From Candidatus Marinacidobacterales bacterium (GTDB lineage: Bacteria; Acidobacteriota; Vicinamibacteria; Marinacidobacterales; DATDRI01), in NCBI GenBank assembly GCA_965226495.1, contig OZ245365.1, positions 2,464,001 to 2,528,000 on the forward strand: a stretch of DNA of 64,000 nt, written 5' to 3'. Positions 1 to 64,000 of this stretch are shown piece after piece (positions within the stretch are counted from its first letter, which is position 1; each line of letters begins with the position of its first letter). A program made the translations under genes and the position numbers. The notes under the pieces were generated by a model. It searched no databases, was not told the DNA's origin, and saw only the letters and a list, made by a program, of their open reading frames with translations.

Positions 1-1106
1 TGGGTCGTCAGGGCGTTCATGAAGACTGCGACCAGGGCGACGGCCAGAAAGGTGAGCGGCCGTGCTGCCTCGGTGAAACCTTCCCCGAAAAGAAAGCCGA
101 TGATGGGCCCGGCGAGCGCGAAAAGACCGGTGGCCGCGGGTATGGCGACAAGCAGGAGAATCGTCAGCACGAAACGACTCAAGGAAGGGAAGCCCCTCTG
201 TCCGAAGCGAGCGGCGAGAAGGGGAAAGCTGCCGGCGACGATGCCACCAGAGAGGACGAACATCGCTTCGAAGAGGCGAAAGGCGCTCGCAAATATCCCG
301 GCATCGGTGGCACCGCGAAGAGCCGCCAGAATCAAAAGATCCGCTCTCAGATAGACGATGGTGATGGCCGCGCTGACGGCGAGAGGTAGGCTCGCCTGGT
401 AAAGTCCTCTCACTTCCAGCCAATCGGGGCGGAACGAGGTTCGCCTCCAGGCCTTCGCCATCCAAGCGAGCGCCAACCAGAGCCCGGGTGCGGCTCCGAG
501 GACGAGGGCGAGGGCGATGCCTTCGAGCCCGGCGTTGCCGCGAATGGCGATCAGAGCACCCGCCAGCAGGCCCAGGCGGAGTACGGTGAGGACGATTCCC
601 TCTCGAGCGATGCGACCACGGCTGCGAAGGATCACCCCGAAGAGCTCGATCCAAGAGACAAGGAGCGACACTGCCAGTAGGAGCCACAGCAATCGGACGT
701 TCGTCGAGAGAATCGGTGACGCGGAAACAGCCGCGAACCCACCAATGAGTAAAGCCGAGACGAGCGCTTTAGCTGCCACAGCGCTCGCGACGACTCGCGG
801 CTCCCACGTTTTCGCGAGCGAGCGGAGCGTCACGATGTGCAGTCCCAGATCCGTCACCTGTGCGAGCATCCAGGCGACGTACCAGGCGACCGCGTAGATG
901 CCGTAACCTTGAGCGCCTAGGTTTCTCGCCAGCAAGATGGAGAGCAGTAGGGTTAACGAGCGGGACGCGACATCCCAGAAGACTTTCCCGATGCTAGCGG
1001 TAAAAGCGTTTCGCAGAAGATTTGATGTATCTGCCTCGCCGGTGCCTGCGGTGGTGTCCGGCATCTTGGTGCTTCGGAGAGGGAAGTGCCAACTTGCCTG
1101 CCTCAT
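1..1106 (-). CDS. Wzx-like oligosaccharide/polysaccharide flippase, runs off the window start
   Basis: Manual translation (not in the ORF track): ...LLLSILLARNLGAQGYGIYAVAWYVAWMLAQVTDLGL...LPLAVSAAITIVYLRADLLILAALRGATDAGIFASAFRL..., many hydrophobic segments. ATG at 1106 or 1064, just downstream of the radical SAM stop. Confidence 0.85.
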   Translation of the reverse strand, partial: MRQASWHFPLRSTKMPDTTAGTGEADTSNLLRNAFTASIGKVFWDVASRSLTLLLSILLARNLGAQGYGIYAVAWYVAWMLAQVTDLGLHIVTLRSLAKTWEPRVVASAVAAKALVSALLIGGFAAVSASPILSTNVRLLWLLLAVSLLVSWIELFGVILRSRGRIAREGIVLTVLRLGLLAGALIAIRGNAGLEGIALALVLGAAPGLWLALAWMAKAWRRTSFRPDWLEVRGLYQASLPLAVSAAITIVYLRADLLILAALRGATDAGIFASAFRLFEAMFVLSGGIVAGSFPLLAARFGQRGFPSLSRFVLTILLLVAIPAATGLFALAGPIIGFLFGEGFTEAARPLTFLAVALVAVFMNALTT

Positions 1107-1117
1107 CGAGCCGCGGG

Positions 1118-2581
1118 TTAGGCCGCCCGAAGAGCCGGGTTTTCTCGACGGGATAGGACCTTCAAGCGCAAACGTCCGGTGGCGAGCCCCAGGGCGTGCC
1201 GCACGACCCTCAGCAAGCTCGCCGGACTACGACAGTTGGCTAGCTCTTTCCTCAAGCGGAACTCGCGGTGCATGACCGAGTACAGCGTAGGATAGAACTC
1301 CGGCACATAGGTGCCGCGAAACATTAGCTCGAGGTCGTCGCTATGGGACCAGTTGGTCTTTGCCCCCAGCTCCTCCTTAACGCGATCGTAGAACGGGGTA
1401 CCCGGAAGAGGATAGCTGATGGAGATCCCGATATCGTCGGGACGAGCCTCCCGCACCAAATCGAGCGTCTTTTCGATATCGGACCAGTCCTCACCCGGGT
1501 AGCCAAATTGCAGGAAGTAACAAATGCGGATGCCCCGGGCACGCAGCAGTCGCGTGGCTTGGAAGATCTGCTCGACGCTGGTGCCCTTTTCCATGGCGTC
1601 TAGAATTTTTTGGGAACCGCTTTCCGCACCGACCCAAACGCTCTCGCACCCGGCGCTTGCCAGAGCCCGCGCCGTTTTCTCGTTGATGAGATCCACCCGG
1701 GCCTGGATCTTGAACGGCGTCGCGCAATCGAGCGCCTCGACTTCGGAGGCGAACTCCTCCACCCATTTGGGATGGAGACCGAAGATGTCGTCAGCGAACC
1801 AAATTTGATCCGGCTTGACCTCGCGCTTCAGCCACGCCATCTCTTGCGCGACGTTCGCGGGCGATCGCATGTTGTAGCGTTGTCCGTAAATGGGCTTCGC
1901 GCACCAGTTGCAGTGGTACGGGCAGCCCCTGGTGGTCACCATGCTGACGGAGAAATAATCGTGTCGTTTCAGCCAGGCGCGACGGTACCGAGTAACGTCC
2001 ACCAGATCCCAGGCGGGGAAGGGAAGTGCGTCCAGGGTCTTGATGAAACCCCGCGCTGGAGTTTTCAGAATACCGCCGTCCCGACCGAGAAAGGCGAGTC
2101 CGTGGACCTGGTTGATTCCCGTCGTTTTGCCACCATTCGCGAGCTCGCTCGCCAGCTCGGCCAAGGTTTCTTCCCCCTCTCCCAAAAGGGCGAAATCGAT
2201 ATGGGCGCCGAGGTATTGTTCAAGATGATCGGTGGCGTCGGAGCCGTTCACCACCACCCAAGCCCCTGCCTTCTTGGCCAAACGCGCCTTTTCCAGTGCG
2301 GCTTCGCGCATGTTGGTGAGGCACATCTTCGAGAGATAGTTGAAGTTGTCTTCGTAGATGGCAACGAGATCGGGACGGAACCGCTCGAGATCCGACTGGT
2401 ACTCGCGGTGGCCGGAGGCCAGCATCGAATCCGAGAGAAACACCTCGTGCCCGGATTCGCGGAGGAAAGACGCCGCGTAGAGGGTCCCCAAAGGCGGGTA
2501 AGGCTCTAGAATCTTCGCTTGTTTCGGGTCGAGCTCGAGCTGATAGGCCGGCGAGAAGAGGACCCTCATGCTAAATGCCAT
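1118..2581 (-). CDS. B12-binding domain radical SAM protein
   Basis: N-terminal PYPPLGTLYAAS cobalamin-binding-type start, TTRGCPYHCNWC (CxxxCxxC), GAESGSQKILDAM. Start more likely 2581 or 2569 than 2722. Confidence 0.9.
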   Translation of the reverse strand: MAFSMRVLFSPAYQLELDPKQAKILEPYPPLGTLYAASFLRESGHEVFLSDSMLASGHREYQSDLERFRPDLVAIYEDNFNYLSKMCLTNMREAALEKARLAKKAGAWVVVNGSDATDHLEQYLGAHIDFALLGEGEETLAELASELANGGKTTGINQVHGLAFLGRDGGILKTPARGFIKTLDALPFPAWDLVDVTRYRRAWLKRHDYFSVSMVTTRGCPYHCNWCAKPIYGQRYNMRSPANVAQEMAWLKREVKPDQIWFADDIFGLHPKWVEEFASEVEALDCATPFKIQARVDLINEKTARALASAGCESVWVGAESGSQKILDAMEKGTSVEQIFQATRLLRARGIRICYFLQFGYPGEDWSDIEKTLDLVREARPDDIGISISYPLPGTPFYDRVKEELGAKTNWSHSDDLELMFRGTYVPEFYPTLYSVMHREFRLRKELANCRSPASLLRVVRHALGLATGRLRLKVLSRRENPALRAA

Positions 2582-2858
2582 AGTATCACGCGGTTCACGT
2601 GGCCCGCCGTGAGCCCAGGGAGCTCCGTGGTCCCATGCCAGATACGCCCCTTGCCATATATAATGATGAGCGAGGGGAGACCACACCCTACGGTCTTCTT
2701 TAAGAGCCGATGATTCTCCCATCCCAGCGCTTAGAATGCCCTAGCCATGGGCGGCGCGCTGTTAGGTCCTTGACAGTGCTTGCACCGGCACTTTGCTAAC
2801 GTCGACCCGGATTTCAACAGCGCGAGGCACGGCGCGATTTCGGAGGAGGGTTGGATAC

Positions 2859-3767
2859 ATGAGTTCAAAGATTGCGAGGGCACTGTTCGGGGCCATTACG
2901 GCTCTCATCTTGAGCGTCGGGCCCGCGGCAGCCCAAGACATCATCGAGGGATCCGAAGAGCTGCGTTTCGACCGCACCGAAGCCTGGGCCATGAAGTACT
3001 TTGCCTCAGTCGGCATATTTACAGGCTTTGGCGTTCCCCCGGCACTAGAACCGGGCGCCATTGTGCTCGGGTTCGAGGGCGGCTGGATTCCTTCGGTGAG
3101 CGACGACAAGCGTCGTGTCGGTTTCAACGGGACGAAACTAGAGGATCTCAATAAATTGTCGTTCTTCGGCCGACTTCGCGTAACCATTGGTTTGCCCAGC
3201 AACACGTCCGTAACTCTGGGTTACGTTCCGCCGGTGAAATTGGGAGGCATCAAGCCCAATCTATTCGCTGCGGACGTGGGCCGCCCCTTCGCGTTGTCGG
3301 GAAACTGGCGACTGGGACTCCGTGGCTACGGCCAGTTCGGCACCATCGAGGGTGATTTCACGTGCGACAAGGACACCGTGGAAGCGGGTCCGGACCCGGA
3401 GCGCAATCCCTTCTTTTGTGAGCAGGTGTCGAATGACGATTACAAGCAGCGCGTGCTCGGAGGGGAGGTGACTTTGGGGTACGCAAGCGGGGGTTGGGCG
3501 CCCTACTTCGGGTTGGGCGTCAATTATCTCGACTTGGAGTTCGAGGTGAACGCTCAATACTCCGGGTTCATCGACCGAAGCTCGCTCCTCACCGACGGAG
3601 TGACTTATTCGCTGACCTCCGGCGTGAAGTATTCCTTCGCTCAAAAATGGGAGATCGCGGGAGAGGTCTTCTACACCTGGCTTGGCGTGACACGTCCCCC
3701 GAACACCGCGAGCCAGAACGATGGACTCTTCAACGTGCGCGGCCTCGTCACGTACCGCTTACGCTAG
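2859..3767 (+). CDS. Secreted/outer-membrane beta-barrel-like hypothetical protein
   Basis: GGAGGAGG before ATG 2859, signal peptide ending AAA-Q, alternating beta-strand pattern, C-terminus VRGLVTYRLR. Confidence 0.65.
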   Translation: MSSKIARALFGAITALILSVGPAAAQDIIEGSEELRFDRTEAWAMKYFASVGIFTGFGVPPALEPGAIVLGFEGGWIPSVSDDKRRVGFNGTKLEDLNKLSFFGRLRVTIGLPSNTSVTLGYVPPVKLGGIKPNLFAADVGRPFALSGNWRLGLRGYGQFGTIEGDFTCDKDTVEAGPDPERNPFFCEQVSNDDYKQRVLGGEVTLGYASGGWAPYFGLGVNYLDLEFEVNAQYSGFIDRSSLLTDGVTYSLTSGVKYSFAQKWEIAGEVFYTWLGVTRPPNTASQNDGLFNVRGLVTYRLR

Positions 3768-3901
3768 TCGCGGGGGAGAGCGTAAGTCGCCTTAACACGG
3801 TTTCCGCTCTTCGACGGAATCGCACTGCCGCCTTGCGGTTGTCGCAACGAATGTAGTCGAGCGCCCACGTCCCAAGGCGACCAGAGCAGAGCCGCCCCCA
3901 T

Positions 3902-4236
3902 TCACGAATCGAGGGCGAAACTCAGTGCCTCGCAGGTCCGATCGAGTTTCTCTCGCGTCAAGGTCGTGATGAGGGATCCGATTTTGCCATTCGCCACAGT
4001 CTGGACGTGGTCGAGGTTGACCGCGCAGTCGCGGGCCATGCCGTCTTTCTGTGTCAGGAACACCTCCGAGGGAATGTCCCGAACGGAATGTCCCGAACGG
4101 CGGAGGTGATTGGCGCAATGGTAACCTCCCCGAGGAAATCCAGCGCCGAATCGCGGGTGAGGACCAGGACCGGTCGCTTCTTGTCAGGTCTCCGAAACTT
4201 GTACCATCGAACCTCGCCGCGCCTCAGTCGGGCCAT
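3902..4236 (-). pseudogene. mazF: MazF/PemK toxin disrupted by a 14-bp tandem duplication
   Basis: MARLRRGEVRW...KKRPVLVLTRDS...VTIAPITS. GGAATGTCCCGAAC is repeated at 4071-4084 and 4085-4098; removing one copy restores ...DIPSEVFL...CAVNLDHVQTV...FALDS* (stop at 3902). Confidence 0.85.
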
Positions 4237-4454
4237 ACCTGCTCGCCCTCCCAGACGTCGAACTCCTGCGGCTTAACGGGATGGCGTTGGTAGCCGGCGT
4301 GATGTTGTTCCTCCAGCTCCCGCTCCCGGAGCCGCGTTAGCGCCAGACGGAGAGCTTTTCGTGCAAAGCCTGATCGTGTTGTGCCGAGCCGCTTGGCTGC
4401 CTCATCCACAGCCTGGACAAGTTCTTCATCGAGAGTCATTTGGACCGTTTTCAC
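4224..4454 (-). CDS. Ribbon-helix-helix (CopG-like) antitoxin
   Basis: MKTVQMTLDEELVQAVDEAAKRLGTTRSGFARKALR, overlaps the toxin start. Confidence 0.85.
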   Translation of the reverse strand: MKTVQMTLDEELVQAVDEAAKRLGTTRSGFARKALRLALTRLRERELEEQHHAGYQRHPVKPQEFDVWEGEQVWPD

Positions 4455-4472
4455 CTGGCGCCCTCTCTGGAG

Positions 4473-4490
4473 TAGCTATCCCGATAGCTA
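4473..4490. promoter_or_regulatory. Inverted repeat, likely TA autoregulatory operator
   Basis: TAGCTATC-CC-GATAGCTA about 20 bp upstream of the RHH antitoxin start. Confidence 0.5.
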
Positions 4491-4565
4491 GTATAACCAA
4501 CATCGTGGTCCACATCAACCGTGAAGACTGACCCCGCAGACGAGTTTCCCTCAAAAGAGCGTTGG

Positions 4566-4919
4566 CTAGCAGTGTTCGGGCTCGATATCGAAGATCAGGG
4601 CGATGGCCTTCTTGACGCGGTCTAGCTCTTCACCACTCAGGGTTCCGAGTTTCTTGATGAAGCAGCCATGGCTGAGGGCTCTGATTTGAAAACAATCTAC
4701 CGCGGACTTCTTCCTAAGGCCGTGTCTTGGCCCGGGCGTTATGGTGAGAAAGAAGGGATTCTTCTCCCAGCGTTGCCTCCATGCGGTTACCGGCACGACG
4801 ATAGCCAGAGGAAGGTTCTTCGCGTGACCGGGATTGAGTATGACCACCGGCCGAGATTTCTGGATCTCATCCCCAATCGTTGGGTCGAGATTTGCCTGGT
4901 ATAGGTCACCGGTCCTCAA
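4566..4919 (-). CDS. mazF: PemK/MazF family toxin
   Basis: MRTGDLYQANLDPTIGDEIQKSRPVVIL...IVVPVT...SAVDCFQIRALS. Confidence 0.92.
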   Translation of the reverse strand: MRTGDLYQANLDPTIGDEIQKSRPVVILNPGHAKNLPLAIVVPVTAWRQRWEKNPFFLTITPGPRHGLRKKSAVDCFQIRALSHGCFIKKLGTLSGEELDRVKKAIALIFDIEPEHC

Positions 4920-5145
4920 ACGGTTCTCCCGCTATGGACTCAAAGACGTCCTCGTGACCCTCCGCGTAGCCTTCCATCGCCTTCTGTCGCTCGAGCTCAC
5001 GGAGCTTTCTCTTGTCGGCCCGGATCTTCTCGCGGATCGCTGCACGCATGTACTCGCTCTTGCTCCCATACTCGAGGGTTTCACAGACCCTATCGATGAA
5101 CTCGAGATCTTCCGGCTCCAGCTGCACCTTCTGTGTGAGTTTCAT
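4906..5145 (-). CDS. Ribbon-helix-helix antitoxin
   Basis: MKLTQKVQLEPEDLEFIDRVC...SKSEYMRAAIRE, overlaps the toxin start; ATG at 5145. Confidence 0.8.
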   Translation of the reverse strand: MKLTQKVQLEPEDLEFIDRVCETLEYGSKSEYMRAAIREKIRADKRKLRELERQKAMEGYAEGHEDVFESIAGEPFEDR

Positions 5146-5169
5146 GGCTTTAAAAGAATAGCACAGATA

Positions 5170-5188
5170 GGGCCTAATTACTAGGCCC
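5170..5188. promoter_or_regulatory. Inverted repeat, likely TA operator
   Basis: GGGCCTA-ATTAC-TAGGCCC about 25 bp upstream of the antitoxin ATG. Confidence 0.45.
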
Positions 5189-5289
5189 ACTAATGTGTAC
5201 TTTTATTGGGACGATCAAATTGGCCCGATCGCCGCGCGGGTTTGCCTGGCGGTCTATTTAAACGGACTTCGAAGCACGATGCTGACGAC

Positions 5290-5495
5290 TATTGTGAAGC
5301 GCTACGTGGTATTGAACGAGCTGAAGACCGAGGGGTTATTCTAGACTACGCCCTCGGCGGCGCGGTGGCCGCGCTTTTCTACATTGAGCCGATCGAAACC
5401 CACGACCTGGACGTCTTCATCTCCCTGCCACAAATACGCAATAGCAAGGGGTACGTGCCAGATCAAAACCACGTCGTTGTCGAGGGAGTTCCTGG
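5290..5495 (+). pseudogene. Nucleotidyltransferase-like gene remnant
   Basis: YALGGAVAALFYIEPIETHDLDVFI (GG...DxD motif); disrupted start, truncated after VVVEGVP. Confidence 0.65.
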
Positions 5496-5678
5496 AAGAC
5501 CCTCGTAGACTTCATCGTAGAGTCGCCCTAGCTCAGGCTTCTTGGCAAGCCTGTTGAAGGCGCGATTGAGAGCGCGTACGTACGTCTGAGCTTGCTCGAG
5601 GCCCCAAGTTTCCGCCGTGTAAGCCCAAATGCCGTCTAGGTCGGCGCGGGCCTTCGGCCGGAGAGCGAAATTAAGCAC
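5463..5678 (-). pseudogene. parE: ParE/RelE toxin, C-terminally truncated
   Basis: MLNFALRPKARADLDGIWAYTAETWGLEQAQTY...PELGRLYDEVYEGL, then reads into the antisense of the nucleotidyltransferase remnant. Confidence 0.85.
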
Positions 5679-5921
5679 GCTTTCGGTCGAGCGTTTTGTC
5701 CGCGATGAATGCCTCTACGTCGAACGGTTCCGCCGGGCCACTTTCCAAGCCTTCTTCGATCGCGGCCCGCAGCGCCGTTAGTTTAGCCTCGCGTTCCTCA
5801 AGGAGCCGCAGCCCGGCCCGGACGACTTCGCTCGCGTTGCCGTAACGTCCCTTGGAAAGAGCTGTTCCTCCAGGAACTCGGCGAAGTGTTCGCCAAGCGC
5901 GATACTCGTGTTCTTCCCCAC
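5671..5921 (-). pseudogene. parD: ParD-type antitoxin with frameshift
   Basis: GTG at 5921: MGKNTSIALGEHFAEFLEEQL; 2 extra nt near 5858 shift the frame before SKGRYGNASEVVRAGLRLLEE. Confidence 0.85.
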
Positions 5922-6081
5922 GTGATTCCCCCCGCTCTGTACCAATAGATACTGTCTCTTGGTAGTCTCGAAAGTTCAATTCCCGGCAAATCGGTCTCCT
6001 TGGCGCGAATGACGCAACCCCATCCCTAAGGAAGCGTGGTTCCCGTGCAGAAGCCGCAGGCGTGTGTCTTCGCGACAGCGT

Positions 6082-6109
6082 ATTTAACATAATACATCTT
6101 ATCGGACCT
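6082..6109 (-). other. dif: XerCD recombination site (dif)
   Basis: Minus strand reads AGGTCCGATAA-GATGTA-TTATGTTAAAT: 11-6-11 layout, XerD arm identical to the E. coli dif XerD arm. Confidence 0.9.
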
Positions 6110-6114
6110 TGGAT

Positions 6115-6455
6115 TGTAGGGCGCAATATGCAAAATGTCGGGTTTTCGCAACTTAGAAATGTCGGTTTTCAGGCATCCTTGTCGGGCCTGAGGCCGACAT
6201 GGGAGGATGCGAGGACCCTGACCATGAGCGTGAAGGAGCTGGATCGGGTTGAGTTATTGCGCCGAGTGATCGGGAGACGGACGACGCAGTGGCAAGGGGC
6301 TGCTCAACTTGGGCTTAGCCTCCGCCAGTTGAAGGATTGTGCCGGGCGTTGCGCCGGCAAGGAGCCTCCGGGCTGGTGTCGCGTAAGCGTGGGTGTCCCA
6401 GCAACCGAAAGCTTCCGGCGGGACTTCGCGAACATGTGCTGAGCCTGGTCCGGCT
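6115..6455 (+). mobile_element. IS1202-family (ISNCY-like) left end and transposase N-terminal remnant
   Basis: TGT terminus at 6115, repeated subterminal AAATGTCGG(G)TTTTC motifs, MSVKELDRVELLRRV...AAQLGLSLRQLK then a frameshifted ...GLVSRKRGCPSNRKL; truncated. Confidence 0.75.
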
Positions 6456-6545
6456 CACACTGACCTCCCCTTGAAGCGACTGACGGAGAAAGTGCTTCTA
6501 TTGCGAGCGGACCTGGATTGGTCTACTCCACCGGACCGGGGTAGT

Positions 6546-6739
6546 GCCCTGGACTATGGTTGCGACGGACTCGGAGGAACCCGGAGGGGCGTGAATTCTT
6601 TAAGAAGAGTCCCGGGAGGGCGGACGTCGCGGAGAAGGTGTTCCGATCGCAAGCGAACCAGCGTATCGCCTCCGGCCGATTCCAAGTAATAGACGTCCTT
6701 CGGATCGACCGGCACTTGGTGGAACTCAGAGACGCTTAG
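6546..6739 (-). pseudogene. Stand-alone LytTR regulator remnant
   Basis: VPVDPKDVYYLESAGGDTLVRLRS...DVRPPGTLLKEFTP closely parallels 32957-33331; both ends lost, frameshifted. Confidence 0.75.
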
Positions 6740-7020
6740 GGCCTCATCCCGCCAATAACGATACCCCAACCTCAAATTGACAAGCTGATCGAATGGTCTG
6801 TATTCTGTTTGTAACTCTAAATACTTCCACAATCCATGAAAACCACGACTGACGGGAACGTGGACGTTAAGCGTCCTGACGAAGTCGAACTGCTCCGCGA
6901 GGCCCTGAACGACCTGTCGGACCTGCCAAATGGCTTGGCATCCGGCCTGCTGGATCTTCTCAACAAGAAGGACGACAAACATCGCGCCGCGTCAATACGT
7001 GAGTTGATCGAGGAGTTCGC
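6740..7020 (+). repeat. 281-bp imperfect repeat, copy 1 (promoter plus small leader ORF)
   Basis: Aligns with 14128-14408; contains TTGACA-N18-TATTCT and MKTTTDGNVDVKRPDEVELLREAL...EEFA, with no ATPase downstream. Confidence 0.9.
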
Positions 7021-7240
7021 CAGGCGCATTTCGAGTACTCCGTTCTCCTTTGGCTTCGCCACCGGGCGCCAATCTTCCCGGTCGTGCTCTATCTCCAAGG
7101 CGGAGAAGGCCTGACAGACGAAGAGTACCAAGTGAGTCTCTTCGGACGGGAGCTCTTCCGGTTTCGTTATGCCAGCGTGGGGCTGGCACATCTTCTGGCT
7201 GAGGAGTATCTTGAAAGCGGACCCCTCGGGGTGGCACTCT

Positions 7241-8618
7241 TGTTCTAGTTCAGTTGAAACGTGACACCAACCGGCTCCAAGATAAGGAGCCCAGAGGAGT
7301 CACAGATGAGCCATCAAACCCGCCGAAAGTTCAGCGCCGAGGAAAAGGCCGCGTTGCTGCGCCAGCACCTTGTGGACAAGAAGCCCGTGTCGGACGTGTG
7401 CGACGAGCACGGCATCCAGCCGAGCGTGTTCTACAACGGGCAGGAGGAAAGGCTCGCGCGCGAGATCGAATCGTTGAGGGCAAAGCTCGCGAAGAAGGAC
7501 AACGTGATCGCGGAGGTGTCGGAAGAGTTTGTACGCCTAAAAAAAGAACTTGGGGAGCCCTGACGGGTCGCTGGGTCCCCCCCGATACCCGAGACGAGGT
7601 CGTGGACTTCGTGACGAAGTGGTCGGCTACAACCGAGCTGCCGGCGACGCGGTTCGCAGCGTGGTTGGGTGTCGCCCGTGGAAAATACTACGCGTGGAAA
7701 GACCACTACGGCCGCGCCCACGAGCATAACGGCAAGATTCCGCGAGATCACTGGATCGAAGCGCGGGAGCGAGAGGCGATCCTCGACTACTTCGATGCCC
7801 ATCCCCTCGACGGCTATCGTCGCCTAAGCTTCATGATGCTCGACGAGGATGTCGTCGCCGTGAGCCCGTCGACGGCGTTCCGGACGCTGCGGGACGCGGG
7901 CCGTCTCGATCGCTTCAATGGTCGGCCATCGAAGAAGGGTAGCGGATTCGTGCAGCCTGACGGGGCTCACAAGCACTGGCATATCGACATCTCGTACCTC
8001 AACCTCGCCGGGACCTTCTACTATCTGTGCTCGATTCTCGACGGCTACAGCCGTTTCATTGTCCATTGGGAAATCCGCGAGTCGATGAAGGAGTCCGAAG
8101 TCGAGACCATCCTGCAGCGAGCACGCGAGAAGTTTCCCGATGCTCGCCCTCGCATCATCAGCGACAACGGACCGCAGTTCATCGCTCGCGACTTCAAGGC
8201 GTTCATTCGACTCTCAGGCATGACCCACGTTCGAACCGCACCCTACTACCCGCAGTCCAACGGCAAGATCGAGGCGTGGCACAAGACGCTCAAAACCACG
8301 ACCATCCGGCCCAATGCTCCAGCGTCCGTCGACGACGCCCGTCGCCTCGTCGCGTCCTTCGTCACCTACTACAACGACAAGCGTCTTCACAGCGCCACAG
8401 GCTACATCGCACCCGCCGACAAGCTCGCTGGCCGAGAACACATCATCTGGACCCAACGCGATGCTAAGCTCGAGGCGGCTCGCGAGCTTCGACGTCAACG
8501 CCGCGCTCAACTCCGGGAGATACCAGCGTGATCGTCCGTTTCAACAGCCTCAGTCCAACACGTGTTCGACTGCGTTATCCTGCTAACCGCAATGTCGCGT
8601 TCCCGCTGAACCAATACA
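7241..8618 (+). mobile_element. IS3-family element (orfA 7306-7563, orfB to 8531)
   Basis: Terminal IRs TGTTCTAGTTCAGTTGAAAC / TGTATTGGTTCAGCGGGAAC, A7G slippery site at 7539-7546, DDE motifs WHIDISY, ISDNGPQF, SNGKIE. orfA looks internally shortened; no target duplication seen. Confidence 0.92.
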
Positions 8619-9452
8619 CTGTGGGGACGACACCGTTGGGAATTGTGGTAGCCGCTTCGAGGTAGTCTTCGTGTACTGCCAGGCTGAGGTGGGGATAGCT
8701 CGTAAACGAGCCACGTTTTGGCCGGTCAGCCAGCGATAGAAAGTCCCAAACTCCCCTTTCACCGCGACCCGTGATCGCGCTGCGCCCCGGAGCGACAGGG
8801 TCAACACCTAAGCTCTTGAGCGACTTGTCCTTCCGAAATTCCCCCATTGCGAGGTTGAGCAGCCGCTTGCCCTCCCCGTAGGTATATGGGTTGTCGGCTG
8901 AGAACTGGAATCCGTCGAACATGGTTAACGTTCCTTCCGTTAGATACTGCTCGCGAGCCAAACGCACCTCGGCGGCTGAAGATAAGCCCGCAGCCGTTCG
9001 CCCCACTCGCTCCGCGTGGTGTCTTTTCCAAGCCATTCGTACAACCCAGACCAAGTCAGGTGGATTGCTCGCTTGACGCGCACATCAGCCTTGGTGAGAA
9101 CTACTCGTGTAACTCGGTCAAACCCGCGGCGGCGCAGGGTCTGCTCGTGACGTGCAAGCTGGTCTTCGGTCAGGGGCGCCTGAACCTCGCTCTCGATCAG
9201 TAGGCACCACGCAGCTCCGTCATGGATGACGATATCCGGCAATCCCTTACGCTCGACCTCTTCCTCGGGTTCGGGTGGGTCGCCGGGGAGGCTTTGCTCA
9301 TCGATCAGTAGCTTCCCGTCGCGACCTGGCGGCTTCACGCCAATCCACGCGAGAAACCCTCCGAGGAGTGCTCGATCCTCGTGCAAAGAGACCGCCAGAG
9401 CATGGCTTAGCCGATTCTCAGGCTGGTTGTATTGGTCGAATAGGTTTCGCAT
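8619..9452 (-). pseudogene. PD-(D/E)XK nuclease-like protein, frameshifted and truncated by IS3
   Basis: ENRLSHAL...GLPDIVIHDGAAWCLLIESEV...QLARH; 1-nt frameshift near 8975; the 3' end abuts the IS3 right IR. Confidence 0.65.
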
Positions 9453-9462
9453 CTTCGGAGAT

Positions 9463-10488
9463 TCAAGGTCGGCCGTTGATAGCAGTCTCGAGGTCAGCCA
9501 ATGTCTCCATCAGTTTGTCGAAATCGGGCGGCTCGTCGAAGAACATTTCGCTCATTTTTCCATAGTCCGCTCTCAGCTCTGCGGCCAGGCGATCATGGGG
9601 CACGAGCCTGAGGGTCCCCGGACGAGCCTCGTCGTACTTGGCCCAAGCCGAGCGAAAGAATCGACGTTTGTGCTCCGCTACTGCGAGGAGGAGGTCCAGG
9701 TCCCGCAATGCCCTCTCCCGTACGTCGCTAAGGGCGAGCATGGCGAGATCATAGTAATGTCGCGATTTTCGTTCATTAGCGCTCGCCTTCCCTACCCTAT
9801 GGTACTCGGCGTGCAAGATCGTAGCCTTCTCCCAAAATGTTCGCTCGGCCTCCAATGTATTGACCGAAGAGACAGCACGGCTAAAGGAGTCAGGGAACAC
9901 CTCAGCCGTGTACGGTCTGATTTCGTAAACCTGCGCAGGCCAATGATCCGACCGGGCTCCGAATTCGAGTTGCACCGCGGGCTCAACGTAGGAGGAGCTC
10001 CCAGGATCTACGGCTGAAGGTATTGCAGGATAAGAGAATACAACCAGAAGGGGCCGTTCGCTATCGATCTCCAGACGCCAGGAAGAGGAGTCTCCGAGCA
10101 CTTCTAAGAAGATCGACTTGAGGTTGGGTACAAGGCGGTCCCGCAAATAGGCGATCGCTTCGACTTGTAACTCGTCGAGGAGTCTTTCCGTTTCCTTCCC
10201 GCTAGGCGCATTCGCTGGGTCTCGCTCGTCCCGAAAACCGAAATCGTGGCGATCCAAAGACAAGTCGATGTCTTCAGAGAACCTATTGATGACTCCGAAG
10301 ACCTTCGAAAGTGAAGTTCCACCCTTGAACAATAGAGAGGGAGGTTCTTGCCGTTCCTGGAAGAGCTTGCTCAGTGTCCAGCAGACCCAAAAGTCTTTTT
10401 CGATGATCGCGTCATCAAGGTTGCGGCGATTGGCTGTTTCCCGGCAAAGCTCCGCACGCTCTTGAGCCGCGCGGGCTATCCCATCCAC
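9463..10488 (-). CDS. abiEii: AbiEii/AbiGii nucleotidyltransferase toxin (type IV TA)
   Basis: IEKDFWVCWTL, LFKGGTSLSK, RFSEDIDL, RTFWEKATILH, SRHYYD. Confidence 0.93.
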   Translation of the reverse strand: MDGIARAAQERAELCRETANRRNLDDAIIEKDFWVCWTLSKLFQERQEPPSLLFKGGTSLSKVFGVINRFSEDIDLSLDRHDFGFRDERDPANAPSGKETERLLDELQVEAIAYLRDRLVPNLKSIFLEVLGDSSSWRLEIDSERPLLVVFSYPAIPSAVDPGSSSYVEPAVQLEFGARSDHWPAQVYEIRPYTAEVFPDSFSRAVSSVNTLEAERTFWEKATILHAEYHRVGKASANERKSRHYYDLAMLALSDVRERALRDLDLLLAVAEHKRRFFRSAWAKYDEARPGTLRLVPHDRLAAELRADYGKMSEMFFDEPPDFDKLMETLADLETAINGRP

Positions 10489-10501
10489 ACGCTATTCCTT
10501 A

Positions 10502-11098
10502 TTAGGTGCCCGCAATTTGCCTGATCACCTCTCGTGTCCAGTCCGGAGCACGGGCTACATAACGCTTGAGGTCTTTTTTCTGCTGAGGGGACAAGACCTT
10601 CCGTAGTTTGATAATGGTGTCGTCTCGCACCTGGTCTTTCCCGAAGTAGCGCAAGGCCTGGAACACAGTTCCGGACGGCAGACCGGCACCAACCAGATTT
10701 CTCTTAGAAGCGTGGCGGAGTGAAATGCTCTGATTGCCAATCTTGATCGTTCGGGATGGGCCGTCCGTTAGATAGACAACCTTCGCCGGGACCTGATCCG
10801 TGAGGCCCAGAGTATTCGCTGCTCGAGCGCCTGTAATTTGAATCTTGCTGCCAGTTTGTCGAGCCATTGCCTGAGCAACAACGATGGGAGCGGGCGACAG
10901 CAACCCCAGGCTCTTGCTGGTTTTGGGGTAGTCATATAGCCCCCAATTGAGCCGGCGGATCACCCCCTTACGGGCGAGACGAGAGAGCGTCTGATCGACC
11001 GCAGCACGACTCCCGATATCAAGGAAGTCTTTGGCAGAAAACACACTTCCCCGTCCCTTGTGTTGGATCCGTTGAAGAAGGCTTTTGCTGACAGTCAC
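10502..11098 (-). CDS. DUF6088/AbiEi-like antitoxin
   Basis: GSVFSAKDFLDIGSRAAVDQTLSRL...GLYDYP...AANTLGLTDQVP; directly upstream of abiEii. Confidence 0.88.
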   Translation of the reverse strand: MTVSKSLLQRIQHKGRGSVFSAKDFLDIGSRAAVDQTLSRLARKGVIRRLNWGLYDYPKTSKSLGLLSPAPIVVAQAMARQTGSKIQITGARAANTLGLTDQVPAKVVYLTDGPSRTIKIGNQSISLRHASKRNLVGAGLPSGTVFQALRYFGKDQVRDDTIIKLRKVLSPQQKKDLKRYVARAPDWTREVIRQIAGT

Positions 11099-11112
11099 TT
11101 TCCTTGATCTCC

Positions 11113-11142
11113 TGTCAGAAATTATACCCTATATTTCTGACA
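11113..11142. promoter_or_regulatory. Perfect 10-bp inverted repeat, likely AbiEi operator
   Basis: TGTCAGAAAT-N10-ATTTCTGACA about 15 bp upstream of the antitoxin start; AbiEi proteins are known to autorepress via promoter inverted repeats. Confidence 0.65.
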
Positions 11143-11372
11143 AATGGAAGTCCAATCCTGCGGCCTTCCGCTGCAGTATAGATACTGGAGCTGAAGGAGT
11201 AAGCCCTCAGGTTAACCCATTCCTTGGCAACTACTTACGTCTGATTCTCGTCAACGGTAACCCAGTACTATGTAGACTACCGGGTTACCGTCATGCCAAG
11301 GTTCCAATGACCCCCGATCCTTAGGCCGGTCTCTTCCGACCATCATCAGTTACTTTAGCTCCCTCCCCCAAC

Positions 11373-13896
11373 GTGTTTTCACACTTCTGCGGTGCTCCAG
11401 GAAAAACAGGGCGAGTGGGAAGTCACTGGTGGCGTCGGATCAGAGCAGTTTACTCAATTCCTTTTCTTGAACAGTGTGCCCTTCACAACGTGGAGCTTAA
11501 ATTCCCCCACGCGAAGCACCGTCGCCTCGTCTGGGGCGAGGCCGACACTCTTCCATTTCAGCTCGCCCTATCGATCCAACCAGGATCCTACCGGCCTCAC
11601 GGCTCTGGGATGCCCATTCATGGGTTGACCAAGTCTCCTGGGGCCACCGTGTACGCCAACCGGAATCGACGTGGCTTTCAGCAGAATAGCTCGCGGGAGC
11701 TCCCAGGTCGCTCGTTATGGCCGACCGGAGCGTGTCAACAACATTGAGACACCCGGGAGCTGCATTTAGTGAGCCTCGATTGGTGTCAGGAGGCTCGTGA
11801 CGTGGTTTTTGTCCACGTCTGCCTGGATCGAGATCTCGTTACGTGGAGCGGAAAAAGGGGGGACCCCAGGTATGGACCACCCGGAGAAAGTGGTTCCTAG
11901 GCGATCCTCGCGCGTCTTTTTCTCAGGTGGAGGGTTGATCCAAGCCTGAGACGGCAAAACAGGGGGTTGAGGTCTTCCACGGACGAAGCGTTCGGGATGA
12001 GCCCGATGAGCGGCGAGGAGCGTGTGTCGGCGAGCCGCGTTGAGTTGTTCGGCGCGACCCTGATGAACGACGGCCGGTGTCATGAGACCGATTCCCGAGT
12101 GCCGGTGTTCGTAGTTGTAGTAGTCGAAGAAGTTGCGGGAGAACAGGCGAGCATCTTCGATGGAGCCGAAACGACGCGGGAACTGGGGGCAATACTTCAG
12201 CGTCTTGAACTGAGACTCGGAGTAGGGATTGTCGTTCGAGACGTGAGGTCGGGAGTGAGTCTTGGTCACGCCGAGATCGGCCAGGAGCAAGGCGACGGAC
12301 TTGCTTCGCATCGAGCTGCCCCGATCCGCGTGGATGGTGAGCTGGCCTGGTTCAATGCCTTGCTTGCGACAGCTCTCGCCGATGAGACGACGAGCGAGCT
12401 CGGCGCTTTCTCGGTGAGCCAGCATCCAGCCCGTCACGTAGCGGGAGAAGATGTCCAGGATGACGTAGAGGTAGTAGTAGGTCCACTTGACCGGACCACG
12501 AAGTTTCGTGATGTCCCACGACCAAACCTGGTTCGGGGTTTCGGCCAACAGCTCCGGCTTGCGGTAGTTCGGATGGCGCAGCTGGTTCCGGCGTTCTCGG
12601 ACTTCTCCGTGCTCCGACAATATCCGATACATCGTGCGGATCGAGCAGTAGTAGGTTCCCTCGTCCAGAAGCGTGGCCCACATTTCGGCGGGCGCCTTGT
12701 CGACAAACTGCTCGGAGTGCAAGGCGCCGAGCACCTGCTCTCGCTCGGTTTCGCCAAGGGCTCGGTGGGGCCGAGGGCGACGCTTCGGTCTGGACGTCAC
12801 CGGCCGACGACGACGATACAGCGTAGAACGAACGACTCCCAGGGCCTCACACGCTTCCGCTGTCTGTCCAATCCGTCCCGCCAGCTCCTCGGCCGCCGCC
12901 ATCAATCGTTCTCGTCGCTGTCGGGCGGATTCAGGGGGATCCCCAGGAGCTCGGAGGCTTTTTTTTGGATCTCGAGCATCGTCTCCACCCGAGCGAGGCG
13001 ACGCTTCAGTCGCGTGTTCTCGCGCGCGAGTTCCTTGACTCGAGGATCCTCGACCTTGCCCTTTCGTCCCCGCTTGATTGCGGCGAGCCCGACCCGGGAA
13101 TCGTTGACGGTACCGAGCGATCACCTCCCGACCCTTCTTCAGCCCTTGCTCGTAGCTGTTCGCATGGAACGACTCAAGGATGGCCCGATGTTCTCGAGGC
13201 GGTGCTTCTGGCAATCTCATCCCGCTGGCGACGCCAACTCGACAGGAGCGACGAGTACAGTCCTTCTCGACGCAGAAGCGCTCCCACATCGCCATCGCCC
13301 TTGCAGGCATCCGCTTCACGCAGTATCCGCAGCTTGTACTCCGCGGTAAAGCGTCGACGCTTCGCTTGTTCACTCACTTCGGGATCCGGGGCCACCACTG
13401 CTTCGCGGCGGGCGGGCTCTACAGTCGCCCTTCCGGCTCCTTCCGACCCCGCCAAGTTCGTCTTCTCAGTCAACAGACTCATTCATGATCCTCCTCCGCC
13501 TTCCACACTAATTTCAAGGGGCGGAGTGTCTCAAGCATGTTGGCACGGAGGGGACATCGAATTTGCTTACTATCCGGCAAGAACACCAACCAACTCGCCG
13601 TGAAAGAGACCAGGCTGCCCGACGGAGTTATTGTGACGGTAACGGATCTCGAACGCACCCTCGTAGATATCGTCGTACGGCCGGCCTATTCCGGAGGGAT
13701 TGCAAAAGTGCTGGAAGCCTACCGTGCTGCGTCGAAAAGGGTATCCGTTACGCGTCTTGCAACGCTGTTGACCCGACTCGACCACGCCTATCCCTATAGA
13801 CAGGCCGTCGGGTTCTGCCTAGAAGCAAGTGGCGGGTTTACGTCGAAAGAGCTCCAAAGAATGGCGTTTGCACTACCCTCGGCTGATCAACCGTAA
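11373..13896 (+). pseudogene. AbiEi-like antitoxin gene, degraded and split by IS3
   Basis: 5' part ...FQLALSIQPGSY...IHGLT...VYAN (to 11730); 3' part LLSGKNTNQL...VTDLERTLVDIVVRPAYSGG...YPYRQAVGF (13548-13896). Confidence 0.6.
11731..13547 (-). mobile_element. IS3-family element; orfA interrupted by a foreign insert of about 113 bp
   Basis: IRs CGTGTCAACAACATTGAGACAC / CGTGCCAACATGCTTGAGACAC, GAG duplicated on both flanks; orfA KRRRFTAEYKLRIL; orfB WSWDITKL, HADRGS, NPYSESQF. Confidence 0.92.
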
Positions 13897-14127
13897 GCGA
13901 TCCTCTAAGACCAAGGCTTCCGCACAGTGAAATGCTCGGGCAACAGACAGCGGGGCTTTAGAACGAGTACGGATTCGAGCTGCTCAACAAGTCCGACCGG
14001 GCCGGTGAGAGAACGGCATCTTCGCGCCCGGTGAAGCTGACGGTCGCCTTCGGCAACCGCTTTTGTTGGTCGAAAACCTGTTCGTGAAGAGATGCTCCCG
14101 TGTCTCAAGCGAACGCCTGGCTAGTTT

Positions 14128-14408
14128 GGCCTCATCCCACCAATACGATACCCAAAACCTTAAATTGACAAGCTGATCAGAAGGTCTGTATTCTACTTGT
14201 AACTCTAAAACCTTCCACACTCAATGAAAACCACGACTGACGGGAACGTGGACGTTAAGTGTCCTGACGAGGTGGAACTCCTCCGCGAGGCCCTCGACGA
14301 CCTCTCGGACTTGCCACATGGTTTGGCATCCGGTCTACTGGAGCTTCTCACTAATAAGGACGACAAACATCGCCCCACGTCGATACGTGAGCTCATCGAG
14401 GAGTTCGC
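14128..14408 (+). repeat. 281-bp imperfect repeat, copy 2
   Basis: Aligns with 6740-7020. Confidence 0.9.
14165..14194 (+). promoter_or_regulatory. Sigma70-like promoter of the defence operon
   Basis: TTGACA-N18-TATTCT, conserved in both repeat copies, about 30 bp upstream of the leader ORF. Confidence 0.55.
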
Positions 14409-14418
14409 TCGTGAGTGA
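14224..14418 (+). CDS. 64-aa helical leader protein coupled to the ATPase
   Basis: Overlaps the ATPase start (GTGAGTGA); reading frame conserved in the diverged copy at 6836. Confidence 0.65.
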   Translation: MKTTTDGNVDVKCPDEVELLREALDDLSDLPHGLASGLLELLTNKDDKHRPTSIRELIEEFARE

Positions 14419-16726
14419 GCGCCTGCATCGCCTCGCCATGAAGGCCTTCCGGGGTGTCCCTGGTGAGCTAGTTGTCGACTTTGGCGAAGGCCAAAGCATG
14501 GCGGTCTTCGGTGACAACGGCACTGGGAAGAGCACGATCGCGGATGCCCTCGAGTGGTATTTCACCGGGCAGATCGAGCTTCTAACTCACGAGGGGCGCC
14601 AACACGCCATCCGGAACGTGACGCATGGCGACGACGACGCTACGGTCGTTGAGGTCGCGACGAATGGCTCCTTGGGTGGTGAGATCACGTGCAAGGACGG
14701 GGCTGCCGCCAATATCTCTGAGTTATCACGGAGGGAAACTCTCCTCCTGCGCGGCCGGACCTTGGCGGATTTCATTAACAAGACCAAGTCGGAGAAGTGG
14801 AAAGCTTTGGCGGAGATTCTCGGCCTCGAGGAAATTGAAGGGCTCCGCCAGGATCTCCAGCGGGCACACAATGATCTTCGAAAGGATGCGAAGGCCGCCG
14901 AGACGGAATTCAAGGCTTGTTGCGAGAGTCTTGGTCTCTCAGCAAAGGAGTCAGCAGAAGATACTCTCCTTGCCAAGATACGAGAGGCTTGCGACAAAGT
15001 GGGCATTTCCCCACCGTCTTCGCTTCAGGACGTGGCCGACGAGACCTGGTACCCATCGGGTGCCTCCAACGGCAATCCATCAGATCGTGCGACGGGCGTT
15101 CAGGGGCTCAATACTGCACTGAAGAGTCTGCCGGCTCCGGCATTCGACATGTCAGCTGTCGAGGAGTGGAACGGACTGCTCTCTTCTGCTCAGGCGGCGG
15201 ACGTAGCACGGTTCCGCTTACTGAAGGAGGCGGATAACTTGCTGCAGAGCTCGCCCGACGGCTCGGCGTGCCCGCTCTGCGGTCAACCGATTCCAAGAGA
15301 GAAACTCGTCCTGCAGGTAAGAGAAGCCGTCACGGGACTTCAAGAAGCGGCTGAGGAGCTCGAGGGTCGAAGGAGTGACCTCCAGCATGTCATCGATGAG
15401 CTCTCGGATGCAGAAAGCCGGCGTCAGACACTTATGGAACGCGGCGGAGTGCTGGAGCTCTCCTTTGCGCAGCTGCCATCCGACCCGAGAGACGCAGTGC
15501 GCGCATCCCTTCGGGAAAGAAAGCCCGTCGATCCAGCCGCTCTTACGAACTTCGAGCAAAACCTCATCCAATGGGACGGCGCAGCAAGACAGCTATGCCA
15601 GGATGCATCTCCACCGTCGTCCGAGACAGAGCAGGATGCCATCCTGGAGCTCGCGAGTCTCTGCGAGAAATCAAAGGTGTGGACGCGGGCCAAAGGTAAC
15701 GCCGCGCGTCTGCAGAAGGCTAGAGGTTTTGCAGACAAAATCCTCAAGGCTTACCAGAAGCGGCAGAAAACCTACCTGTCCAAGATACTCAAAGAAATCT
15801 CCGGTCGCGTCGCCGATATCTACGAGAAACTCCATCCGGGCGAGGGTCTCACTGGGATCGCCGTAGAGCCCTGGACCGCCAAAGGCATTGAGTTGGCGAT
15901 CGACTTTCACGGCACGCGCCAGCGGCCACCTCACGGGGTTTTGAGCGAGTCCCATCTCAACTCGCTGGCTATCGCACTCTTTCTAGCGATGGCTGAAACC
16001 TTCAATCAGAAGTTGGGTTTTCTCGTTCTCGACGACGTCGTGAACAGCTTTGACCTCGAGCATCGCGGCCAGTTAGCAAGCCTTCTCGCCAACGAATTCT
16101 CCGACTGGCAGCTCATCGTCCTGACGCACGACCATCTGTTTTTTGAACAGCTTGTGCGGCGAGCCCCCGCCTGGAAGAAGCTTGAGTTCACGTCCTGGAG
16201 TCATGAGGAGGGTCCTCGGACGACTCGTTATGAAACCGGCGGGATGTTGGCCAAAGCGCGGAAGTGTCTCGAAGACGACGACCTGACCGGGGCCGCGACC
16301 AAGGCCCGACGAGCTCTAGAGGAATTGCTCCAGGAGGTCTGTCAGGGAATTGCTGCTCCCCTGCCCTTCCGCCGTGGTGCAGGCAACGACCGGAGGGAGA
16401 TCGTCGAGCTCTTTTCCGGGTTGCGTAGGGGCCTCGACAAGTACGCAAAGCAAATGTTTCGAGAATTGAAGCCTCTGCTCGCGGATCTGGAAGCGGATGT
16501 TCAAGTGGCCCTCAACGTTGAGGCACACGCTAGCCAAGGCAAAGCCGCGACTAGTGAGGTCAGAGTCGCGCTTGAGCGGATCGGGCAACTGGATGACGTT
16601 TGGTCGTGCCCCTCGTGCCAGACCCGAATCTGGCTCATCGGTACGCCACAGTCGGCGATGTGCAAGTGCGGAAAGGGTCGTTATCCACCGGTCCCGGTCC
16701 CCGAGGCCCAGTCTGCCAACAAATAG
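14411..16726 (+). CDS. Rad50/SMC-like ABC ATPase with zinc hook and C-terminal HEPN-like/Zn-ribbon domain (RloC-like architecture)
   Basis: Walker A GDNGTGKS, coiled coils around CPLC, LSESH signature, LVLDD Walker B, LTHD; tail ARRALEELL...LNVEAH...CPSC...CKC. GTG start at 14411. Confidence 0.8.
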   Translation: MSERLHRLAMKAFRGVPGELVVDFGEGQSMAVFGDNGTGKSTIADALEWYFTGQIELLTHEGRQHAIRNVTHGDDDATVVEVATNGSLGGEITCKDGAAANISELSRRETLLLRGRTLADFINKTKSEKWKALAEILGLEEIEGLRQDLQRAHNDLRKDAKAAETEFKACCESLGLSAKESAEDTLLAKIREACDKVGISPPSSLQDVADETWYPSGASNGNPSDRATGVQGLNTALKSLPAPAFDMSAVEEWNGLLSSAQAADVARFRLLKEADNLLQSSPDGSACPLCGQPIPREKLVLQVREAVTGLQEAAEELEGRRSDLQHVIDELSDAESRRQTLMERGGVLELSFAQLPSDPRDAVRASLRERKPVDPAALTNFEQNLIQWDGAARQLCQDASPPSSETEQDAILELASLCEKSKVWTRAKGNAARLQKARGFADKILKAYQKRQKTYLSKILKEISGRVADIYEKLHPGEGLTGIAVEPWTAKGIELAIDFHGTRQRPPHGVLSESHLNSLAIALFLAMAETFNQKLGFLVLDDVVNSFDLEHRGQLASLLANEFSDWQLIVLTHDHLFFEQLVRRAPAWKKLEFTSWSHEEGPRTTRYETGGMLAKARKCLEDDDLTGAATKARRALEELLQEVCQGIAAPLPFRRGAGNDRREIVELFSGLRRGLDKYAKQMFRELKPLLADLEADVQVALNVEAHASQGKAATSEVRVALERIGQLDDVWSCPSCQTRIWLIGTPQSAMCKCGKGRYPPVPVPEAQSANK

Positions 16727-16796
16727 ACGGTGCGTGTTGCAGGAGATGCACCGTTGACGCGAACTCTTCTTTTGTTGATGTCTTGAAGGAGGCGAA

Positions 16797-19106
16797 GTGC
16801 GAGCTGACCCACTAACGCTAACGGCGGTCTTTGGCAAGGACGTTCGGTACGTCGTCCCCATGTTTCAGCGACCATATGTTTGGAACATGAAGGAGCACTG
16901 GGAGCCTCTCTGGGATGACATTCGGGGTGTCACTGAGCGGGTAGAGGATGCCAGGGTAAAAGCGGCAGCAACGGGGGAACAAGACGCCGCACCACCACAC
17001 TTCCTTGGTGCTATCGTTCTGGAGCTGATGCACACCGGGAGTGGCGCGATCGAAACCCGCAGCGTGATTGACGGGCAGCAGCGTTTGACGACGCTACAAG
17101 TTTTCATCGCCGCCGCGAAGGCGACTGCTGACTCCTTCGGGCTGGAGCAACAGGGACGTCTCCTGGGCAAGCTCCTCCTAAACGATCCCGACCTAGTCCA
17201 TGAGCCCGACCATGAGTTCAAAGTCTGGCCGACAAACTCAGACCGCGACGCCTTCAGAGCCGTGATGGGCGAGGAGCCGCTGTCCGCGCTTCCCCAAACG
17301 GCGTCCATGAAGCTGGGGACAACGATGCAATACTTCAAGAGCGTCGTTGATACGTGGGCGCGTGAAGTACCTGAGGACGAGCGCGAGGCACGTTTCTCCG
17401 CGTTGGTGTCAACCCTGCGCGCGCATATCAAGGTGGTCGCGATTGACTTGGATCTAGAGGACAATGCTCAGGTCATCTTCGAAACCTTGAACGCGCGCGG
17501 AACGCCTCTGCAGGCAGCGGATCTGATCAAAAACCTGTTGTTCCAGCGCGCCGATAAAGAAGGGGCAACGGTCGACGTTCTCTACGAGAAGCACTGGGCG
17601 CCATTCGATCGGGAGTCGTGGCGACGAGAGGTCCGCCAGGGGCGGTTGATGCGGCCTACGCTCGATGTGTTTCTCAGCCACTGGCTTGCGATGGTGAAGG
17701 AGCATGAGACCCTCATTCACCAACTCTATCCAGCGCTCCGGGACTACGTGAACAGCTCAGGCTTGCGCGCCGCAGAAGTCATGGCGGATCTGTCGCGATC
17801 GTCTGGGATCTATCTCGAGATGCAGCAATACCCGCGGCGAAGCGCGGAGGGTCAGTTCTTCTATCGCCAAACCCTCATGGACACTACGACCACGGTGTCT
17901 CTTTTGTTGTACCTTTTCCGGCTTGGCGCAGACGAGTTCCTACCAGCACGCCGAGCAAAAGCACTCAAGGTTCTGGAAAGCTATCTCGTGCGCCGTATGC
18001 TGTGTCGGCTCACCGGGAAGTCCTACAACCAGATATTCCTCGCCCTCCTCGCCGAAGTGAAGAAACGACCGGCATCCGCTGATATCGTGTTCGTGGAGTT
18101 CTTTCAGCGCCAGGGAGGCGAGAGCCGATCATGGCCGACCGATGCCGAGGTCCGGGACAGCATCTCGTCGACGCCGCTGTACACGGCTCTTTCTAGAAGC
18201 CGCGTTCGGCTGGTTCTGGAAGCGCTTGAACAGGCGATGCGAACCGACCTCAGTGAGAACGCTCAAGCTGACTCGGTCCTCACCATCGAACATCTCCTTC
18301 CGCAAAACTGGAAGGAGCACTGGCCTTTGCCAGCCGATGTGGATCCGGAACTCGGCGCTGTAACCCGGGACAAAATCAAGCACACCCTGGGCAACCTGAC
18401 GCTGGTCACAGGCAAGCTCAACAGCGTGGAATCCAACCGTGGCTGGACGGAAAAGAAGGAAGCCCTTCGCGAACACAGCGTTCTGCGTATGAACTTGCGC
18501 CTCTTGAAGGATGACCCAGCCGCGTGGGACGAGCGATCGATCACGGCGCGTAGCGCGGAGCTCGCGGAGATGGTCCTGCAGCTATGGCCTGGCCCTGACT
18601 CAACCTTGTGGCAGCAAGCGCCGAGCGCCTCGACCCTCGCTAGTGGGCAAGAGCGCGTTGCTGAATCCCCGGCGCCGGTGACCTCATCGGTCAATGACGC
18701 GCCAAAAACGGCCGACGAGCTCGTCCGGATGGTGATTGAAACGCGCGCTCCTGTGGGCGTGGGGCGGATGCTCGCGGAGGCGCTCGTGGGCGAGCTACAG
18801 TCGTGGTCTGAAGTGCTCGCCAAACCCGGAGAGACCACGAAGACGGAGGATGGCCTGACGAACTACATCATGCTGCATCGTCGGAAGTCGGGCGTCGGGT
18901 CATTCCTTTACGTTCGGCCCAAGGCCGACCACGTGCGCCTCGACTTCCGGCTGCCTCGCGAGTACGCCGACGGTCACGCGCATGCCGTCGGGCGCGACGT
19001 ATCCGCTCGTAATATTTACCAAGTCCGGATGCGGCTGAAATCCTTGGACGATGTACCCGAGGCCCTTGATCTGGCGCGAGCCGCGTTCGAAAACGCGGGC
19101 GGCTAG
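16797..19106 (+). CDS. gmrSD: GmrSD-like modification-dependent restriction endonuclease (DUF262+DUF1524) with extra C-terminal domain
   Basis: PMFQRPYVW, IDGQQRLTT, IFETLNARG, TIEHLLPQ...LGNLTLV...LN. Confidence 0.9.
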   Translation: MRADPLTLTAVFGKDVRYVVPMFQRPYVWNMKEHWEPLWDDIRGVTERVEDARVKAAATGEQDAAPPHFLGAIVLELMHTGSGAIETRSVIDGQQRLTTLQVFIAAAKATADSFGLEQQGRLLGKLLLNDPDLVHEPDHEFKVWPTNSDRDAFRAVMGEEPLSALPQTASMKLGTTMQYFKSVVDTWAREVPEDEREARFSALVSTLRAHIKVVAIDLDLEDNAQVIFETLNARGTPLQAADLIKNLLFQRADKEGATVDVLYEKHWAPFDRESWRREVRQGRLMRPTLDVFLSHWLAMVKEHETLIHQLYPALRDYVNSSGLRAAEVMADLSRSSGIYLEMQQYPRRSAEGQFFYRQTLMDTTTTVSLLLYLFRLGADEFLPARRAKALKVLESYLVRRMLCRLTGKSYNQIFLALLAEVKKRPASADIVFVEFFQRQGGESRSWPTDAEVRDSISSTPLYTALSRSRVRLVLEALEQAMRTDLSENAQADSVLTIEHLLPQNWKEHWPLPADVDPELGAVTRDKIKHTLGNLTLVTGKLNSVESNRGWTEKKEALREHSVLRMNLRLLKDDPAAWDERSITARSAELAEMVLQLWPGPDSTLWQQAPSASTLASGQERVAESPAPVTSSVNDAPKTADELVRMVIETRAPVGVGRMLAEALVGELQSWSEVLAKPGETTKTEDGLTNYIMLHRRKSGVGSFLYVRPKADHVRLDFRLPREYADGHAHAVGRDVSARNIYQVRMRLKSLDDVPEALDLARAAFENAGG

Positions 19107-19161
19107 CAAGGGTCGGGCGCAGCCCGAACCCGAGGAATCACTGCAGAGATAGGAGAGCCAA

Positions 19162-20019
19162 ATGGCAGCTCGTCCCAAGGACTTGAACGGACACCTGGCT
19201 CTCTACCCCTATCTACAGAAGGAGCTTCCGAACGAGGATTACTGGCTATTTCAAATGCTGGCCTCGCGACTTGTGACCGCGTTTGGCATCTGGCTACCTA
19301 AGGAGGTCTACGCCCGCTTTCCAATATTGCTTCCCCATGTCATTCGCGCCGAGTCCGCCAATGGAGGAGGGAAAGCAGAAACCTCGGGTTCTCCTGATAA
19401 GAACGGGTACCTGCTGGACACTAACATCCTGATCAGAAATCTAGTCAAATCTCTTCCTTTCGATTCGCCACGAAGTCATTATCAGGGCCGTCGCATCGGC
19501 AGCGCACCTGGATGGGTGGCTGCACACGTGTGGCAAGTCAGGGAAGACGGGCAACGACCGACTCGCCATCACGTCACGAACTCCTTCGTGCCCAATCTCG
19601 TTTGGTTACCCAAAACTCTCGCGACACTCAGTGACCACAACCCGTTTGTTCAACAATATCTTCAGGCGCTCTCGCACAAGATCTATTCTGGGGTAGAGCA
19701 GCGTCAGGCCATGAAGAAAATCACGGCAAATGCGTGGCGCCAGTTGGAGATTCCGGAGATTCCTCCAGATGGACTGCCGGATCCCTCCAAGCTTAACTAC
19801 TTTGCGCTAGATGATGTTTGGCTTCAGAAACTGAGGTCAGGCGTCGCTGACGTTTTGAAGTCTCTTGAGCGCACCTCTCGCCGTAAGGAACCCGTCGAAA
19901 CCCTCCTACCTAAGAGATATCGAGATGGGCTGCGAGAGCTTGGGGGCAAAGCGACTGTTGAAATCCGTGCTTGGCTCAAGGAGTATCGTGACGCACTAGA
20001 TAGTGCGGCTCGGCCGTAG
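19162..20019 (+). CDS. Hypothetical protein with HNH-like motif
   Basis: WVAAHVWQ...NSFVPNLVWLPKTLATLSDH resembles a His-Me finger; GGAG RBS; co-oriented with gmrSD. Confidence 0.55.
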   Translation: MAARPKDLNGHLALYPYLQKELPNEDYWLFQMLASRLVTAFGIWLPKEVYARFPILLPHVIRAESANGGGKAETSGSPDKNGYLLDTNILIRNLVKSLPFDSPRSHYQGRRIGSAPGWVAAHVWQVREDGQRPTRHHVTNSFVPNLVWLPKTLATLSDHNPFVQQYLQALSHKIYSGVEQRQAMKKITANAWRQLEIPEIPPDGLPDPSKLNYFALDDVWLQKLRSGVADVLKSLERTSRRKEPVETLLPKRYRDGLRELGGKATVEIRAWLKEYRDALDSAARP

Positions 20020-20045
20020 CGACTACAAGGGCTCCTGCCTCGGGC

Positions 20046-20972
20046 TCACGAACCAGCACCCTCGTGCAGCTGCTCCGCATAAGCCACAATCTGGTCGCGC
20101 ACGGCTAACTTGCCGCGCCAGGATTTGGGAATCCCCTCCTCCCCGTAGTAGGCACCCGCGAGTTGGCCATAGACCGCGCCCGTTGTATCGGCGTCGTCAC
20201 CGAGATTGACAGCAAGTAGACATCCGTCTTGGAAAGACTCGCTCTGATGAAAGGCCCAAAGGGCCGCTTCGAGGGAACGGACCACATAGCCGGTACCTTG
20301 GATCTGCAGTGTTTCTTTGCTCTTGAAGGAACCTGCGGCGATCTCATCAATCTCGCGGATTAAATGGCGCTTGTCCCAGAGGCCGGGCACGGGAGTGTAG
20401 CGCTCCGAGAGCAACTGGTCTTTCGACTCGCCCGAGAGGGCGCCGACTAGCAAAGCGCCCAAATAACGACAAGCATCGATGCAGACCACGGTGCCATGAG
20501 TTGTTCGGGAGCTCTCCCCGGCTTTCTCGATGGCCCCTCGGGGATCGCGGGAATAGAACATTGGCACCGGTGCGAGGCGCATGATCGAGCCGTTCCCTGC
20601 TGACATCTCTTCCTGGCCGCCCGGGTATGGCTCTCGAGTCTTTTCAAACCGGTGGAGTGCCGCGCGGACGGTGCCGCCAATGTCGAAACAGCGACCGTTA
20701 CTGCTGAGGTATCCCTCTCGGTACCACCTTACGTAGCGCTCGAGTTGATCGATGGGGTCGAACCCCTTTGTTTCAATCAGGCTATCGGCGAGGCAGAGCG
20801 CCATCGACGTGTCGTCGGTCCACTCCCCAGGCTTGAGGTCGAAGGGCCCACCTCCGATGATGTCGTCGATGGGTTCGAAGGAATCTGGACTCCTGAACTC
20901 AAGGGTTGTCCCTAAGGCGTCCCCGACGGCAAGGCCGAGGAGACAGCCGCGATAGCGAGCGTTCGCATCCAT
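20046..20972 (-). CDS. ADP-ribosylglycohydrolase (DraG/ARH family)
   Basis: [42 protein letters not shown]. Confidence 0.95.
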
Positions 20973-21034
20973 AACTCAGGGCCTACTGACGGGCTGAGTC
21001 TTCTTGGCTCCGAAATCCTTCTTCCCCTGCGCGA

Positions 21035-21370
21035 TCAATCGTACAGGACCGCGCCCTCACCGGTGTCCTCCAGCCGCGTAGAGCGGCACTTCGGGCACCG
21101 GGGATTGGCCCGGACGGTGAAGCTTCCGCCACATCGGCAGGACCCTGCGACGCGTTGGAACCTTCGCTCTTCGTTTCGGACCCTCCGCTTGTAGGCTTCC
21201 ACGCTCATACGCTCACCCCGATAGTTGTCTATGCGGATTTGGTTGTAGGCAACGGACTTCTCCTTTCCGCACCGGGTGCAATGGAGGAGCTGGAATGTGA
21301 TGCCTCCGCCCACGTTGATTTCGCAACGGTGCCCGCACTCCTTACACGCTACCTGGTAGCTCCTCCCCAT
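21035..21370 (-). CDS. Small double zinc-ribbon protein
   Basis: CKEC, CTRC, CRCGG, CPKC; GGAGG RBS. Confidence 0.7.
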   Translation of the reverse strand: MGRSYQVACKECGHRCEINVGGGITFQLLHCTRCGKEKSVAYNQIRIDNYRGERMSVEAYKRRVRNEERRFQRVAGSCRCGGSFTVRANPRCPKCRSTRLEDTGEGAVLYD

Positions 21371-21588
21371 TTGCGTCCTCCTGCGGATCCCAACCGAAAC
21401 GATTTCTCTGAAACAAGTGCGCTAGGCCTAATTCTGTGGTTTCCACAATTGTGGAGGACAATCGGAGATTTGGCAAAACCGGCCGTCATTGAACGTGGTT
21501 GCCAATCTCAGCCTCGCCAGACGGGACCGCCAGACCCTGTTGAGCGTCAAGATGTGTCGTTGCCAACAACAACCTAACCGGACGCGGG

Positions 21589-21613
21589 TCCGGAGCGAGT
21601 ACCCAAAAGTAAC
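21589..21613 (+). repeat. Palindrome-family site A
   Basis: TCCGGA-GCGAGTACCCAAAAGTAAC. Confidence 0.8.
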
Positions 21614-21702
21614 ACTTCACTCTTCGCGCCTATCGCGAAATCTCCCGGCCATTCGAGGGAGGACAGCGGGTCCCAATTTCGTCTCTCTTTTGAGAGAAGG
21701 CG

Positions 21703-21775
21703 ATGGGACACGACCAGCTCTTCAAAGCGATTCTGGAGAAGTTCTTCAAGGACTTCCTGGAGATCAGTTTGCTGG
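21703..21775 (+). pseudogene. Rpn/YhgA-like nuclease N-terminal snippet
   Basis: MGHDQLFKAILEKFFKDFLEI after a purine-rich RBS, then similarity ends. Confidence 0.55.
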
Positions 21776-21939
21776 AGCACGAGGGGTTGGGCTACGGCCG
21801 TGCTTAGCGAATTCACAACAACCGTGCTCATCTGTGCGGTTGCCCTCCTTGTCGGCAGCGTCGGTTCTTTATTTCTCGTACGTGTTTCCCTGGGCTCGGA
21901 GTCCGAGGTAGAAGAGCTTCGCTACCGACGAAACGTATG

Positions 21940-22033
21940 GCATGTCAGGCCTGAGGCCTCTCCGGACGGACGCTTTCTCGCCTTCGCGGCCATGACCTTT
22001 TCGGCCAACGTTTGGATGATTGAGGGTTTCTAG
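21940..22033 (+). pseudogene. C-terminal remnant of a PD40/TolB-repeat protein
   Basis: SPDGRFLAFAAMTFSANVWMIEGF* ending 3 bp before the kinase ATG. Confidence 0.55.
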
Positions 22034-22036
22034 AAG

Positions 22037-24640
22037 ATGCCCCTCGCGTCCGGCGCTCGACTCGGCCAATACCAGATCGTCGAACCCATTGGTGCGGGCG
22101 GAATGGGAGAGGTTTATCGCGCGCGAGACACAAAGCTCGAGCGTGAAGTCGCTATCAAAGTCCTACCTGATGAGCTCTCGAAAGATGCCGAACGGCTTTC
22201 GAGATTCGAAAGAGAAGCCAAGCTCCTCGCCGCGCTTAACCACCCGAACGTTGCGACGCTCTACGGGTTCGAAGACGGTTATCTGGTCATGGAGCTGGTC
22301 GAGGGTGACACCCTTGCGGAGCAGATCGCGCGTGGCCCGATTTCCGTGGATGAGGCCCTACCTCTATTTATACAGATTGCCGAAGGACTCGAAGCGGCGC
22401 ACGAAAAAGGCATCATTCATCGGGACCTGAAGCCGGCGAACATCAAGGTCACGCCAGAGGGCAAAGTCAAGATCCTCGACTTCGGGCTGGCCAAGGCCTT
22501 CGCGCCGCCGGAGGCTGAGGTCGATGATTCATCACAATCCCCCACCCTAACCAGAGGCACCGCGCTCGGTGCGATCATGGGTACGGCTTCTTACATGTCC
22601 CCCGAGCAAGCTCGCGGTAAATCGGTCGACAAGCGGACGGACATCTGGGCCTTCGGGTGCTGCCTCTACGAAGCGCTCACCGGAAGGAAAGCATTCCGTG
22701 GCGAGAACGCCTCCGATATCATCGCCAGGGTCATCGAGCGCGAGCCACAATGGCGTCTCCTACCGCCAGAAACGAGCCCCAAGCTGAGAGAACTGCTCGC
22801 ACGTTGCCTGGAAAAGGACCGCCGCCTTCGAAAGCAATCGATTGGAGACACGAGGACCGATCTCGAGCGGATGGGCGACGAGCCCGGCAGCCCGGTCTCC
22901 GAACCGCCCGAGCGAGTACAAGCATATGGCTTCGCGCTCGTCGCTTTTGCGGGCGGTGTCGTCGGCTCTCTTCTCACGCTACTTGTCTTGTGGAGCGTGC
23001 GGTCGAACCCATCGGCCGAAACGATCCGAACGAGCATCAATTTGCCTTCAGGGCAGACGTTCAACGGCCTGAACCCCACGGCCGTCGTCAATGTCTCCGC
23101 CGACGGGCGCGACGTGGTCTATGCCTCAGAAGGAAACTCATTCAAAGAGTTGTACGGCAAATCCACTATGGACTTCGAACCGGGCCCGATCGAAGGCACC
23201 GAAGGCGGGCAGCATCCCTTCTACTCACCCGACGGTCGTTGGATCGCCTTCTTTGCCGATGGCGAACTCCGCCGGGTACCGCACGAAGGTGGTGCTCACG
23301 TACACCTCGCGACGGCGTCCCGCTTCTGGGAGGGCACATGGACCGATCGCGATACCATCCTGTACGGGGGACGCGGCGGAATCGTCGAGATACCCGCCGA
23401 CGGGGGTGAACCGGTGTCGCTTTCCCGGATCGGCGCCGGTGTCACCGCCCACCGCCGCCCACAGCTCCTCCCCGGGGGACGCCACGTCTTGTTGACGATT
23501 ATCATGGAGAACCGCCAGGCCGTGGCTCTACTCGATCTGAATTCTGGATCGATCCACGAGCTTTTCGAAGGCGCGGGTGCTCGATATGCCGAGTCGGGGC
23601 ACCTGGTGTTCGGCCGTGGCAGCTCTCTCTGGGCAGTGCCGTTCGACGGAAATCGGATGGAGATCGCGGGGCAGGAGGCACCAGTTCTCCCGAGTGTCCA
23701 ACGGGATGGATTCGGCACACCGCAGTTCGGCTTGAGCCGCGACGGCACGTTGGTCTACGTTCCGGCCGGACTCGGTACGGAGGGCGAGCTCGTCCTGGCC
23801 GATCGAGCCGGCCAGATCACGCGTCGGCTCCGAAAGCTTTCGGCAGCGGCGTAGATCCCGAGCTTGTCTCCAGATGGCCGGCAGTTGTTGATGGGAATTC
23901 AGGACGCGGTAACCGCAGAGCCCGCGGTCTGGCTGTTCGACCTCGCACGCGGAGGTGGCGGTGCGCAGCTCGTGGGAGGCAGCATGCCGTTCTGGCGCCC
24001 CGACGGTGAGGAATTCGCCTACGCCGGGCTCGGCGGGGAGGTGAAGGCGCGGCAGGTAGATGGCTCCGACGCACCAGAGCTTCTATATCGACCAGAGTAC
24101 TTCACCTGGCCGACCTCGTGGTCGCCCGACGGCCGTTGGCTGGCTGTCACGGAATTTCGGCCTGACACTGGCGCCGACGCACTCGCCGTGTCGACCGACG
24201 ACCCCCAAGAAAGGATCGGTATTGCTTCGACGATTCGCTTTGAGGGCTTTCCCATGTTCTCGCCGGACGGCAAATGGGTCGCTCACACAGCAATTCGCAA
24301 TGGCCTGGAAGACGTCTACGTGAAGGGCTTCCCGGAGGGTGGAAGCTACAAGATCTCGAACAGCGGCGGTACGCGACCGATCTGGAATCGGAAAGGCGAT
24401 GCCATCTACTACACCCTTGGCAACAAAGTGATGTTCGTCGAGGTCGACACGGCCGACGGGTTCAGCTCGTCTCTGCCTCGAGAACTATTCGAAGGTCCGT
24501 ACCGGGCCTTCAACTTCGATGTTTCCCCCGATGGGCAAACCTTAGTGATGGTCGCGTATGATCCGTCGGTCCGTCCGCGGGTTCACTTGGTGCAGAATTG
24601 GTTCGAGGAGTTGAAGCGCCTCGCCCCCACGGATAACTAG
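22037..24640 (+). pseudogene. Ser/Thr protein kinase-TM-PD40 propeller protein with one in-frame TAG
   Basis: IGAGGMGEVY, VAIKVL, HRDLKPAN, DFG, YMSPEQ; ORFs 22037-23854 and 23864-24640 share a frame across the TAG at 23852. Confidence 0.88.
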
Positions 24641-24642
24641 TC

Positions 24643-24735
24643 ATGCCTCTTTCTTCTGGCGCTCGACTCGGGCAGTACGAAATCATCGAGCCCATTGGTG
24701 CGGGCGGAATGGGAGAGGTTTATCACGTGCGCAGA
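24643..24735 (+). pseudogene. Kinase N-terminal remnant (next gene of a tandem kinase array)
   Basis: MPLSSGARLGQYEIIEPIGAGGMGEVY, nearly identical to the start at 22037. Confidence 0.85.
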
Positions 24736-24836
24736 CGAAAGAGAGTCCAATGACACCGGCGCCGATCCCTACGACTTCGGACATCGCGAGGAGTTCTCAG
24801 AGCCTGCTTTTGCGGTCAAGGCAACGTTTAGCACTA

Positions 24837-26195
24837 TCAGTCGACAATTGACTGATACGCCAGGACTCGAAGTTGGTCATGAATCCTGTATCTGTTTTGC
24901 CAGGACGCAAGCTGGGTCATGACGATAACAATCAGCTCTTCTTGAGGGTCTGCCCAAAAATAGGTGCCAAATGCGCCCCCCCAGAAGTACGCCCCCAACG
25001 AGCCCGGTGTTCCCAATTCAACTAGGTCGGTTACGACTCCTAAGTGGAGGCCGTACCCATAGCTTCCGACTCCCCGTCGGACCGGCGGAAATCTACTGAT
25101 GTGATCCACCGTCATCAACTCCACAGTCTTACGGCTGAGAAGCCTGTTGTCGTCCAGCTCGCCCATGTTGAGCAGCATTTGACCAAAACGGGCGTAATCA
25201 GCGGCTGTAGAAACAAGACCGCCCCGGGGAATGAGATAGCGCCTGGGACCATGAATGAAAGAACTTGTGCTTGGCGAGTCAGCTAGTTTCAGTCCTTCCT
25301 CACTCTGGGAATAGACTGAAGTGAAGCGCGATGCCTTCTCCTCCGGAAGAAAAAAGTAAGTATCCTCCATTCCCAGACGTGAGAATATCCGCTCCTCGAA
25401 AAACTCGTCCAAAGGCATGCCCGAGACAACCTCAACCAGATAACCTAGAACATCGGATGACCAGTTGTATCCCCACTGGGTACCCGGTTGAAAGCTGAGC
25501 GGCAACGTTGCCAGTATCTTCACCGAGTCTGCGAGAGACATATCGGGATGCGGCTGGCAGGTCTCGGGTCGAAGGAAGGGCTCAAGTTTCTCCTGGAAGA
25601 GATCTGCAGTGAGCCATCTTTTGTCCTGAGACGTAATTCCGGAAGTATGAGTCAGTAGATCCATGATTGTGATCTCTCGCTTCGCGGGCACGGTTATGAA
25701 CTTTGCACCGCCTTTATCTCCGGGTGGCGGGGGGACGGCCACCTTGGGATTCCGGAATTCTGGAATAAACTTCGATATGGGGTCGGACAGCAGGAAATGC
25801 CCTTCCTCGAACAGCATCATGACGGCAACGGCGGTAATCGGTTTCGTCATCGAGGCAATCCGAAATATGGCATCTGTGCTTATTGGATTACGGGTTTCCA
25901 GTTCCTTCATTCCCAACGCATCCAGATACGCAATTCTCCCCCGCCGCGCGATCAAGATCACGGCCCCGGGAATCTCTTGACGGTCTATGAATCCCTCAAT
26001 AACCGGGCGAATCCGCGCTAGCCGTTCTGCGGACAATCCAACCTCCTCCGGCTTCGCATGAGGCATACCCGGTGTTTTCGCCCTGACATTGTCGGAAACG
26101 GTGAGGAAACTCAGCAGCGCGACTGCCAATAAACTGCGAGTAATTGCCCTTGGCCTTTTTGACATAGTCTGAGCGAACCTCACTTTTGCTGACAT
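24837..26195 (-). CDS. Beta-lactamase-like serine hydrolase
   Basis: FRIASMTK (SxxK), LLTHTSG, FQPGTQWGY, WGGAFGTYFWADP; signal peptide. Confidence 0.93.
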   Translation of the reverse strand: MSAKVRFAQTMSKRPRAITRSLLAVALLSFLTVSDNVRAKTPGMPHAKPEEVGLSAERLARIRPVIEGFIDRQEIPGAVILIARRGRIAYLDALGMKELETRNPISTDAIFRIASMTKPITAVAVMMLFEEGHFLLSDPISKFIPEFRNPKVAVPPPPGDKGGAKFITVPAKREITIMDLLTHTSGITSQDKRWLTADLFQEKLEPFLRPETCQPHPDMSLADSVKILATLPLSFQPGTQWGYNWSSDVLGYLVEVVSGMPLDEFFEERIFSRLGMEDTYFFLPEEKASRFTSVYSQSEEGLKLADSPSTSSFIHGPRRYLIPRGGLVSTAADYARFGQMLLNMGELDDNRLLSRKTVELMTVDHISRFPPVRRGVGSYGYGLHLGVVTDLVELGTPGSLGAYFWGGAFGTYFWADPQEELIVIVMTQLASWQNRYRIHDQLRVLAYQSIVD

Positions 26196-26226
26196 GGACC
26201 ACTTTGTTTAACAGAATGTCAGCCGC

Positions 26227-27375
26227 TTAAACCGACCAGATCTCTGACAGCACTCGCTTGAAGTTTCCTCCCAGGATGCCTTCGATGTCAGAATCGCTGT
26301 AATTGCGCCGTATCAGTCCCTCCGTAAGATCGTAAGTGCGTTTCCAGTGATCAAGTCCTTCGATCGTGGGTTTCTCCCGAAATTGATAGGCGGCGGCGTC
26401 CGGATGGCCGCCCGTGAGCTTATTGAGCGTTTCAGCAGTCCAACTGGTTGGGCCTTCCAGATCCAGATCACTGCCGACCCCAAGATATTCAACACCGACA
26501 AGCTTCTTCACATAATCAAAATGATCCAAAGCATGCTCAATAGTCGTTGGCTCCTTATCGCGCACGAAATTCCTGACATATACGATGCCCATCACTCCAC
26601 CAACGGCAGCCATCTTGCGAATGGCCTCGTCGGTCTTGCAACGGGGATGACCCGGCACGAGCGCGCGGCAAGTTGCGTGCGTGATCAATACGGGTTTCTT
26701 TGAGAACTCAAAAGCGTCCAGCGTCGTTTGATCGCCGCAGTGTGCTACATCGACCGCCATCCCAACTTTATTCATACGCTCGACAATCGCTATTCCGAAG
26801 TTACTCAGCCCACAATCCTTCCTCTCGGTCGATCCACTGCCAATCATATTCTGAGAATTGTAGGTCAATTGAGCGACGCGAAGCCCGAGGCTATGGAATA
26901 GGTTGACGTCATCCACTCTCTTGAAAGGATGCCTCTGAAGCCCCAGGAGGACCCCGAATTTGCCGGACTCTTTGACGCGGTTGAGATCCTCGGTGCTGTC
27001 AATTCGCATGAAAAACCGATCGTGGTTGGCAAGAAATCCATTCCAGTTCGTAAAAAAAGGCAATCCCCCACCGCCGGCAATGTTGAAAACGGTGAACCCC
27101 GAGTCTCTAAATCGTTCCCAATCTTCATTCGTGAAACTCTCTGGGTCGCGAAACCATCTCTCCGTAGTGCTTGTGTTATACGTAAGAGGAGAGCACATGT
27201 CGATCACGAATGACCGTTCGACGAGATCTATGGCCCGCGAGGAATACGTGCTTTCCGATCCTGCGAAGAGTTGATAGTTCCCGAGATTGATCATGGGAGT
27301 GCCCAGAAGCGCCCCAGTGGTTCCTCCCATGAGCTTTAGAGCACCCCTGCGTGTCATCTTCCTCTTTTTTCTCAT
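26227..27375 (-). CDS. Membrane dipeptidase (peptidase M19), Tat-exported
   Basis: MTRRGALKL Tat motif, QLTYNSQN, VDVAH, ITHA, GVGSDLD, ILGGNFKRV. Confidence 0.9.
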   Translation of the reverse strand: MRKKRKMTRRGALKLMGGTTGALLGTPMINLGNYQLFAGSESTYSSRAIDLVERSFVIDMCSPLTYNTSTTERWFRDPESFTNEDWERFRDSGFTVFNIAGGGGLPFFTNWNGFLANHDRFFMRIDSTEDLNRVKESGKFGVLLGLQRHPFKRVDDVNLFHSLGLRVAQLTYNSQNMIGSGSTERKDCGLSNFGIAIVERMNKVGMAVDVAHCGDQTTLDAFEFSKKPVLITHATCRALVPGHPRCKTDEAIRKMAAVGGVMGIVYVRNFVRDKEPTTIEHALDHFDYVKKLVGVEYLGVGSDLDLEGPTSWTAETLNKLTGGHPDAAAYQFREKPTIEGLDHWKRTYDLTEGLIRRNYSDSDIEGILGGNFKRVLSEIWSV

Positions 27376-27596
27376 TCGACAAAACCTCCTTCTGTCGCCT
27401 TGGGACGGCCGCTACGTTGCCCGGGCCGTTGACCCGATCGGTGTGTGAACCGCCGGCGACCATGGGACGTGACGTAGCCGCCGCTAGCAAGGGCAGGGCG
27501 AGACATGGCCGGTCTGCTTGTCACCTACCCGGTAGCCATAGTTATCATGCTATCGGTTCAGGCGCAGCTGGGCTAGAGGAGCCGTACGTCATCGAC

Positions 27597-27640
27597 CAAA
27601 ACTCGACCTTGAAACCGATCTGGATCTCACGACCCGGGAA
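27597..27640 (-). pseudogene. C-terminal snippet of a TonB-dependent receptor
   Basis: FPGREIQIGFKVEF, comparable to PRVLRMGIRFDF at the end of 58695-61616. Confidence 0.45.
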
Positions 27641-27655
27641 CGGTCCCACCAGGAC

Positions 27656-27895
27656 TCATTCCACCTCAACCATGACGCGCTCGATCGTCCCCGTGAACGC
27701 GAATGGCGGTTCGTAAGTCCAGCTCACCGGTGAGCCCCAGTCCTCGCCGACATCCAGGGTCTCGTCATAGGTGAAGAGCGTCGGCACCGTCTTGTCGATT
27801 CGTCCCTCGGCCACCTGAGTGCCGTTGAGGGACAGGGTGCCCTTCCCTCCCCTTCCTCGGCCGCCTCCGTCGTAAGCGAAGTCGAACCGTGACGA
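27656..27895 (-). pseudogene. Arylsulfatase C-terminal remnant
   Basis: RFDFAYDGGGRGRGG...TYDETLDVGEDWGSPVSWTYEPPF...VEVE matches the end of the sulfatase at 44745. Confidence 0.88.
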
Positions 27896-27941
27896 CGAGT
27901 AGGCGGTCCGGGGGCTTGGCAAAGAGACGTTCCTGAACCCG

Positions 27942-29987
27942 CTAGATTATGTCCAGCAATTGCCGGGCTGCTCTTTCGCCTTCTTCTACAGCAATAAACC
28001 AGGCCTGTATGCCAGCCAGTTCGGTGTGTCCAAAGGAGACACGACCGTAGCCCTGGCGAACGATATCACGAGCTACCGGTTTTCCATTTTTCCCGAAATA
28101 GAAACCAGGCTGAGGAGAAACAGCACCATGGCCCCATCGGTTTGCAATTATGCCTGCTATGTCTCTATCCGCATCAAAGCCATGGCTGGCGAACATTGTA
28201 GTCAGCTGCTGTCGAATGTTGTTTTCTATGTCCGCATAGGACATGTTGAACAATCTATTCCGTGCGACAATACATCGCTCCTTTAACGGCATCCCGGAAT
28301 GGGATGAAACACCAAAGAACGGAATATAGAAAGTCAGCATTACCGGCTTATCAGGGTGCAGAGGCGAATGTTCGCCATTTACAATCATCGGAGCGCGCAT
28401 GTCGGCGTACCAGCCAAATCCTTCAAACCATCTGGCAGCCGTTATGCCCAGCTTTTCCATAAATCGCCAATGCCTCAAAGCGACATTTACATTCAGACAT
28501 GGTGCATGATGAAACTGATCCATTGCGGAAATCAGCGTGGATGGTGCATCCCTTAGGACATACTTATTCATCCATTGTCCGCTGGCCATTACTACTCCCT
28601 TGGCTTTAACACGGTATACCTTGTCATTCTTAAGATATAGCACCTCTACTGCTGACGATGATGCGGGAGTACCAACGTGACGCACATCGAGAACAGTTGC
28701 TCCCAGGCGTAGTCGGACGTCTTGACCAGAGCGATCCAGATTATCCTGATTGACCGACCCAAACAGTATGTCACTCATGTTGTGTCGGACGTCTTGACCA
28801 GAGCGATCCAGATTAATTGACCGACCCAAACAGTATGTCACTCATGTTGTGGAATGGCTTCAGGGATCATTTTCTTAACGATATGACGAAGAATTCCTGT
28901 ATTCCCACCAGGGAAACTACCAGCCTCGACAGGAACGTCGATTTTAGGCCTGGACACGGCTTTTGAAAGCAATGCACCCACACCAATTCTTGGGAAGGAA
29001 TGATCAACACCATAGTATGCAGTCGTGACATCACAACCCATTGTTCCACCGGTGAAATACATAGGATCTAAGAAATCGAGGACGCCATCATGTTTTACGC
29101 CAACTACTTTCTGCAAATACTCCTTATAGGTCATACTATCCAGCCATTGCTCCCAGTTTTCGGGAACAGCCCCCTCCCACCTGGAAGTCCCTGACCTTGA
29201 TGAGATCGCGTTTCAAATCCGAAGAGAAGGGCAGATCGCGAAGATCATTTAGCCAGGGATCGACAGCCCAGGTATTCGCATTTCCTTTTACCGGATCATC
29301 AAAGAAATAACCCACATTGGCAATATGTCCACTCTCCAGACGTGGAGTAGTAAAGTTATCCTGACCAAATTTCAATGGCTTGTTGGTGCCTTCGACTTTG
29401 TGATGCCACTTTAACTCATCATCGTTTGCAGGCAATCCCACTTCATACCAAATCGGGTGATTCAGACCAAGCTTCTCCGCCGATGAGGCCGGCCAGGCAA
29501 AGGCGTTCGAGCCCTGGGATCCATATAACCGATAGCCGTCTACCTCCATATCATTTCGCCTGGCTTCGCCACCAAACATATTTTGATTATCGATTACCAG
29601 ACAATTATGTTTACCGGTTTTTTGAACTGTAAAGGCCGCAGTTAAACCAGAAAATCCACCTCCTACTACTACTACATCGACTTCACCCACCTCATGTATC
29701 ACCCCATGCTTCTTCCAATGGCCATCACGTAGTGAATGAGCAGCATTAACCACATCATGTGTATCACCATTTGCTGAAGCGTAATCACCAATACCCCCCG
29801 GTCCGGTCCAGGTCTCGTCCAGTAATTTGTATGACCTATTTTTTGCTGAGCCGACTCTTTGAGCATTTGCGGGTGCCTGCATGCTCAGTAATGCCGCACC
29901 CGCTCCGAGCAAGGTGCCGCCGACAAAATCGCGACGCGTTATTTTTCTGGTCGGATTGCGTGTCTTAGTTTCTTTTTTTTCAGTCAT
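27942..29987 (-). pseudogene. Tat-exported flavin oxidoreductase (spermidine dehydrogenase-like), frameshifted
   Basis: ITRRDFVGG Tat motif, VVVVGGGFSGL, FGGEARRN, FPGGNTGI, NRWGHG; frameshift near 29170 and duplication at 28712-28850; visibly lower GC than its flanks. Confidence 0.8.
28712..28850. repeat. Tandem duplication of 72 + 67 bp
   Basis: 28712-28783 is repeated at 28784-28850 without TCCTG. Confidence 0.92.
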
Positions 29988-30014
29988 ACTCTTGATCTCC
30001 TTCCAATAACGTTC

Positions 30015-30135
30015 CTCGATCTTGATCTCGGCAACGATGGAGAAAGAGCGGTTCTTGATGTCGATCGCCCCTGTTCCGTCATGCGAGAGATGTCGGGCCC
30101 GTAAACGGCTTTGTTTCCGGTCGCGAGTTGTGGTC
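30015..30135 (-). pseudogene. Arylsulfatase internal remnant
   Basis: GPQLATGNKAVYGPDISRMTEQG / IDIKNRSFSIVAEI parallels 45150-45265. Confidence 0.85.
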
Positions 30136-30192
30136 CTGGTCGGGCCGCTGCGGCGCCAACCGCCCGCCACTTAACCAAGCTTCGGTTCCACG

Positions 30193-30672
30193 CTACTCGA
30201 GCCGTTCGGCAACAAACCAGTTTCCCGTGACAAAGGTGAGCGTCAACTCGTCCCCGTCAAGCGCGTACGTTCCGGTCTCCGGCTCGCCTGTCGGGGGTTG
30301 CTGGATTGGGGAAACCTTGTCACCGGGGCGAATGGCGCTCGCGATCATCACCTTGTACGTCACTTTGTTCCCTGGCCCCATGGTGTATGTTCCCGCGTCG
30401 ACAGTGAGATCGGACAACTCACGTTCCTCGAGCTGGAAGCTCACGTTGATGGAAAAGTGCTTCTCGGTAAATATAAGAATACCCTTGGCCGCATAGTCTT
30501 TGCCTTGGAAATGGTAGGTGACCATGTTCCAGACGCCGCGGAGGTCGTTCCCCGATCCCTGCGCTCCGCCCTCGAGCATTCCGAAACATGGCAGGGCAAA
30601 ACTGGCCCACAGGATGGTGACCAGCGTCGCCTTGACAAGTCGCCTCATTGTGCGTTCCCTGTCGTGATCCAT
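30193..30672 (-). CDS. Secreted lipocalin-like protein
   Basis: LRGVWNMV...GILIFTEKHF...AGTY...GTYALDGDELTL; paralogue of 55685-56107. Confidence 0.7.
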   Translation of the reverse strand: MDHDRERTMRRLVKATLVTILWASFALPCFGMLEGGAQGSGNDLRGVWNMVTYHFQGKDYAAKGILIFTEKHFSINVSFQLEERELSDLTVDAGTYTMGPGNKVTYKVMIASAIRPGDKVSPIQQPPTGEPETGTYALDGDELTLTFVTGNWFVAERLE

Positions 30673-30694
30673 GTCCCCTCCTTTCGATGAAGCT

Positions 30695-30998
30695 AGATAA
30701 CACCCTCCGTGACCAAGAGTCAAAATCGTCTCGTGCTCAAAACAGCTGGCACTTCATAGATGAGCTGGTAGAGGGGGGCAAACAATTCGACATGATGTTC
30801 TACCCCATGCGCAAGCACGGCATATCCGACCGTCCGGCGCGCTCGCCCAAGGATGCCCAGTACTTCCTCAAGTGGATCGATCGGGTGCTGGAGCTTCTCG
30901 AGGCCTCGGACGCGTTCGATACCCCGGCGCAGAAACGAGAGGTTCTTGGCGTTTGGCGAGAAGCCCGCAGTGTTTACGCAGGGCTCGCCGCCGAGTGA
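30695..30998 (+). pseudogene. Chimeric remnant: S9 peptidase C-terminus joined to another hydrolase C-terminus
   Basis: QNSWHFIDELVEGGKQFDMMFYPMRKHGI is followed in frame by RSPKDAQYFLKWIDR...EARSVY. Confidence 0.6.
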
Positions 30999-31061
30999 AC
31001 ACAGCCACTCTACCCGTCCCGCAAAGCACCGACTCTGATGGCGCGGAGGATGTTTGAGGCC

Positions 31062-31105
31062 GTTACCTTTAGTTACTCGGTCCAGAACGAGTAACCAAAG
31101 GTAGC
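31062..31105. repeat. Palindrome-family site B (complete, two arms)
   Basis: GTTACCTTTAGTTACTCGG-TCCAGA-ACGAGTAACCAAAGGTAGC (19-6-19). Confidence 0.9.
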
Positions 31106-31129
31106 GACCTACACGCGGGGTGACGTCCG

Positions 31130-32873
31130 TCAGGGACTGAGCTCGCTAGCCTTTCGTCTGTATGCCACCCGCCCACCGACCATCGCCATCTCGACTTCCA
31201 GAGATCGGATGTCCGCCTCCCGGCAAGTCATGATGTCATCCGATAGGACCACCAGGTCGGCAAGCTTGCCGGGCTCGATAGAGCCGTTGATGTCCTCTTC
31301 GAAGTTGAGGAATGCGTTGTTGAGAGTCATGACGCGCAGAGCCTCTTCTCGGGTTATCTCCTGTTCGGCACCGAACACTCCTCCGCTGATCGTATCTCGC
31401 GTGACGAAGTGATAGATGACGGTCATAGGCGGGTAAGGGATCACGGGAGAATCCGTCCCTCCGGCCACGTGAACACCTTGGTCCAGGTAGAACCGCATGG
31501 GAGTCGTCCAGTCGGCGCGCTTTCGTCCCCAATACTTCTCAAGGCTGGGACCGGCGACGTAGAGATGGTGCTGCGCGGAGACGAAAAGGCCGAGTTTCTT
31601 GATACGTGAGATCTGATCCTCTGCTGGGAGGAAGGCGTGCTCGATACCCCATCGGCGACCGACAATGGACGTCTCCGAATGGGCGGCCTCGTACCCGTCC
31701 AGGACTAGGTCGATGGCGGCGTCCCCGACGGCGTGCGTGGCGACGCGCCAGCCGAGCTCGTTCAACGTCTTGACGATGGACGATGGCGTGGTAGTTTTCC
31801 GTGGGCATCGTCTGAACGCCACGGAACGTCCCGCCCTTGCCCCACGGCTCGGCGTAGGGCTCCCGCAACAAAGCCCCTTCGAAACCACCATCCACGAGAA
31901 GCTTGACTCCGACGATGCGAAGCTCGTGATCCCCCTCGTCGGGTTGGACGCCCCAACCGGTAACGATGTCTTCCACCTCCTCGGGGTTGGTGTCCGGTGG
32001 CATCCACAGGAGCTGACTGATGCGTATCGGGAGCTCTCCGCGACGCTTCATCTCCTGGTGCAAGCGGTAATCTTCAACCGAGCTGCTTCCGTAGCGCACG
32101 CTGGTCACGCCCGCCGAAAGGAGTTTGTTGTAGGCATCGATGCGATCTTGCACTTTCTGCTCGAGACTCCGCTCAGGAGGCTTCGGAAGATCGACGAGAT
32201 CGGTGGCGTTATCGATGAGCTCTCCATTGAGCTCGTTGTCCGGGTAGCGACCGATGCGCCCTCCTTGGGGCTCGACCGTATCGGCCGTGATGCCCCACTG
32301 TTGGAGCGCCTTGCTGTTCAGGATGAGCTCATGGCCTCCCCTCACGACGACTACCGGATTGTCCGGCGCCATTTGATCCAAGTCCCGCCTCAAAGGCAGT
32401 CTCTGCTCCTTGAGCTGGGCTTCGTGCCAATCCGCATTGGTGATGACGAGCTCGCCCGGTGCGCTTTGGGAAGCACGTTCCTGGATTGCGCGGACTACGT
32501 CTGCGAGCGTCCGTGCCTTCGACAGATCCACACCGGGGCCACCGCCTACCGAATGGAAGTGATCGTCCGCCAGTCCCGGGATGACCGTCTTACCCTCCAG
32601 GTCGACGAGCTCGGTCTCGGGTCCCGCGAGAGCTTGGATGGACGCGTTGTCTCCGACCGCCTGGATGCGATCGCCCGTGATAGCCACCGCCTCAGCGTAG
32701 GAGAAGGCGTCATCCACCGTGACGATCTTTCCGCTGTGGAGCACTAAGTCGGGTGGAGAGCCAGGCTCTTTTTGAGCAGAGCACCCAAAGCCCACCAGCC
32801 ACAGTCCGACGAGTCCCGAAAACAGCGCCATACGTCCCAACCACGCTATCCAGGGCCGGCTCTTACGTTTCAT
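31130..32873 (-). pseudogene. Amidohydrolase_3 (YtcJ-like) lipoprotein, frameshifted by a 7-bp duplication
   Basis: FGC lipobox-like, VIPGLADDHFH, THAVGDAA, IEH, GSIEPGKLADLVVL; GACGATG repeated at 31772-31785. Confidence 0.88.
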
Positions 32874-32956
32874 GTTGAACCTCCACCTACAACGCGTCTG
32901 TCTCCATGCCTAACCGGCGCCCGGACCACCTTCCAAGGTGGCGAGCCTGCAGAGCC

Positions 32957-33331
32957 CTACTTCCCTGCCCCGAAGGCTTTCAGCAGCTTCCTAATCTGGT
33001 TACGGCTCACCGGGAGTACTCGGTTAACCGGAGGTTCGAGCTTCACCTCCCAGTCTTCCCTACCCTTCCGGCGTCGGATCTCTTGGATGCGGGCCAGGTT
33101 GACCGCGTGGTTGCGATGGATTCGGAGAAACCCGTAAGGCGTGAATTCCTTTAGAAGAGACCCCAGGGGGCGAACGTCCCGGAGCCGACGTTTGGATCTC
33201 AGGCGAACCAGCGTGTCGTCTCCTACCGCTTCCAGGAAGTAGACGTCGTTCGGATCGACCGGGACGCGGCGGAGCTCGGAGACATTAAGAAGGACCCGAC
33301 CGATACGGCTCATAGCTGTGTCTTTTAGCAT
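32957..33331 (-). CDS. Stand-alone LytTR DNA-binding protein
   Basis: DVYFLEAVGDDTLV, FLRIHRNHAVNLARI, LPVSR; no receiver domain. Confidence 0.9.
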   Translation of the reverse strand: MLKDTAMSRIGRVLLNVSELRRVPVDPNDVYFLEAVGDDTLVRLRSKRRLRDVRPLGSLLKEFTPYGFLRIHRNHAVNLARIQEIRRRKGREDWEVKLEPPVNRVLPVSRNQIRKLLKAFGAGK

Positions 33332-33336
33332 GAGTC

Positions 33337-33386
33337 GCGGTTCTGTGGAACGAGCTGCCGCTCTGCGAGGCTGAGCTGCGGTTCTA
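33337..33386 (+). promoter_or_regulatory. Three direct repeats with 20-21 bp period, LytTR-type binding sites
   Basis: GCGGTTCTG (33337), GCCGCTCTG (33357), GCGGTTCTA (33378) directly upstream of the LytTR gene. Confidence 0.6.
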
Positions 33387-33438
33387 GCTCATGACCTGCG
33401 ACGGCTGTGACTAAAGCAGGAGGAATCGAGCGGTAGTT

Positions 33439-33466
33439 GCTACTTTCGGTAACTCGCCCGGACGAG
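33439..33466 (-). repeat. Palindrome-family site C (inverted; centre 2 nt shorter)
   Basis: Minus strand CTCG-TCCGGG-CGAGTTACCGAAAGTAGC. Confidence 0.75.
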
Positions 33467-33560
33467 ATTTCGAGATACACGCAATTCGCTTCGGACTTGC
33501 CCCCGAATCCTTTGACTTTTCAGTGCGTGCAGAGCTATTTTCACTTTCAAAGGGCTAGCC

Positions 33561-33790
33561 ATGTCATTGATCTCCGGCACCAAGCTGGGTCCCTACGAAG
33601 TCCTGGCACCTCTCGGTGCGGGCGGCATGGGTGAAGTTTACAAAGCCAAGGACACTCGGCTCGATCGTACCGTCGCCATCAAGGTCCTTCCCTCTCATCT
33701 TTCCGATAACCCGCAGCTCAAGGAACGATTCGAGCGAGAAGCTGCGCGGTCTCTAGCCAAGAACCATCCGAACATATGCACTCAGGCGAT
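33561..33790 (+). pseudogene. Ser/Thr kinase N-terminal remnant
   Basis: MSLISGTKLGPYEVLAPLGAGGMGEVYKAKDTRLDRTVAIKVL...NHPNICT, then similarity is lost at the convergent gene. Confidence 0.88.
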
Positions 33791-33798
33791 GGACGCTA

Positions 33799-34845
33799 CT
33801 ATGCTAGCCACACGGGGTTTCCACCCGGATTTCCACCACCGCATGGCCAGGGGCTTTTTGCCATTTCGCCGATCCCCGCGTCGACGAGCCAGAGTTCATC
33901 CTGCACCGTGAACACGAGCTTTCCTCCAGGCTCACGTAGCATTCGGTCCGAGGCGGTTTCAGACAGTGTAGTTTCTCGGTGAAGAACGTGTTTTTCGAGC
34001 GATTCATCCACAACGGAGAGCTCCCCGTTCCGCCAGAAGACCATTTCGCCGCTTGAGGTTACGAATGGATAGGTGGTGCCGAAGCCATCCAGGAGAGGCC
34101 CTTTTCGCATGCCGCCGTCTTGCTGCAGAACACCGACGTGCATGCGGGACGGCTTCCAGTTCTTCTCCTCAACGAGTCGCACCTCGCCGCTCTCACGGAC
34201 GACCCAATCACCATACGTGGCCCACTCGCGTTCAAACCCCTTGCGTGCGTTGTAGAGTTGCGTAGCTTTGTGACTCGGGGATCCGACGAGAAAGCGACCC
34301 GCTCCGACGGTCGCCGCATGGTGCACCGATCGGATTGACGTGTACCACAACATTTCACCGGTTTCCGCGTTCAGGCAATACCAATGTCCGAAGCCACCTC
34401 TCACGGCGGAAAAACCAGCCAACAAGAAACCAGCCGCCACGACAAGCGGCTCAGTCACGAAGTAGAGGGTCCAAGGGTGTTTCGAGTCGTGGCTGTCGAT
34501 CGGTAGCGACGTTGCCCAGCCGCGCTGGGCAACGTCGTCGAGGCGCATCACTCTTGGCTCACGCCACTGATCGAGTTGTGATTGGCATGTGCTTACAATG
34601 AATCCGTCCGGTAGACGCAGAAAACTCGCCAGAGCCTCGCCCGGCCTGAGAAAATCTGCGAGCGAGACGGTACGCCGTGCGTTTGGCCCGATTTCCTGGA
34701 TGGTCCCTTTCAGACTACTTCCAAGCCAAGGACAGGGGTCGGCAGCGGCGCGGATTTCCCATCCGAGCCCCATAATCGATGAATATTCAACGAGGTCGGC
34801 GAGATCAAGGTGCCAAAGACGGTTGCCGTCCGCATCAAAGCACAA
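33799..34845 (-). CDS. PQQ-like beta-propeller hypothetical protein (start uncertain, possibly frameshifted)
   Basis: CFDADGNRLW, YCLNAETGEMLW repeats; C-terminal SPWPCGGGNPGGNP. Confidence 0.55.
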   Translation of the reverse strand: MCFDADGNRLWHLDLADLVEYSSIMGLGWEIRAAADPCPWLGSSLKGTIQEIGPNARRTVSLADFLRPGEALASFLRLPDGFIVSTCQSQLDQWREPRVMRLDDVAQRGWATSLPIDSHDSKHPWTLYFVTEPLVVAAGFLLAGFSAVRGGFGHWYCLNAETGEMLWYTSIRSVHHAATVGAGRFLVGSPSHKATQLYNARKGFEREWATYGDWVVRESGEVRLVEEKNWKPSRMHVGVLQQDGGMRKGPLLDGFGTTYPFVTSSGEMVFWRNGELSVVDESLEKHVLHRETTLSETASDRMLREPGGKLVFTVQDELWLVDAGIGEMAKSPWPCGGGNPGGNPVWLA

Positions 34846-35055
34846 TACGGTTTCAGCAAGGTTTTCGTCTTGGGATACAAGACAGGCGGCTCGACGCGTG
34901 ACATTGAGGCGACGTTCGCGGACGTGCCCGACTGCAACAGCACCAAACCACTCCCGCGCCCTGACAGTTTCACGCGCTTGATCCTCATCAAGCCTCCTCG
35001 GTTTCGATACGGCGCATCGCTTAGTCTCTTAGAATATCTCCGATCCTGGGAGGCA

Positions 35056-35080
35056 GGCGGACCGAGTCACGAAAAGTAAC
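35056..35080 (+). repeat. Palindrome-family site D
   Basis: GGCGGA-CCGAGTCACGAAAAGTAAC. Confidence 0.75.
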
Positions 35081-35138
35081 AGAATGTGGTCACGGGCCTG
35101 GACTCGAACTAGGAGTACCGGAGTCACAATCCGGTGGG

Positions 35139-36059
35139 TTAACCGTTTACCCCCTCTTTCATGGCACTAGCCAGAATTTTGAGGCATTCCGGGGAAACCA
35201 GTCGATACTGAATTACGTTGCGAGCCTCGACTCGGCGGGCAGCGATGACGTCGCAGATGACGAGGTCAGCGGCTTCTAGGTTGCCGGCCGGTTGTTGTGG
35301 CAAGAAATACTCCTGTAGCGTGTGCTGCTGTCCGACAACGGGTGCCAAAACGCCTCGCGCCGTTTGTAGGACAAACTCGCTAATGGAAACCACGGCAATG
35401 GTGGACGGCTCCCGCAACTGGCGGACCCTCTCTAACTGTTCGCTCCCTGAGGAAAACGTGATGGGGATAGCAGGACGATCTTTCGGAACGACCCCGGCAA
35501 TCTTGGAGATGGCACCCCCTGGGCCCACGACCAACGTCCCCATCATCAGTTCATGAGCCGAGGTGAGATCGTCCGGGGAACACGTCTCGACGGGGAAACC
35601 GAGACTTTCTCTAAGCTCTTCCCGGAGCAGGTGGCGGATGCCGCTGTCGTCCGAGACCGCCAACAGATGGTCTGGGCGCTCTGCCATCAAACGCTCTCGC
35701 AGCCGCCGACGAAGTTGCTGAATGCTGTAGCCGGCCTCCTGTGCGGCCTGAAGAGTCTGATTGATCACATCGTCTATATCCTTCAAGTGTGGCGAGGAGG
35801 TCACCTCTCCCGGGGATCTCACCAGCATTCGACTCCCCCGGCGGCGGAGCACGAGATTGTGAGTCTCCAACTCTTGGTACACCTGGCTCACCGTGTTGCG
35901 GTTGATCTCGAGCCTGCGGGCCATGTCCCTGACGCTCGGAAGCGCCTCTCCCGGCTTCCATTTCCTCGTTGCAATCAAGAAAGTGATTTCTGCCACGAGT
36001 TGATCATGGATGGTGACATCGCTTTCCTTGCTGATACGGATGTCGGTCTGGGCAACCAT
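35139..36059 (-). CDS. GntR-family transcriptional regulator
   Basis: KPGEALPSVRDMARRLEINRNTVSQVYQEL...RRRGS. Confidence 0.9.
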   Translation of the reverse strand: MVAQTDIRISKESDVTIHDQLVAEITFLIATRKWKPGEALPSVRDMARRLEINRNTVSQVYQELETHNLVLRRRGSRMLVRSPGEVTSSPHLKDIDDVINQTLQAAQEAGYSIQQLRRRLRERLMAERPDHLLAVSDDSGIRHLLREELRESLGFPVETCSPDDLTSAHELMMGTLVVGPGGAISKIAGVVPKDRPAIPITFSSGSEQLERVRQLREPSTIAVVSISEFVLQTARGVLAPVVGQQHTLQEYFLPQQPAGNLEAADLVICDVIAARRVEARNVIQYRLVSPECLKILASAMKEGVNG

Positions 36060-36232
36060 ACCGGCTGGCCTCCGCGGCGGATCGGGTCCAATCGACCCTT
36101 GGTTGCGGCAATTCTACACGGTCTTTTCGAACGTGACACCTCAGAAACTGTCACATTCCCCGTGGCGTCGTCTCCCCGCCCTGGCTACAGTCAACTACGG
36201 CTTAGTTGGGAGCCCAGAGGGAGGAACAAGCG

Positions 36233-36886
36233 ATGAGGAGCAAGGTGGTTGCGACTTGGAGTTCCATGGCAGCGGTACTGGCACTCGCATCTTCGGCCGA
36301 GGCGAACACCGGCCTGCCGATGCTCTCAATAATGTGGCCGTTCATGATGTTGGCGCTTGTCCCAATTATCGCCATTGAAGCGTACGTGTTGTCCGTAAAA
36401 CTTGCCATGGCGGTCGCACAGGTGTCGCCCGCCGCGTTCGTCGCCAACGCGGTGTCGACCATCGTGGGAGTGCCCGTTGCGTGGTTTCTAATGTTGTTCG
36501 TTCCCGGGATGCAGCGTGTCGCTTGGGTCTTTCCGACGAATGGGTTGTCTATGCCGAAATCTTATTGGCAGGATGCCGGCGCGGCTTTGGCGCTGCTCGT
36601 GCCGTTTTTCTTCGCGTCTTGGTGGATTGAGTACCGCATCGTCATGTACATGATGCCCTGGCTCGAGGCGGCGACGATCAATGCGGCTGTTCTCACTGGA
36701 AACTTGACCACGTATGTGTGCTTGGCGGTGGTCATCGTAGGGCTAACCGTCTGGAGAATTCGGAGTGAGCGACGGCCGAAGCGGAAGAAGACGCGACGGG
36801 CGAGTGGCGAGGCCTCGGAGAATGCGTACGAGGACGAGCGAGCGCCGGTCCTGGAGCCAAGTCATGGCTCTGATACGGTGGGTTAG
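36233..36886 (+). CDS. Hypothetical multi-pass membrane protein
   Basis: GGAGG RBS, several hydrophobic segments, ANAVSTIVG and SWWIEY motifs. Confidence 0.7.
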   Translation: MRSKVVATWSSMAAVLALASSAEANTGLPMLSIMWPFMMLALVPIIAIEAYVLSVKLAMAVAQVSPAAFVANAVSTIVGVPVAWFLMLFVPGMQRVAWVFPTNGLSMPKSYWQDAGAALALLVPFFFASWWIEYRIVMYMMPWLEAATINAAVLTGNLTTYVCLAVVIVGLTVWRIRSERRPKRKKTRRASGEASENAYEDERAPVLEPSHGSDTVG

Positions 36887-37985
36887 TCGTGTTGTGGGAA
36901 TTGTCGCTGCCATCACGGCCGCAGTAGTGTTCGTCAGCGGGCCCGGGGAATTGCCTATGCGTTTGGAAGAGTCAGCCCGAACCGACGGCCGGCCTTCGTC
37001 GTTTCCTCCCCTTGTTTTCGTTCCTGGGTTCAAAGGCAGTGCCTTATCGGATCCGGCAGGTCGCCGGCGTTGGCTCACCGCGTGGCAAGGGTTGGGCCTC
37101 CGCAGTCACGATCTGAGACTGCCGCTCGAATGGCAGGACGACGTGCAGCGGCGTGATCATCTCCTCCCGCCTTCACCGCTCCGCACGGTCGCCCGGCAAA
37201 ACGTCTACGCCCCTTTTCTGGATTGGGCGGTCACATCGGGACGTCGAGTTTGTCCCTTTCCCTATGACTGGCGCCGGGACCAACTCGAAACGACCGACAA
37301 GTTTGTTGAGTTTCTCGAAGGTGTCAGCCAACGGTTCGGGGGAGAGAAGGTACAAATCGTGGGCCATAGCATGGGCGGCCTCATCGGGTTCGTGGCCCTG
37401 AACCGTCGTCCCGATCTTGTTCACAGCGTTTTGTTCGCTGGCGTCCCGTTCGGCCCCCTTACTGGCTTCTTGGAGGATATGCATGCTGGCACTGCGGTCG
37501 GTCTGAACAGACGGATTCTCAGTCCCGAAGTCTTGTTTACGTTCGTGTCCCCCTACTGCCTGTTCTCTCTGACCCCCACCGAGTCGGATTTGGAGGACGA
37601 GAACGGCAACAACATTGTCCACAATTGGTATGCGGCGGCGGACTGGGAGCGACACAAGCTGGGCATTTTCGGGATGCGCGGACCCGCTGAAATAACCGAC
37701 GAGCAGCGTTTGCACCTTCGCAAGGCGCTGGTCCGGGCAGGAGAGTTTAGGTCTCTGTTCGTCCGCAGCAACGAGAAACCTTTCAAATACCCACCGATTG
37801 CGGTACTGGCGAGCGATTCTCGCAAAACGCTTTCCTCGGTGATGAGAGGTGGCCAACATGCGGTAAGAGGCTGGAATTTTCGGGACGCCACGGGTGCGCC
37901 AGGGTCGCAAATGCGCGGTGTCTCCCGCTTCGAGCAGGAAACTCGGCTCCTCGCGTCGCTCTATCTGTCTATTCCATCTCGGTAG
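36864..37985 (+). CDS. LCAT/lipase-like alpha/beta hydrolase, C-terminus possibly truncated
   Basis: VFVPGFKGS, FPYDWRR, VGHSMGG; tail runs into the convergent gene. Confidence 0.75.
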   Translation: MALIRWVSRVVGIVAAITAAVVFVSGPGELPMRLEESARTDGRPSSFPPLVFVPGFKGSALSDPAGRRRWLTAWQGLGLRSHDLRLPLEWQDDVQRRDHLLPPSPLRTVARQNVYAPFLDWAVTSGRRVCPFPYDWRRDQLETTDKFVEFLEGVSQRFGGEKVQIVGHSMGGLIGFVALNRRPDLVHSVLFAGVPFGPLTGFLEDMHAGTAVGLNRRILSPEVLFTFVSPYCLFSLTPTESDLEDENGNNIVHNWYAAADWERHKLGIFGMRGPAEITDEQRLHLRKALVRAGEFRSLFVRSNEKPFKYPPIAVLASDSRKTLSSVMRGGQHAVRGWNFRDATGAPGSQMRGVSRFEQETRLLASLYLSIPSR

Positions 37986-39321
37986 TACTGCCCTCTTCGC
38001 GCTCGGGAACCCTGTTGCCCGCGATCCAAACCGAGTCGATGCTACGCACGTTCTCGATATCCACCAGTGGGTCGGAAGTGAGGACAACGAAATCGGCCCA
38101 CTTCCCCGGCTCGAGCGTTCCCTGCTCGTCCAGCCCCAAGCAACGCGCTGCGTTTCCGGTTGCCGAGAGCAGGATCTGAGTTGGGGTGAGGCCGGCTTCG
38201 GCCATGAGACCCATCTCCAAATGCTCGAAGTAGCCTGGGAAGCGCGAAGGGGGGCCGCTGTCTGTGCCAAACGCGGCCGTGGCTCCTCCATCCACGAGTT
38301 TCTTCAGGTTTTTGGACGCGGTGACCTGAGCCTGCTTATAGGTCTGTGCGGACCGGCTCTCACGAACGCTCTGCTGTCGCGCCGGATCCTTGAGTTGCTC
38401 GATCACGTTTGGATCGGCTTCTTTCAGGAAAAAGGGATCTTCGAAGAAGTCGGGGACGTCTTCATAGACGTAGCTCACGAACTCTCTCACCAGCGTCGGG
38501 GCTTGGCACACGTTGTGCTCCTTGAGCATCGCAATAAATTCTTCATCCACTTCCTGATCGCGGACGCTGTGGGCGAGAAAATCCACGCCAGCATCGAGGA
38601 TTCCCTTGGCGTCTTCTAGGTAATAGAGATGTGCGGTGACCTTGAGGCCGCGTTCGTGCGCTTGATCAATGACGGCGCGGTAGAACTCGGGGGTGGTCTT
38701 TTCCCTCGTGCCCAGGTCGTCATCGATCCGAAGCTTGATGAAATCCACTCCCATATCTGCGAGTTGGTTGACCTGCGCCCTTGCCTTTTCGGGGTCCTGG
38801 CCATCGAGCGCGAATCCGGCCATGAGAAGACGACTCCGGTCGAGCTCCGGAGTTTCCTGGGCGTTACGGACCGCGAAACCAGGCCCCATGAGGGCGGGGT
38901 CCATATGAGCCCCGAGGCTCACAACCGTGGTCACCCCGTACCGCGCGTACAGTGCGAGCTGACTCAGTACGTTCTCCTCCGTGTAATACTCCGGGCTTCG
39001 TTTCAGTCCCTTGACCTCCCCGACGTGAGCATGGGTGACGATGATGCCAGGGATGATCGTTCTCCCGGAGACGTCGACCCGCGCTGCACCGTCCGGGATG
39101 GGAGTCGTTTCCGTGGGGCCAATCGCTTCGATCCTTCCTTCACGCACCACGAGGACGGCGTCATCGACTAGATCGCTGCCGGTGCCGTCGAAGACACTCC
39201 CCCCGACGAACGCGGTAAGCCCTTCGACGGGAGGTGGCTCTTCGGTCGCACAGCCGCCCAACAGGAAGACAGGGAAGAGGGCGAGTCCAAGCGCCGTCAT
39301 GAAAGGATAACGATGAGACAT
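37969..39321 (-). CDS. Amidohydrolase family lipoprotein
   Basis: LLGGC lipobox, IPGIIVTHAH, FGTDSG, GTLEPGKWADFVVL; ATG at 39321. Confidence 0.9.
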   Translation of the reverse strand: MSHRYPFMTALGLALFPVFLLGGCATEEPPPVEGLTAFVGGSVFDGTGSDLVDDAVLVVREGRIEAIGPTETTPIPDGAARVDVSGRTIIPGIIVTHAHVGEVKGLKRSPEYYTEENVLSQLALYARYGVTTVVSLGAHMDPALMGPGFAVRNAQETPELDRSRLLMAGFALDGQDPEKARAQVNQLADMGVDFIKLRIDDDLGTREKTTPEFYRAVIDQAHERGLKVTAHLYYLEDAKGILDAGVDFLAHSVRDQEVDEEFIAMLKEHNVCQAPTLVREFVSYVYEDVPDFFEDPFFLKEADPNVIEQLKDPARQQSVRESRSAQTYKQAQVTASKNLKKLVDGGATAAFGTDSGPPSRFPGYFEHLEMGLMAEAGLTPTQILLSATGNAARCLGLDEQGTLEPGKWADFVVLTSDPLVDIENVRSIDSVWIAGNRVPEREEGSTTEME

Positions 39322-39481
39322 GGCTTCCTCCTTGAATTGAGGCTTCTCTCCGGCCAACGACACTACCATATATGGGAGACGGTGTCGGGTAGGTCGTCGA
39401 GAAGATGGGGGCCCTTCCGATTTGATTCCGCGCCGCAGTCCATATACCTTCTTGTCTCGTTCCAGGGATAGGAGGAAACTC

Positions 39482-40864
39482 ATGAAGACCGCGGTGTGCA
39501 AAGCGTGGTTGTTAGTAGCCCTCACACTCTTGGTCGCGATGCCAGCGCAGGGCGTTGGTGACACGCACCAAGCCACATTGGCGATAGTCGGCGGCAGGTT
39601 GATCGATGGATTCGGCGGTCCCCCGCTCGAGGATGCGGTGATTCTCATCGAAGACGACACGATCGTCGCGGTCGGTCGGGTTGGTCAATTGGAGGTGCCG
39701 GCGAGCGCGAAGGTCGTGGATAGCGACGGCATGACGGTTCTGCCTGGTTTATGGGATGGACATGGTCACTTGTGGCATGTCGGCGAAGGAAACCCGGGCG
39801 AGTTCCGCAAGAAGTTCGGCGATCGGATGATGGAAATCATGAGTGCGACGGCTGAGGCCAACCTCATGGCCGGCATCACCAGTTTCCGGGATCTGGGCGG
39901 GCCGTTGGCAGACCAACAGGCTTTGAGAGCGGCTATCGAATCCGGGACGAAAATTGGACCTCGTCTTTACCTTGCCGGTCCACTCGTGAGACAGCGGGAC
40001 AAGAATCCTGGCATCAGCGCGGACGAGTATACCGTCGGTAGTCCCGACGAAGCCCGCGCCGTTGCCAAGAAGCTCATCGGCATGAAAGTCGATCAGATCG
40101 ACGTCGAGGGGCTCTGGGATCAGTCTGTTCTGGAAGCGATTACCGCCACCGCCCACGAGGCCGGTATCGGCGTGGACGCGGGTGTGCGGCATGTCGAGGC
40201 CTACCGCACCGCCGTCCATGCAGGCGTGGACCGGTTGCAGCAGGTGTTCACAGCGGATCCGCTGTCAGACTACAGCGATGAACTCATCCGCTTGCTAGTG
40301 AGGGGCGCGCGCCCCGTCGGCTCGGGACCTTCCGCAAACATCATACGCGGGCCTTATATCGTGCCCGCGATTGAGATGCGGAACTCCTACGTGCGTGCAC
40401 TGCGTTTCCCCGAGATTGTCGAACATCCAAAGTTCAAGAAACAGTTTGCCCCCGATATCTATGATTATCTGCGACTCACCTGGCGAAATCCGCAGGCGAT
40501 ACCTTGGGGTATCGGTGCCGAGGAGCGCGTGAAGGTCGCGAAACGGAAGCTGAGGCGCTTTATCGAAGCAGGAGGTCGCGAGCAGATCGTCGCCGGCTGT
40601 GATTCCGGATCGCCGTTGAATTTTCATAGCCCCATTCCCAAGGAAATCGCCAACCTGGCAGAGGCCGGCCTGACACCGATGGAGGCCATTCAAAGCGCAA
40701 CGCTCCGGCCTGCTCAAATGCAAGGAGTTGACGATAGGCTCGGCACCGTATCCGTCGGCAAGCTGGCGGACATCATCGTGGTCGACGGTGATCCCCTGCA
40801 AGAGATTGAAGTTCTGCAGCACCGGTTGGTTCACGTGATCAAGGATGGCATCGTGTACAAGTAA
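39482..40864 (+). CDS. Amidohydrolase family protein
   Basis: Signal peptide, LPGLWDGHGH, AGCDSG, GTVSVGKLADIIVVDGDP. Confidence 0.9.
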   Translation: MKTAVCKAWLLVALTLLVAMPAQGVGDTHQATLAIVGGRLIDGFGGPPLEDAVILIEDDTIVAVGRVGQLEVPASAKVVDSDGMTVLPGLWDGHGHLWHVGEGNPGEFRKKFGDRMMEIMSATAEANLMAGITSFRDLGGPLADQQALRAAIESGTKIGPRLYLAGPLVRQRDKNPGISADEYTVGSPDEARAVAKKLIGMKVDQIDVEGLWDQSVLEAITATAHEAGIGVDAGVRHVEAYRTAVHAGVDRLQQVFTADPLSDYSDELIRLLVRGARPVGSGPSANIIRGPYIVPAIEMRNSYVRALRFPEIVEHPKFKKQFAPDIYDYLRLTWRNPQAIPWGIGAEERVKVAKRKLRRFIEAGGREQIVAGCDSGSPLNFHSPIPKEIANLAEAGLTPMEAIQSATLRPAQMQGVDDRLGTVSVGKLADIIVVDGDPLQEIEVLQHRLVHVIKDGIVYK

Positions 40865-41776
40865 TCACTTCGCCTGAATCATCTTCAGCACGGCGACAAA
40901 GAGCTTGCTGTCCTCCTCTCCAAGAGAGAACACCGTCTGGTCGTGACCTTCATCTTCTAGAACGACGAGCTCCGCTTTCACGCCTTCGGCCTTCATCTTT
41001 TCGACGAGCTCTCGGGATTCGGTTTCGAAGGGCTCCAGGGTTCCGAAGGCAACAACCGCTCGCGGTACGGGGTTGTCGATGTCTAGGATGGGACTCGCCT
41101 CGGCGCGGAGATCTGGGTCGGGTACATAGGCATCGTTGTCCGGGGGCCGTGGACCGTCCCGCATGTCATAGGGGCCACTGACCGGGGCGACACCCTTGAC
41201 GAGTCCCTTCGGCAGCCCCATCTTCTCTCGCCAGGTGCCCCGCAGGCCGAGGTAGGCAGAAAGAAGCGCTCCGGCCGAGTGGCCACCCACGTAGATTCGG
41301 TTCGGATCGCCTCCGTACTCTTTAATGTTCTGGTGAATCCAGCGAACTGCAGCCGCAACATCTTCCGGCTGATCCGGGTAGTGAAATCCCTGCGCCGTGA
41401 GCCGATAGCTGGCTACCGCGGTGATGACGCCATTGGCTGCAAACGGCATCGCGATGTAGCCGTAGTGAGCACGATCGCCCTCTCGCAAGCCGCCTCCATG
41501 TAAGAACAAGAACGTAGCGGCGCCCACCGGTTTTTCCTTGGGTAAGTAGAGGTCCAATTTCTGTTTCGGATCGTGGCCGTAGGCCAGGTCCAGATGATGG
41601 GGTAGCTCTTTACGTGCTCTCGCTGTTCGCTCGTCGCAGGTTTCGTAGAAACTGACCCAGTCGATGCTGAACTCGTCAGCATGTTGGATGGTGTAGTATT
41701 TCGACGGGTCCTGACCCGCGGATGCGGATGAAATCAAGAGACTGAAAAAGACCAGTGCGTGTATCTTCTTGCTCAT
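40865..41776 (-). CDS. Secreted alpha/beta hydrolase (esterase/arylformamidase-like)
   Basis: LFLHGGG, GGHSAG, LDLYLP; ATG at 41776. Confidence 0.9.
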   Translation of the reverse strand: MSKKIHALVFFSLLISSASAGQDPSKYYTIQHADEFSIDWVSFYETCDERTARARKELPHHLDLAYGHDPKQKLDLYLPKEKPVGAATFLFLHGGGLREGDRAHYGYIAMPFAANGVITAVASYRLTAQGFHYPDQPEDVAAAVRWIHQNIKEYGGDPNRIYVGGHSAGALLSAYLGLRGTWREKMGLPKGLVKGVAPVSGPYDMRDGPRPPDNDAYVPDPDLRAEASPILDIDNPVPRAVVAFGTLEPFETESRELVEKMKAEGVKAELVVLEDEGHDQTVFSLGEEDSKLFVAVLKMIQAK

Positions 41777-41959
41777 GGTTCGACTCCCTGAAACGTTATG
41801 GCCGTCGCTCGTCAATGCCGCCCTTCCGCCCCACCCGCTCGGTCCGCCATGCCGATTCAATGACCGCCGGGCTCGGGACACTAGTCTAGGCGCTTTTCAT
41901 AGCAAGGTATAGGACGTGTCCTGAGCCACCGATGGCCTCCGCGAACTTTCTGGAGGCGG

Positions 41960-42123
41960 TATTGACATCCAACGGTGTTCGACCAGGTTCAACTGGACTC
42001 CGAAGCACACACGCTGGTTTGGCCCAACGGTCTGATTTTGACCCCGCGATTCTCCACAATTGGCCGAAAGCAGGGCCCAAGCTCGAGGCTCTTGCGAAAT
42101 CGTGGAACGTACCTGCCAAGTAG
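41960..42123 (+). pseudogene. DUF2442-like antitoxin C-terminal remnant
   Basis: FDQVQLDSEAHTLVWPNG / DFDPAILHNWP split by a frameshift. Confidence 0.65.
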
Positions 42124-42152
42124 AACTCTTCGTCTGGCGGTAGACCTACTCG

Positions 42153-43990
42153 GGACGTGAGAAAAATTCGGATTGCGGGGAGATGGGGATGGTTGGTCCA
42201 CAGTTCTGACGATCACGGCGATCGGGCCGGCATCCCGCGGATTCACGCCGTTATCGGCGCTGGAGTTTCGATGATGCCTTCTGACACGCTGAAACTCGCC
42301 CGGCTGCGTGTGCACAATCGCCGGTCGGGTGGCGCTCACGCCGGCACGGGCTCCGATACCAAGTTCGGCCTCCATCGGAGGCGAATCCACTGCTGGATAT
42401 CGTAGGTGAGGGCGGCCCAGAGAGATTCGGTGCGCACTTTGGCGATTCCGCGCACGCTAAACTGCCGCAGGCCGAACTTGGCTTTGATCCAAAGATTCGG
42501 AAACTCGGCCACCTGCGAGCGTGTCTTATAGATGGCCTTGGCTTCGTCGGTCTGCATCTTCTGCCGGAATGCGGCTATCTCCGGCAAGGGTTCGAGCCTT
42601 TCGATCGACCGACCGCTCGACGTGCGAGGACAGCAGAACTCCTTGACCGAGCACGTGTCGCAATCTTTCGCCGAGGCCTTGTATCGATAGCGCATCATGC
42701 CATCGCGTTCGAACTTTGCGTCGTAGCGTAAACGCTTGCCCTGCGGGCATACGTACGTGTTGCTCGCCTCATCGTGCACAAAGCTCGATGCTTCGAAAGC
42801 CGAAATAATGCCGTAGCGCTGATAGGACTTGCGCCGATTGGCCTCTGCCGACTTGCCCCGGGGCTCAGGGCCGACGAGGTCGATGCCGCGCTTCGCCATC
42901 TCCACGATGTTGTGGCTACTGATGTAGCCCCCATCTACGACCACCTGATCGGGCGTGCGCTGCAGCGTCTGTTCGATCCGTTCCATCGCCGGCGTCAGCT
43001 GCTGATAATCGCTGCCGGCCTGCGTGGCATCGATGTCGACAATCAAGCCGTGCGCGGCATCCGTTAAGATCTGGACGTTGTAGCTGGGCGCGGAACCGCC
43101 CTCGGCTTGCTTCATCACCCGCGCGTCGGGGTCGGTCGTGCTCACGCGCTCCATGCGGCTTTTCGCCGCTTTCAGCTTGTCGAATTCCTTCAACGCTGAT
43201 TCTAGCCGCTGGCGTCTCTCACGCTTGGCGCGTTGCTGCGCTGCCTGCATCTGTCGGCTCGATTCCTCCTCCGTCTGTGCCTCGAGGGCCTCGACCGCCT
43301 CACGCGCCTGCTCCAGATACGCCTCGACTCGAGGCTTACGGCGAAATCTATTCGACGATGCGTTCGCGCGCACCTTCGTCCCATCCTGCATGACCCGCTC
43401 GAGTGGGATCAATCCTTCCGCACTCAGCAGCCCTAACGTTTGCACAAACAACTCGTGCAAGGCGTCCGCATGCGCGACCCGAAAGTCCGACAGCGTGTGC
43501 GCACTGATGCCTTCCATCCCCGTCAGCCATTGATACCCCGGCTCATGCTCGCACAGTCGCTCAATCGCGCGGGCCGAACTCTCTCCCCGGCTGTAGCTGT
43601 AGACCCAAAGGCTCACCAGAAGCTGCGGGTCAAACGCAGGCCGGCCTGCGGCACCGGCGACCGAGCGGACCTGCTCCCTATAGCGACTAAGATCCAGCTG
43701 CCCCACGAACTCCCAGATCGCACGCGCTGGGTGATCCCTGGGGATCAACCGCTCCACGTCGACCGTCCGCAGCAGCATCTGCGTGCGATCGACCACCTTC
43801 AACCGAGCCTCTCCCGCCCGCTCGCACTCATCGCCGTCACCACCATCGCCAGGCACGGGCAAGCCCGGCAACGACGCTTGCTTATCGCCCACGCTTACCC
43901 CACTTCCTCCTACGATTCGTCACGTATCCCATGACCGCAATCTTGCAACATAGCTGCAACGTGAGTAAAGCCCAATTTTTTCTCACGTCC
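42153..43990 (-). mobile_element. IS1182-family element, transposase 42336-43892
   Basis: Terminal IRs GGACGTGAGAAAAA at both ends, TCG (or CTCGG) duplicated; HPARAIW, GRPAFDP, DGTKVRANAS, STTDPDARVMK, YNVQ, DGGY. Confidence 0.93.
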
Positions 43991-44019
43991 TCGGTCCGGA
44001 CCCAGTAACCAAAGGTAAC
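43991..44019 (+). repeat. Palindrome-family site E (left arm split by IS1182)
   Basis: Empty site reconstructs as CCTACTCGG-TCCGGA-CCCAGTAACCAAAGGTAAC. Confidence 0.88.
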
Positions 44020-44028
44020 AACAGACCG

Positions 44029-44580
44029 CTACTTGGTGGATTCGAAGCGCTCGTTTGCCTTTCGGAAGTTTTCGCGAAGGGCCTCGACATCGAAGGGGCG
44101 TTCTGCGAGGGTTTTGGAATCCCATTCGCTGCGGCCAGGCGCGAAGAAGTTTCCGCCGTAGATGTGGATCGCTCCTGTGAGTTGGGGAATCGGGTTGATC
44201 ACCGAGTGGATTCCGTTTTCTCCGAGAGGAAACACTTCTTTCTCAGACAACGATGCGGCTCGCTTCGCCTGCACCGTTGATCCCTCTCGCTGCCAAAGAA
44301 TGTTGTCCTCGCGCCCGGTATAGATGCCGATCGAAGCCCACATGTTGTGGTTGTGAGGCAGGAGCACCATGAGAGGAGCCCAGATCACGTTGAGGATCGT
44401 GAGGTCGTCCTCGTGGTGGAGGACGCCCAATCCCGCGGTCTCCGGCTCCCCCAAGCCCTCGAGAACGCGGCCCGGTTCCGACACCGCCCGTGCCAAGACC
44501 TCGCTCACCGCCCCTTGACCGTTGAGATTGGCCCTCTTTACCTCGTCAACGAATCGCTCGGTATCAAACTTCTTGGTCAT
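44029..44580 (-). CDS. Cysteine-dioxygenase-like cupin protein
   Basis: LNVIWAP..LLPHNHNMWASIGIYTGREDN...IHSVINP...AIHIYGG. Confidence 0.85.
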   Translation of the reverse strand: MTKKFDTERFVDEVKRANLNGQGAVSEVLARAVSEPGRVLEGLGEPETAGLGVLHHEDDLTILNVIWAPLMVLLPHNHNMWASIGIYTGREDNILWQREGSTVQAKRAASLSEKEVFPLGENGIHSVINPIPQLTGAIHIYGGNFFAPGRSEWDSKTLAERPFDVEALRENFRKANERFESTK

Positions 44581-44671
44581 GGGTGGTCTCTCCAGTTCGT
44601 CCCCGGGCGACGGTGGTCGCAGCTAGGAGAACGACACTTCCTCCCTCCTACTGGGCGCGGGGCATCGCTCG

Positions 44672-44715
44672 GGATTATACCGATACTCGGTGCGGACCGA
44701 GTATCCAAAAGTAAC
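44672..44715 (+). repeat. Palindrome-family site F
   Basis: GGATTATACCGATACTCGG-TGCGGA-CCGAGTATCCAAAAGTAAC; inner 9-bp arms are a perfect inverted repeat. Confidence 0.88.
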
Positions 44716-44744
44716 AAGACCCCAGGGAGTTGGGGTATGTCGGC

Positions 44745-47020
44745 CTACTCCACCTCAATCGTCACTCGCTCGAGCTTCCCCGTGAACGGAAACGGAGGTT
44801 CGTAAGTCCAGCTCACCGGTGAGCCCCAGTCCTCACCGACGTCCAGGGTTTCGTCGTACGTGAAGAGAATCGGCACGGTCTTGTCGATCCGGCCTCGAGC
44901 CACCTGCTTACCGTTGACGGACATTGTGCCCATGCCGCCCTTTCCGCGGCCGCCTCCGTCATAAACGAAGTCGAACCGAAGCGTGGACTTCCCCACCGGC
45001 AAGGGATCTGAAGAGGCGATGGTGTAGCGCTCCAAAGCGAACCAGTTATAGACGAACGTCGGTATCCCGTCTTGCACCATGAGCACGAAGCCGGCAGGCG
45101 AGCCACCGAGGGTCACGATGACTCCTTCTGTCATGCTTTCCGCAGTCTCGATTTCAGCGACAATAGAAAACGACCGGTTCTTGATATCAATGACTCCCTG
45201 TTCCGGCATTCGAGAGATGCCGGGCCCGTAGACCACTTTGTTGCCGGTGGTTAGTTGTGGGCCGTGTCGGGTCGCCAGCAGCGCCGCCATGTCGTCGCGC
45301 AGCGGATACACGTGGTGTTCTTCGGCCTGGTGGTTGAAGAGTTGCTTCAGCGTCTCGAGTTTCTCCGGGTGGGTCTCTGCCAAGTTCTTCGATTGGCCAT
45401 AGTCGTTTTCCAGATCGTAGAGCTCCCACTCGTCGTTCGCGAAGTCACCCGGACTCCCCAGGCTGGTTCCCGTAAAGCCGTGGCGAGTTCCAGCCCACCA
45501 TCCTTCTTGGTAAATGGCGCGGGTGCCTATCGACTCGAAATACTGGGTCGTGTGTCTGCTCGGGGCGTCTTGGTCGTCGAACGTGTAGATCATACTGACG
45601 CCTTCGATCGGCTTTTGCTGGATGCCGTTGACCGTTTCGGGCTCCGGAAGGCCGGAAGCCTCGAGGATCGTCGGTACGATATCGATCAGATGGTGAAACT
45701 GCGTGCGGAGGCCACCATTGTCCTTGATTCGAGCGGGCCAAGAGATGACCATGCCGCTCCGCACGCCCCCGAGATGGGAAGCCACCGGCTTTCCCCACAT
45801 GAACGGTGCGCTGGTGGCGTAGGCCACGTTGCGGGCATGGAGCCATAGGAGCGCGGGCCACCAAGCTCGTCGATTTCGTCGAGCATTCTCTCCAAGGGAT
45901 AGGTCACGCCATTGGTAAACGCTGACTTGTTGTTGCTCCCTTGGAGTCCACCTTCCGGCGTGGGGCCGTTGTCACCGGGTATATAGATGATGAGTGTGTT
46001 GTCGATGTCACCCATCTGCTCAATAGCTTCGATGATGCGACCGACTTGGAAATCGGTATGCTCGAACGAACCGGAGACAACCTCCATCCACCGGGCACCG
46101 ACTTTTTTCTCTATGTCGGTGAGCTCGTCCCAGTGCGGCAAGATCCCTTCCGGCCATGCGCTGAGCTTCGTATCGGAAGGTACGACCCCCAGCGCGATCT
46201 GCCTAGTCAATGTTCGCGTTCGGAGATTGTCATAGCCGTCGTCAAACTTGCCTTTGTACTTGGCGATGAAACTCTTGGGCGCTGCAACCGGCGGCTTGTG
46301 GGCTGCCGGAGCCCAATAGGCGAACCAGGGTTTCTCGGGATAGACCGTCTGCTGCTGCTGGATCCACCGTATCGCCTTGTCGGCCATGTCGGCCTCGAAG
46401 TGATATCCCTCGTCTGGCGTCTTCGCGGGGCGGACGGGTGTAGTGTTCTCCCAAATGGGCGTATACCAACTGTTGGCGCCGGCGCCGAAGAAACCGTAGA
46501 AATAATCGAAACCGAAGCTTGTCGGCCATCGGTCGAACGGTCCCACCGGCGTGATCTCGTAGACCGGCGTCAGGTGTGATTTGCCGAACCAGGCCGTGGC
46601 GTAGCCGTTCTGACGCAGAATCTCGCCAACCGTCGCGGCGCTTTTCGGAATGATGGCGTTGTAGCTCGGATGGTCGCTCGCCATTTCCGGAGTGAAGCCC
46701 ATTCCGACGGAGTGAGCGTTGCGGCCGGTGAGGAGCGCCGCGCGGGATGCCGCACAGACGGCGTTGGTGTGAAAGTAGTTATAACGCAGTCCCTCGTTCG
46801 CGAGCCGATCGAGGGTGGGCGTGTTGACGGGTCCGCCGAAGGTGCTTGGCTGGCCGAAACCGACGTCGTCACCCATGACCAGCAGGACGTTGGGAGCTCC
46901 CTCGGGTGCCCGAAGATCTTGCGCGGAGTCGGGTGGCAAGACCGTCCGATCCGAAGTGGCCGGGGGGCTGCAAGCGACGATGCCCAGTAGAACGACCATC
47001 GGGAGAAGAAAACGCTTCAT
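44745..47020 (-). pseudogene. Arylsulfatase lipoprotein with 1-nt frameshift
   Basis: IVAC lipobox, PNVLLVMGDDVGFG, CAASRAALLTGR sulfatase motif, GKSH, GDNG; frameshift near 45825 (TGG CCT ACG instead of TGG GCC TAC). Confidence 0.9.
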
Positions 47021-47061
47021 TCCATCCTCACAAAGTGGGCCTGAGCAGTAGATCAAACCTA

Positions 47062-47086
47062 GTCGGTCCGAGTAATCATAAGTAAC
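47062..47086 (+). repeat. Palindrome-family site G
   Basis: GTCGGT-CCGAGTAATCATAAGTAAC. Confidence 0.75.
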
Positions 47087-47174
47087 TGCGTTGGAGGCCG
47101 GGGGACAGTCTTTCGCAGCCTTGCATTGAGCATTGAGGGACAGGCTCGGTGCCTGCCCCTCGGTTACGGCACCG

Positions 47175-47945
47175 CTAGTCCGAATTGGGATTGCTCGGTC
47201 TGTAGCTCAGGTCTTCTCGGTACGTCAGGATCGTAAAATTAGTACTGTGGAAGCTCGTCTTGGAAAGGACGTCCATAATGGCGTTGCTCTCGGTCCGTCC
47301 GTAGGCGTCTTCCAGCATTTTGGGGAAACCCCTCGGCCGACCAATCGACGCCCAGCTCTTGTGGACCCACCACACGAGGAAGGCCGGCTGACGGCCTCCT
47401 GCTACGACGCGGCTGAAATAGTACTGCAGGTCGGAGTCGGCCTTGGCGATCGCGGCCGGGAGCTTACCGACTGCGTTCACGTACTCCTCCGCCTTCTCCG
47501 GCTTCGCATAGACCGTAACCACCAGGGCGAGCTTTGCTGGAGGCGTCCCCTTAGGAGGTGTGACACTATGCGTCGGCAAGTCGACAATATAGCTGGTCTC
47601 CATAGACTCGGTGTAGGGCCCGGCGTTTTTCTTCCAATCTGCCGCGTCCTCCGGTCCCGACACCGGGATGTTGTCGAAATCGGACCATTTGTGCTCGAAC
47701 GTACCAATGGTGAAGTCCCCCGTGTTTTCGCCGCTCGAAATTTGGTGAACTTCCCACTGCCAGGGGTCGCCTTTCTTACGGTGATACTCCATGTGCTTCT
47801 TGGCGCCCTCGACCCATTGGTCCGTCATTCCGGGCTTGGGCTTCACATGGATCATCATTCCCACCACGTCCTCCTCTTGTGACGCGGCGGGCAACGCGGT
47901 GAAGACCAGACCCAGCGCACCGCCGATAAGAAGTAGCCTCTTCAT
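47175..47945 (-). CDS. Secreted hypothetical protein with two similar alpha/beta (NIPSNAP-like) halves
   Basis: Signal peptide; HVKPKPG / YAKPEK repeats; ends YREDLSY. Confidence 0.7.
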   Translation of the reverse strand: MKRLLLIGGALGLVFTALPAASQEEDVVGMMIHVKPKPGMTDQWVEGAKKHMEYHRKKGDPWQWEVHQISSGENTGDFTIGTFEHKWSDFDNIPVSGPEDAADWKKNAGPYTESMETSYIVDLPTHSVTPPKGTPPAKLALVVTVYAKPEKAEEYVNAVGKLPAAIAKADSDLQYYFSRVVAGGRQPAFLVWWVHKSWASIGRPRGFPKMLEDAYGRTESNAIMDVLSKTSFHSTNFTILTYREDLSYRPSNPNSD

Positions 47946-48047
47946 TCTTGCCCCCTTTGCCCTCTATGAATTCCAGAGCTTTCTGCTCGCAGATTTGGCA
48001 CAACCCTACGCACGGCATCATCGCAAGTCAAGGGACCTGTCGTGCGC

Positions 48048-48082
48048 TACTCGGTCCGGACCGAGCAACCCAAACTATTAAC
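48048..48082 (+). repeat. Palindrome-family site H
   Basis: TACTCGG-TCCGGA-CCGAGCAACCCAAACTATTAAC. Confidence 0.8.
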
Positions 48083-48099
48083 AATACGCGGCGGAGCCG

Positions 48100-49533
48100 C
48101 TATCGTTCGGACACCGCATCTCGAAAACGCTCGTCGCTTTCGGCGATAGCGTAGGCCATGAACGCCATCGCTGCTAAGTTGCGCCTCACGGATTCCAGGT
48201 TCACCTTGTCGAAGGTGTCCCCATCGCTGTGATGAAAGATGAAGTAACGACTCGGGTCGTTTCGTAGCGCAACGGCCAAGACCCCCTTCTCCTCCAAGGG
48301 AGCTAGGTCCGGGGCCCAGGCTTCGGGCGGCAGTCCGCCCGGGCCACCGTAGTCCACCCACACGGCGCCAATTGGATCTAGAAGGCGGGCCCACTGGCGA
48401 ATTAGATCCAGCGTCCTTCCCTTCTGGCTAACGCGGAATCCAATGGGATCGTCGGCGCCGGCGTCGGCTTCGATCGCGGCCACGTGTCGTTCGAGCTCGT
48501 CCGAGGGCATGTCGGCGTATCGCTTCGCGCCCGGTGCCCGGATCTCCTCGGTCATGAACAAGACCGTCCGGATCGTTCGGCGCGGCACGAGCCCAAGCTC
48601 CTTGAGAAGACGTGGTGTCTCCATGGCGATGGCGGAGCCGACGGCGTCGTCGAACGCTCCCGTCCCGAGATCCCAGGAATCGAGATGGGCACCGACCACG
48701 ACGATCTCATCTGGATTTTCCCGTCCTCGAATCTCGCCGATCACATTGGCCGATTCGACCTCACCCTCGGGTCCACAGGTCATCACCAATCGCACGGTAG
48801 GTTTCTCACCGGTGGCGATCAGCCGATGGAGAAGATCGCCGGCTTCGGTCGCCAAGGCGGCATGCGGGATACGCGGGACGTCGTCCACGTAGTACGTTGC
48901 TCCAGTGTGCGGCGTACCCAAGCTGCCGGTGGCGAGGGAGCGAATCATGGATGCCGCGGCTCCGAGTTTGGCCGCCTCCACGGCGCCACGGCTACGGTAG
49001 CGGATCTGTTCACCGTAGGCTTGAAGAGGGTGTACATCCGGCTTCAGCGGCGTGTGGTAGTAAACGATTTTCCCCTCTACCGCTTCTCCCAACTGAGAGA
49101 GCTCTTCGAAACTCGATACCTCGATGACCTCGGCGGTGATCCCCGCCTCCGGTGTGCCCACGCTCCCTCCAAGTGCGGTCAAAGGCAATTTCTGTCGGCT
49201 AGGAGTCAAGAGCTCCCCGGTCTCGACACCTCGCACCCATTTCGGAACGGTCACCGGCTGGAGCCTGACGTTCTCGAACCCGTCCTTCTTCATCCGCTCC
49301 GCCGTCCATCGGACGGCTTCGGCTGCTTGGGGAGAGCCACTCAGCCGAGGGCCGATGCCATCGGTGAGATGTCTCAGTATTTCCATTGCGCGATCGTTGC
49401 GGTTTGCGGCGGCGATGATCTGACGCGCCGCTCGTTCGAGATCCCGCTCGGGTGGACGAGAGTGCGCGGTGAAAGCGCAGAGCACAAAGAGCGCGATAGA
49501 AAAAGACAACAACAGGCTGGAACGAGACGTCAT
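48100..49533 (-). CDS. M28 metallopeptidase (carboxypeptidase Q-like)
   Basis: IGPRLSGS, GAHLDSWDLGTGAFDD, TEE, HHSDGDTFDK. Confidence 0.92.
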   Translation of the reverse strand: MTSRSSLLLSFSIALFVLCAFTAHSRPPERDLERAARQIIAAANRNDRAMEILRHLTDGIGPRLSGSPQAAEAVRWTAERMKKDGFENVRLQPVTVPKWVRGVETGELLTPSRQKLPLTALGGSVGTPEAGITAEVIEVSSFEELSQLGEAVEGKIVYYHTPLKPDVHPLQAYGEQIRYRSRGAVEAAKLGAAASMIRSLATGSLGTPHTGATYYVDDVPRIPHAALATEAGDLLHRLIATGEKPTVRLVMTCGPEGEVESANVIGEIRGRENPDEIVVVGAHLDSWDLGTGAFDDAVGSAIAMETPRLLKELGLVPRRTIRTVLFMTEEIRAPGAKRYADMPSDELERHVAAIEADAGADDPIGFRVSQKGRTLDLIRQWARLLDPIGAVWVDYGGPGGLPPEAWAPDLAPLEEKGVLAVALRNDPSRYFIFHHSDGDTFDKVNLESVRRNLAAMAFMAYAIAESDERFRDAVSER

Positions 49534-49548
49534 GTGACCTCCTTCAAT

Positions 49549-50526
49549 CTAGTCGAAGTATCTGGCGAGGGCGTGCCGCTCGATCCCGGAGAGAGGAACA
49601 TCGAGAGCACGCCGGCCGCCCTCCAGATGGTCGGGCGTTCTGGGGCCGAGGACGACCGCCGTCGTGCGGGGATGGGAAAGAACCCAGGCAGTGGCGAGAG
49701 TCGCGGGGTCGGTTCCTCGAGCCTCGGCCGCCTTAGTAAGAGCCGCAACGGCTCGGAAGGTCTTCTCCTGAACGAGATCGGCGTACGCTTCCGGACGGAG
49801 ACTCATTCGCGAGCCTTCTGGATAGGCCTTCCCGGCTCGATACTTTCCCGTCAGCCACCCGCCGGCGAGCGGTCCGTAGGGCGTGAAGCCGAGATTCTGA
49901 TCCTCGCAGAGGGGCAATACCTCGGTATTTCGGATCCGGTCGAGGAGATTGTAGGAGTTCTGCACCCAATCGAATCGTACCAGTCCGTACTTGTCACTGA
50001 TCCACAGGGCCCGAACGAGACGCCACGCTTCGATGTTGCTCGCGCCGATATAGTGAATCTTGCCTTGGTGAACCAGGTCGTCCAGGACACCGAGGGTCTC
50101 CTCGAGCGGAGTGTTCGGGTCCAGCCCGTGAATGACAAACATATCCAATCGCTCGACGCCAAGGCGACGAAGACTGACGTCGACTTGCCCAAGAATGTGA
50201 CGTCGCGATAAACCGCGATCGTTTGGCCCTTTGCCGACTGGCATCGAGGCCTTGGTGCTAATGAGGAGTTGGTCTTTCACCGATGCCGGTTGGGTCTTGA
50301 GCCAGCGTCCGACGATCGACTCGCTGTTTCCCGCTCCATAAACATTTGCGGTGTCCAGGAAGTTGATTCCCAACTCTACGGCGTGGTTCATCAGGGCACA
50401 GGCTTGTTCTTCTGTCTCGCCCATGCCTGCGAAACTGGGATCGGATCCGATCCCACCGAAGTTCGCGCAGCCGAGACCGAGCCGTGAAACCTTGAGCCCG
50501 GTTCGTCCGAGAGAAACGTAATCCAT
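49549..50526 (-). CDS. Aldo/keto reductase
   Basis: LGRTGLKVSRLGLG, DTANVYG, GKIHYIGASN, YGPLAGGWLTGKY. Confidence 0.95.
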   Translation of the reverse strand: MDYVSLGRTGLKVSRLGLGCANFGGIGSDPSFAGMGETEEQACALMNHAVELGINFLDTANVYGAGNSESIVGRWLKTQPASVKDQLLISTKASMPVGKGPNDRGLSRRHILGQVDVSLRRLGVERLDMFVIHGLDPNTPLEETLGVLDDLVHQGKIHYIGASNIEAWRLVRALWISDKYGLVRFDWVQNSYNLLDRIRNTEVLPLCEDQNLGFTPYGPLAGGWLTGKYRAGKAYPEGSRMSLRPEAYADLVQEKTFRAVAALTKAAEARGTDPATLATAWVLSHPRTTAVVLGPRTPDHLEGGRRALDVPLSGIERHALARYFD

Positions 50527-50535
50527 AGCGAGTTG

Positions 50536-51843
50536 CTACTTCTGGGGTTTTTGCCCTTCGAAAGGGCTCCCCTTGAACGCCAAGGCCAGCATCAAGCCCG
50601 CCGAGGTCAACAACGCCACCAGAAATCCGGCCAGAACCCATTGATAAGAGCCGAGATAATCGAAGCCCAAGCCCATGAGAAGAGGACCACACATCCAACC
50701 TACGACGTACACCGCCACCACATAACCGTAGATCTCGGCGAACGATCGGAGCCCGAAGTATTGGGTCACCAGATAAGGGATGAGGCTGTCCGAGCTCGAC
50801 GCGATCCCGACCAGAAAGGCGCCGACGAACGCGAGGCTGCCGACCGCTCCGCTCCAAAGCAAAAATATCCCGAGTCCGGCGATCGCGAACAAACAGGCGC
50901 CCAAGTAGGGCGCGAAGAACCGGTCCAAGAGATAGCCGACCGTCAATCGTCCCACTAACGACGCGCCCCCGAGAACCGACGCGGTCAATGCGGCATCGAG
51001 GCTCGATACGCCCCGATCCATGAGCATCGGTACCAGGTGGGTCATGACGCCGACGACGCTCGTCGCAAGGAGCAAGAAGGCCGGGGCCACTAACCAAAAG
51101 GTGATGCTGCGTCGGGCCTCTGAAGCCGGGATGCCCTCGTCCTCCTTCTTCCCGGATTCTATGACTGGTGTTTCGGATATCTCGCCGTCCGGTAGAAGAC
51201 CCATCTGCTGCGGAGTTTCCTTGAACAAGACCGCCACGATCGGGATCGTCACCGAGATGACCATGAGTCCGATGAGGACGTAGGCCTGGCGCCAACCGAA
51301 CGTCGCGATCAAGCTATTGGCCAAGGACGGCATGAAAAAGGCGCTCAACCCGTTTCCGCTCAGAGCGAGACCAAATGCCAAGCCACGCCTCCGCTTGAAC
51401 CAGCGACTCAAGACACTGAAATAAAGCATCGAGGTCGTTCCGCCTCCGACGATCCCGATGACGGCATAGACCGCGTACAAGTGCCACAGGTTCGGCGTGA
51501 GGGCCGAGAGGGAGCCGAAGCACAGGCCGAAGAGCAGAAGCGCCGGCAAGAGGATTTTCCTCGCTCCGAGACGATCGACGAGTCGGCCAATAAATGGCTG
51601 CCCGGCACCGTAGCTAAGCATGGCCAGCGAATAGGCGGCGGAGATCTCACCGCGACTCCATTGAAACGTCTCGGCGAGATGATTGAAAAAAACACCGAAG
51701 GTGAAGGTGACCACCGGGCCGTAGCACATGAAGAGCCCGACCGCGGCCGAGAGAACCACCCACCAGCCGTAAAAGGGCTTCTTTCCTCGAGGGGGTGCCG
51801 CGGGGGGCCGGGGGGGCGGTTGAGGCTCGGGCGTCTTTGTCAT
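50536..51843 (-). CDS. MFS transporter
   Basis: FYGWWVV, GRLVDRLGAR motif A, about 12 hydrophobic segments; ATG at 51843. Confidence 0.92.
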   Translation of the reverse strand: MTKTPEPQPPPRPPAAPPRGKKPFYGWWVVLSAAVGLFMCYGPVVTFTFGVFFNHLAETFQWSRGEISAAYSLAMLSYGAGQPFIGRLVDRLGARKILLPALLLFGLCFGSLSALTPNLWHLYAVYAVIGIVGGGTTSMLYFSVLSRWFKRRRGLAFGLALSGNGLSAFFMPSLANSLIATFGWRQAYVLIGLMVISVTIPIVAVLFKETPQQMGLLPDGEISETPVIESGKKEDEGIPASEARRSITFWLVAPAFLLLATSVVGVMTHLVPMLMDRGVSSLDAALTASVLGGASLVGRLTVGYLLDRFFAPYLGACLFAIAGLGIFLLWSGAVGSLAFVGAFLVGIASSSDSLIPYLVTQYFGLRSFAEIYGYVVAVYVVGWMCGPLLMGLGFDYLGSYQWVLAGFLVALLTSAGLMLALAFKGSPFEGQKPQK

Positions 51844-51981
51844 TTCGACCTCGGGGAAAACAGTGGAGAACGAGCGCGCCGACTCTATCAAAAGGCAGGG
51901 TGGTCCATCCACTCACAACCGGTTTCCTTCAAGGCGGCCGAATCAGATAGGATACGAGAGCTCAGAAACGGAGGTAGGCAT

Positions 51982-52470
51982 ATGTTGATCGGGTTGAGAA
52001 CAATTTCAGGAAAACTCGCCCTGACACTTCTCTTCTTCCCGCCCCTGTCCGAGGCTCAGTCCGAAGAGAAAAGCGTTCTGGCCGTCGTTCAACGGTTTTT
52101 TGACGCCGATGCGGCAAAGGATGTGGAAGGGGCGCGGGACGTCACGTTTCCGGAAGCGCGTTTTTTCTCCGTCCGCACGGAAGATGGCCAGAAAGTCGTG
52201 CGCAACTTCACTATTAAGGGGTACCTGGAGGACCTCCCGGCGCGCGAGGAGACAGTGCGCGAACGGATGTGGGAGCCGACGGTGCTGATCCATCAGGAAA
52301 TCGCGGTGGTGTGGACGCGCTACGATTTCTATCGAGACGGACGATTTAGCAACTGCGGTATCGATGCCTGGAATCTCATCAAAACGCCCGAGGGCTGGAA
52401 AATCTCAGGAGGCAGCTACACGGTCGAGCGCATGGATTGTCCTGAAAGCCCGCTGGGTCCTCCAGAGTGA
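51982..52470 (+). CDS. NTF2-like (SnoaL-type) secreted protein
   Basis: GGAGG RBS, VVQRFFDA, IAVVWTRYDFY...CGIDAWNLIKTPEGWKI. Confidence 0.8.
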   Translation: MLIGLRTISGKLALTLLFFPPLSEAQSEEKSVLAVVQRFFDADAAKDVEGARDVTFPEARFFSVRTEDGQKVVRNFTIKGYLEDLPAREETVRERMWEPTVLIHQEIAVVWTRYDFYRDGRFSNCGIDAWNLIKTPEGWKISGGSYTVERMDCPESPLGPPE

Positions 52471-52481
52471 ATATCTCTCCC

Positions 52482-53900
52482 CTACTCCGAGATCGGCTCA
52501 GGCACGTGCTCGTGCCGCGGAATCACCACCTGTCCGTTTCTTACAACGAGCTCACCATCTCGAATCACCAGATTCACGTTGGCGAGATCCTCGAGGCGTT
52601 GCTCGGGCTTGCCATCCACCACGAGGACGTCGGCAAGCTTGCCCCGCTCCAGAGTGCCGAGCCTGTCGTCCATGTCCAGGATCTCGGCGCTCGTCCGGGT
52701 CGCTGCTACCAACGCTTCGGGTATGGTGTACCCGACCTCGACCAATTGCTTGAGCTCCGTGATATACGCACCGGGGAGCATGCGATACCAATCGAACGGT
52801 AAATCCGCACCGACTCCTATCTTGATGCCCGCACGCTTCATCTTTCGCAGCACTTCGAGATTGGCTTCGTGGGAAAACGTAAAGCGCCGGGATGTCGCGC
52901 CGTGGTAGCCGCCCCACAAGGCGAAGACATACATGTAGGGTACCAGGGTCGGTACCGAGGCGGTCCCGTTCGCCGCCATCATCTCAATGACGTCGTCTGA
53001 TCGCGGCAACGGGTGCTCGATGCTGTCGGCGCCCGCCTCCACTGCCCATCGGACATAGAAGGTTTCGGCATCCACGGCGACCTTGAGCCCCAAGGAGTGG
53101 GCCTCCTCCACCGCCGCTTTGATCTCCTCGCGCGAGAAATGACTCATGAGCTTGATAACGTCGGCGCCGGCTTTGAACTGCTCACGAACAGCTTCTCGCC
53201 AACCATCGGGCCCGGAGGCCTCGATGACCGCGCCGTAAGCCGCGTTGAACGGGCTCAGCCGCTCCGCACCGTGACCGCCGGTACCAGTAATTGCCTGTCC
53301 GGCTGGAAAGACGCGCGGCCCGATAAGCCGGCGCTCTCGGACCCATCGCTTCAACTGAAATGGGACCGTTCCGTGCGAGCTCACGTCGCGGACGCTCGTG
53401 ATCCCGCTCTCGATGGCGTAACGCATTCGTTCTATCGCCCGTAGCGTTTGGTGTGCAGGATCGAGAGCGTCGGTGATCGATCCCTCCGCCGACGCGGACC
53501 CCCCGGGCGGCCGTGCGAGGTAAGTGAGATGGCTGTGCAGATCGATGAGACCGGGAAGCACAGTCTGACCCGTCACGTCGATGACCTTTGCATCGGACGG
53601 CCAAGAGTCGTCTTCCGGCGACAGCACTCCCGAGATTCGATTTCGCTCGATGACGACGGTCGCTTCACGAGCCGGGGCGCCGGTACCATCGAACACCCGC
53701 CCGCCACGGAGGACGAAGCTACCCTCGGGCCCGCGCGGTCCCGCGGCGACCGGAATACGGCGCGGGTCGTCGGATACCGGCGATGTCGGCTCGATGTACA
53801 GCCGGCGATCCTCGGGGCGCTCTTGCGCCGCCGCGACCAAAGGAAGTTGCAACACAACGACGATGGCTACAATAGCCGTTCGAATCAGTGCGGTTTTCAT
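52482..53900 (-). CDS. Amidohydrolase family protein
   Basis: LPGLIDLHSH, SIEH, GTLERGKLADVLVVDG; signal peptide; ATG at 53900. Confidence 0.9.
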   Translation of the reverse strand: MKTALIRTAIVAIVVVLQLPLVAAAQERPEDRRLYIEPTSPVSDDPRRIPVAAGPRGPEGSFVLRGGRVFDGTGAPAREATVVIERNRISGVLSPEDDSWPSDAKVIDVTGQTVLPGLIDLHSHLTYLARPPGGSASAEGSITDALDPAHQTLRAIERMRYAIESGITSVRDVSSHGTVPFQLKRWVRERRLIGPRVFPAGQAITGTGGHGAERLSPFNAAYGAVIEASGPDGWREAVREQFKAGADVIKLMSHFSREEIKAAVEEAHSLGLKVAVDAETFYVRWAVEAGADSIEHPLPRSDDVIEMMAANGTASVPTLVPYMYVFALWGGYHGATSRRFTFSHEANLEVLRKMKRAGIKIGVGADLPFDWYRMLPGAYITELKQLVEVGYTIPEALVAATRTSAEILDMDDRLGTLERGKLADVLVVDGKPEQRLEDLANVNLVIRDGELVVRNGQVVIPRHEHVPEPISE

Positions 53901-54171
53901 GTGACAACACCTCCCGTTTCGAGGGGGCGCTGATGCGCTCCCATCGAGAGTCAACTTAGCACGATGGACACCTTCTCGTCCGACAATGCGAGGTTCCCTA
54001 CTTCATGAGCTTGTCGCGAACTACCCTCCCCTCACCTCACCTCACCTCACTTTCTTGTATGCTGGATCGTCTATCGCTTGACACGAAGGCACGAACGATT
54101 CTATTCTTCCGAAGACTTGCCGGCCCCATCCAAGCGCTTCCTCCATCTCTGAGCTGGGCGAAGGAGAAGAA

Positions 54172-55635
54172 ATGAATACTAACCGTTTGATGTTGTCGTT
54201 TGCCATTATCGCGGCATGTGCCTCTCATGCCCGCGCCCAGACTCACTCCTCGAGAGAAGTTGCCGACCGCATCATTGCAGCTTCCGAGGGCAACACCGAG
54301 GCGCTTCAAAACCTCCTATACCTCAGTGACCACATCGGTCCTCGTTTGACCGGCTCGGAGCAGGCCGCGAAAGCCGTTCAGTGGGCCGCCGACAAGATGC
54401 GGAAAGACGGACTCGAAAACGTCCGGCTGCAGCCGGTGACCGTGCCGCGTTGGGTTCGAGGCCACGAAAGCGGTGAGCTGCTCAGTCCCTCCCGACAAAA
54501 GTTGCCTCTCATTGGGTTGGGAGGCACGGTGGGCACGCCGCCGGAAGGCATCACCGCGGAGGTGGTGGAAGTGTCGACCTTTGATGAGTTGGCCGCCCTC
54601 GGAGACGAGGCCAAGGGAAAGATTGTTTACTACCACACGCCTCTCAACCCGCGTTTGCACCCGATGGATGCTTATGGCGCTGCCATCCGCTATCGCAGTC
54701 GGGGAGCGGTGGAGGCGGCGCGGTACGGTGCCGTCGCTTCGATGATCCGTTCTTTTGGCACACGAAGCTTCGGGACGCCGCACACCGGGGGAACCTACTA
54801 CTCTGACGAGGTCGCGCCCATTCCCCACGTCGCCTTGGCCACCGAGGCGGGAGACCTGATCCATCGCCTGGTGACTGCCGGGGAAACGCCGAAGATGCGG
54901 CTCATCGTCACCAGCAAACCGGAGGGTGAGGTGGAGTCGGCCAACGTCATCGGGGAGCTTCCCGGAAGGTCGGCGCCCGAAGAGATCGTCGTGATCGCGG
55001 CGCACCTCGATTCCTGGGACGTGGGTACGGGCGCCATCGACGCGGGTTTCGCATGCGCCATTGCATTGGAAGTGCCGCGTATGCTCAAAGAGCTGGGGCT
55101 GGTGCCCCGCCGAACCATCCGCACGGTTCTGACCATGACCGAGGAGCTGGGAAACCTGGGTGCCAAACGCTATGCGGAATCCTTGAGCGATGAGGAGCTG
55201 CGAGCCCATGTCGCCGGGATCGAGGGCGATGCGGGCCCCGACCAGCCCTGGGGGTTCCGGGTCACGCGAGGCGATGCGGCCAGCGGTACCCAAGGAAGAT
55301 CGCTTGACGGCGCCGATCCCATCACGAAGAAAGTGTTCACCTTGGTCCAGGAGTGGGCACAGTTCCTCACGCCGATCGGTGCCAACTGGGTCGACTATGG
55401 AGGCATCGAAGGTTCCGGTCCCGACATCGTGCCTCTCGCCCGGAGGGGTGTGCCCGCGATTTCCATGCGCAACGACCAGACACGCTATTTGCACATTCAT
55501 CACACGGACGGCGACACGTTCGACAAGATCGATCCGCAAAGCTTTCGGCGTAACCTCGCTGCGATCGCCTTCATGGCTTATACCCTTGCTGAAAGCGAGG
55601 ATCTGGCGGCGGTTCGTAGGACCAGTGGACAGTAG
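54172..55635 (+). CDS. M28 metallopeptidase, paralogue of 48100-49533
   Basis: IGPRLTGS, AAHLDSWDVGTGAID, TEE, HHTDGDTFDK. Confidence 0.92.
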   Translation: MNTNRLMLSFAIIAACASHARAQTHSSREVADRIIAASEGNTEALQNLLYLSDHIGPRLTGSEQAAKAVQWAADKMRKDGLENVRLQPVTVPRWVRGHESGELLSPSRQKLPLIGLGGTVGTPPEGITAEVVEVSTFDELAALGDEAKGKIVYYHTPLNPRLHPMDAYGAAIRYRSRGAVEAARYGAVASMIRSFGTRSFGTPHTGGTYYSDEVAPIPHVALATEAGDLIHRLVTAGETPKMRLIVTSKPEGEVESANVIGELPGRSAPEEIVVIAAHLDSWDVGTGAIDAGFACAIALEVPRMLKELGLVPRRTIRTVLTMTEELGNLGAKRYAESLSDEELRAHVAGIEGDAGPDQPWGFRVTRGDAASGTQGRSLDGADPITKKVFTLVQEWAQFLTPIGANWVDYGGIEGSGPDIVPLARRGVPAISMRNDQTRYLHIHHTDGDTFDKIDPQSFRRNLAAIAFMAYTLAESEDLAAVRRTSGQ

Positions 55636-55684
55636 AGCACCCTCGGTATGTTGAGGATCGGCAAATGATGAAGGAGGCGTATAT

Positions 55685-56107
55685 ATGATGAGACTCGCTA
55701 GCTTACTCCTACTGCTTACGACCGCATCCATCGGCTCAGTCGCCGCAGACGGTCAGGATTTGGTTGGAGTATGGAAACCGCTTAACTACCATATCGCAGG
55801 GGTGGATCACCCTATGGACGGGCTGTTTATCTTCACCGAGAACCACTACTTCGCGACCAACGTCCGCTATCGACAAACGAGCACCGAGCTCGATGACAGC
55901 AACGCGAACGCGGGCACCTACCGCACGGAAGGGAACAAACTGTTCTTGACATCCCACCTGGCTGCTCATATTCGTCCTGGCAAGAAGGAAGAACCGATCA
56001 ACTACAGTCAAGGCGGCACGGACGCCGGGACCTACGAAATCAAAGGCGATAAACTCATCATCACGTTCCCGTCGAAAAATCGGTATGAAGCGGAACGCGT
56101 GAAGTAG
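55685..56107 (+). CDS. Secreted lipocalin-like protein
   Basis: LVGVWKP...GLFIFTENHY...AGTY...GTYEIKGDKLII. Confidence 0.72.
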   Translation: MMRLASLLLLLTTASIGSVAADGQDLVGVWKPLNYHIAGVDHPMDGLFIFTENHYFATNVRYRQTSTELDDSNANAGTYRTEGNKLFLTSHLAAHIRPGKKEEPINYSQGGTDAGTYEIKGDKLIITFPSKNRYEAERVK

Positions 56108-56130
56108 TGCAATCCCCGGCCGTTTCTGTG

Positions 56131-58518
56131 CTATCGGGGCCCTCGCCCTAGGTGCGTGTCGAAATAGCCGACCAGCTTCCTCAAGCCGAACAGCGAAACG
56201 TAGTCTTTGGCTCCCCATTCATGTACGGACGTCGGGAGCACAACGAAGTCGAAGTCTTTCTCCAACATCATCAGCTTCTCGGCCAGCACGACCGAGTCTT
56301 TGAAGAGCACGACGTTATCCTGCATCCCGTGCATGATCATCAGGTGGTCCTCCAGGTCCTCGCCATAGCTGATCGCGGAGACCTTTCGGTAGACCTCGGG
56401 ATGGGTATTGGGTCGACCGGCCACGTTGACTTGGGCGGTCATGGCATGAGAGATGTGGGTAGCGGGAGCCGAAGCGACTCCAGCCGCATAGACCCCCGGT
56501 TTCTTGAAGAGAGACATCGCGGTCATCAGCCCGCCGTAGCTGCTCCCCCATATCCCGATGCGATCTCGGTCGACGTACGGGAGGGTTAGAAGGTGCTGCA
56601 CGCCACTATGTATGTCTTCGACATCGATACCGCCGTAGTCCCGAAAGAGCCTTTCGCGGAAAGCGCGCCCGTATCCGACCGTCCCCCGAACATCGACGAG
56701 TAGCCCAATGTACTCCCCTTCGAGCGCGAAGTACTGTTGGAGGGTGCTGTATAGGCCCCTCCATTCTTCCACGTCCCCCCACCTGCTTTTTACCGAGTTT
56801 GGATACACCGGGCCGACGATGACCGGATACTTTTTCGACCGGTCGAGATTGCGGGGCTCGAGAATCCGCCCATGCACGGTGACCCCGTCCACGTGGCTCG
56901 GGAATGTTACGTATCGCGGCTCGATCCAATCGTAGTCATCGAAGTCTTTTGGCGGTGAATGCGTCACTCTCTTCTCGGATTCCCCTCCCCGGCTGCTCAC
57001 GATATAGAGCTCGGTAGGAGTGAGGTCGTTAGAATGAAGAAGTGCCAGCTTGGAGGCGTCGGGCGCCCCGAACGGATGGTGCACTCCGGGTAGCGTGGTC
57101 ACCTGCACGATGTCCCCGCCGTTCTCGGGCATGCGGTAGACATGCCTTTCGTAGGGACTCTTCTTGTTGGCAACGAAATAGACCTCTTTAGTGGAGTGCG
57201 AGACAAAGAGGGTCGCGGCACCCGACTCGCCGACGACACTCCAGTCTCCCTCCGTGAGGCGTTTCGGCTTTCGCGTTCCGAGCGGCAACTCATAGAGATG
57301 ATGGCGGTCGTCTTTGTCGGAAATGAAGAGTATTCCGCTCCCGTCGCTCTGCCAAGCAGAGTTCCAATGCTGGGTGGTCCTCGTCGCCCGATAATCGTGC
57401 CAGATCTCCTGTAGCGAGCCGTCTCTCGGGTCGGCGAGAAAGATCCATCGATTCTCCGCACTTTCATCGTACTGATCGACCAGCAGGTGACTATCCTCGG
57501 GCGACCAGCCGTAGCTGGCAATGCTGCGGTCGGTGTTCTCCGGAAGGTTAAGCCTCGCCAGACGGCCGGCGGAGACCGAATAGATAGCGATGTCCTTCAC
57601 GTGGTCGTTGTCCCCGGGGTAGTCGCGGCTAAGTAGGTCCACATCGGTCTCTTCACCTAGATAGTTCGGGATCATGACTTTCCGCATACTGCGGCGGTCT
57701 TCGACGTGGAGCGCGATATGTCCACCATGAGGCGACCATCGATAGGAGCTCACTTCCACATCCGGGCGAGAGTACCCCGGTCCGCAGCAGGTATTGAGCG
57801 GTGAACCGCCGACCTCTGGCCGAGCGATATTGGTCGCCCGAACCAACTCGTCGAGCTCGCCATTCTCGCGATTCCACAACCACAGGTCTCCTTCCTGAAG
57901 ATAGGACAGAAACTTGCCGTCGGGAGAGAAGGACAGGAGGTACTTGTCGCCGGGGGAGCGAGTGAGTCGTTTGAGACCGGTTCCATCCGGATTGATCTGA
58001 AATAAGTCGTCTCCGCCGTCCGGCATGGGTGCGCCCGAGCGGTTTCTAGGAACCTCCATCCCGCTGGTCTGGATCGCGAAAATCAATGCGTCACCGTTCG
58101 GTGTCCAAATCACCTCCGCGACACCTCGATGCCGGCGCGCAGTGACTCGTTCCACGAGCGACACGCCGTCGCTGGCCGGGGCATACAGCTCAGCAAGGTC
58201 CGAAGCCATGTCGGTGACCCGTTGCGGCTTCTCCCCGTTAGCTGACGCCACCCAAACGTCTCGGAAAGGCATCGCCTCGTCGTTCCAGACGAACGCCACC
58301 CGTATGCTGTCGGGCGACCAAGCCGGATTCGACGGCGCCGTGCCGCTCAAATAGGGCAGCGACGCAATGCGCTCGATGGTGAGAGGGCGCTGCTCCGCCT
58401 TCACCGACCCTTGCAGGGAGAGGACCAAAACCACCGCCCCGCAAACGCTCGCCGCACGTGACGTTCTCATATTGGCCGACATACTGGCCCTCCTTCTGAA
58501 TGAGTCCTTAGACCGCAA
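56131..58518 (-). CDS. S9 family peptidase (DPP IV-like)
   Basis: WSP repeats, IGIWGSSYGG, HGMQDNVV, terminal His region; start may be the second Met. Confidence 0.93.
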   Translation of the reverse strand: MRSKDSFRRRASMSANMRTSRAASVCGAVVLVLSLQGSVKAEQRPLTIERIASLPYLSGTAPSNPAWSPDSIRVAFVWNDEAMPFRDVWVASANGEKPQRVTDMASDLAELYAPASDGVSLVERVTARRHRGVAEVIWTPNGDALIFAIQTSGMEVPRNRSGAPMPDGGDDLFQINPDGTGLKRLTRSPGDKYLLSFSPDGKFLSYLQEGDLWLWNRENGELDELVRATNIARPEVGGSPLNTCCGPGYSRPDVEVSSYRWSPHGGHIALHVEDRRSMRKVMIPNYLGEETDVDLLSRDYPGDNDHVKDIAIYSVSAGRLARLNLPENTDRSIASYGWSPEDSHLLVDQYDESAENRWIFLADPRDGSLQEIWHDYRATRTTQHWNSAWQSDGSGILFISDKDDRHHLYELPLGTRKPKRLTEGDWSVVGESGAATLFVSHSTKEVYFVANKKSPYERHVYRMPENGGDIVQVTTLPGVHHPFGAPDASKLALLHSNDLTPTELYIVSSRGGESEKRVTHSPPKDFDDYDWIEPRYVTFPSHVDGVTVHGRILEPRNLDRSKKYPVIVGPVYPNSVKSRWGDVEEWRGLYSTLQQYFALEGEYIGLLVDVRGTVGYGRAFRERLFRDYGGIDVEDIHSGVQHLLTLPYVDRDRIGIWGSSYGGLMTAMSLFKKPGVYAAGVASAPATHISHAMTAQVNVAGRPNTHPEVYRKVSAISYGEDLEDHLMIMHGMQDNVVLFKDSVVLAEKLMMLEKDFDFVVLPTSVHEWGAKDYVSLFGLRKLVGYFDTHLGRGPR

Positions 58519-58622
58519 ACTTCCCCGGTCACGGAAACTTCGGGGGGCGATTCTAGAATCGCAACAGAACTAGAGAGGCTAGGAGCGTCTGTCCGCTCTC
58601 AGCCTGGGTCTCCACTGAGCAA

Positions 58623-58657
58623 ACCCACCCTCACCCGCGGTGCGGGCGAGGGTGGGT
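58623..58657 (-). terminator. GC-rich hairpin after the TonB receptor gene
   Basis: ACCCACCCTCACCCGC-GGT-GCGGGCGAGGGTGGGT with only a short T run on the minus strand. Confidence 0.5.
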
Positions 58658-58694
58658 CAACCCCAAGAGCTATAGGCCTCGAGGCGGGCCAGGG

Positions 58695-61616
58695 TTAGAA
58701 GTCAAACCTAATGCCCATGCGCAGCACCCGCGGCTTCAAAAGCTCGGCCGGAGTCAGATATCTCGGATCGTCAAGCCGAAGGGCGTTCAACCTAATCACC
58801 GTGCCTGAATTGAAGACATTGAAAATGTCGGCAATTAGCGCCACACCGGCATCTCCGCCAACAGGAATTCTGTATTGGACCCGCAGATCGAGGAGAGTCT
58901 CCACGTCGAACGTTCTAGTGCCAGCGGGCTCGCCGGCGACGTCGATAAAAGTCTCGGAGAGGATTTGGGGGAAATCACTTTGGAAAACGCGCACCTCGGT
59001 CGCCCCCCTTGGAGACTCCTGATTGAATCCTTGATAGTTATTCGTGATGGGAAAGCCGCTTAGCACCTCTAGGAACCCGCTGAACAGCAATCCATAGTCA
59101 GTCTTGTAGGTGGCCTGCAGTTTAAATTGGTGACGCCGGTCCATCGCGAGATCCCCGTCCCTGTTGATGAAAAAATTGGGGTTGGTGTAGTCGGCCCATG
59201 TGGAGCCCGCGAACCCGTTCGATACAGTCCCTGACCCCCGACCGAGAACGTAAGAGGTCGAAAGTTGCCAGTTGTTACTCATCCTCTTGTTTAGGACGAC
59301 CTCGACGCCGTTGTACTGCCGCGTCAACGGTGCCGGATCGCCAGGTCGGTCACCCGGATTGGTCTGACGGATCGCCGGCCGCCGGCCCAAGAATTCGGTT
59401 GGAAGCGTAAAGATATCCAGCGGCTGGCCAGTCAGCGGATTAGTCACGGTGATCGGTTGGTAAGCCGAGATTGGAACCGCGTCGTTGACAAAGCCGATTA
59501 GGTCGCCGTCGCGCTTGAAAATCCCTGTGGCTGAAAGAACCCACTCCTCACCGATCAGGTGTTGAAACCCTATCGTATAGACGTCCGTGTACTGGTTTTT
59601 CAAATTTGGATCGGCGGTTGGAAAGGCCGTCGGGTCTGGACGAGTATCGGTTCTTAGCAGCGTCTCTTCCCCCTGTTGCCACACACGGTCCCCGTTTCGA
59701 TCCTCCCAGTCGAACTCGCGAAAGGCTAAAACAGCGGGATTGATATTGTCCAGCCAGGCGGCCAAAGGTTGGCTGTAGAATCGCCCGGCGCTCCCCTTGA
59801 TGGTCGTTCTGTTACTCCCGGTGGCATCCCATACCACGCCGAGCCTCGGAGCTACGTTATCGAACGTAATGAGACCATTCTGCTCAGGAAAGGTCTGTAG
59901 AGGCTCAAAGGCCCCACCTCCGACGCTCGACTCGGTAATCGTCCCGCTCGAGTGATCGTACCGGACACCAAGATTCAATGTCAGCCGTTCTCCCAAGACC
60001 CACTGGTCCTGAAAGTATACGTTCCAAATATCGAACTTGTGGTTCCTGTCGGACGGAGAGTTGTACAGGCGAACCCGGAACGGGTCCCCATCGAAAAGAA
60101 GATGGTGGACGTCTGGCGTTTCGGAAATGCAGGCGTCACTGCAACCAGTTAGCTCATTGGAGCCTCGAGCTCCTTGGAGAAAGCCTAGGGCCAAGTTCGG
60201 CGTGGTCATCCATTTGATTCCCGTCTTAAATTCATGGCTTCCGCCAGCCCAATTCCCTTTGAACTTGGTCACGTCGGCCCTAGCCTGATGTCGGTTCCGT
60301 TCAACTCTGCCGATCGTATGAAAGTCGCCGCCACTGATGATACCGGTCGATTGGTCTACATAAGCCGTGGAGCCATCGTTGTTCGGGTTGCTCACCGGAA
60401 TATGGTAATATCCGAGGGCTCCCCGAACTTCAAGAAGTGTGCTCTCGTTGATGACACTGGTCCATTGCACCGATGGAATGCGGTTCGTCTTTACAAGAGC
60501 CATCCACGTGCGCGGGTCGTCTGCGTTGCGGAAGCTAGCGGTGGCGGTGAAGGGGAAGTTTGAAAAGACCCTGCGGTTGTATGAAGCCATCAGTGTGTTT
60601 GCGTCAGAGAGCTTTACGGTTCCTTTCACGAACAACTGCTTCTCTTCGTTGCTTAGTGCGACGGGGAAATCCGACTTTATCTCCTGCAAATCCTGATAGC
60701 GATAATTCGCAAAAAACCAGGCCCTTTCTCTCTTAATTGGACCTCCTAGGAAACCCGAGAGGTCGTAGACGTGCTCGAATCCGCTCGCGACCGAGAGTCC
60801 TTGTTGCTTGAGGTCGTCCGAGACATTATCTGCCTCAGTGCTCCTATTCTGAAAATAGAAGCTTGCTCCTCCGCTGAATCGGTCACCGCCCGATTTGGTG
60901 ATGTAGTTGAAAACGGCTCCGCTGGCATCGCCATACTCGGCAGTAATGCCCGCAGTGGTGAGTTGGATTTCTTGGATTGTGTCGACTGACAATTGCGTGG
61001 AGGTAGCACCGGTTAGAGAGTCGTTCGTATAGATGCCGTCCAGGCTGTATTCGTTCTGACGCACGCTTCCGCCATGAACGACATTGATGGGAGAAAAGTT
61101 GTAGTTGGCATCCACCACACCGGGGAGAAGGTTCAAGATCTTGGTGTAGTCTCTGTCGTAGGGTACGTTCTCCAGGGTGTCCGGATCGGCGAAGTTGACG
61201 AGTCCCGAGGTACGGGTATCGATCAGTGGGACTTCGCTGGTCACGGTCACCGCTTCCTGCACGCCGGCCAGTTGGAGTGCGACGACTACTGGGAGGGATT
61301 GTCCGGCCAATAGGAGGATCCCCTCACGCTTCTGGGACTGGAATCCCTGGATCTCGAATCTAACGCTGTACGTTCCTGGGCTGAGGGTGACGAACCGGAA
61401 GGCGCCATCTGGCCCTGTCGTCTGAACCATTTGCCCGGCCAGAAGCTGAGGGCTCGCCACGGTCACGGCGACTCCCGGGAGCCGCCCGCCGCTCTCATCG
61501 TTAACCGTCCCAAAGATGGAGCCGGTGACTCTCTGAGCCGCTGCCGTGGGAGCTGTTGCCCAGCCCCACGCGAGACAACCCACCACAAGAAACAATTCGC
61601 GGGTTCTAATATTCAT
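58695..61616 (-). CDS. TonB-dependent receptor with N-terminal carboxypeptidase-regulatory-like domain
   Basis: GSIFGTVNDESGGRLPGVAV, AEYGDASGAVFNYITKSG, LNLGVRYD, APRLG, terminal RMGIRFDF. Confidence 0.93.
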   Translation of the reverse strand: MNIRTRELFLVVGCLAWGWATAPTAAAQRVTGSIFGTVNDESGGRLPGVAVTVASPQLLAGQMVQTTGPDGAFRFVTLSPGTYSVRFEIQGFQSQKREGILLLAGQSLPVVVALQLAGVQEAVTVTSEVPLIDTRTSGLVNFADPDTLENVPYDRDYTKILNLLPGVVDANYNFSPINVVHGGSVRQNEYSLDGIYTNDSLTGATSTQLSVDTIQEIQLTTAGITAEYGDASGAVFNYITKSGGDRFSGGASFYFQNRSTEADNVSDDLKQQGLSVASGFEHVYDLSGFLGGPIKRERAWFFANYRYQDLQEIKSDFPVALSNEEKQLFVKGTVKLSDANTLMASYNRRVFSNFPFTATASFRNADDPRTWMALVKTNRIPSVQWTSVINESTLLEVRGALGYYHIPVSNPNNDGSTAYVDQSTGIISGGDFHTIGRVERNRHQARADVTKFKGNWAGGSHEFKTGIKWMTTPNLALGFLQGARGSNELTGCSDACISETPDVHHLLFDGDPFRVRLYNSPSDRNHKFDIWNVYFQDQWVLGERLTLNLGVRYDHSSGTITESSVGGGAFEPLQTFPEQNGLITFDNVAPRLGVVWDATGSNRTTIKGSAGRFYSQPLAAWLDNINPAVLAFREFDWEDRNGDRVWQQGEETLLRTDTRPDPTAFPTADPNLKNQYTDVYTIGFQHLIGEEWVLSATGIFKRDGDLIGFVNDAVPISAYQPITVTNPLTGQPLDIFTLPTEFLGRRPAIRQTNPGDRPGDPAPLTRQYNGVEVVLNKRMSNNWQLSTSYVLGRGSGTVSNGFAGSTWADYTNPNFFINRDGDLAMDRRHQFKLQATYKTDYGLLFSGFLEVLSGFPITNNYQGFNQESPRGATEVRVFQSDFPQILSETFIDVAGEPAGTRTFDVETLLDLRVQYRIPVGGDAGVALIADIFNVFNSGTVIRLNALRLDDPRYLTPAELLKPRVLRMGIRFDF

Positions 61617-61712
61617 TACAACCCTCCTAGTTTAAAAAGTCGATTGATTAAATTTGAGGAGAACACGCCAGGATGTCGATGGCTGGGTACACCACCACTA
61701 TGGAAGTATACC

Positions 61713-61729
61713 TGCATACTGCATGCCAA
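61713..61729 (-). promoter_or_regulatory. Sigma-54 (-24/-12) promoter
   Basis: Minus strand TTGGCATGCAGTATGCA (GG-N10-GC), about 100 bp upstream of the receptor ATG. Confidence 0.65.
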
Positions 61730-62034
61730 GTGAAAATAGGCACGGCTTCCCCCCGTAAACTCGTCGGACGCATCACGTTACAGTCGTTGCCCAAAAGGCT
61801 CAGCACAACGAAAGATCCATCCGGCTGGATCCATGCTCACCGCGCCTAAGCCCCATGAGCCGTTTCCGACACCAAGCCCGGAAGTGGCGCGTTCGTAGGT
61901 AACTGCGACACAGGGAGTTAACTGTCAGACGGCAACGTGGGAACGTCCTGAAGGCCATCATTCAAATTTTCGGATCTTTCGCGTACGAGTTTTCGCATTG
62001 GAAGCCTGCGGGTCTGATCGCGGGATCTTGAAAA

Positions 62035-63276
62035 TTACCGGTTGTCTCTGAACACGCGTCCGTTTTTCATGACGAAACTCACCTCCTTTAGCGTGTGGAT
62101 GTTCTCGAGCGGGTTTTCGGGAGTAGCGATCAGGTCAGCCGCGAGGCCAGGTTTGATGGCGCCTCGGGTGTCCTCGACGCCCAACATCCGGGCGGCGTTT
62201 GTCGTCATGGATTGAAGAATGGCTGTCACCGGCAGCCCCGCTTCGACGTAGTTGTCAATGATGGAGATGCCTAGGCGCCCTCGGGTCTGACCGGGCACCA
62301 CGATGCCGACGTCCGCGCCGAAGGCGAGCATCACCCCTGCATCGTACATGCGCCGGAGCTCTCCGAGTCGTTCCTGGTATCGCTTTTCCGGGTCGGAAAT
62401 GTTTCTTTCCTCGAGCATGACGAGCGTGTCCAGGTTCGGGATGACGGTAACCCCTTTTTCCTTGATCAGACGAAGTGTGTCATCCGACACAAAAAGAGCG
62501 GGCTCCACCGAACCCACACCTCCCTCGACGACGACACGCACACCGGCGTCGGTCGCGGCATAGGCGGCCACTTGAAGGCCGGCCTTGGAAACCTCTTCCA
62601 CCACGAACCGCACGTCTTCGACCGAGTACATGTATGGCTCGTAGTCGATCGCGATCTTGATCACTTTGGCACCGAAATGGATGTTCTCGCGGATTGCTTT
62701 CTTCAGCTCATCCCTGGTATCCGCATGCAGATAATCGGGGGCGGAGGAATAGCGGCCCTCTCGATGAACGGGAAGTCCACCGCCAAAAGGAGCAATCAGG
62801 CGTCCGGAATTGATAATCGTTGGTCCCGGTACCACGCCGTTCTCGATGGCCTGCCGCACGTCGGTGTCGGCGTAATGCCCCCCCACGCCATCGTCGCGAA
62901 TCGTCGTGAATCCCGCTTCCAGGATCTCCCGAGCGTACGCGACGCCCAGAATCGCTCGGTAGCCGGTGGTGAACGTCATAAGGTTGAGGAACAGGCCTCT
63001 AGTCTTGGTGTACTCGGCACAGATATGGGTGTGACAATCGAAGAGTCCCGGCATCACGGTGCTATCCGATAGATCTATCACCTTGGCTCCCGGCGGAATC
63101 GTGACATCTGTCCCGACCGCCGATATGGTCCTTCCCTCGACGAGAATCACCACGTTACTGGTGCTAGTACCGCTTTCTGGATCCACCAAATTACCTGCCT
63201 TGACCGCGGTCACCTGAGCCTCGGAAGCCGGGGCACCTAGAATCAGTAGGCTTAGTAACAACAAGATCCGCTTCAT
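62035..63276 (-). CDS. Amidohydrolase family protein
   Basis: MKRILLLL signal peptide, MPGLFDCHTH, FGAD, GAIKPGLAADLI. Confidence 0.9.
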   Translation of the reverse strand: MKRILLLLSLLILGAPASEAQVTAVKAGNLVDPESGTSTSNVVILVEGRTISAVGTDVTIPPGAKVIDLSDSTVMPGLFDCHTHICAEYTKTRGLFLNLMTFTTGYRAILGVAYAREILEAGFTTIRDDGVGGHYADTDVRQAIENGVVPGPTIINSGRLIAPFGGGLPVHREGRYSSAPDYLHADTRDELKKAIRENIHFGAKVIKIAIDYEPYMYSVEDVRFVVEEVSKAGLQVAAYAATDAGVRVVVEGGVGSVEPALFVSDDTLRLIKEKGVTVIPNLDTLVMLEERNISDPEKRYQERLGELRRMYDAGVMLAFGADVGIVVPGQTRGRLGISIIDNYVEAGLPVTAILQSMTTNAARMLGVEDTRGAIKPGLAADLIATPENPLENIHTLKEVSFVMKNGRVFRDNR

Positions 63277-63380
63277 TATCTTCTCCTTCCACTTTTCGGC
63301 AGGATAGCCCTTGAATTTCGACATAGAAACTGATATCCCTATCACAATTGTGGGTTTCCGTCATTTAGCAAGGGGGCAGC

Positions 63381-64000
63381 ATGCATTCTCAAGGCACTAG
63401 GAAATCACGGCCAATGAGCACCGCCGCACTGCTTCTCAGCGTCTTCTTTGGCGGGATACTCTTCGCGGGCTTTACTTCTCAGACGTCGATCGATGCGAAA
63501 AGTGAGCTCGTTACCAAGGGCAGGGAGATCTTTTTCAACGAGACCTTCGACGGGAACGGTCGAACCTGTAGCACCTGCCACCGGCCCGAGGACAACTACC
63601 GAATCACCCCGGAGTTCATCGCGTCTCTTCCCGATGACGATCCTCTCTTTGTGCACGAGTTCAACCCGGATCTAAAAGAAAACTTCGAGAAAGCGGATTT
63701 GTTGAGAAAGTACGGACTCATTCTGGGAAACCCCGCCGGGTTTGACGACCTGGAGAACAAGTACGTTATGCGCACGGTTTCATCGCTTCGTTCCGTGCGT
63801 ACCTCCATCAACGGCTCCGAATTCGAGGGGTTCGAGAACAAAACTTCATTCCTTGGCCCCCTTACAGGTTGGGCTGGTGACGGTTCGCCTGATGGAACGC
63901 TCCGCGGATTCGCAGACGGTGCGATCAAAGCACACATGCCCAAGACGCTGAATCGAGTGCCGGGCGTTGACTACAGGTATGCGACCGACGAGGAGCTCGA
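63381..64000 (+). CDS. c-type cytochrome (cytochrome c peroxidase-like), runs off the window end
   Basis: Manual translation: ...KGREIFFNETFDGNGRTCSTCHRPEDN (CxxCH)...GWAGDGSPDGTLRGFADGAIKAH; ATG at 63381 or 63414. Confidence 0.8.
   Translation, partial: MHSQGTRKSRPMSTAALLLSVFFGGILFAGFTSQTSIDAKSELVTKGREIFFNETFDGNGRTCSTCHRPEDNYRITPEFIASLPDDDPLFVHEFNPDLKENFEKADLLRKYGLILGNPAGFDDLENKYVMRTVSSLRSVRTSINGSEFEGFENKTSFLGPLTGWAGDGSPDGTLRGFADGAIKAHMPKTLNRVPGVDYRYATDEEL

What the first reader, a model, noticed from the sequence alone, without database searches (positions are those of the whole stretch)
21589..48082. Eight copies of an unannotated ~44-bp palindrome-derived site delimit gene cassettes: candidate non-attC cassette recombination system
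Seen: sites at 21589 (A), 31062 (B), 33439 (C, inverted), 35056 (D), 43995 (E), 44672 (F), 47062 (G) and 48048 (H) share a 19-bp arm near CCGAGTAACCAAAAGTAAC (two GTAAC motifs one helical turn apart) beside a near-palindromic core close to TCCGGA. B has both arms (19-6-19); E, F and H keep only the inner TACTCGG of the second arm. All are intergenic. Six lie 9-88 bp beyond the stop codon of a minus-strand gene (B 24, D 58, E 9, F 29, G 88, H 17 bp). E-F, F-G and G-H each enclose exactly one gene (cupin, sulfatase, secreted protein). A weaker arm-only match is at 27528-27546. Established: attC sites run RYYYAAC...GTTRRRY, which these do not; large serine recombinase att sites are imperfect palindromes of about 40-50 bp that yield hybrid half-sites. 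Inference: these are recombination junctions of an integron-like array that accumulates hydrolase genes near dif, with the recombinase encoded elsewhere. Alternatives are a REP-like repeat, a regulator site or a terminus-organising site.
Basis: partly seen in the sequence, partly recalled or inferred. Interest (0 to 1): 0.9.

Follow-up and report, generated by a model that had tools for sequence, protein, structure and literature searches.

The report
Palindromic repeat that attracts mobile DNA
The eight sites are real copies of a small lineage-specific palindromic repeat that sits behind genes and is a favoured landing place for insertion sequences, not the boundaries of an integron-like gene-cassette system.

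Summary
The motif is real. One search found 7 arm matches in the window against 0.01 expected. The 6.34-Mb genome has only 22 arm matches, about 20 loci, and 13 of the 22 lie in 220 kb beside a dif-like site.

It is not a cassette system.
- Site E is the flank of a 1.84-kb IS1182-family insertion sequence that landed inside a unit. All 5 genome copies sit in such units, and two relatives carry one of these sites unoccupied.
- C and D are the two halves of one palindrome, intact in a sister species and split here by a 1.6-kb insert.
- No tyrosine, serine or Y1 recombinase gene lies beside a site in 5 genomes. The one near case is a Xer-like gene 2.7 kb from a 3-mismatch hit.
- Contigs from 4 metagenome runs show no excision joints.

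Units usually point their long arm at the stop codon of a neighbouring gene. They keep dyad symmetry through compensatory changes and persist at orthologous loci in sister species.

The same 18-bp core also bounds and interrupts a roughly 35-copy HNH-endonuclease gene family.

Best reading: a REP-like hairpin and protein-binding repeat that acts as an insertion and rearrangement hotspot.

The parts
21589..21613 (+). Site A: single unit, core TCCGGA plus a 19-nt arm with 2 mismatches. It lies between divergent genes, so it is an exception to the 3'-end rule.
31062..31105 (.). Site B: full 19-6-19 palindrome, 24 bp behind the stop of an amidohydrolase gene. As single-stranded DNA it folds at -14.4 kcal/mol, z -5.4.
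33439..33465 (-). Site C: left arm plus a core-like CCCGGA. It is the left half of a palindrome that is intact in G002 (C1:30749-30791).
33466..35055 (.). 1.6-kb insert that splits C from D. It holds a 5' fragment of a Ser/Thr kinase gene and a beta-propeller-like ORF (PQQ_2, below cut-off). The ORF itself carries a 35-bp piece of an IS256-like gene.
35056..35080 (+). Site D: core-like GGCGGA plus right arm, the right half of the same palindrome. With the tRNA-like stretch it is 85% identical to G002:C1:30771-30843.
35086..35153 (-). tRNA-like fragment whose 3' end lies 6 nt from the outer tip of D. Rfam tRNA scores 30.7 bits over model positions 9-63, and ARAGORN calls no gene.
42145..42152 (+). 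Left remnant of the unit that holds site E (CCTACTCG), directly left of the insertion sequence.
42153..43990 (-). IS1182-family insertion sequence, 1838 bp. Its own terminal inverted repeats read GGACGTGAGAAAAA. The transposase gene is at 42336-43892. It is one of 5 copies, 99.3-99.7% identical.
43991..44019 (+). Site E: right part of the targeted unit (TCGG-TCCGGA-arm), 9 bp behind the stop of ORF 44029-44580.
44680..44715 (+). Site F: single unit with a 10-bp stem, including a compensated A/T swap (GATAC...GTATC). It lies 29 bp behind the sulfatase stop codon.
47062..47086 (+). Site G: arm with the core hexamer deleted.
48047..48082 (+). Site H: perfect core and inner stems with a degenerate outer arm. 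It lies 17 bp behind the M28 peptidase stop codon. An orthologous unit is present in G001 and absent in G002.
32957..33331 (-). Stand-alone LytTR DNA-binding gene whose start lies 108 bp from site C. This is a lead only for a site-binding protein.
6082..6109 (-). dif-like site, the only one in the genome at up to 8 mismatches to the motif used. It lies at the GC-skew maximum. It is context, not part of the repeat family.

Best explanation
The sites are copies of a lineage-specific, dyad-symmetric intergenic repeat. The consensus is [GTTACTTTTGGT]TACTCGG-TCCGGA-CCGAGTAACCAAAAGTAAC(A).

The basic unit is about 34 nt: a short GC-rich palindrome followed on one side by a 12-13-nt tail. The tail carries the second of two GTAAC boxes that lie one helical turn apart. 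Two units overlapping head to head give the 44-bp full palindrome (B). Tail-to-tail pairs also occur.

Units usually lie just behind a gene with the long arm towards the stop codon. In kind the family behaves like REP/BIME elements. It is a small repeat with a conserved protein-recognition arm and a core that can form a hairpin or cruciform. Copies persist at orthologous loci, and the family consensus is maintained across genera.

Inferred mechanism: because the core is a structured palindrome, it is a preferred entry point for mobile DNA and a breakpoint for rearrangement. Shown here:
- An IS1182-family insertion sequence always inserts at the left foot of the core, in one orientation, with a short target duplication (TCG to CTYGG).
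- A 1.6-kb segment has entered the core between C and D.
- The same 18-bp core forms the boundaries of multi-copy HNH-endonuclease gene elements and a hotspot inside them.

The cassette-like look of E-H arises because four tandem minus-strand genes each carry a unit behind their stop codon, in a plastic region next to dif.

Inferred and not shown: what binds the arm, whether the unit terminates or stabilises transcripts, and how new copies arise.
For: 1. Real, rare and clustered. The window has 7 matches against 0.01 expected. The genome has 22 arms at up to 3 mismatches, 13 of them between 2.4 and 2.8 Mb.

2. Lineage-specific. Counts in relatives are 6 and 21 in the same genus (G001, G002) and 7 and 5 in the same family (G003, G007). 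Most other genomes sit at the level of the reversed-pattern control. An exact-pattern scan of species-representative genomes gave 15 loci, 11 of them in contigs of the same lineage.

3. Site E is an IS target.
- The transposase matches NF033551 at 406.8 bits against a cut-off of 270.
- There are 5 copies at 99.3-99.7% identity.
- In 5 of 5 the right flank is CTYGG-TCCGGA-arm in the same orientation, and the arms differ at 7 of 25 positions between copies.
- G001 and G002 hold the orthologue of the unit at 6,072,383 intact and unoccupied.
- The two copies with mismatched duplications (copies 2 and 5) have swapped flanks relative to G001 and G002. That points to recombination between IS copies.
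- IS1182-family IS1272 and TnSha1 are reported to target hairpins and inverted repeats behind genes (PMC4923244 passages; PMC5678879 abstract and section 22).

4. C and D are one palindrome. G002:C1:30749-30791 is a full palindrome followed by the same tRNA-like stretch.

5. Orientation. In 10-11 of about 17 assessable loci the long arm faces a stop codon 9-110 bp away. Two loci lie between convergent genes.

6. Dyad symmetry is maintained. Across 19 units and 11 pairs, 77% of cells pair. There are 7 double-change cells against 2.3 +/- 1.3 in shuffles (1 of 500 shuffles reached 7). The core variants TTCGAA and CCCGGG stay symmetric.

7. The arm is the best-conserved part (alignment A3). Orthologous arms match at 112 of 133 positions. 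This is my own count from the sequences.

8. Other IS families hit the same core in G008: an IS200-like element and a second IS sit inside the palindrome of the HNH gene linker.

9. Link to HNH elements. The core occurs inside about a dozen HNH genes and at both ends of the HNH-B element. In G002:C1:149839 and G001:C10:93192 the long arm plus core is itself the 5' terminal palindrome of an HNH-B element.
Against: - The copy number, about 20 loci, is low for REP-type families.
- No RAYT/Y1 transposase is linked. The two Y1_Tnp genes have no repeated 16-mers within 1.5 kb and no unit nearby.
- How the family keeps its consensus is therefore unexplained.
- The two copies with perfect arms (2,569,920 and 2,704,904) fold poorly as hairpins (z -0.56 and +1.16). 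The hairpin cannot be the only selected feature.
- Site A lies between divergent genes, and C faces the start of a gene.
- The strong clustering beside dif in G000 and G002 is not predicted by a plain REP model.
- Synteny with sister species does break at several sites, as a recombination-site model would predict.
- No RNA data were available, so a role at transcript 3' ends is untested.
- Terminator-like hits in 30-50 kb are not above shuffles: 15 found against 16.1 expected.
Confidence: 0.5

Rival explanations
1. The units are true recombination sites. A trans-acting enzyme cuts and rejoins DNA at the TCCGGA-centred core, so that segments bounded by cores are exchanged, inserted or deleted. 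The candidate enzyme would be the multi-copy HNH endonuclease family or a distant tyrosine recombinase.
For: - Hybrid sites exist. A long arm plus core is joined directly to the 5' end of an HNH-B element at two independent loci.
- HNH-B homology among 5 copies starts at a 5' core palindrome and ends at or just after a 3' core palindrome.
- One copy (3,212,111) carries the canonical right half-core at its 3' end, followed by an unrelated flank.
- C|D and the unit at 5,636,797 have 1.6-kb and 4.9-kb inserts at the core.
- Symmetry is kept right to the centre of the core.
- Same-orientation arrays with one gene between units occur in E-H, and in G007 on two contigs (G007 is unpublished).
- The 10-6-10 layout resembles core sites of tyrosine recombinases. 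This comparison is recalled, not tested.
Against: - No recombinase gene lies next to any of about 45 site loci in 5 genomes.
- No excision or circle joints appear in contigs of 4 runs. The one joint at a site (33462 to 44743) reproduces the arrangement seen in G002.
- Many sites are stable at orthologous loci.
- Most intervals between sites span many genes.
- The insertions at the core that can be identified are ordinary insertion sequences with their own ends and target duplications.
- The HNH family is found in 16 of 17 genomes of family f2, where the long-arm motif is at or near control level.
- An attempt to read an empty HNH-B target was inconclusive.
Confidence: 0.15
2. The arms are the terminal inverted repeats of a non-autonomous transposon family. 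The outer GTAAC(A) is the tip. The 44-bp palindromes are minimal MITEs. C...D and G002:C3:21534...25249 are copies with cargo. Single units are solo ends.
For: - Full copies have two inverted arms (B, 2,671,056, 1,264,124/1,265,985, two in G002 and two in G003).
- C(-)...D(+) encloses 1.6 kb.
- In G002 an inverted arm pair encloses the sulfatase gene, and a 9-bp gap separates it from the preceding arm.
- The base after GTAAC is A in 17 of 21 arms. This is my own count.
- The arm is the most conserved part.
Against: - No target-site duplication flanks any full copy.
- No element was found that encodes a transposase between such arms, apart from the IS1182 copy. That IS has its own different inverted repeats and lacks the left arm in 4 of 5 copies.
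- Single units share a recurrent inner boundary (CTACTCGG in 7 loci), which random truncation would not give.
- The right arm of D and the arm of C have their nearest relatives at different G002 loci.
Confidence: 0.15
3. The units are fixed host regulatory sites with no mobility of their own. Each would be a protein-dependent terminator or mRNA 3'-end element, or an operator for a DNA-binding protein such as the stand-alone LytTR protein.
For: - The long arm faces stop codons.
- In F and H a GC-rich hairpin lies just upstream of the T-rich outer arm and scores as terminator-like.
- Both stand-alone LytTR genes of G000 (2 of 2) lie about 110 bp from a unit.
- Orthologous arms are about as conserved as coding DNA.
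Against: - Twenty near-identical sequences behind unrelated genes need a copying process.
- Units are gained or lost at orthologous gene ends.
- No unit lies beside LytTR homologues in the loci of 10 other genomes scanned.
- No U-tract follows the hairpin.
- Terminator-like hits are not enriched.
Confidence: 0.1
4. The units are terminus-organising or polar replication sites, comparable to matS, Ter or KOPS.
For: 12 of about 20 loci lie within 235 kb of dif in G000. G002 units also flank its dif (C1:4707, 30749 and 50040 against dif at 33517).
Against: - All clustered G000 units lie on one side of dif.
- Orientation does not follow the replichore: 10 '+' and 6 '-' on the left replichore.
- In G003 the units lie 0.3-0.66 Mb from dif or on another contig.
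- In G001 no unit shares the contig that carries dif.
- Eight loci lie elsewhere in G000.
Confidence: 0.03

Closest known systems
REP / BIME / REPIN elements of proteobacteria (recalled knowledge)
   Same: - Short imperfect palindromes placed behind genes.
- Found as singles and as inverted pairs.
- Lineage-specific consensus.
- Conserved at orthologous loci.
- Known landing pads for insertion sequences and breakpoints for rearrangement.
   Different: - Only about 20 loci per genome.
- No linked RAYT (Y1) transposase.
- The best-conserved part is a non-palindromic arm with two GTAAC boxes, not the hairpin.
- Strong clustering beside dif in two species.
Hairpin and inverted-repeat targets of IS1272/TnSha1, IS1182 family (PMC4923244, PMC5678879)
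   Same: An IS1182-family element inserts into inverted-repeat structures that lie just behind genes.
   Different: - In staphylococci the targets share no sequence, no target duplication forms, and part of the hairpin is lost.
- Here 5 of 5 insertions are in one sequence family, at the same position and orientation, with a 3-5-bp duplication and the hairpin halves kept.
Integron attC sites and cassette arrays
   Same: An imperfect palindrome lies behind an ORF. Four same-orientation sites (E-H) have one gene between each pair.
   Different: - No RYYYAAC/GTTRRRY boxes.
- No intI, attI or Pc nearby.
- Most intervals span many genes.
- Units persist in conserved synteny.
- No cassette was seen to move as a unit.
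dif-like modules: pdif modules and IMEX arrays (recalled knowledge)
   Same: Repeated sites of 6-bp-spacer palindrome type bound gene modules, and they lie near dif.
   Different: There is no sequence likeness to this genome's own dif-like site. The dif association is absent in G003.

Membership tests
Integron attC / cassette array | Inverse core RYYYAAC and core GTTRRRY at the two ends of the site | tested here: not met
   The units begin GTTAC... and end ...GTAAC. No 7-mer fits either box (sequences).
Integron attC / cassette array | An integron integrase gene with attI next to the array | tested here: not met
   PF00589 gives 7 hits in G000, none between 2.46 and 2.72 Mb. None lies within 2.5 kb of a site in G001, G002, G003 or G007.
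Integron attC / cassette array | One site per cassette, all in one orientation, along the whole array | tested here: not met
   This holds only for E-H. The other intervals are 1.6-63 kb, C is inverted and B is symmetric.
Integron attC / cassette array | Cassettes excise as circles or occur in other contexts bounded by the same sites | tested here: inconclusive
   No such joints appear in contigs of 4 runs, but contigs drop rare variants. The sulfatase gene carries a site in G002 and none in G001.
REP/BIME (REPIN-RAYT) | Short imperfect palindrome in intergenic DNA behind genes | tested here: met
REP/BIME (REPIN-RAYT) | Occurs singly and as inverted pairs | tested here: met
   Single units: A, E, F, H. 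Head-to-head: B. Tail-to-tail: G002:C3:21493-21554.
REP/BIME (REPIN-RAYT) | A RAYT (Y1 transposase) gene flanked by the repeats | tested here: not met
   There are two Y1_Tnp hits (1,860,259 and 3,578,570). No unit lies near either, and neither has repeated 16-mers within 1.5 kb.
REP/BIME (REPIN-RAYT) | Tens to hundreds of dispersed copies | tested here: not met
   About 20 loci, 12 of them in one 220-kb stretch.
IS1182 family (element at 42153-43990) | Transposase above the family model's cut-off | tested here: met
   NF033551 at 406.8 bits against cut-off 270. Pfam DUF772, DDE_Tnp_1 and DDE_Tnp_1_6.
IS1182 family (element at 42153-43990) | Terminal inverted repeats and several near-identical copies | tested here: met
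   Ends read GGACGTGAGAAAAA / TTTTTTCTCACGTCC. There are 5 copies at 99.3-99.7%.
MITE | Target-site duplication flanking terminal inverted repeats | tested here: not met
   No duplication flanks B, 2,671,056 or 1,264,124/1,266,003.
MITE | A parent element with the same terminal repeats that encodes a transposase | tested here: not met
   None was found in G000 or in the loci read. The IS1182 copy has different ends of its own.
Xer/dif-type sites (IMEX, pdif modules) | Sequence likeness to the host's XerC/XerD-binding dif site | tested here: not met
   The dif-like site at 6082-6109 shares no arm sequence with the units.
matS/Ter-type terminus sites | Confined to the terminus region in related genomes | tested here: not met
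   G003 units lie 0.3-0.66 Mb from dif or on another contig. Eight G000 loci lie elsewhere.

The most novel reading that the evidence does not exclude
The TCCGGA-centred palindromes are the working sites of a DNA cut-and-rejoin system run by the roughly 35-copy HNH-endonuclease gene family. The elements are bounded by, and carry inside them, the same core. Cleavage at the symmetric centre lets any two cores be joined. HNH elements would spread this way, and gene segments in the plastic region beside dif would be shuffled. The long-arm units would be the resident chromosomal docking sites. This would be a gene-shuffling mechanism that uses neither a tyrosine, serine, DDE nor HUH enzyme.
Probability: 0.12. 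Interest if true: 0.8.

Novelty: new variant of a known kind. Interest (0 to 1): 0.45.

Why it matters
- It shows that a convincing-looking 'cassette array' can arise from a small structured repeat placed behind genes together with ordinary insertion-sequence activity.
- It documents an IS1182-family element with strict sequence, position and orientation specificity for a palindromic repeat. The published family members are reported to target structure only.
- It describes a REP-like family in a poorly studied marine lineage. Record titles name it Candidatus Marinacidobacterales. The family has no RAYT partner, so how such repeats are kept uniform remains open.
- It links that repeat's core to a large family of HNH-endonuclease genes. 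This is a concrete, testable lead to the enzyme that recognises the palindrome.

Tried and rejected
Known RNA families. Rfam at gathering scores found only one partial tRNA match in the window, beside D. ARAGORN found no tRNA gene.

Promoter or operator reading. Two units lie between convergent genes. Sigma-70-like hits number 5 against 4.9 expected, and none lies at a unit.

Intrinsic terminators. No U-tract follows the hairpin. The scan found 15 against 16.1 expected, and 2 hits use the outer arm of F or H as the T-rich tail.

Replication-polar or terminus sites. Rejected on orientation and on G003 and G001.

RAYT link. Rejected.

LytTR protein as the binder. Both stand-alone genes in G000 lie about 110 bp from a unit. 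The link is not seen beside homologues in loci L013-L023, which come from 10 other genomes. I keep it as a lead only.

Neighbour-gene clustering around 31 sites. It found only Ser/Thr kinases, transposases and HNH genes as recurrent neighbours, and no recombinase.

Expression. No RNA holder was listed by the look-up of sequencing runs, so nothing can be said about transcripts.

Empty-site test for an HNH-B element. One locus is occupied in both species. At the other, G000 has 2.4 kb of mixed extra DNA and no clean target could be read.

Literature on DUF222/HNH repeats. The search listing only was seen, and nothing relevant appeared. I read no supplements of any paper. Figures and supplements of PMC4923244 and PMC5678879 that list target sequences were not seen.

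One search failed on a wrong frame of my own, and I resent the request without that protein. I resent it with that field added.

Full report
**Observation**

C appears at 4 mismatches. H has a degenerate outer arm but a perfect core with inner stems. The weak match at 27528 was not recovered by either search. The stated distances to stop codons are correct.

The window is bases 2,464,001-2,528,000 of a single 6,337,479-bp contig with 59% G+C. Genome-wide there are only 22 arm matches at up to 3 mismatches, and 13 of them lie between 2.4 and 2.8 Mb. Counted as loci, and including H, 12 of about 20 lie between 2,485,595 and 2,704,922.

A single dif-like site lies at 2,470,082, which is window 6082-6109. 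The cumulative GC skew peaks at 2,471,965 and is lowest at 5,689,324. The family is therefore real, rare and clustered on one side of dif. It is not a genome-wide REP of the usual abundance.

**Site E is the flank of an insertion sequence**

The ORF at 42336-43892 is a DDE transposase. It scores above the NCBIfam cut-off for the IS1182 family, at 406.8 bits against 270. The genome holds 5 copies that are 99.3-99.7% identical.

The element proper is 1838 bp (window 42153-43990) and has its own inverted repeats, GGACGTGAGAAAAA. In 5 of 5 copies the right flank reads CTYGG-TCCGGA-arm, always in the same orientation relative to the IS. The left flank ends in (A/T)ACTYGG, with a full left arm in 1 of 5 copies. 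The arms differ at 7 of 25 positions among the copies, whereas the IS body is nearly identical. The arms are therefore pre-existing target DNA and not part of the IS.

Direct proof comes from the sister species. G001:C5 and G002:C3 carry the orthologue of the unit at 6,072,383 intact and without the IS.

The duplicated target is TCG to CTYGG, depending on where the IS end is drawn. It is perfect in 3 of 5 copies. In the other two (copies 2 and 5) the left and right flanks are swapped. In G001 and G002 the flank of copy 2 (the 1.31-1.32 Mb region) is joined through the intact unit to the flank of copy 5 (6.0724 Mb). The mismatch is therefore explained by recombination between the two IS copies.

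Targeting of hairpins and inverted repeats behind genes is published for IS1182-family IS1272 and TnSha1 (PMC4923244, passages; PMC5678879, abstract, section 22 and passages). In those reports the targets share no sequence and no duplication forms.

**C and D are one site**

G002:C1:30749-30791 is a full palindrome followed by the same tRNA-like stretch that follows D. The match is 85% over window 35060-35132. The LytTR gene to the left of C also has its orthologue there.

In G000 a 1.6-kb segment lies between the left arm (C) and the right arm (D). It holds the first roughly 75 codons of a Ser/Thr kinase gene with its 5' leader, and a beta-propeller-like ORF.

A metagenome joint from 33462 to 44743 with 20 extra letters reproduces the G002 arrangement, where a C-like arm lies beside the sulfatase gene. 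It is not an excision product of this genome.

**Anatomy and placement**

The alignment of 19 units shows that the invariant and near-invariant columns are GGA, (C)GAGTAAC, AAA and GTAAC. The arm is therefore the best-conserved part.

The left inner stem pairs with the right in 77% of cells. There are 7 double-change cells against 2.3 +/- 1.3 in shuffles, and 1 of 500 shuffles reached 7. Slid controls pair in 20-45% of cells. Examples are GATAC...GTATC in F and the core variants TTCGAA and CCCGGG in G002.

Folding as single-stranded DNA is strong for B (z -5.4) and F (z -4.8). It is moderate for H (z -2.1) and the unit at 5,250,585 (z -2.0). It is absent for the two copies with perfect arms, at 2,569,920 and 2,704,904 (z -0.56 and +1.16). 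A hairpin alone cannot be the selected feature, so a protein that reads the arm is implied.

A crude ORF map and the ORF list show the long arm facing a stop codon 9-110 bp away. This holds for B, D, E, F, G, H, 2,548,044, 2,569,920, 2,704,904 and 5,250,585, and probably for 4,571,575. Two of these lie between convergent genes, which rules out a promoter role. A lies between divergent genes, and C faces a gene start. The remaining loci are ambiguous.

D follows a tRNA-like fragment in the same orientation. Seven single units share the same inner boundary, CTACTCGG: the left flank of E, H, and five in G002. The 34-nt unit is therefore a defined entity and not a randomly truncated palindrome.

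Central deletions of about 10 bp occur at G, at 2,671,056 and at 3,874,408. The last is shown by its G002 orthologue, which keeps the core.

**Comparative picture**

The motif is found in the same genus (G001 6, G002 21) and family (G003 7, G007 5). Most other genomes of the 41 scanned sit at the level of the reversed-pattern control. The exact pattern gave 15 loci in the species-representative collection, 11 of them in contigs of this lineage. Their record titles read Candidatus Marinacidobacterales MAGs.

Orthologous units are kept in place for these G000 loci:
- 6,072,383, in G001 and G002.
- 3,874,408, in G002.
- 2,671,056, in G002.
- 5,636,797, in G002.
- H, in G001.
- C+D, in G002.
- F, on the same gene in G002.

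The arms match at 112 of 133 positions over seven comparisons. This is my own count from the sequences. It is about the same as the neighbouring coding DNA, at 84-89%.

Units are also gained or lost. The sulfatase gene has none in G001, and the M28 gene has none in G002.

The window between about 10 and 48 kb shares only isolated genes with G001 and G002, scattered over their genomes. From 48,051 onward there is a conserved block. The units therefore lie in a plastic zone, and H marks its edge.

dif is at G002:C1:33517, with units at 4.7, 30.7 and 50.0 kb of that contig. In G003 the units are 0.3-0.66 Mb from dif or on another contig. In G001 none shares the dif contig. The dif association is therefore not general.

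**No recombinase, no excision**

- PF00589 gives 7 hits in G000, PF00239 gives 5 and PF01797 gives 2. None lies near a unit or inside the cluster.
- In G001, G002, G003 and G007, none of the 41 tyrosine-recombinase matches and none of the 41 serine-recombinase matches lies within 2.5 kb of a unit. The nearest is a Xer-like gene 2.7 kb from a 3-mismatch hit in G001.
- Twenty runs from 8 studies hold window 40-50 kb.
- I laid contigs of four runs from four studies. They bridge the E arm to F (43962-44826) and G to H (46253-48568 and 46853-50000) with 0 differences.
- Among the joints listed there is no circle or deletion joint at the sites. Nine further joints were not shown.
- Contigs drop rare variants, so this is weak evidence against active excision.

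**The core is shared with an HNH-endonuclease gene family**

The 18-bp core, ACTCGGTCCGGACCGAGT at up to 3 mismatches, occurs 39 times in the genome.
- 10 or 11 occurrences are the long-arm units.
- 12 lie inside or at the 3' end of HNH genes.
- 4 more lie about 420 bp upstream of such genes.

The family has about 35 copies by tblastn and 39 matches in the genome search. The proteins are 373 aa with a weak HNH match (Pfam E 0.001, below cut-off). Their nearest Atlas clusters are HNH proteins, and one cluster has DUF222 in 21% of its members.

In the HNH-B subfamily, homology among 5 copies starts at a 5' palindrome and ends at or about 25 nt after a 3' palindrome. The internal palindrome lies in the linker of the ORF. 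It varies in a compensated way (ACTGTG...CACAGT, ACTCCG...CGGAGT), changing two amino acids at once.

At G002:C1:149839 and G001:C10:93192 a long arm plus core is itself the 5' terminal palindrome of an HNH-B element. The outer flanks at the two loci are unrelated. The unit at 2,704,904 lies 112 bp behind an HNH-A gene.

In G008 an IS200-like element and a second IS sit inside the linker palindrome. Many HNH matches in other genomes break at residue about 180, where the palindrome lies.

The HNH family is found in 7 of 7 genomes of family f1 and in 16 of 17 of family f2. It is found in 0 of 16 of f3. That is wider than the long-arm motif, so the link runs through the core only.

**Interpretation**

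What is shown:
- A defined repeat family with a conserved arm and a maintained dyad.
- Placement behind genes.
- Persistence in place, together with gains and losses.
- Repeated use of its core as an entry point by at least one, and probably several, kinds of mobile DNA.

What is inferred:
- The unit is bound by a sequence-specific protein and can extrude as a hairpin.
- This structure is what the IS1182 transposase reads.
- The family is kept uniform by some copying process.

The closest known kind is REP/BIME, which I cite from recalled knowledge. Membership fails on the RAYT link and on copy number. The integron-like reading fails on most defining features.

A broader recombination reading, exchange at the core perhaps by the HNH family, is not excluded. 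I give it 0.15 in general and 0.12 for the specific HNH-driven form.

**Limits**

- Gene calls are crude ORF maps.
- There are no RNA data.
- Only three close relatives have long contigs.
- G007 is unpublished and is used only for counts.

Noticed in passing
window 34892-34926: A 35-bp piece is identical to an internal stretch of a multi-copy IS256-like transposase gene. The 37-mer has 13 exact copies in G000 and many 100% copies in G001, G002 and G003. Here it sits alone inside an ORF. It is absent from contigs of all 4 runs laid, and those of X7 and X9 are otherwise identical over 1426 nt. It looks like filler DNA from break repair, or an assembly artefact.
   Followed up: partly
window 31772 and 45823: This assembly has 7 extra bases at 31772 compared with contigs of all 4 runs. 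It lacks one C at 45823 compared with 3 of 4 runs. Both changes split a gene into two overlapping ORFs: the amidohydrolase (31130-32873) and the sulfatase (44745-47056). They are either strain-specific pseudogenes or consensus errors.
   Followed up: partly
genome 1,325,438-1,327,312 and 6,070,530-6,072,404: Two copies of the IS1182-family element have exchanged flanks relative to G001 and G002. This implies a large rearrangement by recombination between IS copies.
   Followed up: partly
about 35 loci in G000, e.g. 2,705,037-2,706,155 and 3,211,782-3,213,142: A large family of HNH-endonuclease genes. Subfamily A copies sit between tandem Ser/Thr-kinase/PD40 genes, directly after one kinase's stop codon and before the next kinase's leader. 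Subfamily B copies are 1.37-kb units bounded by TCCGGA-centred palindromes, and one lies right behind a tRNA 3' end (176,468).
   Followed up: partly
window 6584-6742 and 32957-33331; genome 4,530,932-4,531,285: A stand-alone LytTR gene family with fragments and in-frame stops in several genomes. It is 85% identical between families f1 and f2, which suggests horizontal spread. One fragment lies about 500 bp from dif.
   Followed up: partly
window 11726-13553: A stretch 94-98% identical to several loci in G002, far above the usual 85-89%. It is probably another shared mobile element.
   Followed up: no
window 27660-27889: A 230-bp copy of the 3' end of the sulfatase gene, 84-86% identical to the G001 and G002 genes.
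   Followed up: no
L057 (G002:C1:2,042,877 region): Directly after ACTCGG of a unit lies a roughly 24-bp sequence that resembles the two IS1182 end repeats fused together. It may be a minimal derivative or a footprint of that IS at its usual target position.
   Followed up: no
genome 2.48-2.66 Mb: The GC skew is nearly flat for about 180 kb to the right of dif. This fits a zone of recently acquired or rearranged DNA.
   Followed up: no
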